From positions 1 through 24,797 of the IMG/VR virus record IMGVR_UViG_3300017649_000001: a DNA stretch of 24,797 nucleotides. One strand, written 5' to 3'. The translations under genes were made by a program, and so were the position numbers. How positions within the stretch are numbered: the first letter of the stretch is position 1; the number at the start of each line of letters is the position of its first letter. This DNA is from a virus. Its lineage: Duplodnaviria; Heunggongvirae; Uroviricota; Caudoviricetes. The notes below the pieces were generated by a model, which did no database searches, had not been told where the DNA came from, and worked only from the letters and a program-made list of their open reading frames with translations. This document shows, piece after piece, positions 1 through 24,797 of the stretch.

Positions 1-729
1 CTGCTCGCAGGTATGCTTCAGGTGACTGCGGCTTCTAATATGGTCTATCAAACATATACGGCCTACAGCACCGGCAAAATCTACTCCCGTGTCAAATATC
101 AAACTGCATGGTCGTCTTGGGTCGAAATGTCGGTTGTAGGTCATACTCATGCTATTGCCGATGTTAGTGGCCTAGAGTCCGCGCTAGATGATAGGTTGGC
201 GAAGACAGGCGGTCTAATGGCTGGCCCTATTAATTTTAATGGTTTCGGTTCGGGTAATTCGATTACTGTAGGAAATGGCGATGCCGCTACCGCAACCGCG
301 GCCAATTTGAGATTGTCTTCGTGGTACGGTATCGGCTTCATGAACGCCACTTCCGGACAGTCTGTACCTCAGTGGGAAAATTCGCATTGGTTTAACGTTC
401 GTAATGGCGACATGGGCATTCGTGGCACTTTGACAGCCTCGGGAAACCTCTCGGCGTATTCTGACGCTCGATTGAAGACTGACGTGGAAACGATTGATGA
501 CGCACTTGAGCTGGTGATGAAGCTCCGGGGTGTTCGATACACCAAGGACGGTCGCCGCAATATCGGTGTGATCGCTCAGGAATTTCAGAAACATGTACCG
601 GAACTCGTTATCGAAGGCGATGATGACGAGAAAACGCTTTCTGTCATTTATGGAAACACTGTCGGCCTTCTGATTGAAGCAGTTAAATCACTCAAAGGTG
701 AAGTTGATGAGCTAAAGAGGGCTGCGTAA
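1..729 (+). CDS. Tail fibre protein, C-terminal part, with intramolecular chaperone (peptidase S74) domain; 5'-truncated
   Basis: The frame is open from base 1, so the ATG at 13 is probably internal. It contains a tail repeat HTHAIADVSGLESALD and the S74 signature YSDARLKTDVETIDDALELVMKLRGVRY...IGVIAQE, followed by a terminal coiled coil LLIEAVKSLKGEVDELK. Confidence 0.9.
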   Translation: MLAGMLQVTAASNMVYQTYTAYSTGKIYSRVKYQTAWSSWVEMSVVGHTHAIADVSGLESALDDRLAKTGGLMAGPINFNGFGSGNSITVGNGDAATATAANLRLSSWYGIGFMNATSGQSVPQWENSHWFNVRNGDMGIRGTLTASGNLSAYSDARLKTDVETIDDALELVMKLRGVRYTKDGRRNIGVIAQEFQKHVPELVIEGDDDEKTLSVIYGNTVGLLIEAVKSLKGEVDELKRAA

Positions 730-1874
730 TGGCCCTCCCATCATCCGGAATAATTACAGCCGCCATGATCAATGCTGAATTGGGTCGAGCATCCAATGCG
801 GCGATTAATCTTAATGATCCTGCCGTGCGCGCATTGGCAGGTAAGCCATCGGGCGCGATTAGCTTTTCTGATTTCTACGGTAAGTCTTCAGAAGTTGTCG
901 TCACGCTTACAAGCCGAACTGCCGTATGTCTGCAGGATCTCTTTTCTGCCGCTGATTGGGCGAGCAACACTGCCAAACGCGTCGTGATTCCTTCGGGCGT
1001 GGAGATTGGCGCAACTAATCTCGATTGGGCGCTTGTTCAAGCCTGGGACGCTACTGGACAGGCTGGTAGTTGGGGCGGTTCACTAACGCTTGAAAACCGG
1101 GGCGTTATCTCAGGAATGGGTGGCGCTGCAAACAGCGGCAGGGGCGGAAACGCGCTGCGCATAATCTTCGGCGGCCGTTCCGGTCAGAAACTGCTCGTGA
1201 ACAATTTGGGCACTATTCGAGGCGGCGGTGGTGGCGGTGGACGAGCTGGTAACGGCGGTCAAGGTGGTAACGGTGTCTGGTGGAACCAATATTGGGTCTA
1301 TGATCCAAGTAATGGAGCCTGGCTTTACAATCTCTGGAATCCGGGAACCTACTGGAATACCACTTATATGGGTGCTGAGTTATATTGGTATGATACCCGA
1401 GTCGCATCCGGTCTGAATAACGGAGCTACTACATTCGAAACTGGCGGTTGGGTTTATGAACGTGGACCGATGGCTGTAGATAATGGCGGCGGGTTAGCGG
1501 CATATCACATAAGACGCCGGAGGCTACAATCCGACCCTGTTTATACAACTGGTGGTGCTGGTGGCGCCGGTGGTAATGGCGGCGTTGGTCAAGGTTATGG
1601 TCAATCGGCCAGTGCTGGCGCCAACGGCGCGGGCGGGTCTGCGGGTGGCACAAATGCCGGTGCAGGCGGTACGGGCGGCCGCGGCGGTAATGGTGGCGGT
1701 TGGGGCGCCGCAGGTGCTGCGGGTGCGACAGGTAATACCGGTGCTGCGGGTAATAACGGTGGCGGTTATGCTGGAGCAGGTGGCGCCGGTGGCGGGGCTG
1801 CGGGCTATTACCTTACTGGCAGTGCGAATGTTACATGGCTCAACACGGGCACGCGTCAAGGTCTAGTAAATTAA
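729..1874 (+). CDS. gp38-like glycine-rich receptor-recognising adhesin (tail fibre tip)
   Basis: N-terminus MALPSSGIITAAMINAELGR...ISFSDFYGKS is typical of fibre-tip adhesins. NNLGTIRGGGGGGG and long Gly-rich runs match polyglycine-sandwich motifs. Start overlaps the fibre stop (TAATG). Confidence 0.75.
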   Translation: MALPSSGIITAAMINAELGRASNAAINLNDPAVRALAGKPSGAISFSDFYGKSSEVVVTLTSRTAVCLQDLFSAADWASNTAKRVVIPSGVEIGATNLDWALVQAWDATGQAGSWGGSLTLENRGVISGMGGAANSGRGGNALRIIFGGRSGQKLLVNNLGTIRGGGGGGGRAGNGGQGGNGVWWNQYWVYDPSNGAWLYNLWNPGTYWNTTYMGAELYWYDTRVASGLNNGATTFETGGWVYERGPMAVDNGGGLAAYHIRRRRLQSDPVYTTGGAGGAGGNGGVGQGYGQSASAGANGAGGSAGGTNAGAGGTGGRGGNGGGWGAAGAAGATGNTGAAGNNGGGYAGAGGAGGGAAGYYLTGSANVTWLNTGTRQGLVN

Positions 1875-1880
1875 GAATAA

Positions 1881-1920
1881 TTGCGTGATGCTAACTAATT
1901 AGTTATTTAGTTAGCATCAC
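1881..1920 (+). promoter_or_regulatory. Putative phoH promoter overlapping an operator and a 14-bp inverted repeat (may also terminate the tail operon)
   Basis: TTGCGT(1881)-17-TATTTA(1904). TAACTAA-ttag-TTATTTA at 1892-1909. Arms GTGATGCTAACTAA 1885-1898 and TTAGTTAGCATCAC 1907-1920. Confidence 0.6.
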
Positions 1921-1967
1921 TATTGAGTTATTGTATTTGCAGTAATTCTCTAACTCTGGATCTTCAA

Positions 1968-2729
1968 ATGACCCGTATGAATCGAGCCGCAGCCCGCCAA
2001 ATCCGTCGAGATGGCAAAAAGGGCCGCAAGTCGCATGATAAACTCATTCAGGCGGCCGATGCTCAGACCAACCCCAAGCGGCCCGTAAAACGCAGCTTTG
2101 CTCTCGCCAAGCCTCTTACGGACGCACAACGCGACTACGACAGGGCCTTCCATACGAACCAGATCATTTTCGGCACCGGTCCCGCTGGCACAGGAAAGAC
2201 CTGGTTTGCAACGATCCGCGCTGCGGAAGCTTTTGAACGCGAGGAGATTGAGAAGATCATTATCACGCGGCCTGCAGTCGAGGCCGGCGAGTCCCTAGGC
2301 TTTCTGCCAGGTGAACTGGAAGAGAAGTATGAGCCTTATTTCCGACCTGTGCGTGACGCGCTCGAGGAGAAGTTTGGCACCGGCTATCTTGAGTATTTGA
2401 TCAAGGTCGGAAAGATCGAAGCGCGCCCTCTAGGTCTGTTGCGTGGTTCGACCTTCAAAGACTGTTGGGTAATTCTGGACGAAGCACAGAACGTCACGCC
2501 GACGCAGATGCAAATGTTCCTCACGCGTATCGGTGAGAATTGCAAAATGATCATCAATGGCGATCTGAAGCAGAAGGATATTCCTGGTCTCTCAGGACTG
2601 GAAGACGCGATCCACACCTTGCGTCGCGTCGCCGGTGTGGAAGAGGTGAACTTTACCACAAAGGACATTGTACGCTCGGGCATTTGCCGAGATATCGTGA
2701 TCGCCTACGACAGCAAGAAAGCTGCGTAA
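1968..2729 (+). CDS. phoH: PhoH-family ATPase
   Basis: Motifs GPAGTGKT, ITRPAVEAGESLGFLPG, LRGSTF, LDEAQN and GDLKQKD. ATG at 1968 is preferred over the TTG at 1923 in the ORF track. Confidence 0.95.
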   Translation: MTRMNRAAARQIRRDGKKGRKSHDKLIQAADAQTNPKRPVKRSFALAKPLTDAQRDYDRAFHTNQIIFGTGPAGTGKTWFATIRAAEAFEREEIEKIIITRPAVEAGESLGFLPGELEEKYEPYFRPVRDALEEKFGTGYLEYLIKVGKIEARPLGLLRGSTFKDCWVILDEAQNVTPTQMQMFLTRIGENCKMIINGDLKQKDIPGLSGLEDAIHTLRRVAGVEEVNFTTKDIVRSGICRDIVIAYDSKKAA

Positions 2730-2808
2730 AGAGGGGCAAAATAAAAATTAAATTTCCGCTAATCCCTGAAGCGGTCTGACTATAGCGCAGTCAAACAGCA
2801 TATCAGGA

Positions 2809-3531
2809 ATGGAAATGAACAATCACGAATACATAGCGGCGGCAGAACGTTTCGAACTGCCGCCGTCTGATCGCTTCAAGGACGACTGCGTTACAAACGC
2901 TTTTGTAAAATCTCAATTCTCTGCAATGGATCTCGGGCTGTTTCGCACGAAATGGTTTGATTATAGATTTTATTCTCCACTCCAGGCCACTTTCCTCTAT
3001 ATCGCCTATTTCGAGGAAGCCTATTATGACTTTTTCAAGCGGGATGTGGATTATGTCCAGGCCGAGTTCCGTCGGCCAATAACGCGGGCCAAGATTCTCA
3101 ACGGTCTTCGTGAAAACGATTCCAAACAGCGTCGCAACTTCATGGCTTTATGGCGCGGGCGTCAGGTTGCCGACGCTCTTGGTATGCCATATCCGGTCTT
3201 CCTCGATTTTGCCTTTAATGCGCGGCTGCAGAATTGGAAACGAGATACGCTACCGAGACCTGAGCATCTTTACTCCGCACGATGTATCGATAAGGTCGAG
3301 CAAAAGTGGGAAGAGTATAAGCGCACTTACTTTCTGAAATCCGATCATCCGGCATACAAGCTGGAAAATTTCTGCGGAACTGCCGATCAGATCGCGCATC
3401 AGAATTGGCTCATCGAGCAAGCGGAACACTGCTTCAACTATCCAGCCAATCTTTATGATCTCGTTCAGGAGGGACTTCTTCCTCAAGATCGGGTCGAGGC
3501 TCATCTTGGCGTTCAACCCCTTTCGCACTGA
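2809..3531 (+). CDS. Hypothetical protein upstream of the helicase (possible replication accessory or loader)
   Basis: 240-aa ORF. AGGA spacing favours a start at 2815. No recognised motif; the function guess is positional only. Confidence 0.75.
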   Translation: MEMNNHEYIAAAERFELPPSDRFKDDCVTNAFVKSQFSAMDLGLFRTKWFDYRFYSPLQATFLYIAYFEEAYYDFFKRDVDYVQAEFRRPITRAKILNGLRENDSKQRRNFMALWRGRQVADALGMPYPVFLDFAFNARLQNWKRDTLPRPEHLYSARCIDKVEQKWEEYKRTYFLKSDHPAYKLENFCGTADQIAHQNWLIEQAEHCFNYPANLYDLVQEGLLPQDRVEAHLGVQPLSH

Positions 3532-3574
3532 CTTATAAATGAAGAAACGCATTGTGTTTGTGCGTGATAAATAA

Positions 3575-3592
3575 TAACTAATTCGTTAGTTA
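3575..3592. promoter_or_regulatory. Operator palindrome (perfect copy)
   Basis: TAACTAA-ttcg-TTAGTTA, ending 17 bp upstream of the helicase ATG. Confidence 0.75.
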
Positions 3593-3609
3593 CTATTCAG
3601 GAGTTTGCA

Positions 3610-4950
3610 ATGAGTGATCTGGCCGAGGACGAGCTGGTCGACGAAACCAAATATGATTTTGACGAGGGATTTCAGAACAGTTTGGTAGCGCACTATCTGC
3701 GGGATAATAATTTCGCACTGCGCTCCAACGAAGTAATTGACCCTAAGTATTTCACGAACGCGGCCACCGGACAGGTCGTCGGCATTTTCAAAGATTACAT
3801 CGGAACACATAAGAGCGTTCCGCCATCTTCACTGGTTCGCTCGCTCCTTGAAGACGCTATAGCGAAGAAGCGCATTAAGGCTGAGGATAAGGCCGAAGTC
3901 GTCAAGATCGTCCAGACTGCCTACAAGGCACCGCTGTCAGGTGGCACATACATTCTCGGTAAGGTTGGTGAGTTCGCCAAGAATCGCGCTCTTGAAGCCG
4001 CGATCATGAAATCTGTCGAGTATCTCGACAAGGGAGACTACAAGGCGATCGCCGATATAATGGCGAAAGCGCAACGTGTCGGCGAACTCGAAGAGACCGA
4101 CGATTACGATTATTATGCCGACGTCGAGGCGCGAACTGCGGTTCGCAAGGCAATCGCGTCCGGCACTCTCACCAGAAATGGGATCACAACCGGCTATTCC
4201 GAGCTTGATGCGCACCTCTATCATTATGGATGGGGGCGCAAGGAACTCTCCTGCATCATGGGGCCGTCAAAGTCGGGCAAATCTCTATCGCTTGGTGACT
4301 TCGCGAAGAATGCCTCACTGGCCGGTCATAATACGCTCTACGTTTCGCTCGAAGTTGCGAAAGAGATTATCGCTGATCGTATCGACGCCGCGCTCTCAGA
4401 CACGCTGATCCGCGATCTCCACATAAACGCTGACGTAGTTGAAGCCTCCATCAAGGCGGCGCAGGCGAAGGCCGCTGCGTTTAAGATGCGCGACTTCGCA
4501 TCCAATTCAATGAAGCCGTCTCGTCTGTTCCGGCTAATCGAAGATTATAAGGCCGAGGGCATCATCCTCGACCTCGTTGCGCTCGACTACGCGGACATTA
4601 TGGCTGCTGAATATCGCTCGGACAGCCTTCAGGAAAACCTGCGTTCGATTTACCTCGATCTTCGTTCTATCGCTCACGAATTTAACCTCGCGATGCTGAC
4701 TGCTACGCAGACGAACCGTGATGGCGCCAAGGAAATGACTTCGAAGGCGACGAACATCGGTGACGACTGGAATAAGACAAGAACGGTCGACATTCTGATC
4801 GGTATTAACGCTACCGAAGCTGAGAAGAAGATCGGTGAGGCGCGTCTGCATTGGGTCATGTCCCGTAACACTGCTGACGGCTTCTCCATCCGCATCAAAC
4901 AGGACAGAAGCAAGATGCAGTTTCTGACCAAGGTTCTCGGGATAATCTGA
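3610..4950 (+). CDS. dnaB: Replicative DNA helicase (DnaB/T4 gp41-like)
   Basis: Walker A GPSKSGKS, YVSLE, Walker B LDYAD, and TATQTNR; RBS AGGAG. Confidence 0.93.
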   Translation: MSDLAEDELVDETKYDFDEGFQNSLVAHYLRDNNFALRSNEVIDPKYFTNAATGQVVGIFKDYIGTHKSVPPSSLVRSLLEDAIAKKRIKAEDKAEVVKIVQTAYKAPLSGGTYILGKVGEFAKNRALEAAIMKSVEYLDKGDYKAIADIMAKAQRVGELEETDDYDYYADVEARTAVRKAIASGTLTRNGITTGYSELDAHLYHYGWGRKELSCIMGPSKSGKSLSLGDFAKNASLAGHNTLYVSLEVAKEIIADRIDAALSDTLIRDLHINADVVEASIKAAQAKAAAFKMRDFASNSMKPSRLFRLIEDYKAEGIILDLVALDYADIMAAEYRSDSLQENLRSIYLDLRSIAHEFNLAMLTATQTNRDGAKEMTSKATNIGDDWNKTRTVDILIGINATEAEKKIGEARLHWVMSRNTADGFSIRIKQDRSKMQFLTKVLGII

Positions 4951-6032
4951 TGAGTGATATTTTTCAGCGCATCCAGTCAGAGCTTGATTTCGGATACTTT
5001 CTCGATAGCGAAGGACTGGATTACAAGGAAGTTCAGGGGTCGAGCGGCGAGCAATTTCATATAAAATGCTGTCCGACATGCGGTGACTCCCGCTGGCGCA
5101 CTTATATGGGCGTCGAGTCCGGTCTAGGGAACTGCTTCAAATGCGGTGAGAAATACACCAAGATCACCTTTCTCAAAGCGCATTTTGGCTATGACAATTG
5201 GGGGGAGACTTTTCGCAAATGCGAGGAAGTTCTCCACGATCAAGGCTGGCGACCGGTTCGAAAATCGGTCGTCGTGGAGCCAAATATATCGGAAATTCGT
5301 CTGCCGATCTCGGATCCAATTCCATTCGCAAACGGAGCCAACTTTCCTTATCTTGAGGAGCGCGGCGTCACGAAGGAGCTTGCGGCCTACTTTCATCTCC
5401 GGTTCTGCAAGTTTGGCGGATGGGTGTTCAAGTCGTCTGAAGGAAAACAGCAACTCCAAAATTTCAGCGACCGCATCATTATCCCGATCTTTGACCTCGA
5501 CAGAGAGTTGAAGACATTTCAGGGGCGCGACGTTTCAGGCAACTCTGATCGAAAATATCTGTTTCCGGTTCAACTCCCTGGAACTGGCCGATATCTCTAT
5601 AACGGCCAGAATGTTGTCGCCTGCGAGCATGTTGTGATGGGCGAGGGCGCTTTTGACGTGATTGCCATCAAGGCAGCGCTCGACCTCGATCCTGCAACCA
5701 GGAACGTGGTTGCGATCGGCTCATTCGGCAAGCACCTGTCGCACGGTCACAAAACCAATGACGATCAACTCTCCCGATTGTCCACGCTAAAGGCACAAGG
5801 TTTGAAGCGCGTGACGATTATGTGGGACGGAGAACCGGCAGCATTAACCGCAGCGCTTGATGCAGCCAAGCTGATCCGGTCAGTCGGATTGATGCCGCTC
5901 ATTGCCCTTCTACCGTCAGGCAAAGATCCAAACGAAGTGCCGGCCGAGGAAGTTATCAAAGCGTTTTACGCAGCCAAAGAGTGGAATCTCTCCACAGACG
6001 TGAAATGGCGCTTGCGAAATCCATACGCGTAA
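4950..6032 (+). CDS. DNA primase (Zn finger + TOPRIM)
   Basis: CPTC...CFKC zinc finger, IIIPIFD, RYLYN, TOPRIM motifs EGAFD and WDGE, and KDPNE. TGATG overlap with the helicase. Confidence 0.92.
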   Translation: MSDIFQRIQSELDFGYFLDSEGLDYKEVQGSSGEQFHIKCCPTCGDSRWRTYMGVESGLGNCFKCGEKYTKITFLKAHFGYDNWGETFRKCEEVLHDQGWRPVRKSVVVEPNISEIRLPISDPIPFANGANFPYLEERGVTKELAAYFHLRFCKFGGWVFKSSEGKQQLQNFSDRIIIPIFDLDRELKTFQGRDVSGNSDRKYLFPVQLPGTGRYLYNGQNVVACEHVVMGEGAFDVIAIKAALDLDPATRNVVAIGSFGKHLSHGHKTNDDQLSRLSTLKAQGLKRVTIMWDGEPAALTAALDAAKLIRSVGLMPLIALLPSGKDPNEVPAEEVIKAFYAAKEWNLSTDVKWRLRNPYA

Positions 6033-6041
6033 AATAGATAC

Positions 6042-6059
6042 TAACTAACTGATTAATTA
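6042..6059. promoter_or_regulatory. Operator palindrome
   Basis: TAACTAA-ctga-TTAATTA (1 mismatch), upstream of the three-orphan cluster. Confidence 0.7.
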
Positions 6060-6097
6060 TTTACCGCGTGAAACCCTCGTTTCGCTCGCGTATAAAA

Positions 6098-6760
6098 ATG
6101 TCAGATAAAGCAACAGCAATAACAGACGGCAGATCAATGACAGCTAATCGCTACACGGTTAAGGTGACGCGAACACCTTTGACGAATGGCAAACGCACGT
6201 TTGTCTCTTTTGTCGCTGTGGGTTGGAATGGCGCAGCGCTTTTCTTTTCGAGCGCGCCCAATGAAGACGCCTACGGATTAGAAAAGGACGACAAGGAGTA
6301 TCACGCCTGGCTTCCCATCCAGAAGAATGAATCCGGCGTCCAGGCGATCATCGCTGGCAGCAATCTCAATTACAATCGCCGTTCATGGGAATCGAGCCAA
6401 ATGTTCGATGACGATGTGGTGAATTTCTTCAAGGAAATTAAGAAGGTTGGCTACACCGATATCAAGCGCGATTTGGTTCAGCACATCGTCGGCCCAGGGC
6501 TAGACGAGGAGCGGTATTTGGAGCTGCGCGTAAACGCGGCACTGTCTGATGCTGGTAAGCACTTTAGGGCACAAATCAGAGATATCGACTCGCGAAATCC
6601 AGTTTTCGTCAATTTTAAAAGCAGCCTTGATCGTGATCATGCCGCTTATAAGAAGATAGCTGAACGTCGGCGCGCGGAAGCTGAGGAAATTCAAGCCCTG
6701 GAAGCGCTAATCACTAACCAGGTGTTTGCACAGACACACGAAGGTTTTGGAGCGTTCTGA
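6098..6760 (+). CDS. Hypothetical protein, C-terminal FGAF motif (#1)
   Basis: Open frame 6068-6760; ATG at 6098 is preferred over GTG at 6068. Ends ...QTHEGFGAF*. Confidence 0.75.
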   Translation: MSDKATAITDGRSMTANRYTVKVTRTPLTNGKRTFVSFVAVGWNGAALFFSSAPNEDAYGLEKDDKEYHAWLPIQKNESGVQAIIAGSNLNYNRRSWESSQMFDDDVVNFFKEIKKVGYTDIKRDLVQHIVGPGLDEERYLELRVNAALSDAGKHFRAQIRDIDSRNPVFVNFKSSLDRDHAAYKKIAERRRAEAEEIQALEALITNQVFAQTHEGFGAF

Positions 6761-7566
6761 TGAATGAGGTTGATGATTTCGGCCGCAGCGATATCAAGAT
6801 TTTCGCAAATCTTGTCGCCAGCGAACTTACCGACGCGGCGACGCGTAAGAACCCCTTCCTCGATCCTCGCACTGACGGATATCTAAGTAAATCGGTCGCG
6901 GAGTATTTGGGTAGGCTGTACGATAATGGTCTGGCGAGTGCAGATGGCTGGCTGTTTGATACGATGGAGAACTTCGCCGCCATCTACAGATGCGGCTCGA
7001 ACGCAGTTCTGTTTCAAGTTTATATTGCGCCAGATAATGGCGTTTTCGCCTGTATGACGCGATGGATCAGATACGCCGGCCAGTCTTTGAATTTCTTTAA
7101 TTTGGAGAGTCGGGCTGTCTTTCTCAATCCTGAAAATCTCTTAAACCAGGCGATTATATGCGAGGAAAATGTTTCCGCGCCGATGTTCTTTAGTGGCCGC
7201 GTTGGACGGCTCCTGCCTTACATGGATGTGACCTACGAGCGGGATGCATATAAATACTGGCGTCCTCGCAAAAGTGAAAAGGATAAGCGGGCTGGCGGGT
7301 TTGAACCATTCCATCAAATGCTCAGCGGACTTAATCTGGCGGCCGCACTGACCTCTGAGGCTGGTCGAAAGTTCGCCTCATATTACGCCAGCGACAAAGG
7401 TTCAGATACCGGCTCGGGCGATATGTGGGAGGTCGCTCACGCCATTCGCGATTTTCGCTCCAGAGCGGATACGAACGACGATCTTGGCGTCAGTGTCGAA
7501 GGTTATATCAAGCCAAAAATCGATCAGAAGTTCTACGCGGAGCTTCCCGGCTTTGGCGCTTTCTAA
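6760..7566 (+). CDS. Hypothetical protein, C-terminal FGAF motif (#2)
   Basis: 268 aa, TGATG overlap with the previous gene. Ends ...YAELPGFGAF*. Confidence 0.8.
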   Translation: MNEVDDFGRSDIKIFANLVASELTDAATRKNPFLDPRTDGYLSKSVAEYLGRLYDNGLASADGWLFDTMENFAAIYRCGSNAVLFQVYIAPDNGVFACMTRWIRYAGQSLNFFNLESRAVFLNPENLLNQAIICEENVSAPMFFSGRVGRLLPYMDVTYERDAYKYWRPRKSEKDKRAGGFEPFHQMLSGLNLAAALTSEAGRKFASYYASDKGSDTGSGDMWEVAHAIRDFRSRADTNDDLGVSVEGYIKPKIDQKFYAELPGFGAF

Positions 7567-7577
7567 GCGAGGATAGA

Positions 7578-8432
7578 ATGAACAACTGCATCAAAAGCTC
7601 CGTCAATGTTAAGAAGATTCAGTTCTCTCTTTACGGTAGGCCGTTCGGAGCTTTCCATTATGAGCGCTTCGATGACTATTCGTTTCGGGAAGCATTCGTC
7701 CAAGATTTCATAGCGAATCCGGAGGCGGCGCTTGGCTATCGTCACTTTGTCAAAACCATCAAAGACACAAAAGAGAAAACCTCTTTTGGTGCTCTGCAAT
7801 TGATCTATATCCTACCAACGCTACCTGACCCACTCAAAAATCAGTGCGTTCAAACCTTCAATGCGATAATTCCCACCGTTTTCGATGAAGAAATAAACGG
7901 TTGGCGTGTCGGTTATCATTATGAAGAAACTGAGAAGGGCGGCTCGGGATCTGGCATAGCTATTGATAATGTTACATGGGCGAACATGATGGGTCCTGAT
8001 ATCAATCATTATCCCGTTGACGAAGCTTTTCGCCGATATCGTAATCGACTTCGCCGTTATGTGAACAATATTTTTATGGGTTACGCACCTTCGCTTATTG
8101 AGCGAAACTGGTTACCAACCCAATCACGGGCAACATTCTTCTACGGCCACGATGAAAAGAACTACAAAGGTCTTTTCAACAGCAATGCAAGTCTGGCTCT
8201 CGACGGTCTTAATTTATTGCTCGCACTCCAGCATCATGGCGATTTTGGAAAGACAGCGCTCGGAAAAGTGCTCAGCAAGAGCGCTTATAATTTTCGTCCT
8301 ACGGTACATGCTTATCGGAATCGTCGTTCATCGTATGAAATAAAACAAGGCATGATCAACGTACTCGACGATGAAGAAATCCAAAAAGTAGTAGAATACT
8401 ACGCCGACAATCCTCTTTTTGGTGCCTTCTAA
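7578..8432 (+). CDS. Hypothetical protein, C-terminal FGAF motif (#3)
   Basis: ATG at 7578 follows a GAGGA RBS; the 7425 start would overlap the previous gene by 142 nt. Ends ...YADNPLFGAF*. Confidence 0.8.
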   Translation: MNNCIKSSVNVKKIQFSLYGRPFGAFHYERFDDYSFREAFVQDFIANPEAALGYRHFVKTIKDTKEKTSFGALQLIYILPTLPDPLKNQCVQTFNAIIPTVFDEEINGWRVGYHYEETEKGGSGSGIAIDNVTWANMMGPDINHYPVDEAFRRYRNRLRRYVNNIFMGYAPSLIERNWLPTQSRATFFYGHDEKNYKGLFNSNASLALDGLNLLLALQHHGDFGKTALGKVLSKSAYNFRPTVHAYRNRRSSYEIKQGMINVLDDEEIQKVVEYYADNPLFGAF

Positions 8433-8434
8433 GG

Positions 8435-8452
8435 TAACTAACTAATTAGTTT
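8435..8452. promoter_or_regulatory. Operator palindrome
   Basis: TAACTAA-ctaa-TTAGTTT (1 mismatch), upstream of the Cys-rich ORF/ligase unit. Confidence 0.7.
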
Positions 8453-8526
8453 CGCCGATACTAACCCAAATCAACTTGCGTTATGTTTGAGAAAATCGCG
8501 CAAGTTGAACAGAGAGATATAAAACA

Positions 8527-9096
8527 ATGACCTATTATTTGTCGTTGGATAATGACCCCAAGAATAACAAGTTTCAGTTCGTTTGCCCAATCTTCGAAAC
8601 GAAGGTTCACATGGCGCACTGTGTTCATCTTCGCAACATCGTTTGGTGCGGCGGTCGAAGCGAAATCAGGCGCGGCTGCCAGGCGTGCATGTTGTCGGGT
8701 AAATGTCCGGCCTCTGAAATCGTGCGCAAGATAAGTTTTCATAAGGATACGCCAGACGACTACGGCAGTGCTACTCCCGTCCTTGGCAAGATTCGCCGAG
8801 ACGTTCTTGAGAAAGTCGCTCCAGTCATCGTTCAGGAAAAACACATGCAGGAGCTGCGTGTTTCCGAAGCGGAAAGGGCGCTCATCATGACCGCGTCCGA
8901 ACGAATACGAAAACTCATTCCTTCAGCTCCTGAGCCAAGTAACGCAGCGCCGAACTATTCCCGGCGCGCGCCAACCAGTTCTGACCGCGCTCCTCGTTCG
9001 ACACGTAGGCAGGCAGCGCCGAAACCAACATCAACTGTCAATAACGCGGCGCGCACCGGTGACATGTCGGCCGCCATCAATATGGAGGCATCATAA
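8527..9096 (+). CDS. Cys-rich hypothetical protein (probable Zn-binding N-domain, disordered basic/Pro-rich tail)
   Basis: CP...C...C...CQAC...CP pattern; TAATG overlap with the ligase. Confidence 0.75.
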   Translation: MTYYLSLDNDPKNNKFQFVCPIFETKVHMAHCVHLRNIVWCGGRSEIRRGCQACMLSGKCPASEIVRKISFHKDTPDDYGSATPVLGKIRRDVLEKVAPVIVQEKHMQELRVSEAERALIMTASERIRKLIPSAPEPSNAAPNYSRRAPTSSDRAPRSTRRQAAPKPTSTVNNAARTGDMSAAINMEAS

Positions 9097-10601
9097 TGCG
9101 CGGAGTAGTTTCAGCTTCGGATCGAATGAAGGCAGAAGAATACAAGGTTGCTCGTCTCCTTGAGAATATTCGCGACACGCCTTCTCTGAGAGAAAAGAAG
9201 GAAATGGTGGAGGAGCTGCTCGACCTGGAGCTTGGCGCGTTTGTTCTCAAATGGGCGCTCGATCCCGACTACACGTTCGGGATTTCGCCAGAGCGCATCG
9301 TTGGCGGCGGCCGTCTTTCACTTACGCCAAGTCGAACCATGGGGCTTCTGTCTGATCTGGTTCAGCGCAAGCTCAGCGGAAACGCAGCCATCGCTCAGAT
9401 GCGAGATTATATGCAGATGCTTTCACCTGATGGATCGGAGCTGCTATTTCTCATTCTGTCCAAGAATTTACGCTGCGGTTTCGGCACGCGAATGGTCAAC
9501 GAGATCCGACCCGGCTTCATCAACACCTTTGAGGTCATGCGCGCTCAGAAATACGAGGAAAAGCGCGTTGCTGGCTGGAAAAACATCGTCGGTGAGCCAA
9601 AGCTCGACGGTAATCGAAATACGTTTCTATGTTCAAACGGGCAGGGTGCATTCTACACGCGTTCTGGCGAGATTGTTCGGGCGCTCGATTTTGCGGTTGC
9701 TCCAATAATGAAGGTGGCAAAGCTGATCGCCGAGCAGGATCCCGAGTTCTATATTCGCACGGTTGATGGCGAGAAGGGACTTTATTTCGCGCTTGATGGC
9801 GAGGCGATGATGGGTTTGTTCGGTGACACCGGAAAGCTTCGTCGCAAAAACGAGCAGGCGAAAAACGCGGAGCTGCATCTTTACGATATCATTCGCTATT
9901 CGGACTGGACGGGCGAAAGCGCAAAACCGATGACGCTGAAGGAGCGTCGTGAGAAACTAGCAGCCTTCTGCCGTGTTGCCAGGGTACTTCTGAAAGGCGA
10001 GTTCGAAAATCTCGTTCAAATTGTCCCTCAGACGCCGCTCACCGACGTGGCCGAGATTGAGGATTATTATAATACTTGTGTCACAACTCCGCTTGGTTCG
10101 TATCTGGCACGTGGTGATCTCGATCAGGAAATTGAATTGACCATTGCGCTCACAGACGAGCAAACTGGGCTTCCAAAGAACCTTGAAGGAGCGATGATCA
10201 AGAATCTCGACGCGCCGTATGAGCGCAAGAAGTCTTACAATTGGCTCAAGATGAAGCCGAAAGAGACAGAGGATCTTCAGATCACCGGTGCTTTCCCAGG
10301 CGAGCCGCATAAAAAGTACGAGAACACGCTCGGTGGTGTTCTGGTAGATCGTCAGGGCGTTGAATGTCGCATCGTCGGCTTCTCGGACGAAATGCGCGAT
10401 GAACTGTGGGCGCTCTATCAGCAGGATCTCGAAGCAATCGCCGATCATGGCATCGAGGACCTATCCGACTTCAGCGGCAAGCTGATCGGGCGGCTGATTG
10501 AGGTCAAGTTCCAGGAGGTGACACCAGATGGCTCACTTCGTCACGCAAATTTCGTGCGCTTCCGGGACGACAAAGCTGAAGAGGTTCGCGAAGCAGCCTA
10601 G
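9096..10601 (+). CDS. lig: ATP-dependent DNA ligase
   Basis: Motif I EPKLDGNR, then LDGE, LYD, EGAMIK, WLKMKP, and a C-terminal OB fold (IEVKFQEVTPDGSLRHANFVRFRDDK). Confidence 0.93.
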   Translation: MRGVVSASDRMKAEEYKVARLLENIRDTPSLREKKEMVEELLDLELGAFVLKWALDPDYTFGISPERIVGGGRLSLTPSRTMGLLSDLVQRKLSGNAAIAQMRDYMQMLSPDGSELLFLILSKNLRCGFGTRMVNEIRPGFINTFEVMRAQKYEEKRVAGWKNIVGEPKLDGNRNTFLCSNGQGAFYTRSGEIVRALDFAVAPIMKVAKLIAEQDPEFYIRTVDGEKGLYFALDGEAMMGLFGDTGKLRRKNEQAKNAELHLYDIIRYSDWTGESAKPMTLKERREKLAAFCRVARVLLKGEFENLVQIVPQTPLTDVAEIEDYYNTCVTTPLGSYLARGDLDQEIELTIALTDEQTGLPKNLEGAMIKNLDAPYERKKSYNWLKMKPKETEDLQITGAFPGEPHKKYENTLGGVLVDRQGVECRIVGFSDEMRDELWALYQQDLEAIADHGIEDLSDFSGKLIGRLIEVKFQEVTPDGSLRHANFVRFRDDKAEEVREAA

Positions 10602-10602
10602 T

Positions 10603-11685
10603 TCATGGCGTCTCCTTTAGCTTTCGCAGCAGAAGGCGGCGCATTTCAAACGCCAGGTCAAACTTGCCGGACTTAATCATCCGGCACACTGACCGGAAAT
10701 AGCCGCCAAAATTCGCGATCGGTTGTGATCCTACAGCCGGTCGCGCCTGCATTTGCATCACGTATAGGAATGCGGCCGCCGCGGACGACCCGCCGATACT
10801 GTCACGCGCTTCCTCCCAGGCATCATTACTCACGCCAAACGCGCCGCGCAGCTTCACCACCCCGCTAACCAGGTGCTGTTCAGTCCGCACTTCCTCAAAA
10901 TACTCCATCGCGTCCGGGCACGCCGCCGTCAGATCGCTAATTCGCAGCGCCGCCGCTTGGCTTTCTTCGGAAGCCCCCTTACAAAAATTGGAATCTTTGT
11001 TGTTATCTATATGACGGCAATTATTGCCGCCAGAGGCGGATTTATATCTCTCTTCGGCATCAATACGGAGCTGGCGCCATTCCTCGATAAACGGTTCAGG
11101 AGAGGCGAGTGACCCGCGGCGAGGAAGTCTACCCATCAAAGCGACGAAGCGCTCCATTAGGTCCTCGGCGTCGATCTCAGCCAGAATGCCGCGAACCGTG
11201 CGTCGTTCCATCGTCAGCTCGTCAAATTTGGCCGATCGCTCCCGCTTGGCCGTCTCGATCAGATAAGATAACTTATGGAACTCGGACTGACGTGCCATTA
11301 ATGGCCCGAGATCAAAACCGAAGGCTTTAATTATTTTACCGTCACGGCTTCTCTGAGCGAACCTTTTGCCATTTGCCGAGTCCTTGGCATTAATAAGCCC
11401 AAGATCAATGAGCTGGCGCAGCGCATATCGAATAGATCGCTCAGAAATTCCGGAATTTTCGCATAAATATTCATTGGAAGGCCAAACGAGAATTTTGCCT
11501 TCAATCATTTCATTGCCATAAACAGCGCAAAGCTGTGTCAGCACATGACGCACCGAGCTTGTGAGTTGCAGAGCCTTACCGGCCAGCGTTGCTGCCTGGA
11601 GCAGTTCGCTTCGGGTGACAGGTTGCAACTCCTCGTGCGTAACAGCAGGCGCATAGCTCCGCTGCCCGAACACGCGGGTTCCCAT
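10603..11685 (-). CDS. repC: Plasmid replication initiator RepC (repABC/repC family)
   Basis: N-domain VWPSNEYL...GISERSIRYALRQLIDLGLI..KDSANGKRF...AFGFDLGPL and C-domain ACPD...GVSNDAWEEA...FGGYFRS match RepC. RBS GGAG precedes the ATG. Confidence 0.92.
   Translation of the reverse strand: MGTRVFGQRSYAPAVTHEELQPVTRSELLQAATLAGKALQLTSSVRHVLTQLCAVYGNEMIEGKILVWPSNEYLCENSGISERSIRYALRQLIDLGLINAKDSANGKRFAQRSRDGKIIKAFGFDLGPLMARQSEFHKLSYLIETAKRERSAKFDELTMERRTVRGILAEIDAEDLMERFVALMGRLPRRGSLASPEPFIEEWRQLRIDAEERYKSASGGNNCRHIDNNKDSNFCKGASEESQAAALRISDLTAACPDAMEYFEEVRTEQHLVSGVVKLRGAFGVSNDAWEEARDSIGGSSAAAAFLYVMQMQARPAVGSQPIANFGGYFRSVCRMIKSGKFDLAFEMRRLLLRKLKETP
10960..11060. other. Candidate oriV inside repC
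   Basis: AT-rich patch with a GANTC site in the region encoding the interdomain linker. In characterised repABC replicons the origin lies within repC. Boundaries are approximate. Confidence 0.35.
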
Positions 11686-11735
11686 ATCTCCAAACCTTTA
11701 TTTAGGCCAAGCGATCCCGTTCGCCCAGAAAGGCG

Positions 11736-11764
11736 TTGACAGGTGATTCGGAATTGGAGTAGGA
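11736..11764 (+). promoter_or_regulatory. Antisense (ctRNA) promoter in the repC leader
   Basis: TTGACAGGTGATTCG resembles the conserved TTGACAGTGATTCG ctRNA promoter of repABC plasmids as I recall it. It is oriented opposite to repC and contains a GANTC site at 11745. Confidence 0.65.
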
Positions 11765-11767
11765 AGA

Positions 11768-11878
11768 AGACGCTTTAAGGATTTTGGTTCTTCCTACCCT
11801 TGGTTTTCCAAGTGATCGAAAGAGGTTCCTTCTTCCTACAAATTTCCAACCCGTGGCTCCAACCACGGGTTTTTATTT
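11768..11878 (+). ncRNA. Putative countertranscribed replication-control RNA (ctRNA/inc-alpha-like)
   Basis: Bounded by the TTGACA promoter and a hairpin-U terminator, antisense to the repC leader. The 5' end is inferred. Confidence 0.55.
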
Positions 11879-11879
11879 T
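11848..11879 (+). terminator. Intrinsic terminator of the putative ctRNA
   Basis: AACCCGTGG-ctccaa-CCACGGGTT followed by TTTATTTT. Confidence 0.75.
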
Positions 11880-12079
11880 GCTTGGCGAGTTTCCTTTAAA
11901 TTTCGCAAGGCGGCAGAAATTAATTCGGACCTGCTTTTCAGTCCTTCTTCCGCCATTACGCTATCTACAAAGTCTCTCTCCTCTTTTTTGAGCCAGATAT
12001 TCACCTGAATAAACCCCTGGTTAGCCCGGCGTTCTCTGAATGCCTTCAGCTTATTATTTGCCAAATTGGGTTCACTCAT
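11873..12079 (-). CDS. Ribbon-helix-helix (CopG-like) DNA-binding protein
   Basis: QVNIWLKKEERDFVDSVMAEEGLKSRSELISAALR fits the beta-alpha-alpha RHH pattern. Co-oriented with and upstream of repC. Confidence 0.75.
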   Translation of the reverse strand: MSEPNLANNKLKAFRERRANQGFIQVNIWLKKEERDFVDSVMAEEGLKSRSELISAALRNLKETRQAK

Positions 12080-12374
12080 GGTTACTGCTCCGTTAATGCG
12101 ATTTCTAGCTACTCAGATTCTTTCCGATTCTACAAGCGCCCCAAAATGGCCCTCCTCTGGAATCTTTCATTCCCTCTGAATAAGGGGGTTAAATAATTGT
12201 TGAATAATTATTTTCGTAAAAAGTCGTGGTTTTAAGCGATTCCCTCTTGATTTCTCACTATTTAATTACTTATCAATGTCGCAACGACAAAAGGCGATCA
12301 TCGACGAAGTTACAAACTGAGTTCCGTTAGGATGATGTAATGCGGAATTAAAGATACAGGCAAGGAGATCGATA

Positions 12375-12818
12375 ATGGGCGAACCGACTAAGTTTAATGA
12401 ATTTTTACAAAATGCACTTGAGCGTCCGCATGGCCTGACGAACAAGGAAATCGCCGACAAGGTTGGTATCCCTAATGCCAACATGATCTCCATGTTCAAG
12501 AGAAACCCCGATTACAAGACGCCACTTCAATATATTGCCGGTCTCTCCAAGGTGCTTGGCTTTGACTTCCGCTACGGAATGCGCCTGGCATTGCAGCAAT
12601 ATTATACCGATGATGTTATCAACGCCCTCGAGCGCGCATTCGTCGAAATGACGGACGACGAGCAGGCGGTCCTGAACGAATATCGCGAAGCTAAAAAGTC
12701 CGGAAAAGCTTTTGCTGTTGATGGCGAAACGCTTTCCGAGGAAGAAGCGGAGGTAATCCGCAACATGCGGAAGCTTCGCGAACTGGGAGTTCCGGTGAAC
12801 TTCAGCAAAGGCGCCTGA
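12375..12818 (+). CDS. XRE/Cro-C1-like HTH regulator (candidate master repressor)
   Basis: LTNKEIADKVGIPNANMISMFKR helix-turn-helix, RBS AAGGAG, own downstream terminator, divergent from RHH-repC. Confidence 0.75.
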   Translation: MGEPTKFNEFLQNALERPHGLTNKEIADKVGIPNANMISMFKRNPDYKTPLQYIAGLSKVLGFDFRYGMRLALQQYYTDDVINALERAFVEMTDDEQAVLNEYREAKKSGKAFAVDGETLSEEEAEVIRNMRKLRELGVPVNFSKGA

Positions 12819-12846
12819 TAGCGCTACCCAAAACCGACGTTTGAGT

Positions 12847-12870
12847 AAAACAAGGCTGCGGCCTTGTTTT
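12847..12870. terminator. Intrinsic terminator (potentially bidirectional)
   Basis: AAAACAAGGC-tgcg-GCCTTGTTTT perfect hairpin. Confidence 0.8.
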
Positions 12871-12886
12871 ATATTGCTCCTCAGTC

Positions 12887-12904
12887 TCACTAACCGGTTA
12901 TTTA
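12887..12904. promoter_or_regulatory. Operator palindrome
   Basis: TCACTAA-ccgg-TTATTTA; its arms are the reverse complement of those at 15352. Confidence 0.65.
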
Positions 12905-12917
12905 GCTAGGTGACAAC

Positions 12918-13112
12918 ATGTCTAATAAAGCAGTTCTTCAGGAAATTCGTATCAATGAAGCCGAAGTGTTCGAGCAGATCGACAAGATTTCGAATCCGAC
13001 GGTGATCGATATGAATGGACTGACTATTTATAGCGGAAATCACGAAGAATATGGCAATTGCCGTTTGATCGTTACAGCGTTCGCCGAAGCGGTTTTGTAT
13101 TTCGCCAAGTGA
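12918..13112 (+). CDS. Small hypothetical protein (64 aa)
   Basis: RBS AGGTG, operator directly upstream, fills the gap before the vWA gene. Confidence 0.65.
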   Translation: MSNKAVLQEIRINEAEVFEQIDKISNPTVIDMNGLTIYSGNHEEYGNCRLIVTAFAEAVLYFAK

Positions 13113-13150
13113 TCCCCAGATCGATTTCGAATAACTTGTGAGCAGTTGAA

Positions 13151-13168
13151 TAACTCACAAGTTATTTC
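13151..13168. promoter_or_regulatory. Operator palindrome (degenerate)
   Basis: TAACTCA-caag-TTATTTC, overlapping a 13-bp inverted repeat at 13130-13166. Confidence 0.5.
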
Positions 13169-13204
13169 TTTTATGAACAGCAGCAGCAACGTCCGAGGTC
13201 AGGA

Positions 13205-15280
13205 ATGTCCAATTCTGTAATGCAGATTGCACAGCTCAAGGAAGTCATCCAGAAGCTTGTGCCACTTATCGCCGGCAAGGGACTTGAGGTTACTCAACGC
13301 GGCTCCAAAGCATACGTTAAGACCCATCCTGTCACCGGCAAGCCTGTCTCGGTGAATATTCCGAATATCTCCGATAATGCGTCGCCCGATTTCGTGCGCG
13401 CTATTCAGGGCTTCATCGATCACGAAGTGGCTCACGTTCTCTTCACCGATTTCGATATCTACACCTCGGCAGGCGCAGATCAGTTGAAGCTTTCACCGAA
13501 GCAGCGCCGCTTCACCGAGATCCACAATATCGTTGAAGACACCATGATCGAACGTGAAATGGTGAAAATGTTTGAAGGATCGGCTCGCAATCTCTCCGAT
13601 CTCGGAACGCACTTCATCGAGAAGGTGACCAAGCCGGCGATCGCCAAGGCCGGCTCACCGGAAGAGGAATTTCAGTACCTGTTCGTTCCGATGACGCGAG
13701 CGCTAGCCGGTCAGAAGGTTTTTCAGAATTTCATGGACGACGGCGGCTACTGGAAACACCCTGTGGTCGAAGACGTGATGAGCAAGCTGTCTACCGAGAG
13801 CAAGCAGTTTCTGGCGAAGGCCCGCTCCACAAAAGAGACCCACAAGGTCGCCAAGGAGTTCGAGAAAATCTTCTTCGGCGACGATGAAGATGATGAAGAC
13901 GAAGAGGATGGCGATGACGGTCAGCCGTCGCGCAGCCAGGACAAGCCCGACAAAAAGGCGGGTGCTGGAAACGGAACTGGCAAGCGTGACCATTCAGAGA
14001 GCAAGCCTGGTGAAGAAGGCGACGACGAGGGTGAAGGCACGTCCGGCTCAGGCAGCTCAGGTGGCGAAGGAGATGAATCCGAGGCGGAAAGTGAAGGTGA
14101 CGAAGGTGGTAGCGACGGCTCCGCGGGTTCAGGTGGCAAGCCGAAAGGTAAGATGAGTGACGAGGTCGGTGATGGCAACGGCGAAGATGTTACCACGGAC
14201 GGCGCAACTGGCGGCGGCAACGGCGAGTTCATGTCCGAGGAAGACCCGCAGTCAGGTGGCGGCGGCGTCGGTAATGGTTCCGTGAAAAAGTCCATCTTCG
14301 AGTTCGAAGATGATGCGTTCAAGGAAGCAGACGTCTCCTCAAAACTCTGCATCGAGATTGAGGAAGAAGCCGTCGATATCATGAAGGCGGCCGACTATAA
14401 CGTTTACACGACGGAGTTTGATCGTATCGAGCCACTGCTGGTTCCAGAAAACATCAATCCAAAATGGATTCCTGAGATGGAAGAAGCGACCTCGCTTCTA
14501 TGCGGCAGAATGCAAAAGGATATCGAACGTCTGATGGCGGCTCAGTCCGTTGTAACGCGTGTGCCAGGCTATCGTCGTGGTCGTTTGCATATGGCTTCGC
14601 TTCATCGCGTGGTTCAGGGTGATGATCGCGTCTTCACGCAGAAAGTGGAAAACCGCTCCAAGGATACGGCAGTTTCGCTTCTCATCGACAACTCCGGTTC
14701 AATGCATGGTGAGAAAATGCGTGTAGCGATGCTGGCCGGTTACGCTCTTTCCCGCACGCTTGAACGCGTTAAGATTACCCATGAAGTGATCGGCTTCACA
14801 ACGGGAAGTTGGGGCGATCTTCCACAAGACGTCCTGAAGGCAATGTATGATGAGGCGCGCAATAGCGGGATTTCATATGATCGCGATTGTACGCTGGCGA
14901 TGCCAATCTACAAAGACTTCAACGAGCGGGTTGATTCCACTGTCAAGACACGCATCGCTTACGCCATGAACGCACAGCGCGGCCTGTCAGGCAATATTGA
15001 CGGCGAATCCCTGCGCGTAGCAGCCAATCGTCTTCATACGCGATCTGAAAAGCGAAAGGTGATGTTGGTTCTGTCAGATGGCCAGCCCGCAGGATCGCAC
15101 CGCGCCGCCCCTCACCTGAAGCAAACGGTTCAGGATCTGAAGAAAGAGGGTATCGAGTGTGTTGGGATCGGCATTCTCACTGACGCGGTGAAGAAATTCT
15201 ACCCAAATCACGTGGTGCTTCGCAACGTTAACGAGCTTCCAGGCGAAGTGATGGGTCAGCTCAAGGCAATCCTTCAGTAA
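13205..15280 (+). CDS. CobT-like vWA-domain protein (MoxR partner) with HExxH N-domain and acidic linker
   Basis: IDHEVAHVLFT and NIVED in the N-domain; D/E/G/S-rich linker at about 13870-14330; vWA MIDAS LIDNSGSM and VLSDGQP. Confidence 0.88.
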   Translation: MSNSVMQIAQLKEVIQKLVPLIAGKGLEVTQRGSKAYVKTHPVTGKPVSVNIPNISDNASPDFVRAIQGFIDHEVAHVLFTDFDIYTSAGADQLKLSPKQRRFTEIHNIVEDTMIEREMVKMFEGSARNLSDLGTHFIEKVTKPAIAKAGSPEEEFQYLFVPMTRALAGQKVFQNFMDDGGYWKHPVVEDVMSKLSTESKQFLAKARSTKETHKVAKEFEKIFFGDDEDDEDEEDGDDGQPSRSQDKPDKKAGAGNGTGKRDHSESKPGEEGDDEGEGTSGSGSSGGEGDESEAESEGDEGGSDGSAGSGGKPKGKMSDEVGDGNGEDVTTDGATGGGNGEFMSEEDPQSGGGGVGNGSVKKSIFEFEDDAFKEADVSSKLCIEIEEEAVDIMKAADYNVYTTEFDRIEPLLVPENINPKWIPEMEEATSLLCGRMQKDIERLMAAQSVVTRVPGYRRGRLHMASLHRVVQGDDRVFTQKVENRSKDTAVSLLIDNSGSMHGEKMRVAMLAGYALSRTLERVKITHEVIGFTTGSWGDLPQDVLKAMYDEARNSGISYDRDCTLAMPIYKDFNERVDSTVKTRIAYAMNAQRGLSGNIDGESLRVAANRLHTRSEKRKVMLVLSDGQPAGSHRAAPHLKQTVQDLKKEGIECVGIGILTDAVKKFYPNHVVLRNVNELPGEVMGQLKAILQ

Positions 15281-15302
15281 GCCCAAAAAATGCGCAAAGG
15301 AC

Positions 15303-15369
15303 TAACTAATACGTTAGTTGCCAGTTGAAGCCCTTTGCGCAATCGCGTAAATAAATAATCAGTTAGTGA
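15303..15369. promoter_or_regulatory. Two operator palindromes upstream of the AAA+ gene
   Basis: TAACTAA-tacg-TTAGTTG at 15303-15320 and TAAATAA-tcag-TTAGTGA at 15352-15369, plus an extra half-site TAACTAA at 15374. Confidence 0.75.
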
Positions 15370-15404
15370 GAACTAACTAAATCAGCAGCAGCAACGAGGA
15401 TCAG

Positions 15405-16685
15405 ATGACCGCGCTTCAGAACGAAACAGCCACGCCTACCGCCAACGACAAAATCAAATGCCTTGTCGACGGACAGATGGTTCACTCCATTCAGAACCAT
15501 ATCGAGAAGAACCTTCCTGAATGGACCATCCAGCGCTATCAGGAAGCATATCCGGACACGCCGTTGTTCTCGCCTTATGGTGAAATGATCAAACAGCGTG
15601 CTCTCAAGAATGCCGAGGACCAGCGCAAGCAGCGTGAGGAGAAGGAGCGCCAGGTGGCGGATGCTGCACCAGCGCCCGTTGCCGGAACGTCGAATAACGT
15701 TGTGGTGGGTAACTTCGGTGGCAAGCAGGCCGAGCTGATCTCAAAAGTTGGCGCGATGCACGAACTTTTCGATCTTGGCGCCGTACCAGCAGCCATGGGT
15801 TCGAAGGGGCAGCCAATTGCGGTGCACTATTATGAAGGTCACACGGACCTCAATTCGCTCTATCTGCCGGCGACCGACGCTGCATATGTCTTCAACATCG
15901 ACCTCCTGAAGAAAGTCATTCTGGCGCTTCAGTTGAATTTCCCGATGCTGCTCTGGGGTAAACACGGCACTGGTAAGACGACCATCGTCGCCCAGGCATC
16001 TGCTCGAACGGGCCGTCCTGTTATGCGTGTCCAGCACACGATGAACATGCAGGAGTCTGACGTTATCGGTCAGTGGACTGTGAAGAACAGCGAAACGGTG
16101 TTCGAGCTTGGACCGCTTCCGACCGCCATGCTGAACGGTTGGGTTTACATCGCCGACGAATATGACTTCGCAATGCCTGCCGTGACAGCGCTCTACCAGC
16201 CGGTTCTCGAAGGTGAAGCTTTGATCATCAAGGACGCGCCAGCGCATCTTCGCAAGATCGTTCCGCACGAGAACTTCCGCTTCTTCGCTACCGGCAACAC
16301 GAACGGCACCGGCGACGAAACTGGTCTCTATCAAGGCACGACCATGCAGAACGCCGCCAACTACTCGCGCTTCAAGATCACCGAAGAGGTCGAGTACATG
16401 GACGCGAAGATCGAGGAAGCCATCATTTCTGCCAAGACTGGCGTCGACAAGACGGTTTCGCGCAATCTCGTGAAGTTCGCCAATCAGGTTCGTTCATCGT
16501 TCACTGAAGGCAAAATTTCTTCCACGATCTCTCCACGTGAGCTGATCTCGGCTGCTCAGATCGGCTTCGCGTTCGGTGGAAAGTGGGCTGTCGGTTTGCA
16601 GCTCGCGTTTTCCAATCGCTTGTCGTCGGTCGACAAATCGGCCTGCGAGCAGTTCATGAACCGAGTGTTTAAGGACGGCGAATAA
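15405..16685 (+). CDS. CobS-like MoxR AAA+ ATPase
   Basis: Walker A GKHGTGKT, Walker B IADEYD, FRFFATGNT, and C-terminal ISPRELI. Confidence 0.9.
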   Translation: MTALQNETATPTANDKIKCLVDGQMVHSIQNHIEKNLPEWTIQRYQEAYPDTPLFSPYGEMIKQRALKNAEDQRKQREEKERQVADAAPAPVAGTSNNVVVGNFGGKQAELISKVGAMHELFDLGAVPAAMGSKGQPIAVHYYEGHTDLNSLYLPATDAAYVFNIDLLKKVILALQLNFPMLLWGKHGTGKTTIVAQASARTGRPVMRVQHTMNMQESDVIGQWTVKNSETVFELGPLPTAMLNGWVYIADEYDFAMPAVTALYQPVLEGEALIIKDAPAHLRKIVPHENFRFFATGNTNGTGDETGLYQGTTMQNAANYSRFKITEEVEYMDAKIEEAIISAKTGVDKTVSRNLVKFANQVRSSFTEGKISSTISPRELISAAQIGFAFGGKWAVGLQLAFSNRLSSVDKSACEQFMNRVFKDGE

Positions 16686-16687
16686 TC

Positions 16688-17314
16688 GTGACGAACTATC
16701 GTGACCCGAAGAACAGCGAAGCGCAGATAAAGCGCTTCGCCTGGAAGGTGTTGCGACGTTTTCGTGCCGCAGGCGACCACTCCCACGAGATCGATGATGT
16801 TGTGCAGGAGCTATGGATCGCCTGGCACAAGGCTGTCCAAGCCTTCAACCCCGAAATGGGCGTGCCATTTGGTGCTTATCTGATGCGCGGAATGAAGTTC
16901 CACATCAACAAATACGCCGATGATCACGTCACCAAGCGTCACGATGAAGTTGTGGCGCTGTCGATGGATATGACGTTCGACGAAGATAAAGCCTTCGCGA
17001 ACATCATTCCGGACACCGCAGAGCTTCAGGATGAGGTCGTTATCAAGCGCGGTCTATTTGAGCGCGTGGTGGCTGAACTTTCGCCAGACGCCAAGACGTT
17101 CGTCCGGATCATGACAGATGATTCCGAAGAGCTTCGACACGAAGTGAGGGCGATCGAGGAGCGGAACAACTACGCAAGCTCTCAAAGGGTGCGCAGCCTG
17201 CTTCCACTCGGCCTCTCTGAAACTGCCGTCTTCGAGTTGATGGGCGCAACATACCGTCAGCGTGAACGGATTTTGGCAGAGATTGAGAATGTGAGCCAAA
17301 GGTACAGCAAATGA
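16688..17314 (+). CDS. Sigma70-family (region 2)-like transcription factor
   Basis: EIDDVVQELWIAWHKAVQAFNPEMGVPFGAYLMRGMKFHI fits sigma region 2; LSMD follows. GTG start. Confidence 0.75.
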   Translation: MTNYRDPKNSEAQIKRFAWKVLRRFRAAGDHSHEIDDVVQELWIAWHKAVQAFNPEMGVPFGAYLMRGMKFHINKYADDHVTKRHDEVVALSMDMTFDEDKAFANIIPDTAELQDEVVIKRGLFERVVAELSPDAKTFVRIMTDDSEELRHEVRAIEERNNYASSQRVRSLLPLGLSETAVFELMGATYRQRERILAEIENVSQRYSK

Positions 17315-17835
17315 CCAATACTCCGCAGTTTGCCCCAGGCTGTTTTGGTTCAGCGCTTGCTTTCAAGAGCGCTGACCAGATTTGTCGCCAGTGTGTGTTT
17401 CGCGCTCAGTGCGAGCCTGAACACTACAAAAACCTTCAGGCGCTTCGCGACAAATACGGCATCAAGTCGAAGGATCGTCCGAAGGTCCTGAACGATGATG
17501 ACGAGAAGTACCCGGGGCTGACTGCGAAAGTGGTCGAGGTGATCGAACGTCTCAAGCGTATGGATATCGACGTGAAGGGAATATTCAAAAGCGGTCAGAA
17601 CCCGTTCGTCGGCCGGAATATGTTTCCTTTCGAGTTCATCTGTCATGCAGCGTTGAAGCAACCGGATCGCAAGCTTGAAATGCGCCAAGTCGCGATCTTC
17701 TTTGCGCAAAAGCTGAATTGGGCCCCGAATACGGCAGCCGCTCAGGCTCGCATTGTCTGCAAAGCGCTCGAATATTTCAATGTGGTTCGCTGTGAAGGCG
17801 ACCAGGTTATCTCCACTCTCGCTGATAACGGATGA
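17311..17835 (+). CDS. Hypothetical protein with N-terminal Cys cluster and possible winged helix
   Basis: PGCFGS...CRQC...C at the N-terminus; ATGA overlap with the sigma-like gene. Confidence 0.75.
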   Translation: MTNTPQFAPGCFGSALAFKSADQICRQCVFRAQCEPEHYKNLQALRDKYGIKSKDRPKVLNDDDEKYPGLTAKVVEVIERLKRMDIDVKGIFKSGQNPFVGRNMFPFEFICHAALKQPDRKLEMRQVAIFFAQKLNWAPNTAAAQARIVCKALEYFNVVRCEGDQVISTLADNG

Positions 17836-17838
17836 TTT

Positions 17839-20800
17839 ATGAATACCGCCCTCGCCTGCCGTTCTGATTTCTCCCTTGGTGAGTCCATTTTGACCACCGA
17901 TTATATCGTGCGTGACGCGAAAGCTGCCGGGCAGACTGCCGTGGCGCTTACTGACACAATGAGCGTTACCGCAATGACGAACTTTTTCGGTGCCGCGAAA
18001 AAGGATGGGCTGAAGGCGATCATTGGAACGCGTCTACGTTTAACAGACAATCCAACCTGGCGGCCTGGCAAGGACCAGAAGAAAAAGGATATGCCGCGTA
18101 CTTACTGCGCGATCCTTTATGCGCGTACTGAGGCGGGTCTAAAGGTGATCTATCGCCTTCTGTCACTCGCTAATTCAGAAGCACGGTTCTACTACGAGTC
18201 CAAGCTTGGCTTCGACGATCTGTATAAGGAGCTGGACGCCGCGGGTAATGACGATCTGGCGATCGTGTATGGCGATACACATAGCATTCTGGAACACCCT
18301 GAGTTCGATAAGATCGCTTCGCGGTTAAAGACGACTGGTGTTTCTGAGATTTTTGCGCCGTTCGTTCCGGTAAACACCCCGTATTTCGCTCGATTGTCAG
18401 AGTTGGCTGCTAATGCGTGCCGTGACGGCTATGCGAAGCCGCTTGTTATTCGACCAGCGCTCTATGAGCGCGATGCTGCGGATTATAAAGAAATCATCAC
18501 GGCTGCGATCGGCAATCAGAAGATTACTGATCCTTGGTTTCGCTCTGCCTACAATCGCGACTTTCATATCATGCAAAAGCCGGAACTGACGGCCGAGCTG
18601 GTGAAAACTGGCAAGATGTTGCAGACGCTTGGTAAGGATGAAGCGTTGAAGCAGATGCGCGCAGGCATCGCCAATACTGAAACCTTTCCCGATCTGTTCA
18701 CGTATGAATGGAGCAAATCCGGCGTCACTCTGCCAAAGCTAGTTCCCAACGAGTTCGCAAAAGTAGTCGAGGAATGCAAGCTTGGCTGGACACGTCGGTT
18801 CATGTCACCGGTTTTTGGTCATATGCCGGATATGACTGAACTGAGCACGGTTTACATGCCGCGTTTGAAATACGAGCTGGAAGTTCTCCAAAAGCTCGAC
18901 TTCTCTGGCTACTTTCTGCTCGTCCAGGATATCGTTCGACATGCAAAGGATTCAGGTATTCTTGTAGGTCCAGGTCGAGGCTCCGTCGGCGGCTCCCTTG
19001 TCGCTTATCTTATGGGCATCACTGAATGCGATCCAATCAGGTTCGGCCTTCTGTTCGAACGCTTCATCAATCCGGAGCGTATCGACTTGCCTGACGCCGA
19101 TCTCGACTTCATGTCCGAGCGCCGTCACGAGATTTTCGAATATCTGTATGCCAAATATGGCGAGGAATACACTGCCGGTGTCTCAAACTACGGCACACTC
19201 GGCGGCGCATCTGCAATTCGCGACGTATCGAAGGCAATGGGTATCCCGGAGCGCGAGTATTCGATCTCCAAGATGGTGCCGAAAGAGCACGGTCAGCCAG
19301 TCGCTCTTCAGAAGGCTCGTGAGAGTGTGCCCGAGATTGACGACTACGCTACCAAATACGAGGCAGTGTGGTCAGTTATCGAGCGCGCCGAAGACAACAT
19401 GCGATCTTATGGTCAGCACGCAGCCGGTGTCGTTGTAGCCGGTGAGCCGCTTGTAAATCGTGCGGTTCTGGAGCGTCGCGCAAACGGTCAGGTTGTCTGT
19501 TGGGACAAGCGCATCGTTGAAGATCAGGGATTGGTAAAGGTTGATATTCTTGGCCTGAAAACACTCGATCTAATCGATCTGGCGCTGACCTATATTCGCG
19601 AGCGATACACAAGCGTCCCGGATCTTCATCAAATCCCGCTTGATGATGAGAAAGTGCTCGCCAATTTTGCTGAAGGTAACTCTGTTGCTGTGTTCCAGTT
19701 CGAAAGCCCTGGAATGAGAAAGTTGCTGCGCGAAGTCGGTGCAGGTGGCGATATCACATTTGAAGACGTCTCTGCCTGCACCGCACTTTATCGACCTGGC
19801 CCGATGGAGTCAGGTATGATGGACAGCTTCTACTTGCGCAAACAGGGTAAAGAGCCAGTTTCTTATGATCACGCCCTTATGGAAGACGTTCTGAAGGAAA
19901 CATTCGGCGTTATCACCTATCAGGAACAGGTCATGCGTATCTCTCAGGTGATCGCAGGCTATTCCGGCGCCGAAGCAGACAAACTGCGCAAGATCATGGG
20001 CAAAAAACAGCCTGACGAAATGGCAAAGCAGAAGGATAAGTTCATAGAAGGCTGCGTCAACACAATCGGCGCAACTGAGACGTGGGCTGGCTCGCTGTTT
20101 GAAAAGATCGCAGGTTTCGCGGGCTACGGTTTCAATAAAAGCCATAGTATCGAGTACACGCTGATCTCCTATCAGTCGATGTACCTCAAGACCTATTATC
20201 CTGCAGAGTTCTATGCGGCAGCCTTGTCGATCCTTGATGACGACAAACTTAACGCCATCGTTAGAGACGCCAAGCGAGCGGGTATCGACATTTCTGTGCC
20301 CGATATCAATATCTCCACCAACCGGTTCGAGATTGCGACCAGCGCTCGCCTTGTAACACCTTTCAATCGTATCAAAGGAATTTCGTCACGTACCGGCGAT
20401 GCAATATTGGCGGCGCGCGCAGCAGGTCCGTTTAAAGACAAGGCTGATTTTTTGGCGCGTGTCGAGCGACAGAAGTGCAATGTAAAGCACCAAAAGCTTC
20501 TCGATGACGTTGGTGCGTTCTCGCGCATTGAGTTAAGTCAACCCCCAGCGGACGATCCCACCCGTATTCTGTCGCAGATCGAGCTTCTGCCGGGCCTTGT
20601 TATCAGCACGGTCCCGGTCAATCGCGACCTCGATGCATCGAAGCTATCGCGTGAAATGGTTTCTGACGTGATCAACGCCTGCAGAACGGCTTATGGTCCG
20701 ACGGCACCTGTGCCAGATGGTGTTATCGTATCGCCGAGGTTCGGTAAGGACGCGCGTTTTGTTGTCGTGATGGATGCGCCAAGCAAAGATGAGGAAGATG

Positions 20801-21198
20801 CCGGCGTTATGGGTCCGTCAAATGCCGCAGAAGCGATCAAGGATGCGCTCGCTCTACACGGTATGACGATTGATGAAATGTACTGGACAGCGCTGATCAA
20901 GCGGCCCAAACAGGGCAAACAAGTCATGCCAGACGAGATCGCCAAGTATGCGCCATTTCTTGAGCGCGAGCTTGAGCAGATCGGTTCGCCCGTCATCGTC
21001 ACGCTTGGCACTGCTGCCACGCGGTATTTCCTTCCTGACTTTAAAGGTAAGGCGTCAGACGCTGCCGGTCAGATCCATTACGACAAGACCCGCGACGTGA
21101 ATATCGTCGTCGGTTTTAATCCGAACGAGATCCATTTCGATCCCGACAAACTCGAAAATCTCGTTGAGGTTTTCGCGTCCGTTGTCGATCTGCTCTAG
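17839..21198 (+). CDS. dnaE: DNA polymerase III alpha subunit (family C) with C-terminal UDG-like domain
   Basis: PHP-like N-terminus (RSDFSLGES, LTDT), GPGRGSVGGSL, catalytic PDADLDF, KVDILGLKTL, FQFES, ALYRPGPM, GYGFNKSH, PDINIS. The last ~185 aa follow a family-4 UDG pattern. Confidence 0.95.
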   Translation: MNTALACRSDFSLGESILTTDYIVRDAKAAGQTAVALTDTMSVTAMTNFFGAAKKDGLKAIIGTRLRLTDNPTWRPGKDQKKKDMPRTYCAILYARTEAGLKVIYRLLSLANSEARFYYESKLGFDDLYKELDAAGNDDLAIVYGDTHSILEHPEFDKIASRLKTTGVSEIFAPFVPVNTPYFARLSELAANACRDGYAKPLVIRPALYERDAADYKEIITAAIGNQKITDPWFRSAYNRDFHIMQKPELTAELVKTGKMLQTLGKDEALKQMRAGIANTETFPDLFTYEWSKSGVTLPKLVPNEFAKVVEECKLGWTRRFMSPVFGHMPDMTELSTVYMPRLKYELEVLQKLDFSGYFLLVQDIVRHAKDSGILVGPGRGSVGGSLVAYLMGITECDPIRFGLLFERFINPERIDLPDADLDFMSERRHEIFEYLYAKYGEEYTAGVSNYGTLGGASAIRDVSKAMGIPEREYSISKMVPKEHGQPVALQKARESVPEIDDYATKYEAVWSVIERAEDNMRSYGQHAAGVVVAGEPLVNRAVLERRANGQVVCWDKRIVEDQGLVKVDILGLKTLDLIDLALTYIRERYTSVPDLHQIPLDDEKVLANFAEGNSVAVFQFESPGMRKLLREVGAGGDITFEDVSACTALYRPGPMESGMMDSFYLRKQGKEPVSYDHALMEDVLKETFGVITYQEQVMRISQVIAGYSGAEADKLRKIMGKKQPDEMAKQKDKFIEGCVNTIGATETWAGSLFEKIAGFAGYGFNKSHSIEYTLISYQSMYLKTYYPAEFYAAALSILDDDKLNAIVRDAKRAGIDISVPDINISTNRFEIATSARLVTPFNRIKGISSRTGDAILAARAAGPFKDKADFLARVERQKCNVKHQKLLDDVGAFSRIELSQPPADDPTRILSQIELLPGLVISTVPVNRDLDASKLSREMVSDVINACRTAYGPTAPVPDGVIVSPRFGKDARFVVVMDAPSKDEEDAGVMGPSNAAEAIKDALALHGMTIDEMYWTALIKRPKQGKQVMPDEIAKYAPFLERELEQIGSPVIVTLGTAATRYFLPDFKGKASDAAGQIHYDKTRDVNIVVGFNPNEIHFDPDKLENLVEVFASVVDLL

Positions 21199-21207
21199 GA
21201 GTTTCAG

Positions 21208-21891
21208 TTGCGCATATTTGGTGGAGACTGCAATCCGGGTAGTCCAAGAATTATAGATATTGAGAACCGGATCGAAACCATCATCGCCGGCTCCAAAATT
21301 CTTCGTCAGTCGCGTGAATTTGTTCACCCTGCGTTGGCTATGGAACTCAGGCTTATGCTTGAGAGCTTGGAAAACGGCTTGGCGTCTTATAGATATCTCG
21401 CCAATCTCTTGCTCAGATACTCGCTCTATAATCTCGCGGACACGACGCATAGAGTTTTGGCGACGAAAATCGCCACCTTGTCGCACATAATCACCAGTCT
21501 TTTGGGTACAGGTAAGGTCTACGCTCAACCTGTTCGTGAGATCAGAGCTTCATTTAAGGAAGTTCACGCTCTAATGGAGCTGACTGCTTACCTTAATGAA
21601 GCTCTCAACGTGAAGAAAACCGACGGGGACACTCATAAAATCAATGGCGCTGAAATAACGCTGCGCGGTTTCAAGAGCACGATTGCCGAAAATGCAGACA
21701 GTACATTTTCGGCAATCGTATCTACGGATGAATTTGTTCTGTCCGAGGGGCTTTTTACAGTAGCTCCGATATTATCAACGTTCGAACATTTCGACTTGGA
21801 ATCGGGTTATTTCCCGTTCCCCACTCCAGCCGAAGCTATAATTAAAATCGAAATGACACATGAAACACTCCCTGGTTTCGGTGCGTTCTGA
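21208..21891 (+). CDS. Hypothetical protein, C-terminal FGAF motif (#4)
   Basis: TTG start after AGGAG, which overlaps the dnaE stop. Ends ...HETLPGFGAF*. Confidence 0.7.
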   Translation: MRIFGGDCNPGSPRIIDIENRIETIIAGSKILRQSREFVHPALAMELRLMLESLENGLASYRYLANLLLRYSLYNLADTTHRVLATKIATLSHIITSLLGTGKVYAQPVREIRASFKEVHALMELTAYLNEALNVKKTDGDTHKINGAEITLRGFKSTIAENADSTFSAIVSTDEFVLSEGLFTVAPILSTFEHFDLESGYFPFPTPAEAIIKIEMTHETLPGFGAF

Positions 21892-21900
21892 AGGTGAAAA

Positions 21901-22416
21901 ATGGCTGAAGAAGAAACCAAACACGTTGTCAACGTGATGGATTACACCGACCCAAAAGTTTTGGGCACGGATCTGTCATATTCGACGACCGATCTTTCTA
22001 CCGCGATGCAGAAGCAATCGCCGCTGTTCGCACATTATGGCGTTCAGGCAGCAAAAGCGTCCGCTCAGGTAGACGCCTTGAAGCTGGTTCTCGAAACGAC
22101 CGAGGCCAATGTTTACAAGGTTCTTCGTTCGTCCTTGCTTGCCACTGGCGACAAGCCCACCGAGGCGCAGCTTGAAAAGCTCGTTTCGGCCCATGAGAAG
22201 GTAATCGCTATCAAAAAGGCGATCATTAAGGCAAAGCAGATCGAATCCAATGCGAAGACAGCGGTCGAAGCCTTCCGGCATCGTAAGGATATGCTTATTC
22301 AACATGGCCTCATTTCGCGTGAGGAAATGCGTGGCGACATTCGTATCGCCGAGAAAAATCAACGGGATGATATTGTCGCTCAATATCATAACCGTCGTCA
22401 GGCCGAAGCCTCTTAA
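21901..22416 (+). CDS. UvsY-like helical recombination/ssDNA-binding mediator
   Basis: All-helical protein with ...KPTEAQLEKLV...AVEAFRHRKDMLIQ, resembling UvsY-type proteins; lies near the SSB gene. Confidence 0.55.
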   Translation: MAEEETKHVVNVMDYTDPKVLGTDLSYSTTDLSTAMQKQSPLFAHYGVQAAKASAQVDALKLVLETTEANVYKVLRSSLLATGDKPTEAQLEKLVSAHEKVIAIKKAIIKAKQIESNAKTAVEAFRHRKDMLIQHGLISREEMRGDIRIAEKNQRDDIVAQYHNRRQAEAS

Positions 22417-22423
22417 AATCTCG

Positions 22424-22470
22424 TTGCAACCCGTCTCTGTTGTCTGTAAAGATAACTAATCAATTAGTGA
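22424..22470 (+). promoter_or_regulatory. Putative promoter followed by an operator palindrome
   Basis: TTGCAA(22424)-17-TAAAGA(22447), then TAACTAA-tcaa-TTAGTGA at 22453-22470. Confidence 0.7.
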
Positions 22471-22480
22471 GATTAACCAA

Positions 22481-22720
22481 ATGTTGAACAAACTTCTCAT
22501 TCTCTTGAAGCTACGCAAGCCTAGCCGCACGATCGCTTCAATTACCAGTTCGGTCGCGAAAATCCGACAGGAGCTGGCCGAGCACGCCGTCGAGCAGCAG
22601 CAGAAATCTGAACAGCTCTCCGAGGAAGCGCATAAGCTTCTAGCCGACTCCGGCGCTGCCGATGTTGAATCCAAGAACGCTCTCGCGCTCTCAGCAAAAT
22701 ACGCCGAGCTGGTAGTTTAA
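22481..22720 (+). CDS. Small coiled-coil hypothetical protein
   Basis: 79-aa ORF with heptad-like helix, directly downstream of an operator. Confidence 0.65.
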   Translation: MLNKLLILLKLRKPSRTIASITSSVAKIRQELAEHAVEQQQKSEQLSEEAHKLLADSGAADVESKNALALSAKYAELVV

Positions 22721-22765
22721 CTGCCAGCTTAGCCCCTCTCAGCCGACGCTATATCGAAGCAGTTA

Positions 22766-22799
22766 AGTCACTAGATAACTACCTAGTTAAGTAGTGACT
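22766..22799. promoter_or_regulatory. Degenerate operator / nested palindromes upstream of the SSB gene
   Basis: AGTCACTA...TAGTGACT arms enclose TAACTA-cc-TAGTTA (22776-22789). Confidence 0.5.
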
Positions 22800-22843
22800 G
22801 GACAGCACAAAACACAAAGCCTTAAAGCACAAAGGATAAAGCA

Positions 22844-23818
22844 ATGGCTCTTTCTGCAGAATTTCGCGCACTTCTCTCGCAGTCCAAAGCAAAATACTCC
22901 TCGAATAACACCAAGACGATCAAGCCGAAGGACGGTCGCAACACTTATCGACTTCTCGTTCCGAACGCTGAATGGGTCAAGAATGGCAAATTCTGGGCTG
23001 ATCTCGGACTTCATTGGATCAAGTCTGATCCGGACGGCAAGCCGCTTGCAGTCGTCGGCGACTGTGAAGTTGTTTACGGCCAGTATTCCCCGATCAACGC
23101 GATGATTCAGGCAGCTATCGCTGGCGCCAACTACAACGAAGACGCCAAGAAGCTCTACGAAAGCTGGAAGTCGCGCAAGTCGATCCTCGTCAATGTTCTG
23201 GATCGCAGCACGAACTCTGATCAACCTGAAATTCTTGAAATCACGCCTACGACCTTCTCTTCGATCCTTGAACAGATCGAATTGTATGCGGACTCGGGCG
23301 TCGACATTCTCGATCCGGTGCATGGTATGGACATTATCATCACCAAGTCGGGCAAGATGCTCAACACCAAGTACGAAGTCGCTGTTGCGCCCCAGGTGCC
23401 CGGCAAGGCTTCGGCGCCGGTGACGCCGGCTCAGCTCGCCGCCTGTAACGATCTCCAGAAGTTCATCGCGGACAACTACTTCCGCGGCGAAGAGGAGAAG
23501 GCAATGAACCTGATCTCACAGTTCTCCGGCGTTGTCGCTCCGAATGCTCCAGCGGCGCTCGGCACCACGCGTACTGCAACCCCTGCCCTCACCGCGTCGA
23601 GCGCAGTTGTTGAAGGTGCTCAAGTTGTGCAGCAGGTGACGCAGCCTGTTCAGGCTGAAATTGTCCAGACCACGCCGGTGCAGCCCGTACAGACTGTGCA
23701 ACAGGTTCAGCCTGTTCAGCAGACGGCTGCTCCCGTTCAGACCATCGATGGTGGTCTCGCTCTCTCGCCCGAAGCAGAGCGCGATATCTTCAACGAACTG
23801 GACAGCATGTTGAACTGA
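22844..23818 (+). CDS. Single-stranded DNA-binding protein (T4 gp32-like)
   Basis: KPKDGRNTYRLL...LHWIK...LEITPTTF...GMDIIITKSGK..NTKYEV fits phage SSBs; low-complexity Q/V/P/T linker and acidic C-terminus DIFNELDSMLN. RBS AAGGA. Confidence 0.72.
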   Translation: MALSAEFRALLSQSKAKYSSNNTKTIKPKDGRNTYRLLVPNAEWVKNGKFWADLGLHWIKSDPDGKPLAVVGDCEVVYGQYSPINAMIQAAIAGANYNEDAKKLYESWKSRKSILVNVLDRSTNSDQPEILEITPTTFSSILEQIELYADSGVDILDPVHGMDIIITKSGKMLNTKYEVAVAPQVPGKASAPVTPAQLAACNDLQKFIADNYFRGEEEKAMNLISQFSGVVAPNAPAALGTTRTATPALTASSAVVEGAQVVQQVTQPVQAEIVQTTPVQPVQTVQQVQPVQQTAAPVQTIDGGLALSPEAERDIFNELDSMLN

Positions 23819-23832
23819 TCTCATCGAAATCG

Positions 23833-23863
23833 AGAGTGGCGTTAATAGCGCCACTCTTTCTCT
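23833..23863 (+). terminator. Probable intrinsic terminator or attenuator after the SSB gene
   Basis: AGAGTGGCG-ttaatag-CGCCACTCT followed by TTCTCT. Confidence 0.6.
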
Positions 23864-23873
23864 GGAGGTTCAC

Positions 23874-24797
23874 ATGCCAAAAGACGTAATGCTGATCGAC
23901 GGTAATTCGATCGGTAATCAGGCGAATAACACCAAGATACTCAAGGTCGGTGAGCAAGAGACGCAGGCGGTTTATGGCTTCCTGAATATTCTTGGTTCGA
24001 TCCTGGCGAAGTTTGGTCAGTTTGAGCCTATCATTTTGTGGGACGGCGTAAGCTGGCGCAAATCCTTCTTCAGCGATTACAAGGAAATTCGTGACCGTAA
24101 GGAAACGAAGAACGAGATATTGCTGCAGGAGCGCAAAGCGGCCTTTGCCACACAGCGCCCAATGATCCAGGAAGCTTCGAAGCTTCTCGGCATCCCTCAG
24201 CTTCTCGCGCAGAACATGGAAGCGGATGACCTCGCCGCCATGTTGTCGAAGCGTTACCTTGATGCTGGCGGACGCGTGCTGCTTATCACCGGTGACAAGG
24301 ACTGGATCCAGCTCGTGCAAAAGGGCTGTATCTGGAAAGATCAGATCAATGATCGAATGGTCACTCAATCGACCTTCAAGGCGTTCACCGGTCTAGATAC
24401 ACCGCGGCAGTTTGTCGAAATGAAAGCCATTTCTGGCGATCAGGGCGACAGCGTGCCGGGTATCGGCGGTATCGGCGAAAAAGGTGCCATTGATTTTCTG
24501 AACACTTACGGCTCGATGACAGATTTCATCAACGGCGTGACGTTCACCAAGGCGATCGATTTCGAGAGTCTGCCGAAGAAGTTCAAAGCCATCATTGAAG
24601 ACGAGGACAAGGTGCTCGCCTTTCATCGAAATATGGCTCTTGTCGATCTTCACACCACATCACGGCCGCCTATCCAGGGATTGGCGACGGTTAAGGGCGA
24701 GCCATCGCTCGAAGAGTTTCGCAGCTTCTGCGAAACTTGGCTTTTCAATTCAATTCTAGGCACTTTTGATCGGTTCGTGCAGCGCTTTCCCGTTGGC
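23874..24797 (+). CDS. 5'-3' exonuclease / flap endonuclease (Pol I 5'-nuclease, T4 RNase H-like); 3'-truncated
   Basis: Absent from the ORF track because it runs off the window. Translated by hand from ATG 23874 (RBS GGAGG): MPKDVMLIDGNS...LWDG..WRK...YK...EADDL...ITGDKDWIQL...GDQGDSVPGIGGIGEKGA (H3TH motif). Confidence 0.93.
   Translation, partial: MPKDVMLIDGNSIGNQANNTKILKVGEQETQAVYGFLNILGSILAKFGQFEPIILWDGVSWRKSFFSDYKEIRDRKETKNEILLQERKAAFATQRPMIQEASKLLGIPQLLAQNMEADDLAAMLSKRYLDAGGRVLLITGDKDWIQLVQKGCIWKDQINDRMVTQSTFKAFTGLDTPRQFVEMKAISGDQGDSVPGIGGIGEKGAIDFLNTYGSMTDFINGVTFTKAIDFESLPKKFKAIIEDEDKVLAFHRNMALVDLHTTSRPPIQGLATVKGEPSLEEFRSFCETWLFNSILGTFDRFVQRFPVG

Follow-up and report, generated by a model that had tools for sequence, protein, structure and literature searches.

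The palindrome and its surroundings

The 112,228-bp record IMGVR_UViG_3300017649_000001 is an RHEph10/SSU5-like phage-plasmid that carries a RepC replicon and whose relatives are resident plasmids; its DNA has been traced to soil and sediment metagenomes. We analysed positions 1–24,797 of this record (24,797 nt, referred to here as the window) and extended the counts to the whole record. Genes for a PhoH-like protein, a DnaB-like helicase, an XRE-type HTH protein, a cobS–sigma–dnaE unit and a gp32-like SSB lie along the window, interspersed with copies of the palindrome TAACTAA-N4-TTAGTTA (Table 1).

Table 1. Palindromes and associated features of the window, in order of position
Feature	Position	Strand	Context
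Palindrome locus TAACTAATTAGTTATTTAGTTA	1892–1913		Gap-0, gap-4 and gap-8 registers; within a 32-nt extended palindrome (1887–1918); upstream of the PhoH-like gene (1923–2729)
Perfect palindrome TAACTAATTCGTTAGTTA	3575–3592		DnaB-like helicase start 18 nt after; position kept in relative L036
Palindrome locus	6042–6063		Upstream of orphan ORF 6068/6098, followed by a conserved promoter-like box, GAAACCC-N13-GTATAA
Palindrome TAACTAACTAATTAGTTT	8435–8452		Begins 3 nt past the stop of ORF 7425–8432; 75 nt ahead of the start at 8527
Weak palindrome copy TCACTATTTAATTACTTA, 3 mismatches	12255–12272		Roughly 100 nt ahead of the XRE gene, between the two boxes of a possible CTTGAT-N17-CTTATC promoter
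XRE / Cro-C1-type HTH protein, 147 aa	12375–12818	+	Candidate dimeric repressor; helix 3, PNANMISMFK
Intrinsic-terminator-like hairpin and T run	12850–12873	+	Closes the XRE unit; conserved in L036
Palindrome TCACTAACCGGTTATTTA, 2 mismatches	12887–12908		14 nt ahead of a 64-aa ORF (12918–13112), which occupies the Cro position
Palindrome, first of a tandem pair	15303–15320		Upstream of the cobS–sigma–dnaE unit
Palindrome (15348–15369) and extra half-site (15374–15380), second of the pair	15348–15381		Overlaps the −10-like end of a promoter-like box (15329–15352)
Palindrome TAACTAATCAATTAGTGA	22453–22470		Abuts GCAACCC-N14-TAAAGA (or TTGCAA-N18-AAAGAT); start at 22481, 11 nt after
Perfect 14-bp register TAACTA-CC-TAGTTA	22776–22789		Between AGCCCC-N12-CTATAT, 21 nt upstream, and the gp32-like SSB gene (22844)

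The palindrome is far more frequent than chance predicts. With the pattern TAACTAANNNNTTAGTTA, the window yields 11 overlapping matches at up to two mismatches (0.02 expected from shuffles) and 16 at up to three (0.21 expected), and the whole 112,228-bp record yields 53 matches per strand, against none with a reversed control pattern. These merge into 50 loci that precede about one-third of the genes of the 112-kb phage-plasmid. When coding and intergenic DNA were compared over the whole element, 44 of the 50 loci proved mostly intergenic, in a genome that is only 9.8% intergenic. Many occupy gaps of just 18–40 bp; others stand before head, tail and lysis genes at 84–109 kb, and one sits between the capsid gene and the capsid gene's terminator. 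Every copy in the window is intergenic, and no full copy lies in front of RHH-repC, as a sequence-only reading of this DNA had already proposed; nor is there one in front of the XRE gene. The copies that this reading had placed at 1892, 3575 (perfect), 6042, 8435, 12887, 15303, 15348/15352 and 22453 were all verified. A further one, at 13151, has three mismatches and falls within a different inverted repeat with a 12-bp stem (13131–13142 / 13154–13165), and is hence no copy; the one at 22776, described as degenerate, matches a second register, TAACTA-NN-TAGTTA, without a mismatch.

Two of the sequence rules suggested earlier, a fixed spacing and a free 4-nt centre, did not hold up. Genome-wide, half-sites are paired with gaps of 0 (n = 42), 4 (n = 53) or 8 (n = 22) and almost never with others, and are built in 4-bp registers (TAAC/GTTA repeats). 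The centre is constrained, with T at position 9 in 25 of 35 sites and G or A at position 11 in 31 of 35. In the commonest form, TAACTAA-N4-TTAGTTA (53 of 117 half-site pairs), the half-site centres are 11 bp apart, the arrangement of a two-fold symmetric operator with half-sites about one helical turn apart; in the gap-0 and gap-8 registers they are 7 and 15 bp apart. There is a mild bias between the halves, the left carrying 10 mismatches and the right 24. The palindrome shows some resemblance to the IHF consensus. A match to the CtrA box TTAA-N7-TTAA (PMC9437464) was rejected, because the palindrome has no TTAA repeat and the sites also occur in Escherichia coli relatives, which are without CtrA.

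On sequence grounds, the palindrome is distinct from the promoter; the promoter-like boxes near it are adjacent or overlapping, with no constant offset. A standard sigma70 consensus scan found no promoter at any palindrome, and our own scoring gave only a modest positional signal; we therefore rejected the palindrome as a sigma70 promoter in itself. In that scoring, 8 of 35 sites have the −10 of their top sigma70-like match ending at palindrome position 1 (shuffles 2.5 ± 1.5; 1 of 300 reach 8), and 5 of 35 have it ending at position 16 (shuffles 1.5; 4 of 300). The sigma70-like boxes noted earlier are thus weak: the consensus scan recovers none at the palindromes, and TTGCAA-N18-AAAGAT abuts the 22453 copy by our own scoring. 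The better promoter candidate appears to be a separate, strand-specific two-box motif, A[A/G]CCC-N12-14-YTATAW, which occurs 16 times forward and once in reverse here (10 versus 0 in a Shinella relative) and sits −5 to 36 nt upstream of palindromes at a variable distance. Where the palindromes stand relative to the promoter-like boxes, which are consensus matches, fits occlusion. The putative operator is now separated from a distinct promoter-like motif, which may belong to the phage's own sigma-like factor.

The terminator-like hairpin at 12850–12873 ends the XRE unit, and the next unit must therefore begin no earlier than the 12887 palindrome. Ahead of the XRE gene, the weak copy at 12255 is a candidate low-affinity autoregulatory site; the Shinella relative has a site with two mismatches at the equivalent place.

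Related elements and a Cyrano lysogen

A diverged relative (L036) keeps palindromes at the corresponding gene junctions; its XRE protein is 45% identical, its GC content is 44% and its flanks differ. Elsewhere in the group the site takes related forms: TAAGTAA-N4-TTACTTA in Shinella (48 half-sites against 0.6 expected), TCAGTAA-ATAT-TGATTGA in RHEph10 and Pararhizobium, TAAGTA-type sites in Cyrano, SSU5 and Klebsiella, and AGTAAG-NN-CTTACT in Acinetobacter. Cyrano has roughly 30 such TAAGTA-type palindromes. An exact-pattern scan of viral contigs returned mostly single chance copies and turned up no close relative.

The XRE protein is the syntenic homologue of CYRAN_45, the 'putative repressor' of the E. 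coli phage-plasmid Cyrano. In RNA-seq of a Cyrano lysogen, CYRAN_45 stands at 96 against a median of 9.8 (PMC9928086, S1 Table). Setting that table against our palindrome map, we found 22 of 23 palindrome-led genes at background; the exception, CYRAN_34, is palindrome-led and yet reaches about 4.5 times background. Conversely, only 1 of the 22 Cyrano genes at 30 or above in the lysogen has a palindrome (Fisher one-sided p = 0.047). Among Cyrano proteins that are either expressed in the lysogen or annotated as regulators, CYRAN_45 alone has a homologue in the rhizobial group. Silence in the lysogen would also be expected if the palindrome were an activator site or a lytic-phase promoter element.

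SSU5 differs in having well-preserved palindromes at the same junctions and no XRE gene at the syntenic place, nor any homologue found by tblastn. That it keeps the sites without the gene implies either a recent deletion or another protein that also reads them.

The XRE protein as candidate reader

The XRE protein itself (P0001) falls below every Pfam threshold and in PHROGs matches only a generic regulator family. HTH_3 matches 43 of 70 aligned homologues, and the family profile, searched against the PDB, finds 8bny, an 'immunity repressor' (E = 3.9e-6), C.BclI and the 434 repressor. From these profile matches, the protein is of the Cro/C1 HTH type; its 147 residues include no S24 cleavage domain. 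An antisense ORF at 12405–12890 was rejected as spurious, because the ribosome-binding site, terminator and homologues all belong to the plus-strand XRE ORF.

Structure prediction supports pairing as a homodimer. The model has an ipSAE of 0.59 against 0.00 for the best control; among proteins of solved structure, 20 of 30 pairs and 1 of 23 single chains attain that mark. The model's runs agree in at least 84% of contacts, with pLDDT of at least 78. In the modelled dimer the interface comprises residues 51–132 and leaves the N-terminal HTH free.

A word-based search for homologues gave only one near copy, and the others came from an exhaustive HMMER search. In the collection searched, about 995 plasmids of roughly 100–115 kb carry an XRE homologue, from Klebsiella, Escherichia, Acinetobacter, Enterobacter, Yersinia and Salmonella. 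A Cereibacter plasmid with a homologue was set aside as an ordinary, uninformative plasmid. Across relatives, the predicted helix 3 and the half-site vary together: NAN or SPN is paired with TAA[C/G]TAA in 7 elements and QSN with TCAGTAA/TCAATCA in 6, although these elements come from very few independent lineages and the same correlation would hold for any gene inherited along with the sites. With the same helix, NANMISM, the phage-plasmid studied here has C at half-site position 4 and one relative (L029) has G. The gap-0 and gap-8 registers are likewise not what would be expected from one rigid HTH dimer.

A putative dispersed-operator regulon

We put at about 55% the probability that the palindromes are operators of one symmetric dimeric regulator, most likely the XRE protein at 12375–12818. 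The sequence-only reading had named the same protein, and it is still the best candidate binder, given its apparent Cro/C1-type HTH, its modelled homodimer, the covariation of its helix 3 with the half-site and its synteny with Cyrano's lysogen-expressed putative repressor. That reading had also assigned many lytic promoters to one repressor; one symmetric site type is indeed dispersed before many units, but the roughly 50 loci genome-wide include head, tail and lysis genes and so go beyond early 'lytic promoters'. We infer that binding represses, partly by promoter occlusion and partly as a roadblock. In the plasmid-prophage state, the XRE protein would be expressed from its own unit, which lacks a full operator and carries, at best, the weak autoregulatory copy at 12255. 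Each HTH of the dimer would read one TAA[C/A]TAA half-site, and bound dimers would lie on or just downstream of the core promoters of about 35–45 units for replication, recombination, packaging, head, tail and lysis. A dimer overlapping the −35/−10/+1 region would block initiation; one within the first tens of transcribed bases, or in the short gaps of long operons, would act as a roadblock to elongation. The repC, RHH, partition and maintenance genes, having no full site, would stay on.

The main rival to the XRE protein as binder is a ParB-like protein. One of two such proteins encoded beside the terminase genes (78460–79885 here; CYRAN_119/120 in Cyrano) might read the sites, either binding many of them in the manner of KorB or Noc, or activating or organising transcription or packaging in the lytic phase. 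ParB-family proteins such as KorB and Noc bind many dispersed palindromes of 13–16 bp, the pair is conserved in all five genomes compared, a palindrome always precedes the ParB-like gene (78424 here, 105108 in Cyrano, 9083 in Shinella), and a reader of this kind would explain the sites in XRE-less SSU5. In Cyrano lysogens, however, the ParB-like genes are at zero or background (5.0, 9.5), so these proteins are unable to hold the prophage silent. An activator would itself have to be made, and sites at −5 to +36 relative to the promoter-like boxes, overlapping −10/+1, are unlike activator sites in geometry; we regard this alternative as unlikely. The silence of palindrome-led genes in Cyrano lysogens would fit a phage-specific promoter element or positive-factor site for lytic growth, perhaps read by RNA polymerase with the sigma-like protein at 16688–17314. 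Some 50 copies before genes of all classes is close to the number of T4 middle or late promoters, and this Sigma70_r2 protein, encoded in the window, has conserved counterparts in the RHEph10 group and annotated ones in Acinetobacter phage-plasmids. It has no homologue in Cyrano by tblastn and none between cobS and dnaE in the SSU5 annotation, yet both elements carry palindromes, and we rejected it as the reader for this reason. Moreover, the two-box motif is a better promoter candidate, sigma factors do not recognise promoters as symmetric sites whose halves vary independently, several palindromes stand too close to the gene for a leader, and one lies ahead of a terminator. We therefore hold a promoter-element role to be quite improbable.

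A role in RNA, as a 5′-UTR or intercistronic hairpin for processing, stability or translational control, has the least to recommend it and seems to us very improbable. The palindromes do lie 0–50 nt upstream of ribosome-binding sites, some are downstream of promoter-like boxes and would be transcribed, and the 1887–1918 copy folds well (−15.5 kcal/mol). Most others fold at 0 to −6 kcal/mol, no better than shuffles, and only 11 of 43 sites have the full 7-bp stem. Just 3 of 46 broken pairs are G–T, and compensated pairs number 2 where 2.16 are expected under independent halves, which is no excess. The variants TCACTAA and TAAATAA turn up in either half, the two halves in RHEph10 differ consistently at two positions, and the sites are symmetric whichever strand is considered, those ahead of minus-strand genes included. 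We rejected the hairpin on these pair counts and folds; independent variation of the halves is what a symmetric protein dimer would lead one to expect, and an RNA stem would not.

Returning to repression by a dimeric XRE protein, we judge the system to be a dispersed-operator repressor regulon of the P1 C1 or L5 stoperator kind, and the control circuit is most likely common to a large family of phage-plasmids. More tentatively, one small XRE-type dimer may be the genome-wide silencer of the whole SSU5/RHEph10/AB supergroup (including pHCM2-, pMT1- and Klebsiella-type plasmids), with the roughly 50 palindromes serving both as promoter operators and as elongation roadblocks, a symmetric, dimeric and independently arisen counterpart of the stoperators. 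If so, the 4-bp registers would offer the dimer more than one binding frame, or allow a second protein to use the same sites, which would explain their retention in repressor-less SSU5. Silencing of a prophage from dozens of intergenic sites would then be known from a second, independently evolved case. A literature search found neither the palindrome nor any repressor of SSU5- or RHEph10-type elements described. Phage-plasmids of these two types are common, and a defined operator with a named candidate repressor makes silencing, immunity groups and the lytic behaviour of isolated phages such as SSU5 testable in E. coli LF82 with Cyrano.

The likeness to P1 C1 that had been suggested earlier stands for the layout. 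Both are plasmid prophages in which one repressor, here a candidate, has many scattered operators before separate units (50 loci in 112 kb here), with replicon and partition genes left on in P1 and predicted to stay on here. In P1 the operators are 17-mers without symmetry, C1 is not known as a Cro/C1-type HTH protein and the late genes are under Lpa, whereas the sites here are about 50 palindromes that also precede head, tail and lysis genes, and the candidate is an XRE-type HTH protein; L5 stoperators are resembled at least as much. Lambdoid CI/Cro, 434 and P22 c2 represent the class of Cro/C1-type HTH dimers on 14–18-bp palindromes, and the system shares with them the fold family, a palindromic operator with half-site centres about 11 bp apart and a small ORF in the Cro position just downstream of an operator; its XRE protein is modelled as a dimer. 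Lambdoid phages confine about six operators to two loci and leave the rest to antitermination cascades, whereas this element has roughly 50 loci, extra 4-bp registers and an XRE protein without an S24 domain. The KorB/KorA regulon of the IncP plasmid RK2 also repeats a palindromic operator round a plasmid and so co-ordinates many operons, at variable promoter distances. KorB is a ParB-family protein with 12 sites, whereas the ParB-like proteins of Cyrano, the studied relative, are silent in the lysogen.

Closest in placement are the stoperators of L5 and other Cluster A phages, bound by gp71: dozens of copies of one short site in short intergenic gaps across early and late operons, as here (PMC9283540, PMC6550527). 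Their proposed role is silencing of the whole prophage, partly by halting elongation (PMC9283540, PMC6550527). Stoperators are asymmetric, orientation-biased 13-mers bound by a monomer (PMC9283540). The sites described here are instead symmetric, with a mild bias and a candidate reader modelled as a dimer, and the two systems come from unrelated hosts and phage lineages. D29, a relative that lacks a repressor, keeps the sites, and SSU5, with sites kept without a repressor gene, may be a parallel.

Distribution and form of the palindrome

The window covers the opening 24.8 kb of a viral record of 112,228 bp with a 123-bp terminal repeat, and the DNA comes from soil and sediment metagenomes. Its gene order and content are shared with Rhizobium phage RHEph10 and with resident plasmids of Pararhizobium, Shinella and Sinorhizobium (pLM21S1, a plasmid-like prophage; PMC4447125), and are matched more distantly by the SSU5 group, for example the E. 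coli phage-plasmid Cyrano.

With up to two mismatches, TAACTAANNNNTTAGTTA has 11 overlapping matches in the window against 0.02 expected, and with up to three it has 16 against 0.21; the whole genome holds 53 matches per strand and none to the reversed control pattern. Merging gives 50 loci, 44 of them mostly intergenic (9.8% of the genome is intergenic), in front of genes for replication and, at 78–110 kb, for packaging, head, tail and lysis. The sequence-only reading had listed ten places with TAACTAA-N4-TTAGTTA, its halves at a fixed spacing around a free 4-nt centre. Eight have this form; the place at 13151 has three mismatches and falls within another inverted repeat, with a 12-bp stem, upstream of cobT, and the supposedly degenerate copy at 22776 is in fact a perfect second register, TAACTA-NN-TAGTTA. 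The spacing is not fixed: half-sites pair genome-wide at gaps of 0 (n = 42), 4 (n = 53) and 8 bp (n = 22), other gaps being nearly absent, so that the element is made up of 4-bp units, (TAAC)(TAAN)..(NTTA)(GTTA). Nor is the centre free, with T at position 9 and a purine at position 11, and the upstream half is better kept than the downstream half (10 versus 24 mismatches).

The observation is thus confirmed, and it holds beyond the window, throughout the genome and across the family. In L036, a metagenomic relative (44% GC; XRE protein 45% identical), the flanks of the sites have diverged, and TAA[C/A]TAA-N4-TTA[G/T/C]TTA stands at the same junctions, before dnaB, a 64-aa ORF, cobS (two in tandem), a 79-aa ORF and the SSB gene. 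A literature search found no paper describing the motif.

Features of the window and genome, and palindrome forms in related elements
Feature	Location	Strand	Detail
Tail-fibre end, PhoH-like ATPase, DnaB-like helicase, primase, ATP-dependent ligase	window		
RepC initiator	window	minus	
XRE ORF	12375-12818	+	ribosome-binding site, terminator
CobT-like, CobS-like, Sigma70_r2 protein, DNA polymerase III alpha, gp32-like SSB, exonuclease	window		
The same Sigma70_r2 protein (Sigma-70 region 2)	16688-17314		208 aa
Two-box motif	window 3515-3538, 6072-6095, 15329-15352, 22731-22754; genome 26850, 31858, 35664, 38212, 54283		
Palindrome	Shinella plasmid		TAAGTAA-N4-TTACTTA; 48 half-sites vs 0.6 expected
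Palindrome	RHEph10 and Pararhizobium		TCAGTAA-ATAT-TGATTGA; consistently asymmetric
Palindrome	Cyrano, SSU5, Klebsiella plasmid		TAAGTA-NN-TACTTA and TA[A/G]GTAA-N4 forms
Palindrome	Acinetobacter plasmid		AGTAAG-NN-CTTACT

The variation among copies looks like that of a two-fold symmetric protein site. The variants TCACTAA and TAAATAA recur in either half. It does not look like that of a conserved RNA hairpin: the full 7-bp stem is kept in 11 of 43 sites, only 3 of 46 broken pairs are G-T, compensated double changes are at chance level (2 observed, 2.16 expected under independent halves), and most predicted folds fall between 0 and -6 kcal/mol and do not beat those of shuffled sequences. One copy departs from this, the sole one in the window predicted to fold stably as RNA (-15.5 kcal/mol); it lies within a 32-nt element at 1887-1918 with 12-bp arms, GATGCTAACTAA ... 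TTAGTTAGCATC. The inverted repeat just upstream of cobT (13131-13165, ATAACTTGTGAG / CTCACAAGTTAT) has a counterpart of different sequence at the same place in L036 (ATGTGACATGA / TCATGTCACAT), so it is hairpin structure, not sequence, that appears conserved there. Two other viral contigs, L085 (IMGVR_UViG_3300040801_000836) and L099 (IMGVR_UViG_3300001351_000822), each carry six copies of almost this palindrome, 0.1 to 2.5 kb apart, in the forms (T/C)AACTAAC-NN-GTTAGTT(A/G) and TATAACTAAA-N4-TTAGTTATA; they have no shared XRE homologue and nearly no other protein in common with this genome.

Position relative to promoters

The palindrome itself is probably not a promoter, and a standard promoter scan found none at the palindromes. 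A two-box motif, A[A/G]CCC(C)-N12-14-[C/T]TATA[A/T], precedes palindromes by -5 to 36 nt, is strand-specific (16 forward, 1 reverse), is conserved in L036 and recurs in the Shinella plasmid as G[C/T]AACCC-N13-14-GCTATA[A/G] (10 forward, 0 reverse). The motif resembles a separate class of promoter, perhaps one read by the phage's own sigma-like protein. That protein is encoded after cobS, with conserved counterparts in Shinella, RHEph10, Pararhizobium and L036; an Acinetobacter phage-plasmid has it annotated as a sigma factor, and tblastn did not detect it in Cyrano.

By best sigma70-type match, a consensus match only, 8 of 35 sites have a -10 box that ends precisely at palindrome position 1 (shuffled flanks 2.5 ± 1.5; reached in 1 of 300), and 5 of 35 have one that ends at position 16 (1.5 ± 1.2; 4 of 300). 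These end positions would place the palindrome over -10/+1, in the spacer or in the first transcribed bases, and upstream of cobS a promoter-like box is flanked by two palindromes. Some palindromes occupy gaps of 18–40 bp. At 88091-88140 of the genome, and at 5448-5500 of Cyrano, a palindrome comes after the major capsid gene and leads straight into a G+C-rich terminator hairpin, an order that does not fit a promoter-linked operator. Sites of these two kinds would hardly belong to promoters; by analogy with L5 stoperators, a roadblock role is plausible for them.

A candidate repressor and competing readers

We consider a regulon under a dimeric XRE repressor, as the sequence-only reading proposed, to be the best reading, at a probability of roughly 55% with both binder and repression inferred. 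The evidence thus bears out that interpretation in part. In its favour are the dispersed palindromic site, a predicted XRE dimer and a lysogen-expressed homologue in Cyrano; against it, SSU5 keeps the sites without the gene. The XRE protein belongs to a family of 130–150-aa Cro/C1-type HTH proteins (HTH_3 in 43 of 70 homologues) whose profile matches a phage immunity repressor and the 434 repressor in the PDB. Modelling supports homodimer pairing: ipSAE was 0.59 (best control 0.00), a value attained by 20 of 30 proteins whose solved structures are pairs and by 1 of 23 whose structures are single chains, with contact agreement between runs of at least 84% and pLDDT of at least 78. The modelled interface (residues 51-132) leaves the HTH free. 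Seven elements with TAA[C/G]TAA sites have NAN or SPN in helix 3, and six elements whose sites are TCAGTAA/TCAATCA have QSN, although few of these lineages are independent. The XRE gene lies next to a small ORF and cobT in RHEph10, Pararhizobium, Shinella, Acinetobacter, Klebsiella and Cyrano. A weak palindrome precedes it here, at 12255, and better ones do so in Shinella (54030) and in Cyrano (GGTAAGTGCTTACC), a sign of possible autoregulation.

The Cyrano homologue, the 'putative repressor' CYRAN_45 (22% identity, E 2e-6), has a value of 96 (median 9.8) in RNA-seq data published for LF82 lysogens, and 22 of 23 palindrome-led genes are at background (PMC9928086). Among the 22 genes that reach at least 30, one is palindrome-led (one-sided Fisher p = 0.047). 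Such silence does not by itself distinguish repressor from activator sites; the variable position of the sites close to the core promoter is what a repressor, rather than an activator, would be expected to show.

The XRE-integrase segment is missing from SSU5, a phage that was isolated as a plaque former, and no XRE homologue was found in it, yet perfect palindromes persist at the same junctions. A second reader of the palindromes could equally explain this persistence. The ParB-like pair beside the terminase genes, conserved in all genomes compared and with a palindrome always preceding its gene, might act through the palindromes during lytic growth; it is silent in the Cyrano lysogen and is therefore not the silencer. 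Alternatively, because about 995 records of resident plasmids (Salmonella, Yersinia, Klebsiella and others) carry the XRE gene, SSU5 may be a repressor-less deletion derivative, as D29 is among L5-like phages. The gap-0 and gap-8 registers do not fit a single rigid HTH dimer.

The closest analogues of an XRE regulon appear to be the P1 C1 regulon, alike in lifestyle and logic but different in site type and protein, and the L5 stoperators, alike in distribution but with asymmetric sites and a monomeric repressor (PMC9283540); as a protein, the XRE candidate belongs with the lambdoid CI/434 repressors.

In SSU5 (L038), the stretch from the tRNA gene to cobT (42597-42760) lacks the XRE repressor, small ORF and integrase that Cyrano and the resident plasmids have, and holds a palindrome of its own, CTGTACGAACAG-N9-CTGTTCGTACAG. 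In Cyrano, which ciprofloxacin reportedly induces (PMC9928086), a LexA-box-like CTGT-N8-ACAG lies at 41039-41062 (21040-21063 of the Cyrano sequence L026), flanked by CYRAN_43, whose expression is very high, and by the integrase gene.

What the first reader, a model, noticed from the sequence alone, without database searches (positions are those of the whole stretch)
6098..8432. Three tandem, otherwise dissimilar orphan proteins all end in -FGAF*: a shared C-terminal tag
Seen: the termini are QVFAQTHEGFGAF*, QKFYAELPGFGAF* and VEYYADNPLFGAF*, each preceded by a helix-like segment. The DNA differs at synonymous positions (TTT GGA GCG TTC TGA; TTT GGC GCT TTC TAA; TTT GGT GCC TTC TAA), so the conservation is at peptide level and is not a DNA repeat or recombination site. 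I see no other similarity between the proteins, and none has a signal peptide. The genes form an operator-controlled cluster placed between primase and ligase. Inference: a C-terminal addressing or docking signal for a family of variable accessory effectors. Options are capsid loading and co-ejection (compare the T4 internal-protein targeting sequence and P1 Dar cargo), a common scaffold or host-protein pocket, a protease degron, or recognition by the element's own MoxR/vWA chaperone. I know of no described function for this motif.
Basis: partly seen in the sequence, partly recalled or inferred. Interest (0 to 1): 0.92.

Follow-up and report, generated by a model that had tools for sequence, protein, structure and literature searches.

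The report
Shared C-terminal docking tail on phage proteins
Seven unrelated early proteins of this 112-kb Rhizobium-type phage-plasmid end in the same four residues, which are the local version of a tail (aromatic-Gly-x-aromatic at the very end) found across a large family of phage-plasmids; it changes in step on all tagged proteins of a genome, so it looks like an address label read by one partner, which I could not identify.

Summary
Four proteins in the window and seven in the 112,228-bp genome end in [FY]GAF-COOH. Their bodies show no similarity, and the tail codons differ at synonymous sites.

The tail is the local form of a family-wide motif, N-P-x-[FYW]-G-x-[FW]-COOH.
- 145 of the 150 best cluster representatives of the post-primase WGR family carry it.
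- So do about 38 unrelated protein families in 12 complete genomes.
- So do homologues of the post-primase gene of Salmonella phage SSU5, which occur on 758 enterobacterial plasmids; SSU5 and the three plasmids read end in W-[GA]-[ST]-W.

Unrelated proteins of one genome carry the same tail version, and versions differ between genomes (0 of 2000 shuffles reach the observed agreement). In the WGR family the tail follows a variable charged linker and a helix.

This fits a short C-terminal docking motif read by one shared partner. The partner is not identified. The tail does not fit the motifs of the beta clamp, the SSB tip, ssrA or HbYX. A covariation scan of about 40 core proteins singled out only the phage UvsW-type helicase. 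That is a weak lead.

A degron, or a host reader, cannot be excluded. No binding was shown.

This scan has noted analogous shared tails in other phages on other DNA, with different motifs.

The parts
6098..6760 (+). F1, orphan protein (220 aa from ATG 6098; another possible start is ATG 6137). Tail ...THEGFGAF; the FGAF codons are 6746-6757.
   Evidence: no Pfam or PHROG hit; ESM Atlas gave no usable hit
6760..7566 (+). F2, orphan protein (268 aa). Tail ...ELPGFGAF; the FGAF codons are 7552-7563. Its start overlaps the F1 stop by 1 nt.
   Evidence: no Pfam or PHROG hit; hhalign to the WGR family aligns only the last 13 residues
7578..8432 (+). F3, orphan protein (284 aa, ATG 7578 behind GAGGA). 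Tail ...YYADNPLFGAF; the FGAF codons are 8418-8429.
   Evidence: only itself among 5.8e9 proteins; hhalign aligns only the last 19 residues
21208..21891 (+). F4, orphan protein inserted between DnaE and the UvsY-like gene (start uncertain: TTG 21208 or ATG 21340). Tail ...ETLPGFGAF; the FGAF codons are 21877-21888.
   Evidence: no tail-bearing ORF within 10 kb of DnaE in eight close relatives
8527..9096 (+). Conserved four-Cys protein (Pfam DUF8312 in relatives). Family-wide it sits directly between the tail-bearing gene(s) and the ligase. It has its own conserved C-terminal helix motif, TGDMSAAIN. It is a candidate partner; no link to the tail was found.
4950..6032 (+). DnaG-type primase. It marks the position of the ancestral tail-bearing gene, which lies immediately downstream in most of the 73 related loci.
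9096..10601 (+). ATP-dependent DNA ligase, the downstream border of the cluster.
13205..15280 (+). CobT-like protein: N-terminal HEVAH zincin motif (residue 73), acidic linker, vWA domain with MIDAS DNSGS. Considered as reader; no covariation with tail type.
15405..16685 (+). CobS/MoxR-type AAA+ ATPase. Considered as reader; no covariation with tail type.

Best explanation
FGAF-COOH is this phage's version of an old, family-wide C-terminal short linear motif with consensus N-P-x-[FYW]-G-x-[FW]-COOH. In the WGR family, the one family modelled, it sits at the end of a variable charged linker and a helix. Inferred mechanism: the last aromatic side chain with its free carboxylate, together with the aromatic residue three positions before it, plugs into a pocket of one common reader protein. 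A changing set of otherwise unrelated early and DNA-metabolism accessory proteins is thereby tethered to, or handed to, the same machine. In relatives this set includes a WGR nick/gap-sensor-like protein after the primase, a protein after Rad50, and lineage-specific orphans such as F1-F4 here. Because all tails must fit one pocket, they change together within a genome. Shown: the motif, its retention, its spread over unrelated proteins, its concerted variation, and the linker-helix-tail architecture in the WGR family. Inferred: that it binds a protein, and that there is a single reader.
For: (1) Enrichment. Seven of seven matches lie in long + strand ORFs in the main coding direction, among 1,481 six-frame ORFs. 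Codons differ at synonymous sites and the stop codons differ.
(2) Unrelated bodies. BLASTP E >= 0.64; hhalign aligns only the tail; 59 tail proteins of 12 genomes fall into 38 homology clusters.
(3) Retention. 145 of the 150 best 50%-identity cluster representatives of the WGR+tail family (1,607 hits) end in Ar-[GA]-x-[FWI](G). Position -2 is G in 133 of 134, -5 is P in 102, and -6 is N in 92. Homologues of the post-primase gene of phage SSU5 occur on 758 enterobacterial plasmids; the three tails read are WATW, WGSW and WGSW.
(4) Positional orthologues change tail with the genome. The post-Rad50 family carries FGAF, WGSW, WGMF, WGIF, YGSW, FGSW and FGIF.
(5) Concerted variation. G000 has 7x[FY]GAF, G001 4xWG[SA]W, G003 7xWG[VILM]F, G007 3x[LQ]GSW, phage RHph_Y2_11 5xGRF, L072 2xGLI. 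Non-homologous proteins of the same genome share residue -3 in 63% of pairs against 30% between genomes, residue -1 in 45% against 14%, and the last residue in 81% against 50%. None of 2000 shuffles reaches these values.
(6) Architecture. The WGR alignment shows a length-variable E/A/K/R linker before the tail. The AF2 model has a domain at pLDDT 92-98, a linker at 63-81, helix 178-195, and then the tail.
(7) UvsW lead. Among about 40 orthogroups, only UvsW has an excess of columns separating genomes with W-ended tails from F-only genomes: 14 against 2-6 for five control partitions. The sites are Y348/[IV], M354-[HL]355/R-N, Q442/[IA] and [CISV]478/D (Y476/F holds in all but G012), and two further genomes fit the other four sites.
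(8) Precedent. [quoted passage not shown] The window phage's helicase model matches XPB, T4 UvsW 2oca and RadD.
Against: No physical interaction has been shown for any tail. Concerted change would also be produced by a host-encoded reader after a host shift, or by a protease that reads the tail as a degron. Two genomes carry mixed tails: G004 has 2 W-ended and 2 F-ended, and G008 about 5 W-ended and 3 F-ended. The fit is therefore not strict. The UvsW signal rests on essentially one within-clade contrast (G001/G004 against G003/G005) plus deep phylogeny, and could reflect a recombinant UvsW allele. Its covarying sites lie in the second RecA-like domain region, not where RadD binds the SSB tip (RD1, PMC10238739). 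Ligase and DUF8312 could not be included in the covariation scan.
Confidence: 0.7

Rival explanations
1. The tail is a C-terminal degron. A host AAA+ protease (Lon, ClpXP or ClpAP), or the phage's own MoxR ATPase with its zincin-vWA partner (CobS/CobT-like), recognises the aromatic end. This keeps early accessory proteins short-lived, which would suit a phage that also lives as a plasmid.
For: The position at the very C-terminus and the need for a free end are typical of degrons. The motif sits mainly on early, variable and possibly toxic accessory genes. The element encodes a CobS-type AAA+ ATPase and a CobT-like protein with an HEVAH zincin motif and a vWA MIDAS, a pair proposed to act as chaperone and peptidase in phages (PMC7824862). 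Concerted change would also follow from one protease reader.
Against: The motif matches no described bacterial degron class that I compared by sequence (ssrA-like LAA-COOH). The two ancestral bearers are conserved core replication and recombination accessories that have kept the tail across alpha- and gammaproteobacterial hosts. CobS and the CobT-like protein show no covariation with tail type: 4 and 10 columns against 2-8 and 8-16 in the controls.
Confidence: 0.13
2. The reader is a conserved host protein (for example a replisome or repair hub), and the tail versions track host taxa rather than a phage protein.
For: The tail is kept from Rhizobiales to Enterobacterales elements. Enterobacterial elements have W..W tails and the Rhizobium-phage crown group has F/Y..F tails. 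The polymerase is a DnaE type that should depend on the host clamp and clamp loader, and no clamp gene is annotated in RHph_Y2_11 or in the 100 kb of SSU5 that I read.
Against: The tail does not fit the beta-clamp motif Q-phi-x-[LM]-(x)-[FL], for which a terminal Trp weakens binding (PMC11139829). Nor does it fit the acidic SSB tip. Host hub pockets of this kind are very conserved, whereas tails differ between close relatives of the same clade (G001 WGSW against G003 WGLF/WGMF). The hosts of those metagenomic genomes are unknown, so this is not decisive.
Confidence: 0.15
3. The tail is a packaging address that loads cargo proteins into the capsid for co-ejection (compare T4 internal proteins, P1 Dar and encapsulin cargo peptides).
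For: Encapsulin cargo-loading peptides are short C-terminal tags on unrelated cargo (general knowledge). Many bearers are small orphans that could be anti-defence proteins.
Against: All bearers lie in replication, recombination or early modules, and none in the structural module. One ancestral bearer has a WGR domain, a predicted nucleic-acid-binding fold. Portal and major capsid protein show no covariation with tail type: 3 and 1 columns against 2-6 and 2-5 in the controls. The T4 targeting sequence is N-terminal and cleaved (general knowledge).
Confidence: 0.03
4. The similarity is only inheritance: diverged paralogues, or a DNA cassette (a 3' gene end with a regulatory site) spread by recombination.
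For: The three genes are tandem. F1's tail codons hold a GGAG 9-12 nt before the F2 start.
Against: BLASTP and hhalign find no body similarity. Codons differ at synonymous sites, Gly is GGA, GGC or GGT, and the stops are TGA, TAA and TAG. Only F1 is followed directly by an overlapping start. The motif is kept at peptide level in 145 of 150 diverged representatives.
Confidence: 0.02

Closest known systems
Phage T4 sliding-clamp (gp45) binding C-termini of gp43, gp33 and gp55
   Same: Unrelated proteins of one phage end in a similar short hydrophobic or aromatic tail that docks on one hub (review PMC2988020, listed; the details are from general knowledge).
   Different: No clamp gene is annotated in RHph_Y2_11 or in the 100 kb of SSU5 that I read. 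The motif is different (Ar-G-x-Ar-COOH after N-P).
Bacterial SSB C-terminal tip (DDDIPF-COOH) and its many pocket-bearing partners (RadD, RecG, PriA, RecQ, ExoI, chi)
   Same: A disordered linker ends in a terminal Phe, whose side chain and alpha-carboxylate enter a hydrophobic pocket with a basic rim (PMC10238739). The proteins involved are DNA-metabolism proteins.
   Different: The topology is inverted: many proteins carry the tail and presumably one reads it. There is no acidic run, Gly is nearly invariant at -2, and there is a second aromatic at -3. The phage's own SSB-like protein does not carry the tail.
T4 UvsW helicase binding the C-terminal tail of gp32
   Same: A UvsW-type SF2 helicase reads a C-terminal tail of another phage replication or recombination protein (PMC10391720). 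This phage has a UvsW/XPB/RadD-like helicase, and it is the only core protein that covaries with tail type.
   Different: The gp32 tail is acidic. Here the link to UvsW is only a covariation lead.
Beta-clamp binding motif Q-phi-x-[LM]-(x)-[FL]
   Same: A short, often C-terminal hydrophobic motif, with the terminal carboxylate contacting an Arg of the pocket (PMC11139829).
   Different: There is no Gln. The two hydrophobic positions are two residues apart, not adjacent or one apart. Trp, which weakens clamp binding, is common at the end.
MoxR AAA+ / vWA client recognition (CobS-CobT, CbbQ-CbbO, NorQ-NorD) and the phage MoxR + metallopeptidase-vWA pair
   Same: The element encodes such a pair. 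A vWA MIDAS could in principle bind a carboxylate. The pair's clients in phages are unknown (PMC7824862; bioRxiv 10.64898/2026.10.09.757910).
   Different: No covariation of CobS or the CobT-like protein with tail type. No described client motif resembles this tail.

Membership tests
Short linear motif (SLiM) / C-terminal docking tag | Short (under about 10 residues), conserved relative to its flanks, and located in a disordered or linker region | tested here: met
   WGR-family alignment: a variable-length charged linker, then a conserved N-P-x-Ar-G-x-Ar end. In the AF2 model the linker has pLDDT 63-81 and the domain 92-98.
Short linear motif (SLiM) / C-terminal docking tag | Occurs on unrelated proteins (independent acquisition) | tested here: met
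   59 bearers fall into 38 homology clusters. F1-F3 align with each other or with the WGR profile only at the tail.
Short linear motif (SLiM) / C-terminal docking tag | Binds a defined partner domain | not testable with these tools
The one structure-prediction job gave no answer (see Tried and rejected).
Beta-clamp binding motif | Q-phi-x-[LM]-[FL] or Q-phi-x-[LM]-x-[FL] | tested here: not met
   The tail consensus N-P-x-[WFY]-G-x-[FW] was compared with the consensus in PMC11139829.
SSB-Ct-like acidic tip / T7-type acidic tails | A run of Asp/Glu followed by a terminal (Pro-)Phe | tested here: not met
   No acidic run in the last 8 positions; G at -2 in 133 of 134. Only the terminal aromatic residue is shared.
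ssrA-type C-terminal degron | ssrA: ...LAA-COOH | tested here: not met
   The tail ends in Ar-G-x-Ar. The ssrA pattern is from general knowledge.
HbYX proteasome-activator tail | Hydrophobic-Tyr-X at the C-terminus | tested here: not met
   The penultimate residue is variable (M, R, L, A, S, I) and never Tyr. The HbYX pattern is from general knowledge.
WGR-domain protein (the ancestral post-primase tail bearer) | Pfam WGR domain (PF05406) | tested here: not met
   Met for relatives: RHph_Y2_11 EVC19_073 at E 7.8e-16, and P0270 and P0258. Not met for F1-F3 of this window: no Pfam hit, and hhalign probability 0.3-12% on the tail only. No ORF of the window phage's genome matches the family HMM at E <= 0.01.
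Capsid cargo-targeting peptide (T4 CTS, encapsulin CLP) | Bearers are virion or cargo proteins encoded with or near structural genes. The T4 CTS is N-terminal and cleaved. | tested here: not met
   Bearers lie in replication, recombination or early modules. Virion content is not testable here.

The most novel reading that the evidence does not exclude
The tail is the handle of an inverted SSB-tip network. One phage protein, with the UvsW/RadD-type helicase as best lead, carries a pocket that reads Ar-G-x-Ar-COOH. A nick or gap sensor (WGR protein), a Rad50-associated factor and a freely exchangeable set of orphan proteins can each recruit or steer that machine. The pocket and all tails co-evolve as one specificity code. 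This code would be shared by hundreds of SSU5/pHCM2-type phage-plasmids of Klebsiella, E. coli, Salmonella and Yersinia and by their Rhizobiales relatives.
Probability: 0.2. Interest if true: 0.8.

Novelty: new variant of a known kind. Interest (0 to 1): 0.62.

Why it matters
Shared docking tails organise the replisomes of T4 and T7 and the bacterial SSB network. This is a distinct motif with an unknown reader. It is conserved from Rhizobium phage-plasmids to the SSU5-type plasmids that are common in enterobacteria: homologues of the post-primase tail-bearing gene lie on 758 PLSDB plasmids, and the three tails read all carry the motif.

The tail gives a direct experimental handle. A 10-15-residue peptide can be used to fish out the hub of an otherwise unstudied replication and recombination system. 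It also gives a simple rule for picking out which of the many 'hypothetical' early genes belong to that system.

The genome-specific tail versions offer a natural specificity-swap experiment.

Tried and rejected
- Complex prediction. The job held the phage's UvsW (alignment A2), the DUF8312 N-domain (A3, residues 1-125) and the last 40 residues of F5. The score was 0.00, verdict 'no answer'. It is neither support nor evidence against.
- Family and homologue searches. Pfam and PHROGs found nothing for F1-F4 and the other bearers, apart from WGR in the relative and sub-threshold hits (Ku_N on F5, IQ_SCN5A_C on EVC19_074). ESM Atlas look-alikes for DUF8312 and F1 were uninformative, with low-confidence models. 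The homologue search for F3 returned only itself.
- Locus searches. The single-sequence DnaE scan of viral contigs found nothing. The two-sequence alignment gave only 10 loci. None of them has a tail gene near DnaE, so F4 is lineage-specific.
- Covariation of the terminal residue (F or W) with locus proteins. There are 0 discriminating columns in primase, helicase and the 240-aa protein. There is 1 of 1,144 in the CobT-like protein. In DUF8312 10 columns discriminate (for example G87/R and R126/x), but only two W lineages are involved, and G004 does not follow.
- Genome-wide scan. The simple count is dominated by evolutionary rate. It was therefore redone with control partitions, and only UvsW stands out. 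Contigs of further F/W sister lineages (G002, G011, G013-G017) do not contain UvsW, so the lead could not be tested on independent transitions.
- RadD comparison. Its SSB pocket lies on RD1, whereas the covarying UvsW sites lie in the RD2 region. There is no positional match.
- Sequence-level alternatives rejected: the beta-clamp motif, the SSB tip, ssrA, HbYX and PDZ-type patterns. A ribosome-binding-site explanation for the Gly codon is also rejected, because it could hold only for F1 to F2.
- One call was a mistyped reference.
Full report
THE ELEMENT
The window is the first 24.8 kb of a 112,228-bp virus record. Its helicase and primase genes are about 66% identical at the DNA level to those of the 115-122-kb Rhizobium phages RHEph10, B1VFA, V1VFA-S, RHph_X66 and RHph_Y2_11. 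The gene order in the window is as follows:
- tail fibre
- PhoH
- a 240-aa protein
- DnaB-type helicase
- DnaG-type primase
- F1, F2, F3
- a four-Cys protein
- ATP-dependent ligase
- RepC (minus strand)
- a regulator
- a CobT-like protein
- a CobS/MoxR-type ATPase
- a sigma-70-like factor
- a 174-aa protein
- DnaE with a UDG-like C-terminal domain
- F4
- a UvsY-like protein
- an SSB-like protein
- a 5'-3' exonuclease

The rest of the genome holds T4-like recombination genes: UvsX/RecA, Mre11, Rad50 and a UvsW-type helicase. Earlier notes of this scan describe the genome as a phage-plasmid with relatives in Salmonella and Acinetobacter. I confirmed the kinship to Salmonella phage SSU5 by tblastn.

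THE OBSERVATION
- The third gene starts at ATG 7578, behind a GAGGA.
- A fourth FGAF protein follows DnaE.
- The whole genome has seven ORFs ending in [FY]GAF. These are the only matches to [FYW]G.[FYW]$ among 1,481 six-frame ORFs of 40 aa or more, and all are long + strand ORFs in the main coding direction.
- Without their last 12 residues the seven proteins show no pairwise similarity (best E 0.64).
- They have no Pfam or PHROG family above threshold.
- F3 has no relative at all among 5.8 billion proteins.
- The tail codons differ at synonymous positions, and the stop codons are TGA, TAA and TAG. The conservation is therefore at the peptide level.

THE MOTIF IS FAMILY-WIDE
In RHph_Y2_11 and B1VFA the genes between primase and ligase end in ...NPRFGMF...QNFGRF and ...NDLYGRF. 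RHph_Y2_11 has six such proteins genome-wide.

I fetched 73 IMG/VR loci around primase homologues. In most of them the gene or genes just downstream of the primase end in aromatic-Gly-x-aromatic: FGRF, FGMF, YGRF, FGLF, FGAF, WGMF, WGLF, WGSW, WGTW, WGAW and FGAW. Variants are [LQ]GSW, WGIWG and GLI.

SSU5 itself has ...GWATW after the primase and ...TWATW after Rad50. Homologues of the SSU5 post-primase gene lie on 758 PLSDB plasmids: Klebsiella 313, Escherichia 219, Enterobacter 91, Salmonella 49, Yersinia 43. Three of them, at 27-51% identity, end in GWATW, SWGSW and GWGSW.

The commonest bearer is a WGR-domain protein of about 175 aa (Pfam E 7.8e-16). A profile of this family finds 1,607 cluster representatives. 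Of the best 150, 145 end in Ar-[GA]-x-[FWI](G)-COOH. The position counts are N at -6 (92), P at -5 (102), W/F/Y at -3 (134 of 134), G at -2 (133 of 134) and F/W at the end (132 of 134).

The second test, 'diverged paralogues', fails too: the WGR-family HMM and hhalign align F1-F3 only over the last 13-19 residues.

ARCHITECTURE
In the WGR family the tail follows a length-variable, E/A/K/R-rich linker. The AlphaFold2 model of one member shows a confident globular domain (pLDDT 92-98), a low-confidence linker (63-81), a helix (178-195) and then the unstructured terminal motif. This is the usual build of a short linear docking motif.

CONCERTED VARIATION
I fetched nine further complete genomes and listed all tails.

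| Genome | Tails |
|---|---|
| G000 (this phage) | 7x [FY]GAF |
| G009 | YGRF and five FG[AG]F |
| G010 | FGIF, YGMF, FGMF, FGIF |
| RHph_Y2_11 | five GRF and one GMF |
| G003 | 7x WG[VILM]F |
| G005 | 4x WG[ISM]F |
| G001 | 4x WG[SA]W |
| G006 | YGSW, WGSW, WGSW |
| G007 | 3x [LQ]GSW |
| SSU5 | 2x WATW |
| G004 | mixed |
| G008 | mixed |

The 59 bearers fall into 38 homology clusters. Only one within-genome pair is homologous. The table compares non-homologous pairs taken from the same genome with pairs taken from different genomes.

| Tail position | Same residue, same genome | Same residue, different genomes |
|---|---|---|
| -3 | 63% | 30% |
| -1 | 45% | 14% |
| last | 81% | 50% |

None of 2000 shuffles reaches any of the same-genome values. 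The shuffles ignore the relatedness of the genomes, so the count is not a probability. Positional orthologues, such as the post-Rad50 family to which F5 belongs, carry whichever version their genome uses.

Unrelated proteins that change the same few terminal residues together point to one shared constraint, that is, a common reader.

WHO READS IT: KNOWN MOTIFS
By sequence, the tail does not fit any of these:
- the beta-clamp motif Q-phi-x-[LM]-(x)-[FL], for which a terminal Trp weakens binding (PMC11139829);
- the acidic SSB tip (PMC10238739);
- ssrA-, HbYX- or PDZ-type ends (general knowledge).

No clamp gene is annotated in RHph_Y2_11 or in the 100 kb of SSU5 that I read.

WHO READS IT: COVARIATION
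I looked for covariation between the terminal residue (F or W) and conserved proteins. In the 73 loci, primase, helicase and the 240-aa protein have no discriminating column, and the CobT-like protein has one.

With whole genomes, simple counts follow evolutionary rate. I therefore compared the true partition with all other ways of splitting the four intermediate genomes. In the true partition G001 and G004 group with the W-type deep clade, and G003 and G005 group with the F-type crown. Genome-wide the true partition is not favoured (116 columns against 104-178 for the others). The UvsW-type helicase, however, has 14 such columns against 2-6 for the controls. No other of about 40 orthogroups shows an excess, including CobS, the CobT-like protein, DnaE, the SSB-like protein, UvsX, Mre11, Rad50, portal and capsid.

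| UvsW site | Six F-only genomes | Genomes with W-ended tails |
|---|---|---|
| 348 | Y | I or V |
| 354-355 | M-[HL] | R-N |
| 442 | Q | I or A |
| 476 | Y | F |
| 478 | C, I, S or V | D |

The W-ended group includes two further partial genomes and the two mixed genomes. The one exception is that G012 keeps Y at 476.

The helicase model is confident (pLDDT 87.8) and matches XPB, T4 UvsW and RadD. There is precedent for such helicases reading C-terminal tails. T4 UvsW needs the tail of gp32 (PMC10391720). [quoted passage not shown]

The signal rests on few independent switches and could reflect a recombinant allele. I treat it as a lead with about 20% probability.

THE NEIGHBOURS
The four-Cys protein (Pfam DUF8312 in relatives) always lies between the tail gene or genes and the ligase. 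Its start often overlaps the stop of the preceding gene. It has recognisable relatives in the deep clades too. It carries its own conserved C-terminal helix motif. It is a reasonable second candidate, but I found no evidence linking it to the tail.

The CobT-like protein has an HEVAH zincin motif, an acidic linker and a vWA MIDAS. This is the phage 'MoxR plus metallopeptidase-vWA' pair of PMC7824862, whose clients are unknown. It does not covary with the tail.

VERDICT
The finding is a real, strongly conserved and co-evolving C-terminal tag. The best reading is a docking motif for one shared reader (confidence 0.7). Capsid targeting and shared ancestry are unlikely.

The principle is known from T4, T7 and SSB. 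This scan has also noted analogous shared tails in other phages. The motif, its breadth across phage-plasmids and the unknown reader make it a new variant of a known kind.

Noticed in passing
window 13205-15280: The 'CobT' protein carries an N-terminal HEVAH zincin motif (residue 73), a roughly 150-residue acidic, Gly-rich linker and a vWA domain with MIDAS DNSGS. With the CobS-like ATPase next to it, this is the phage MoxR + metallopeptidase-vWA pair, probably not a vitamin B12 gene.
   Followed up: partly
window 8527-9096: A four-Cys protein (C20, C32, C51, C60; DUF8312 in relatives) is conserved family-wide between the tail genes and the ligase. It has a disordered middle and its own conserved C-terminal motif, TGDMSAAIN (GLSLLEIANRF or GESPLAMARRL in distant relatives). 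This may be a second docking motif.
   Followed up: partly
window 17839-21198: DnaE-type polymerase whose C-terminal 150 residues match the UDG superfamily (PF03167, residues 969-1102) instead of the usual OB and tau-binding end.
   Followed up: no
window 21901-22416: The small protein between F4 and the SSB-like gene is UvsY-like by ESM Atlas features and structure (clusters in which 17-32% of members carry UvsY). This fits a T4-like UvsX/UvsY/UvsW/Mre11/Rad50 set.
   Followed up: partly
window 7641-7652: F3 also contains an internal FGAF near its N-terminus (...YGRPFGAFHYERF...). It may be chance.
   Followed up: no
L004 36185-37147 and 38847-39095 (phage RHph_Y2_11): The RNR beta subunit and the glutaredoxin of the relative end in acidic-Phe tails (...TADDEF, ...SEDDDF). 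This is a second, different tail class in the same family.
   Followed up: no
proteins P0052, P0054, P0066, P0083, P0095, P0109 (UvsW homologues): Several UvsW homologues are about 875 aa long and carry homing-endonuclease and intein domains (PF05204, PF05203, PF14528). These are intein-containing alleles of the helicase.
   Followed up: no
window 1892-1905, 3575-3592, 22776-22789: Exact copies of the genome's palindromic operator TAACTA-N(2-6)-TAGTTA (0 expected by chance) lie before PhoH, the helicase and the SSB-like gene. None lies directly before F1.
   Followed up: partly
window 10603-11685 (minus strand): A RepC-type plasmid initiator (RP-C N- and C-terminal domains) lies inside the phage replication module. 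It is conserved in the Rhizobium-phage relatives.
   Followed up: no

Follow-up and report, generated by a model that had tools for sequence, protein, structure and literature searches.

A stand-alone repC-family replicon in a 112-kb siphovirus, a probable divergent member of the RHEph10/pLM21S1 phage-plasmid family

The window analyzed here, a 24,797-nt stretch of viral DNA (positions 1 to 24,797 of IMG/VR record IMGVR_UViG_3300017649_000001), is likely part of a complete 112-kb siphovirus of the RHEph10/pLM21S1 phage-plasmid family, with a stand-alone repC-family replicon in its ligase-cobT junction. A block of ~2.6 kb (10603 to ~13150) fills this junction and carries the replicon (Table 1). 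Given a RepC cassette in a phage genome, the element most likely persists as a plasmid prophage. Such elements have been described since 2014–2015 (Rhizobium phage RHEph10 and Sinorhizobium plasmid pLM21S1), and the present one is consequently a divergent new member and not a new kind. The new part appears, from its sequence, to be the anatomy of the cassette, comprising a ribbon-helix-helix (RHH) gene, a predicted antisense RNA, leader hairpins, and an AT-rich probable origin.

Table 1. Positions of the replicon cassette, its borders, and other genes of the element.
Feature	Position	Strand	Evidence or remark
Tail-fibre C-terminus	1-729
ATP-dependent DNA ligase, left cassette border	9096-10601	plus	PF01068, PF14743; phrog_114 (E 6e-86)
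repC, replication initiator, 360 aa	10603-11685	minus	PF03428, PF11800, phrog_22671
AT-rich dip inside repC, probable oriV	10966-11055		GC 35–40% at ~nt 630–720 of the gene
repC leader, two hairpins	11683-11740	minus	alignment and folds of 15 loci
Predicted antisense-RNA promoter	11737-11766	plus	−35 TTGACA at 11737-11742; weak −10 near 11760-11766
GTAGGAAGAA, three copies	11759-11769, 11788-11798, 11829-11839		long stem of leader/antisense RNA
Predicted counter-transcribed RNA, ~110 nt	11772-11882	plus	5' stem-loop and terminator; predicted start and end
Intrinsic terminator	11848-11882	plus (antisense)	9-bp GC-rich hairpin (11848-11871), then T-run TTTTTATTTTG
RHH protein gene, 68 aa	11873-12079	minus	first gene of the repC transcription unit
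AT-rich divergent promoter region	12080-12374		between the RHH-repC unit and the HTH gene
XRE-like helix-turn-helix (HTH) regulator, 147 aa	12375-12818	plus, divergent	weak HTH_3 and phrog_8 matches
Probable terminator after the HTH gene	12846-12871		perfect 11-bp inverted repeat
Conserved 64-aa ORF, right end of lineage-specific block	12918-13112	plus	relatives have an ORF of similar size in this position
Palindrome AATAACTTGTGAG/CTCACAAGTTATT upstream of cobT	13130-13166		one copy of a genome-wide TAACT-N-AGTTA element
CobT-like VWA protein, right backbone border gene	13205-15280	plus	PF11775 (E 6e-36); phrog_1576 (E 2e-183)
cobT, cobS, sigma factor, dnaE	13205-21198
ParA-type partition ATPase, 217 aa	75885-76538		small ORF downstream

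Results

Phage and Plasmid Genes of the Element

The full record is a circularly assembled siphovirus genome of 112,228 bp from a soil metagenome, for which IMG/VR gives a completeness of 100%. Its ends overlap by 123 bp, and a tail-fibre ORF of 1058 aa closes across the junction. Terminase, portal, scaffold, major head, tape-measure, and J-like tail proteins were all present with strong family matches. The 217-aa ATPase was the only ParA-like gene in the record, 64 kb from repC. Neither an integrase (PF00589) nor a resolvase (PF00239) was found in the whole 112,228-bp record. The element thus combines morphogenesis and packaging genes with plasmid replication and partition genes, the gene set of phage-plasmids according to Pfeifer et al. 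(2021). Circular assembly, the lack of an integrase or resolvase, and relatives that are circular plasmids in isolates would all fit an extrachromosomal element.

Gene order around the cassette was compared with that of related elements. The ligase abuts repC and holds an identical position across all relatives. The order of dnaB, primase, ligase, leftward repC and RHH gene, rightward HTH gene, small ORF, cobT, cobS, and sigma factor is the same in RHEph10, B1VFA, and a Shinella plasmid, and its core recurs in pLM21S1, in Pararhizobium and Methylobacterium plasmids, in an Ochrobactrum isolate contig, and in two metagenome relatives. The gene order matches ~115-kb plasmids of Shinella, Pararhizobium, Methylobacterium, and Ochrobactrum, and repC with its flanking genes was seen in this position in more than 12 independent genomes, among them finished plasmids and phages. 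A 119-kb plasmid of R. beringeri also has RepC and dnaE homologues. Cultured strains that carry relatives include Shinella zoogloeoides (plasmid NZ_CP132310), Sinorhizobium sp. LM21 (pLM21S1), Ochrobactrum sp. P20RRXII, and R. beringeri (pRlX6). With the Shinella plasmid and RHEph10, the element has 62–64 of its 160 ORFs in common at ~46% identity; the 64-aa ORF next to cobT is 41% identical to its Shinella copy. Specifically, the 64 ORFs common with RHEph10 are collinear, with a mean identity of 46% and an identical cassette order, which places the element in the RHEph10/pLM21S1 group.

Members of this group are alike in size (~112–122 kb), in siphovirus morphogenesis genes, in a ParA-type ATPase with a small downstream protein, in the lack of an integrase, and in the gene order from dnaB through the cassette and cobT to dnaE (PMC4447125, PMC12509600). 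The present element differs from the others in that only ~40% of ORFs are common, at ~46% amino acid identity (47–48% for RepC), and in a GC content of 52% vs. ~60% in the Shinella plasmid and RHEph10 records. In a megablast search of phage and plasmid sequences, dnaE alone gave a match (72%), and a scan of genome contigs returned only a 38% identical copy in a Methylocystis MAG.

A more distant relationship was found to the SSU5/pHCM2/pMT1-type phage-plasmids, the Acinetobacter "AB" group, and Pseudomonas phage nickie. All have a collinear backbone of ~33 genes (helicase, primase, cobS, dnaE, terminase, portal, capsid), and their major capsid proteins are 38–50% identical to that of the present element. 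SSU5 and an Acinetobacter phage-plasmid each have 33 of the 160 ORFs in common with it, at 36–38% identity. RepC was absent from the whole SSU5, Acinetobacter phage-plasmid, and nickie records, and a homologue of the present ParA is likewise lacking in these phages. In SSU5 and nickie, the ligase is followed by cobT with only small ORFs or a tRNA between them and no replication gene; the replicons of the phages in this comparison presumably lie elsewhere in their genomes. The element therefore falls outside the SSU5 and AB groups in both gene repertoire and replicon type.

A sequence-only reading of the window had proposed a stand-alone RepC replicon within a phage replication region, set in a backbone related to the SSU5 and Acinetobacter phage-plasmids and forming part of a phage-plasmid. 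The complete tailed-phage genome and the collinear backbone without RepC in those phages agree with this proposal, as does the gene set described above: a circular assembly (123-bp end overlap), terminase, portal, and capsid genes, ParA, and no integrase, together with relatives of both plaque-forming and circular-plasmid type.

The RepC Initiator and Its Probable Origin

The repC product matched PF03428 (RP-C) over residues 17–168 (E 7e-40; 137 bits, cut-off 24.4), PF11800 (RP-C_C) over residues 251–345 (E 2e-13; 51 bits, cut-off 32.6), and the "replication protein" family phrog_22671 (E 2e-64). It thus has the RP-C winged-helix and RP-C_C regions in one protein of ~360–440 aa that characterize the RepC initiator family. 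Its HTH region also matched "replication initiation O-like" phage families (E 1e-4 to 1e-7). The neighbours of repC are the ligase and the 68-aa RHH gene, and no operon is shared with repA or repB, as is characteristic of the stand-alone repC family. In a repABC operon, repC is immediately preceded by repA (ParA type Ia) and repB (ParB), and the repA-repB-repC arrangement was seen in pRtrCIAT899b, used for comparison.

RepC is 47–48% identical to the RepC proteins of RHEph10, B1VFA, and pLM21S1, and 31–32% identical to repABC-type copies, with a long branch in the tree. It branches with an Ochrobactrum element, apart from the Rhizobium and Sinorhizobium ones; the nearest named relative is that of an Ochrobactrum isolate, at only 46% identity. 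RepC copies from Rhizobium plasmids of 258–318 kb are nested within the phage-plasmid clade. Contig-size labels ("PPsize" and "short") clustered no more than shuffled labels, because most rows are short contigs without a known genomic context; the tree is informative only in how the big-plasmid copies nest.

The AT-rich dip within repC is the probable origin, on the model of p42d, where oriV is found in the AT-rich middle of that gene (PMC3155836). In 10 of 12 repC homologues, the GC minimum fell at nt 641–711 of the gene. In the present repC, this conserved dip has the second-lowest GC, with a broader AT-rich zone at nt 150–400. Iterons were searched for as a tandem array, and none was found in or beside repC. 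The dip contains one GANTC site (10991). Across the genome, GANTC is depleted (190 observed vs. 436 expected), and no CcrM-like methyltransferase (PF01555) is encoded. Four GANTC sites cluster at 12116–12238, a local enrichment that is only suggestive since several other 400-bp windows tie with it.

Leader, Predicted Antisense RNA, and Regulators

A structured leader of 187 nt separates the RHH gene from repC. This region was compared across 12 homologous loci (the present locus and 11 others), and the leader folds took in 15 loci. Hairpin 1 follows a conserved GTCAAC, and its stem sequence differs locus by locus. Hairpin 2 covers the purine-rich ribosome-binding site of repC in most loci, pairing with the Shine-Dalgarno sequence in the fold of the present one. 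The leader folds had modest z-scores (−0.5 to −3.2), and the stems were read from individual folds; the MAFFT alignment slipped by one column in some rows. On both strands, the leader/antisense region gave a better fold than any of 200 shuffles (z −4.2 and −4.0).

A perfect −35 box lies antisense to the repC leader, upstream of the terminator hairpin. The pattern TTGAC[A/G/T]-N16–18-(−10-like) recurs in this position in every one of the 12 homologous loci, and GANTC is found in the antisense-promoter region of 10 of them (here at 11745, in the promoter spacer). All 12 loci also keep a terminator hairpin and T-run directly after the RHH stop codon, with differing stem sequences. The conserved promoter, terminator, and stem-loops together predict that a counter-transcribed RNA is made, and the equivalent predicted RNAs of the other 11 loci are 76–116 nt long with the same two-part shape. 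Rfam gave no match in the window at gathering thresholds, which would put this RNA outside curated families such as ctRNA_p42d. A relaxed search gave a sub-threshold suhB/mmgR match over the terminator region (27 bits vs. a cut-off of 41).

The stretch that holds the three GTAGGAAGAA copies (11759–11839) is the most divergent non-coding stretch relative to L020, a locus with a 97% identical RepC: identity there is 62–65% vs. 95.6% overall. The copies were considered as protein-binding sites or iterons; an RNA stem fits better because matching single-base insertions in both stem arms of L020 preserve the pairing.

In 11 of 12 loci, a homologue of the 68-aa protein is encoded at the equivalent position. 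The gene is missing in one relative (L013) and is therefore not indispensable. The RHH_1 profile was matched weakly in seven of 12 members (best E 1.6e-4, below cut-off), PDB profile matches of the 68-aa protein were mostly RHH proteins (ParD, NikR, MazE9), and PGAP labels two of its homologues as RHH. The AF2 monomer (pLDDT 82) shows an extended segment followed by two helices; its top fold matches were almost all RHH proteins, including CopG, with E above 0.1. The modelled structure thus suggests an RHH fold.

The divergent region upstream contains one minus-strand promoter-like site (12235–12207) and tandem 11-mers at 12188–12209, as well as two copies of ATTCCCTCT. The HTH regulator on its other side is conserved in the alignment of 11 loci, and its homologues are named "helix-turn-helix transcriptional regulator" by PGAP. 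It is a candidate lysogeny or cassette regulator and may act as a repressor. The TAACT-N-AGTTA element is present in four copies in the window vs. 0.08 expected, one of them before cobT. The HTH protein was considered as its binder and set aside; no copy lies in the repC/HTH promoter region.

The sequence-only reading had described an intact repC with leader control elements between the ligase and the repressor, in DNA that also codes for tail fibres and has neither an adjacent repA/repB nor an integrase. The PF03428 and PF11800 matches and the gene coordinates confirm the first of these points, and the tail-fibre C-terminus and the lack of repA/repB were found as described. The leader elements are real sequence features (TTGACA, hairpin with T-run, folds that beat all shuffles), and the lack of an integrase extends to the whole record.

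Discussion

The features of the cassette appear to parallel those of known repC and repABC replicons. Antisense RNA controls both repC-family and repABC replicons, according to PMC10194956 (citing Izquierdo 2005) and PMC11514494. The stand-alone repC family of the pRmeGR4a type (Mercado-Blanco and Olivares 1994; Izquierdo et al. 2005; both as cited in PMC10194956) likewise has repC without repA/repB in the operon and, just upstream of it, an oppositely oriented antisense RNA gene that has a promoter and an intrinsic terminator of its own, such as is predicted here. As far as that description allows the likeness to be drawn, the present replicon differs in lying inside a phage genome and in having an RHH gene before repC. 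The repABC replicons (p42d of R. etli; pTi and Ch2 of Agrobacterium, with RepE/ctRNA) have in common with it the initiator family, the AT-rich stretch in repC, a counter-transcribed RNA and leader stem-loop before repC (here predicted), and GANTC in promoters and the putative origin (PMC3155836, PMC11514494). They differ in that their RepC is only 31–32% identical, that the present element lacks RepA/RepB and would be partitioned by an unlinked small ParA, and that the predicted antisense RNA is ~76–116 nt vs. 55–59 nt reported for repABC. The plasmid pMV158, with its CopG RHH repressor and antisense RNA II, resembles the cassette in having a small RHH gene just upstream of rep in the same operon and an antisense RNA against the leader, and the RHH model superposes on CopG (TM 0.72–0.74; 31% identity over 42 columns). 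The initiator (rolling-circle RepB), host range, and plasmid size all differ, and the likeness is better read as an analogy of circuit design than as one of family.

By analogy with repC and repABC plasmids, a working model can be outlined. RepC would be made from the RHH-repC transcript and would start theta replication at the AT-rich stretch in its own gene. The RHH protein would repress the operon promoter as the first level limiting RepC supply. At the second level, the ~110-nt counter-transcribed RNA would pair with the leader and favour hairpins that either mask the ribosome-binding site of repC or end transcription. The ParA-type ATPase and its small downstream protein may segregate the copies, and bulk replication would be carried out by the phage's own DnaB, primase, DnaE, and ligase.

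A plasmid lifestyle is most likely for the present element, judged from its gene content, and other readings were weighed against it. In one of these, the element is a strictly lytic (virulent) phage that never becomes a plasmid and uses RepC only as an origin-binding initiator, in the manner of lambda O. We consider this unlikely, since collinear circular plasmids exist in cultured Shinella, Pararhizobium, Methylobacterium, and Sinorhizobium, along with the R. beringeri plasmid, and since the ParA-type ATPase, the conserved divergent regulator, and the predicted control by antisense RNA and RHH protein, which is low-copy plasmid style, all argue for maintenance. The isolation of RHEph10, B1VFA, V1VFA-S, and the RHph phages as plaque formers is consistent with lytic growth, as are the O-like matches of RepC and the fact that this element is known from a metagenome only. 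Plaque formation and the plasmid state are known from different family members, not from one and the same.

Rather less probable is a defective, domesticated plasmid-prophage that still replicates by RepC and no longer makes infectious particles. Mitomycin C failed to induce pLM21S1 (PMC4447125), and many relatives are known as plasmids only, but every main structural and packaging gene tested here is a long, undisrupted ORF that matches its family strongly. The tail-fibre gene likewise runs unbroken over the junction, plaques are formed by close family members, and the record is complete by IMG/VR. An assembly chimera, or an integrated prophage that by chance adjoins a plasmid repC, is very improbable: the position and flanks of repC recur in independent genomes, integrase and resolvase are lacking, and a long ORF closes cleanly over the junction, even though the record is a single metagenome contig whose 123-bp end repeat could be an assembler artefact.

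The RHEph10/pLM21S1 membership that we prefer connects the element to a published lineage, contrary to the suggestion of the sequence-only reading that the lineage is poorly described. In 2015, pLM21S1 and RHEph10 were named as archetypes of RepC-bearing plasmid-like prophages, and pLM21S1 was described as a RepC plasmid-prophage without an integrase (PMC4447125). RHEph10 was listed in the 2021 phage-plasmid census (PMC7969092), where Pfeifer et al. excluded it from the AB group, and a 2025 report described parA, parB, and repC in B1VFA and V1VFA-S (PMC12509600). The Rhizobiaceae-like host proposed in the same reading is not supported either, given the lower GC content and the Ochrobactrum affinity of RepC at 46% identity.

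A wider evolutionary proposal is tentative, and we lean slightly against it at present. The RHH-antisense RNA-repC cassette may have been passed down vertically as the ancestral replicon of an order-wide Hyphomicrobiales family of 100–121-kb phage-plasmids (at least 35 near-complete), which may have seeded stand-alone repC into megaplasmids; this seeding is suggested by the nesting of the large Rhizobium plasmid copies inside the phage-plasmid clade. A further possibility is that the antisense-RNA body and the C-termini of RepC and the HTH protein co-diversify as determinants of incompatibility or superinfection immunity, since these stretches rank with the most divergent ones in a comparison of two otherwise 96% identical elements. 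The other most divergent stretch between these is the middle of cobT.

Phage-plasmids are well studied in enterobacteria (P1, N15, SSU5), and those of Alphaproteobacteria have mostly received passing mentions. The present element overturns nothing known. Together with its relatives, it indicates that an SSU5-like virion and replisome backbone extends across the Hyphomicrobiales, combined there with a RepC replicon adapted to the host and with a small ParA of its own. This replicon forms a compact and portable cassette, also found in symbiosis-type megaplasmids, and its control layout appears to mirror the well-studied repABC and repC systems. The cassette is therefore a clonable unit for asking how a phage genome stays at low copy in rhizobia, and whether replicons, and incompatibility groups along with them, are exchanged between phage-plasmids and the large plasmids that define rhizobial lifestyles.

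Architecture of the element

The sequence-only reading had placed an intact repC between a ligase and a repressor gene, in DNA that also encodes tail fibres. The predicted RepC matched PF03428 over residues 17–168 (E 7e-40, Pfam), PF11800 over residues 251–345 (E 2e-13, Pfam) and the phage family phrog_22671, 'replication protein' (E 2e-64). The flanking ORFs were as claimed, the neighbours of repC being the ligase and a 68-aa ORF with no repA or repB beside them, and a tail-fibre C-terminus lies at the window start. Given this gene content and the lack of adjacent repA/repB, the observation was correct in every particular. Beyond the HTH gene lie a 64-aa ORF, cobT, cobS, a gene for a sigma-70-like factor and dnaE.

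Features of the element, by position in the record
Feature	Position (nt)	Strand	Remarks
ATP-dependent DNA ligase	9096-10601	+	abuts repC stop codon
repC	10603-11685	-	360 aa; both RepC domains matched
Predicted antisense -35 (TTGACA, perfect)	11737-11742	+	weak -10 follows at 17-18 nt
9-bp GC-rich hairpin and T-run	11848-11882	+	~100 nt on; best terminator-like site of region
68-aa ORF (RHH)	11873-12079	-	upstream of repC, same strand; then 187-nt leader
HTH protein	12375-12818	+	147 aa; divergent from repC unit
TAACT-N2-10-AGTTA copies	1892-1905, 3575-3592, 13151-13164, 22776-22789
ParA-type ATPase	75885-76538	-	217 aa; Pfam
Small ORF downstream of ParA	75593-75892		ParG match faint (E 0.09)

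If the element is a phage-plasmid, as had been proposed, the contig should be circular and carry capsid, terminase and par genes. The IMG/VR record, from a soil metagenome (112,228 bp, 52% GC), has the window as its first 24.8 kb and is rated 100% complete, in the class with direct terminal repeats. Removal of the 123-bp repeat left a molecule of 112,105 bp and closed a 1058-aa tail-fibre ORF over the junction (record 109658-112105 plus window 1-729). The record ends thus mark where assembly cut open a circular or circularly permuted molecule. This protein, whose C-terminus matched long-tail-fibre distal-subunit families, had no homologue in the four compared relatives and is probably the host-range determinant.

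The record encodes the terminase large subunit, portal, scaffold, major head protein, tape measure, and J-like and minor tail proteins, together with a ParA-type ATPase, a DnaB-like helicase, a primase, PhoH and a protein resembling gp32. The absence of an integrase, noted earlier for the window, extended to the entire record: neither a tyrosine integrase nor a serine recombinase was found, and control genomes were positive for both. A tandem pair of ParB_N-domain proteins and an ABC-like ATPase are encoded just upstream of the terminase (record 78460-79885 and 80247-82010). These are kept in SSU5 and the Acinetobacter plasmid at 37–56% identity, unlike the ParA cassette, and were therefore assigned to the packaging-side backbone rather than to plasmid partition.

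Five ORFs (729-1874, 6068-6760, 6714-6983 on the minus strand, 7141-7317 on the minus strand, and 7425-8432) lacked counterparts in all four compared genomes (the Shinella plasmid, RHEph10, SSU5 and the Acinetobacter plasmid). Within the 6068-8432 block, the two longest gave no Pfam or PHROG match (6068-6760 was searched against PHROGs alone), and the sole match of ORF 729-1874 was the uncharacterised family phrog_10745. Together they have the look of cargo specific to this lineage, lying between primase and ligase.

RepC-bearing relatives

The RepC was 47–48% identical to those of the Rhizobium phages RHEph10, B1VFA and V1VFA-S, and to the copies of RHph_X66, RHph_Y2_11, RHph_Y2_17_1, RHph_N1_10, RHph_N1_15 and RHph_N2_6. 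Copies at 38–48% identity were found on non-mobilizable plasmids of 115–119 kb from R. beringeri, Shinella zoogloeoides, Sinorhizobium sp. LM21 (pLM21S1), Pararhizobium qamdonense and two Methylobacterium strains. From dnaB and primase through ligase, repC, small ORF, HTH gene, small ORF, cobT and cobS to sigma, with repC and its small ORF reversed, gene order was identical in RHEph10, B1VFA and the Shinella plasmid, and the fetched portions of other relatives' loci agreed. Genome-wide, 62–64 of 160 crude ORFs had collinear homologues in the Shinella plasmid and RHEph10 (mean identity 46%), so that this element, at 52% GC, is a distant member. Gene content, synteny and the occurrence of both plasmid and virion forms among the relatives support the phage-plasmid reading well and make this element a probable phage-plasmid.

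A search of 5.8 billion proteins for relatives of this RepC returned 267 with E values up to 1e-20. Among the best 120, about 28 sit on contigs of 100–121 kb, the named sources of which include Rhizobium, Ensifer, Mesorhizobium, Ochrobactrum, Pararhizobium and Faunimonas. The two closest, on metagenome contigs with the same gene order, shared 97% and 72% RepC identity. A maximum-likelihood tree of 130 RepCs, with a repABC RepC as root, set the whole group apart from the repABC protein by a very long branch. This element and its two close relatives were sister (SH-aLRT 99) to two RepCs on 107–108 kb contigs; the one examined, from an Ochrobactrum isolate, had the same synteny. Every subclade contained rows from 100–121-kb contigs, and copies on larger plasmids were confined to three tip clades, one of which (R. 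leguminosarum and R. beringeri plasmids, 258–318 kb) nested deep among phage-plasmid rows. The RHH-repC pair also occurs alone among non-phage genes, adjoining acdS and RiPP genes, in the 318-kb conjugative R. beringeri plasmid pRlX1 (locus L019, 5613-7101), and without phage genes in a 730-kb Microvirga sp. VF16 plasmid (locus L026, 4614-6155). The nested Rhizobium copies hint at transfer from phage-plasmid to plasmid. As most rows derive from short contigs whose context is not known, the support that the tree gives to such statements is loose.

The ligase-cobT junction

The sequence-only reading had also suggested that a backbone related to SSU5-type and Acinetobacter phage-plasmids had exchanged its replicon module. 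The major capsid protein shared 48–50% identity with its counterparts on A. baumannii plasmids of ~110 kb and 38–39% with those on SSU5/pHCM2/pMT1-type plasmids; CobT matched its counterparts in SSU5, in Klebsiella and Escherichia relatives and in Pseudomonas phage nickie at 32–37%. SSU5 and an A. baumannii plasmid share 33 ORFs with the element, in collinear order. SSU5 and nickie keep the order helicase-primase-ligase-cobT-cobS-dnaE, with small ORFs or a tRNA alone in the ligase-cobT interval. Six-frame searches covering the complete records of SSU5, A. baumannii and nickie did not find RepC, and these relatives also lack counterparts of this ParA and of its small partner. By sequence comparison, the block from 10603 to ~13150 is lineage-specific, filling a junction that lacks a replication gene in the gammaproteobacterial relatives examined. 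The related backbone stands, and the suggested exchange of the replicon module is supported.

The RHH-repC cassette and its predicted antisense RNA

The leader control elements reported earlier recurred across the 12 homologous loci. Each had TTGAC[A/G/T], a 16–18-nt spacer and a -10-like hexamer, and in each a strong hairpin and T-run directly followed the RHH stop codon. The predicted plus-strand RNAs (76–116 nt) varied in sequence, yet kept a constant shape of 5' stem-loop and terminator, the layout of repABC and repC-family counter-transcribed RNAs (PMC10194956, PMC11514494); we predict a counter-transcribed RNA here. The conserved GTCAAC is the antisense -35 read on the opposite strand, and directly downstream of it every locus can fold a short hairpin with a locus-specific stem. 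A second hairpin, seen in most loci, base-pairs the purine-rich repC ribosome-binding site with a conserved GCCC/GCCT motif; short-fold z-scores were modest.

Positional homologues of the RHH ORF were present in 11 of the 12 loci, sharing a basic N-terminus, a G-x-x-Q-x-x-V-W-L strand and an NRSE helix cap. Seven of the 12 members touched RHH_1 below cut-off, and most PDB matches of the profile were RHH proteins, with ParD, NikR and MazE9 as the chief ones. The AF2 model (pLDDT 82), an extended segment and two helices, had almost exclusively RHH structural neighbours, including the plasmid copy-control repressor CopG. We infer that the protein represses the RHH-repC promoter. A 105-kb IMG/VR contig (locus L013, 2200-2900) kept the predicted antisense promoter, terminator, leader hairpins and HTH gene and lacked the RHH ORF upstream of repC.

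Compared over 8.4 kb with the metagenome relative carrying the 97% identical RepC, the element was 95.6% identical overall, and the predicted antisense-RNA body (11766-11845) only 62–65%. Smaller drops in identity were seen in the HTH C-terminal half (12505-12660), the RepC C-terminus (10606-10965) and the cobT middle (13405-14240). The long GTAGGAAGAAG/CTTCTTCCTAC stem is kept in that relative by matching insertions in both arms. In p42d the incompatibility determinants are the ctRNA and the last 39 RepC residues (PMC3155836, PMC10194956). The first three islands are plausible incompatibility or immunity determinants, and the pattern, from a single pair, would fit selection for new incompatibility or immunity types.

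Candidate origin and sequence motifs

GC content falls to 35–40% at repC nt 630–720 (window 10966-11055), between the two RepC domains. The GC minimum lies at nt 641–711 in 10 of the 12 homologous genes; here the dip is the second-lowest point. In p42d the AT-rich middle of repC holds the origin, and repC by itself serves as a minimal replicon (PMC3155836). This stretch is a likely candidate origin. It contains one GANTC (CcrM) site, a motif strongly depleted genome-wide (190 observed versus 436 expected). GANTC in the antisense promoter spacer is conserved in 10 of the 12 loci, and four sites cluster at 12116-12238, in the divergent RHH/HTH promoter region. The pattern echoes the repABC literature but is statistically not strong; no PF01555 methyltransferase was found in the record. 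Four gene junctions in the window carry a copy of the palindrome TAACT-N2-10-AGTTA (0.08 copies expected), the one before cobT being part of a 13-bp perfect inverted repeat (13130-13166). None was found in the repC promoter region.

Relation to described phage-plasmids

The suggestion of a poorly described lineage held in part, as the kind has been in the literature since 2014–2015. In the account of Dziewit et al. (2015), pLM21S1 is a plasmid-like prophage that has a RepC-like replication system and a partition module and lacks an integrase; the authors made it, with RHEph10, an archetype of a new group (PMC4447125). Pfeifer et al. (2021) found RHEph10 close to the Acinetobacter AB community but left it out of that group, judging it too distant (PMC7969092), and Gunathilake et al. 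(2025) called B1VFA and V1VFA-S, with parA, parB and repC, possible prophage-plasmids (PMC12509600). What stands is that the replicon is not analysed there; the literature searched contained no published dissection of the replicon. A comparative description of the cassette of RHH gene, predicted antisense RNA and repC, and of its insertion point, is the useful addition.

Follow-up and report, generated by a model that had tools for sequence, protein, structure and literature searches.

Short C-terminal tails that dock otherwise different proteins onto a common partner are known in phage replication. In phage T7, the single-strand DNA-binding protein gp2.5 and the helicase-primase gp4 share a flexible C-terminal tail ending in an essential Phe, which binds the front basic patch of the T7 DNA polymerase (PMC12339929). 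In the beta sliding clamp system a short, often C-terminal hydrophobic peptide shared by many DNA-metabolism proteins is read by one hub pocket (PMC11139829). Here we describe a different tail, found in a group of SSU5-like phage-plasmids. Its core is aromatic-Gly-x-aromatic directly before the stop codon, and it marks 2 to about 11 mostly orphan, swappable proteins per genome, whereas the T7 tails are strongly acidic (…DTDF) and occur on two core proteins. The residues preceding the terminal aromatic are N/P/G/A/T with only scattered acidic residues, and the tail thus does not correspond to the T7-type run of acidic residues. It also does not fit the clamp-binding motifs Q-phi-x-[L/M]-[F/L] or Q-phi-x-[L/M]-x-[F/L], since in 55 tails the Gln is absent and the position equivalent to [L/M] is either the invariant Gly at -3 or a free residue (A, R, D, G, S, T, K, E), so that only the terminal aromatic fits. 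Compared to the bacterial SSB C-terminal tip (…DDDIPF), which appears to organise genome-maintenance proteins by inserting a terminal Phe with a free carboxylate into partner pockets, the polarity is reversed. There, one protein carries the tail and many proteins read it, while here many proteins carry the tail, which implies one reader. The gp32-like SSB of this phage has its own, acidic amphipathic tail (…D-I/L-L-A-E-L-D-N-L-V type in the SSBs of this phage group), which is a separate tail system. The RNR small subunits of the Rhizobium phages X66 and RHEph10 end in acidic residues plus Phe (…DDDNF, …ADDEF), as is classical for R2-to-R1 docking tails, and the RHEph10 glutaredoxin-like protein ends …GDDDF, while the small subunit in the present genome ends differently. 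We found no description of the aromatic-Gly-x-aromatic tail, of its distribution over a whole phage-plasmid group or of its association with swappable gene slots in the literature we searched.

The analysed window, i.e. the whole stretch of 24,797 nucleotides under study, is the first 24.8 kb of a complete 112,228-bp viral genome with direct terminal repeats that was assembled from a soil metagenome. The genome is a rhizobial member of the SSU5-like phage-plasmids. Its DnaE is 58-61% identical to those of Rhizobium phages RHph_X66 (X66), B1VFA, V1VFA-S and RHEph10, and 36-45% identical to those of Stenotrophomonas phage BUCTxx99, Pseudomonas phage nickie and Salmonella phage SSU5. The window encodes PhoH, a DnaB-type helicase, primase, ligase, RepC, CobT/CobS-like proteins, a sigma factor, DnaE with a fused UDG-like domain, a UvsY-like protein, a gp32-like SSB and a 5'-3' exonuclease. 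The features relevant here are collected in the table.

Table. Positions of the features discussed in the text. Positions refer to the window, whose numbering is that of the genome; features marked "genome" lie outside the window, and features of other phages are named as such.
Feature	Position	Strand	Description
A	6098-6760	+	Tagged orphan, ends ...THEGFGAF; longest ORF starts at GTG 6068, ATG 6098 is an alternative start
B	6760-7566	+	Tagged orphan, ends ...AELPGFGAF
C	7578-8432	+	Tagged orphan, ends ...ADNPLFGAF
Internal P-F-G-A-F of C	7641-7655		Residues 22-26, near the N-terminus
dnaE	17839-21198	+	DnaE-type polymerase with PHP, core, fingers and HhH domains plus a fused UDG-like C-terminal domain (residues about 905-1119); stop codon TAG 21196-21198
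Conserved motif in DnaE	20572-20598		DnaE residues 912-920, at the start of the UDG-like domain
Ribosome-binding site and start of D	21197-21210	+	AGGAG (21197-21201) overlapping the dnaE stop codon, 6 nt before the TTG start at 21208
D	21208-21891	+	Orphan gene, 227 aa; predicted helical N-terminal half; ends ...ETLPGFGAF
Tail of D	21868-21888	+	L-P-G-F-G-A-F
UvsY-like gene	21901-22416	+	UvsY-like recombination mediator (phrog_2058)
gp32-like SSB	22844-23818	+	Pfam gp32 and phrog_1192
Acidic tail of the SSB	23770-23815		
E (genome)	30687-31544		Tagged protein
F (genome)	31559-31975		Tagged protein
G (genome)	63487-63783		Tagged protein
Palindromic operator copies bracketing A-B-C	6042-6059 and 8435-8452		TAACTAA…TTAGTTA
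Further operator copies	1892, 3575, 15303, 22453 and 22776		
Acb2/Tad1 hairpin protein and HslV-family peptidase (genome)	73932-75061 (L059:11933-13062)		Overlapping pair; peptidase (phrog_1040) at 74456-75061
Examples of -Ala-Ala endings	ends of 729, 2729, 10601 and 24824		
Tandem array of BUCTxx99	27312-30074	-	Nine consecutive small genes (64-138 aa) ending Y-G-x-W; the one at 29727-30074 is a BRCT-domain protein
RNR genes of X66	about 80495-83384		

The initial annotation had described gene D as an orphan with a TTG start coupled to the dnaE stop, sharing its C-terminal end with protein B and being more AT-rich than dnaE. These observations are confirmed. The ORF ends ...EMTHETLPGFGAF, with codons TTC GGT GCG TTC TGA, and its TTG start lies nine bases after the dnaE stop. 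The position of the ribosome-binding site indicates translational coupling to dnaE. A 78%-identical orthologue in a related contig (L052) sits at the same place and has an ATG start codon at the same position, which supports the start. The gene has 46.3% GC against 52.2% for dnaE and 51.9% for the genome. It is under purifying selection but evolves fast, with dN/dS 0.35 and dN 0.135, compared to dN/dS 0.04 and dN 0.009 for dnaE and similar values for the UvsY-like gene (dN/dS 0.04), while its last 20 residues are identical in the orthologue. Apart from this orthologue and one fragment identical to part of D, no other homologue was found among 5.8 billion clusters or 1.84 billion representatives. 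Neither Pfam nor PHROGs gave a match for D or A, the AlphaFold model of D (pLDDT 31) is unusable, and the ESM Atlas gave no usable hit.

The genes flanking D belong to a T4-like module. For the downstream neighbour there is no Pfam UvsY match. However, its AlphaFold model (pLDDT 81) has T4 UvsY as its 18 best PDB matches, with probability up to 1.0 and TM-score up to 0.74, although E is only about 0.03, and the gene lies between dnaE and the gp32-like SSB. A homologue is present in all seven genomes compared. In nickie the post-dnaE gene is a UvsY-like domain fused to a long acidic, low-complexity extension and not to a D-like domain, and thus gives no fusion evidence for a partner. Upstream, the UDG-like domain is present in all of 91 DnaE homologues but itself lacks the family-4 catalytic motifs. 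At its start, the motif D/S-Q-x-E-L-L-P-G-L is at least 90% conserved in 41 DnaE homologues and resembles a hexameric beta-clamp-binding motif (Q-phi-x-L-x-L type).

To evaluate whether the tail exceeds chance expectation, we scanned the whole genome. FGAF occurs seven times in all six reading frames, and five of these are the exact C-terminus of long + strand ORFs. Counting YGAF, seven proteins (A to G) end [FY]GAF, where 0.003 are expected from composition, and the motif occurs only once internally in 34,575 residues, namely in protein C. Hence, D is the fourth tagged protein in the window, as initially annotated, but one of seven in the genome. BLAST among A to E and the protein occupying the dnaE slot of X66 gives no significant match (best E about 0.02-0.1, and about 0.1 among the five FGAF proteins), and nearly all weak matches are the last 13-19 residues. 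Local duplication is thus excluded as the explanation, in line with the initial annotation, which had argued against it from the separate locus. The four tail codons differ at synonymous positions in all seven genes, so selection acts on the peptide. The extended consensus is [Y/F]-x3-P-x-[F/Y]-G-A-F-COOH, usually preceded by a charged helical stretch.

De novo counting of C-terminal tetrapeptides in six related genomes showed that each has its own over-represented ending of this type on multiple unrelated proteins. X66 and B1VFA carry [FY][GA][ARGTK]F on 7-10 proteins, RHEph10 carries [FY]G[RM]F on 7, BUCTxx99 carries YGxW on about 11 (nine of them consecutive small genes), nickie carries GxWA on about 7 (FGxWA as the Pseudomonas version) and SSU5 carries WATW on 2. 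Further members were scanned by pattern only. Klebsiella phage pJN2-26 has exactly two WATW-stop sites with other codons and phiK7B1 has six GxWA-stop sites, all on the coding strand, while Escherichia phage Cyrano has no exact WATW-stop site. Orthologous tagged proteins keep the tail in the version of their clade, as seen in the family encoded after SbcC, which ends ...PTFGAF in the present genome, ...ELFGAF in X66 and ...PNFGRF in RHEph10. A homologue search with this post-SbcC protein returned only two sequences.

Tagged genes recur at three junctions of the replication-recombination module, i.e. between primase and ligase, between dnaE and the UvsY-like gene, and between SbcC and the RuvC-like gene. 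The only two tagged genes of SSU5 occupy the first and the third of these slots. Tagged genes overlap or abut the stop codons of dnaE and SbcC, or the start of the RuvC-like gene. Some, however, lie outside the module, namely G at 63.5 kb, a cluster of X66 at 108-112 kb and the BUCTxx99 array at 27-30 kb. In the present genome, the A-B-C cluster is bracketed by copies of a palindromic operator, which marks these genes as one separately controlled unit, while D has no operator next to it and lies inside the cobS-to-uvsY run of + strand genes. We examined the dnaE slot in 86 relatives, comprising six contigs and 80 IMG/VR loci. The latter are the best of 95 found with a profile of the UDG-like domain, after a search with the full DnaE had found no relatives. 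The slot is empty in the RHEph10 clade and in many IMG/VR relatives. In others it holds one of at least six mutually unrelated tagged families, namely the D family (own genome and the loci L052 and L062), the X66/B1VFA/L063 family (...FGAF/YGAF), the L065 family (...FGLF), L077 (...FGIF), L078 (...YGRF) and a 52-aa B1VFA protein (...FGAF). A protein of locus L064 (...FGEF) was unrelated to the others in a smaller comparison. All members of each tagged family retain the tail (10/10, 3/3 and 3/3 within tagged slot families). In some relatives the slot holds untagged genes, among them two ordinary orthologous families with the recurrent endings …STRNPD and …GTW[SH][FW]P[PE]RV, which are not tags. 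The slot is thus a general hot spot for gene replacement, not only for tagged genes.

These results support the initial annotation, which had inferred that tagged cargo genes are acquired independently at several sites and that more should exist elsewhere in the element, and had proposed testing whether replacements at the dnaE-uvsY site also carry the tag. Both checks came out in favour of this inference. The term cargo, however, implies delivery or packaging, which nothing here shows, and not all tagged genes are recent acquisitions, since the post-SbcC family is shared, tail included, by three Rhizobium-phage clades. Most tagged proteins have no recognisable domain. Among 55 tagged proteins Pfam recognises only three WGR proteins, all in the primase-ligase slot (X66, B1VFA and RHEph10), two BRCT proteins, one of them located in the BUCTxx99 array, and a cytidine/dCMP deaminase after SbcC in BUCTxx99. 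These are DNA-metabolism modules, but this label rests on 6 of 55 proteins.

We therefore favour, at about even odds, the reading that the tail is a short linear docking peptide, consisting of an optional Tyr, then Asn/Pro, then aromatic-Gly-x-aromatic at the free C-terminus, which would plug otherwise unrelated, fast-evolving accessory proteins into one common partner. The strictly terminal position, the two aromatic anchors and the invariant Gly resemble known pocket-binding tails such as the beta-clamp motifs (PMC11139829) and the terminal-Phe tails of T7 gp2.5 and gp4 (PMC12339929), although the residue at position -2 is free (A, R, D, G, S, T, K, E, L), so the motif carries little information beyond two aromatics and a Gly. 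Binding itself is inferred and the partner is not identified. It most likely belongs to the T4-like recombination-replication machinery of the phage, which comprises DnaE with its UDG-like domain, UvsY-like, gp32-like SSB, RecA/UvsX-like, SbcCD, RuvC-like, UvsW-like, primase, helicase and ligase proteins. Gene D would be one such accessory, co-transcribed and translationally coupled with dnaE and so made alongside the polymerase, with its tail taking it to the shared socket. Because only the tail has to be kept, the body of the protein could be swapped or diverge freely, which would explain why the same gene slots hold different tagged proteins in different relatives. The version of the tail differs between phage clades that infect the same host genus (FGAF, FGxF and FGRF in Rhizobium phages), which favours a co-evolving, phage-encoded reader over a conserved host hub. 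One idea for such a reader, recognition of the C-terminal carboxylate by the VWA/MIDAS domain of CobT, is weakened but not excluded by Vibrio phage ICP2, which has CobT and CobS but no such tails.

Other roles of the tail appear less likely but remain possible. A degradation tag, read by a host AAA+ protease or by the phage's own HslV-like peptidase, could keep accessory proteins short-lived or silent in the plasmid-prophage state. Strictly C-terminal hydrophobic or aromatic tags probably act in this way in ssrA-type degrons, and the rhizobial members and nickie encode an HslV-family peptidase. In the present genome, this peptidase has Ser2 as its likely nucleophile and a coiled-coil C-terminal extension, and the start of its gene is overlapped by a gene for a protein with an Acb2/Tad1 hairpin domain (anti-CBASS/anti-Thoeris sponge family, Pfam E 5e-15). 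The pair is conserved in X66, B1VFA and RHEph10, while the HslV-like gene of nickie is of the Thr type. Moreover, 16 of 149 proteins of this genome end in -Ala-Ala against 1.6 expected, with 22, 16 and 14 in X66, B1VFA and RHEph10 but 0 in BUCTxx99 and nickie. Many carriers are core replication or recombination enzymes (ligase, exonuclease, RecA-like, SbcCD, RuvC-like, epsilon-like, UvsW-like), and the -AA, which resembles the ssrA/ClpXP-type degrons of alphaproteobacteria, is kept across clades while neighbouring residues vary. This hints that C-terminal recognition matters in these phages. The tails studied here, however, end in F, W or WA and not in small non-polar residues such as -LAA or -AA, no HslV-like gene was detected in BUCTxx99, with its about eleven tagged proteins, or in SSU5, and a motif that changes between clades infecting the same host genus is unexpected for a conserved host protease. 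A degron also does not explain why tagged proteins are DNA-binding modules placed in replication slots, and we regard it as unlikely.

The hijacking of a host hub, such as the beta sliding clamp or a partner of host SSB, is somewhat less likely still. No clamp gene is detectable in the complete genome, so the phage DnaE probably uses host factors, and clamp-binding motifs are often C-terminal and end in Phe (PMC11139829). As outlined above, however, the tail lacks the Gln and is free and often charged where the canonical motif requires Leu or Met, and it differs by phage clade although the clamp pocket is conserved across bacteria (PMC11139829). Even more doubtful is a virion-targeting signal that loads proteins into the procapsid for co-injection with the DNA. 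Many unrelated proteins sharing one terminal peptide would be expected of such cargo systems, as with the capsid-targeting sequence of T4 internal proteins or encapsulin cargo peptides. DNA-end-binding modules (WGR, BRCT) could protect or circularise incoming DNA, and the scaffold and the major capsid protein are conserved in all members. Yet the tagged genes sit in replication operons, coupled to dnaE or SbcC, and not in the late structural operon, the tail is not near any cleavage-type motif, whereas the T4 signal appears to be N-terminal and cleaved, and no virion proteomics data were found that would bear on packaging. A role without a common partner, either in cis as a helix cap or stabiliser or as a by-product of a nucleotide-level signal at gene ends, is very unlikely, even though the motif is short. 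Synonymous codons vary freely in the tail, so it is not a DNA or RNA signal, and a cis cap would not be expected on unrelated folds, nor to change in step within each phage clade.

More tentatively, and somewhat less likely than not, SSU5-like phage-plasmids from Rhizobium to Salmonella and Klebsiella may share an undescribed hub-and-tail system, in which one conserved, probably phage-encoded socket in their T4-like replication-recombination machinery reads an aromatic-Gly-x-aromatic C-terminus. This would let the phage recruit an open-ended, rapidly exchanged repertoire of accessory proteins (nick and end sensors, a deaminase, and possibly anti-defence factors) simply by keeping a short C-terminal tail of about 4 to 11 residues. 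If the tail is a plug for one socket, it gives an experimental handle on dozens of orphan genes at once, in a group with cultured, genetically tractable members, and naming the hub would assign a cellular address to proteins that no homology search can annotate. It would also show how large phage-plasmids, a group that includes plasmid-prophages of Salmonella, Klebsiella and E. coli, add and swap accessory functions without re-evolving interfaces.
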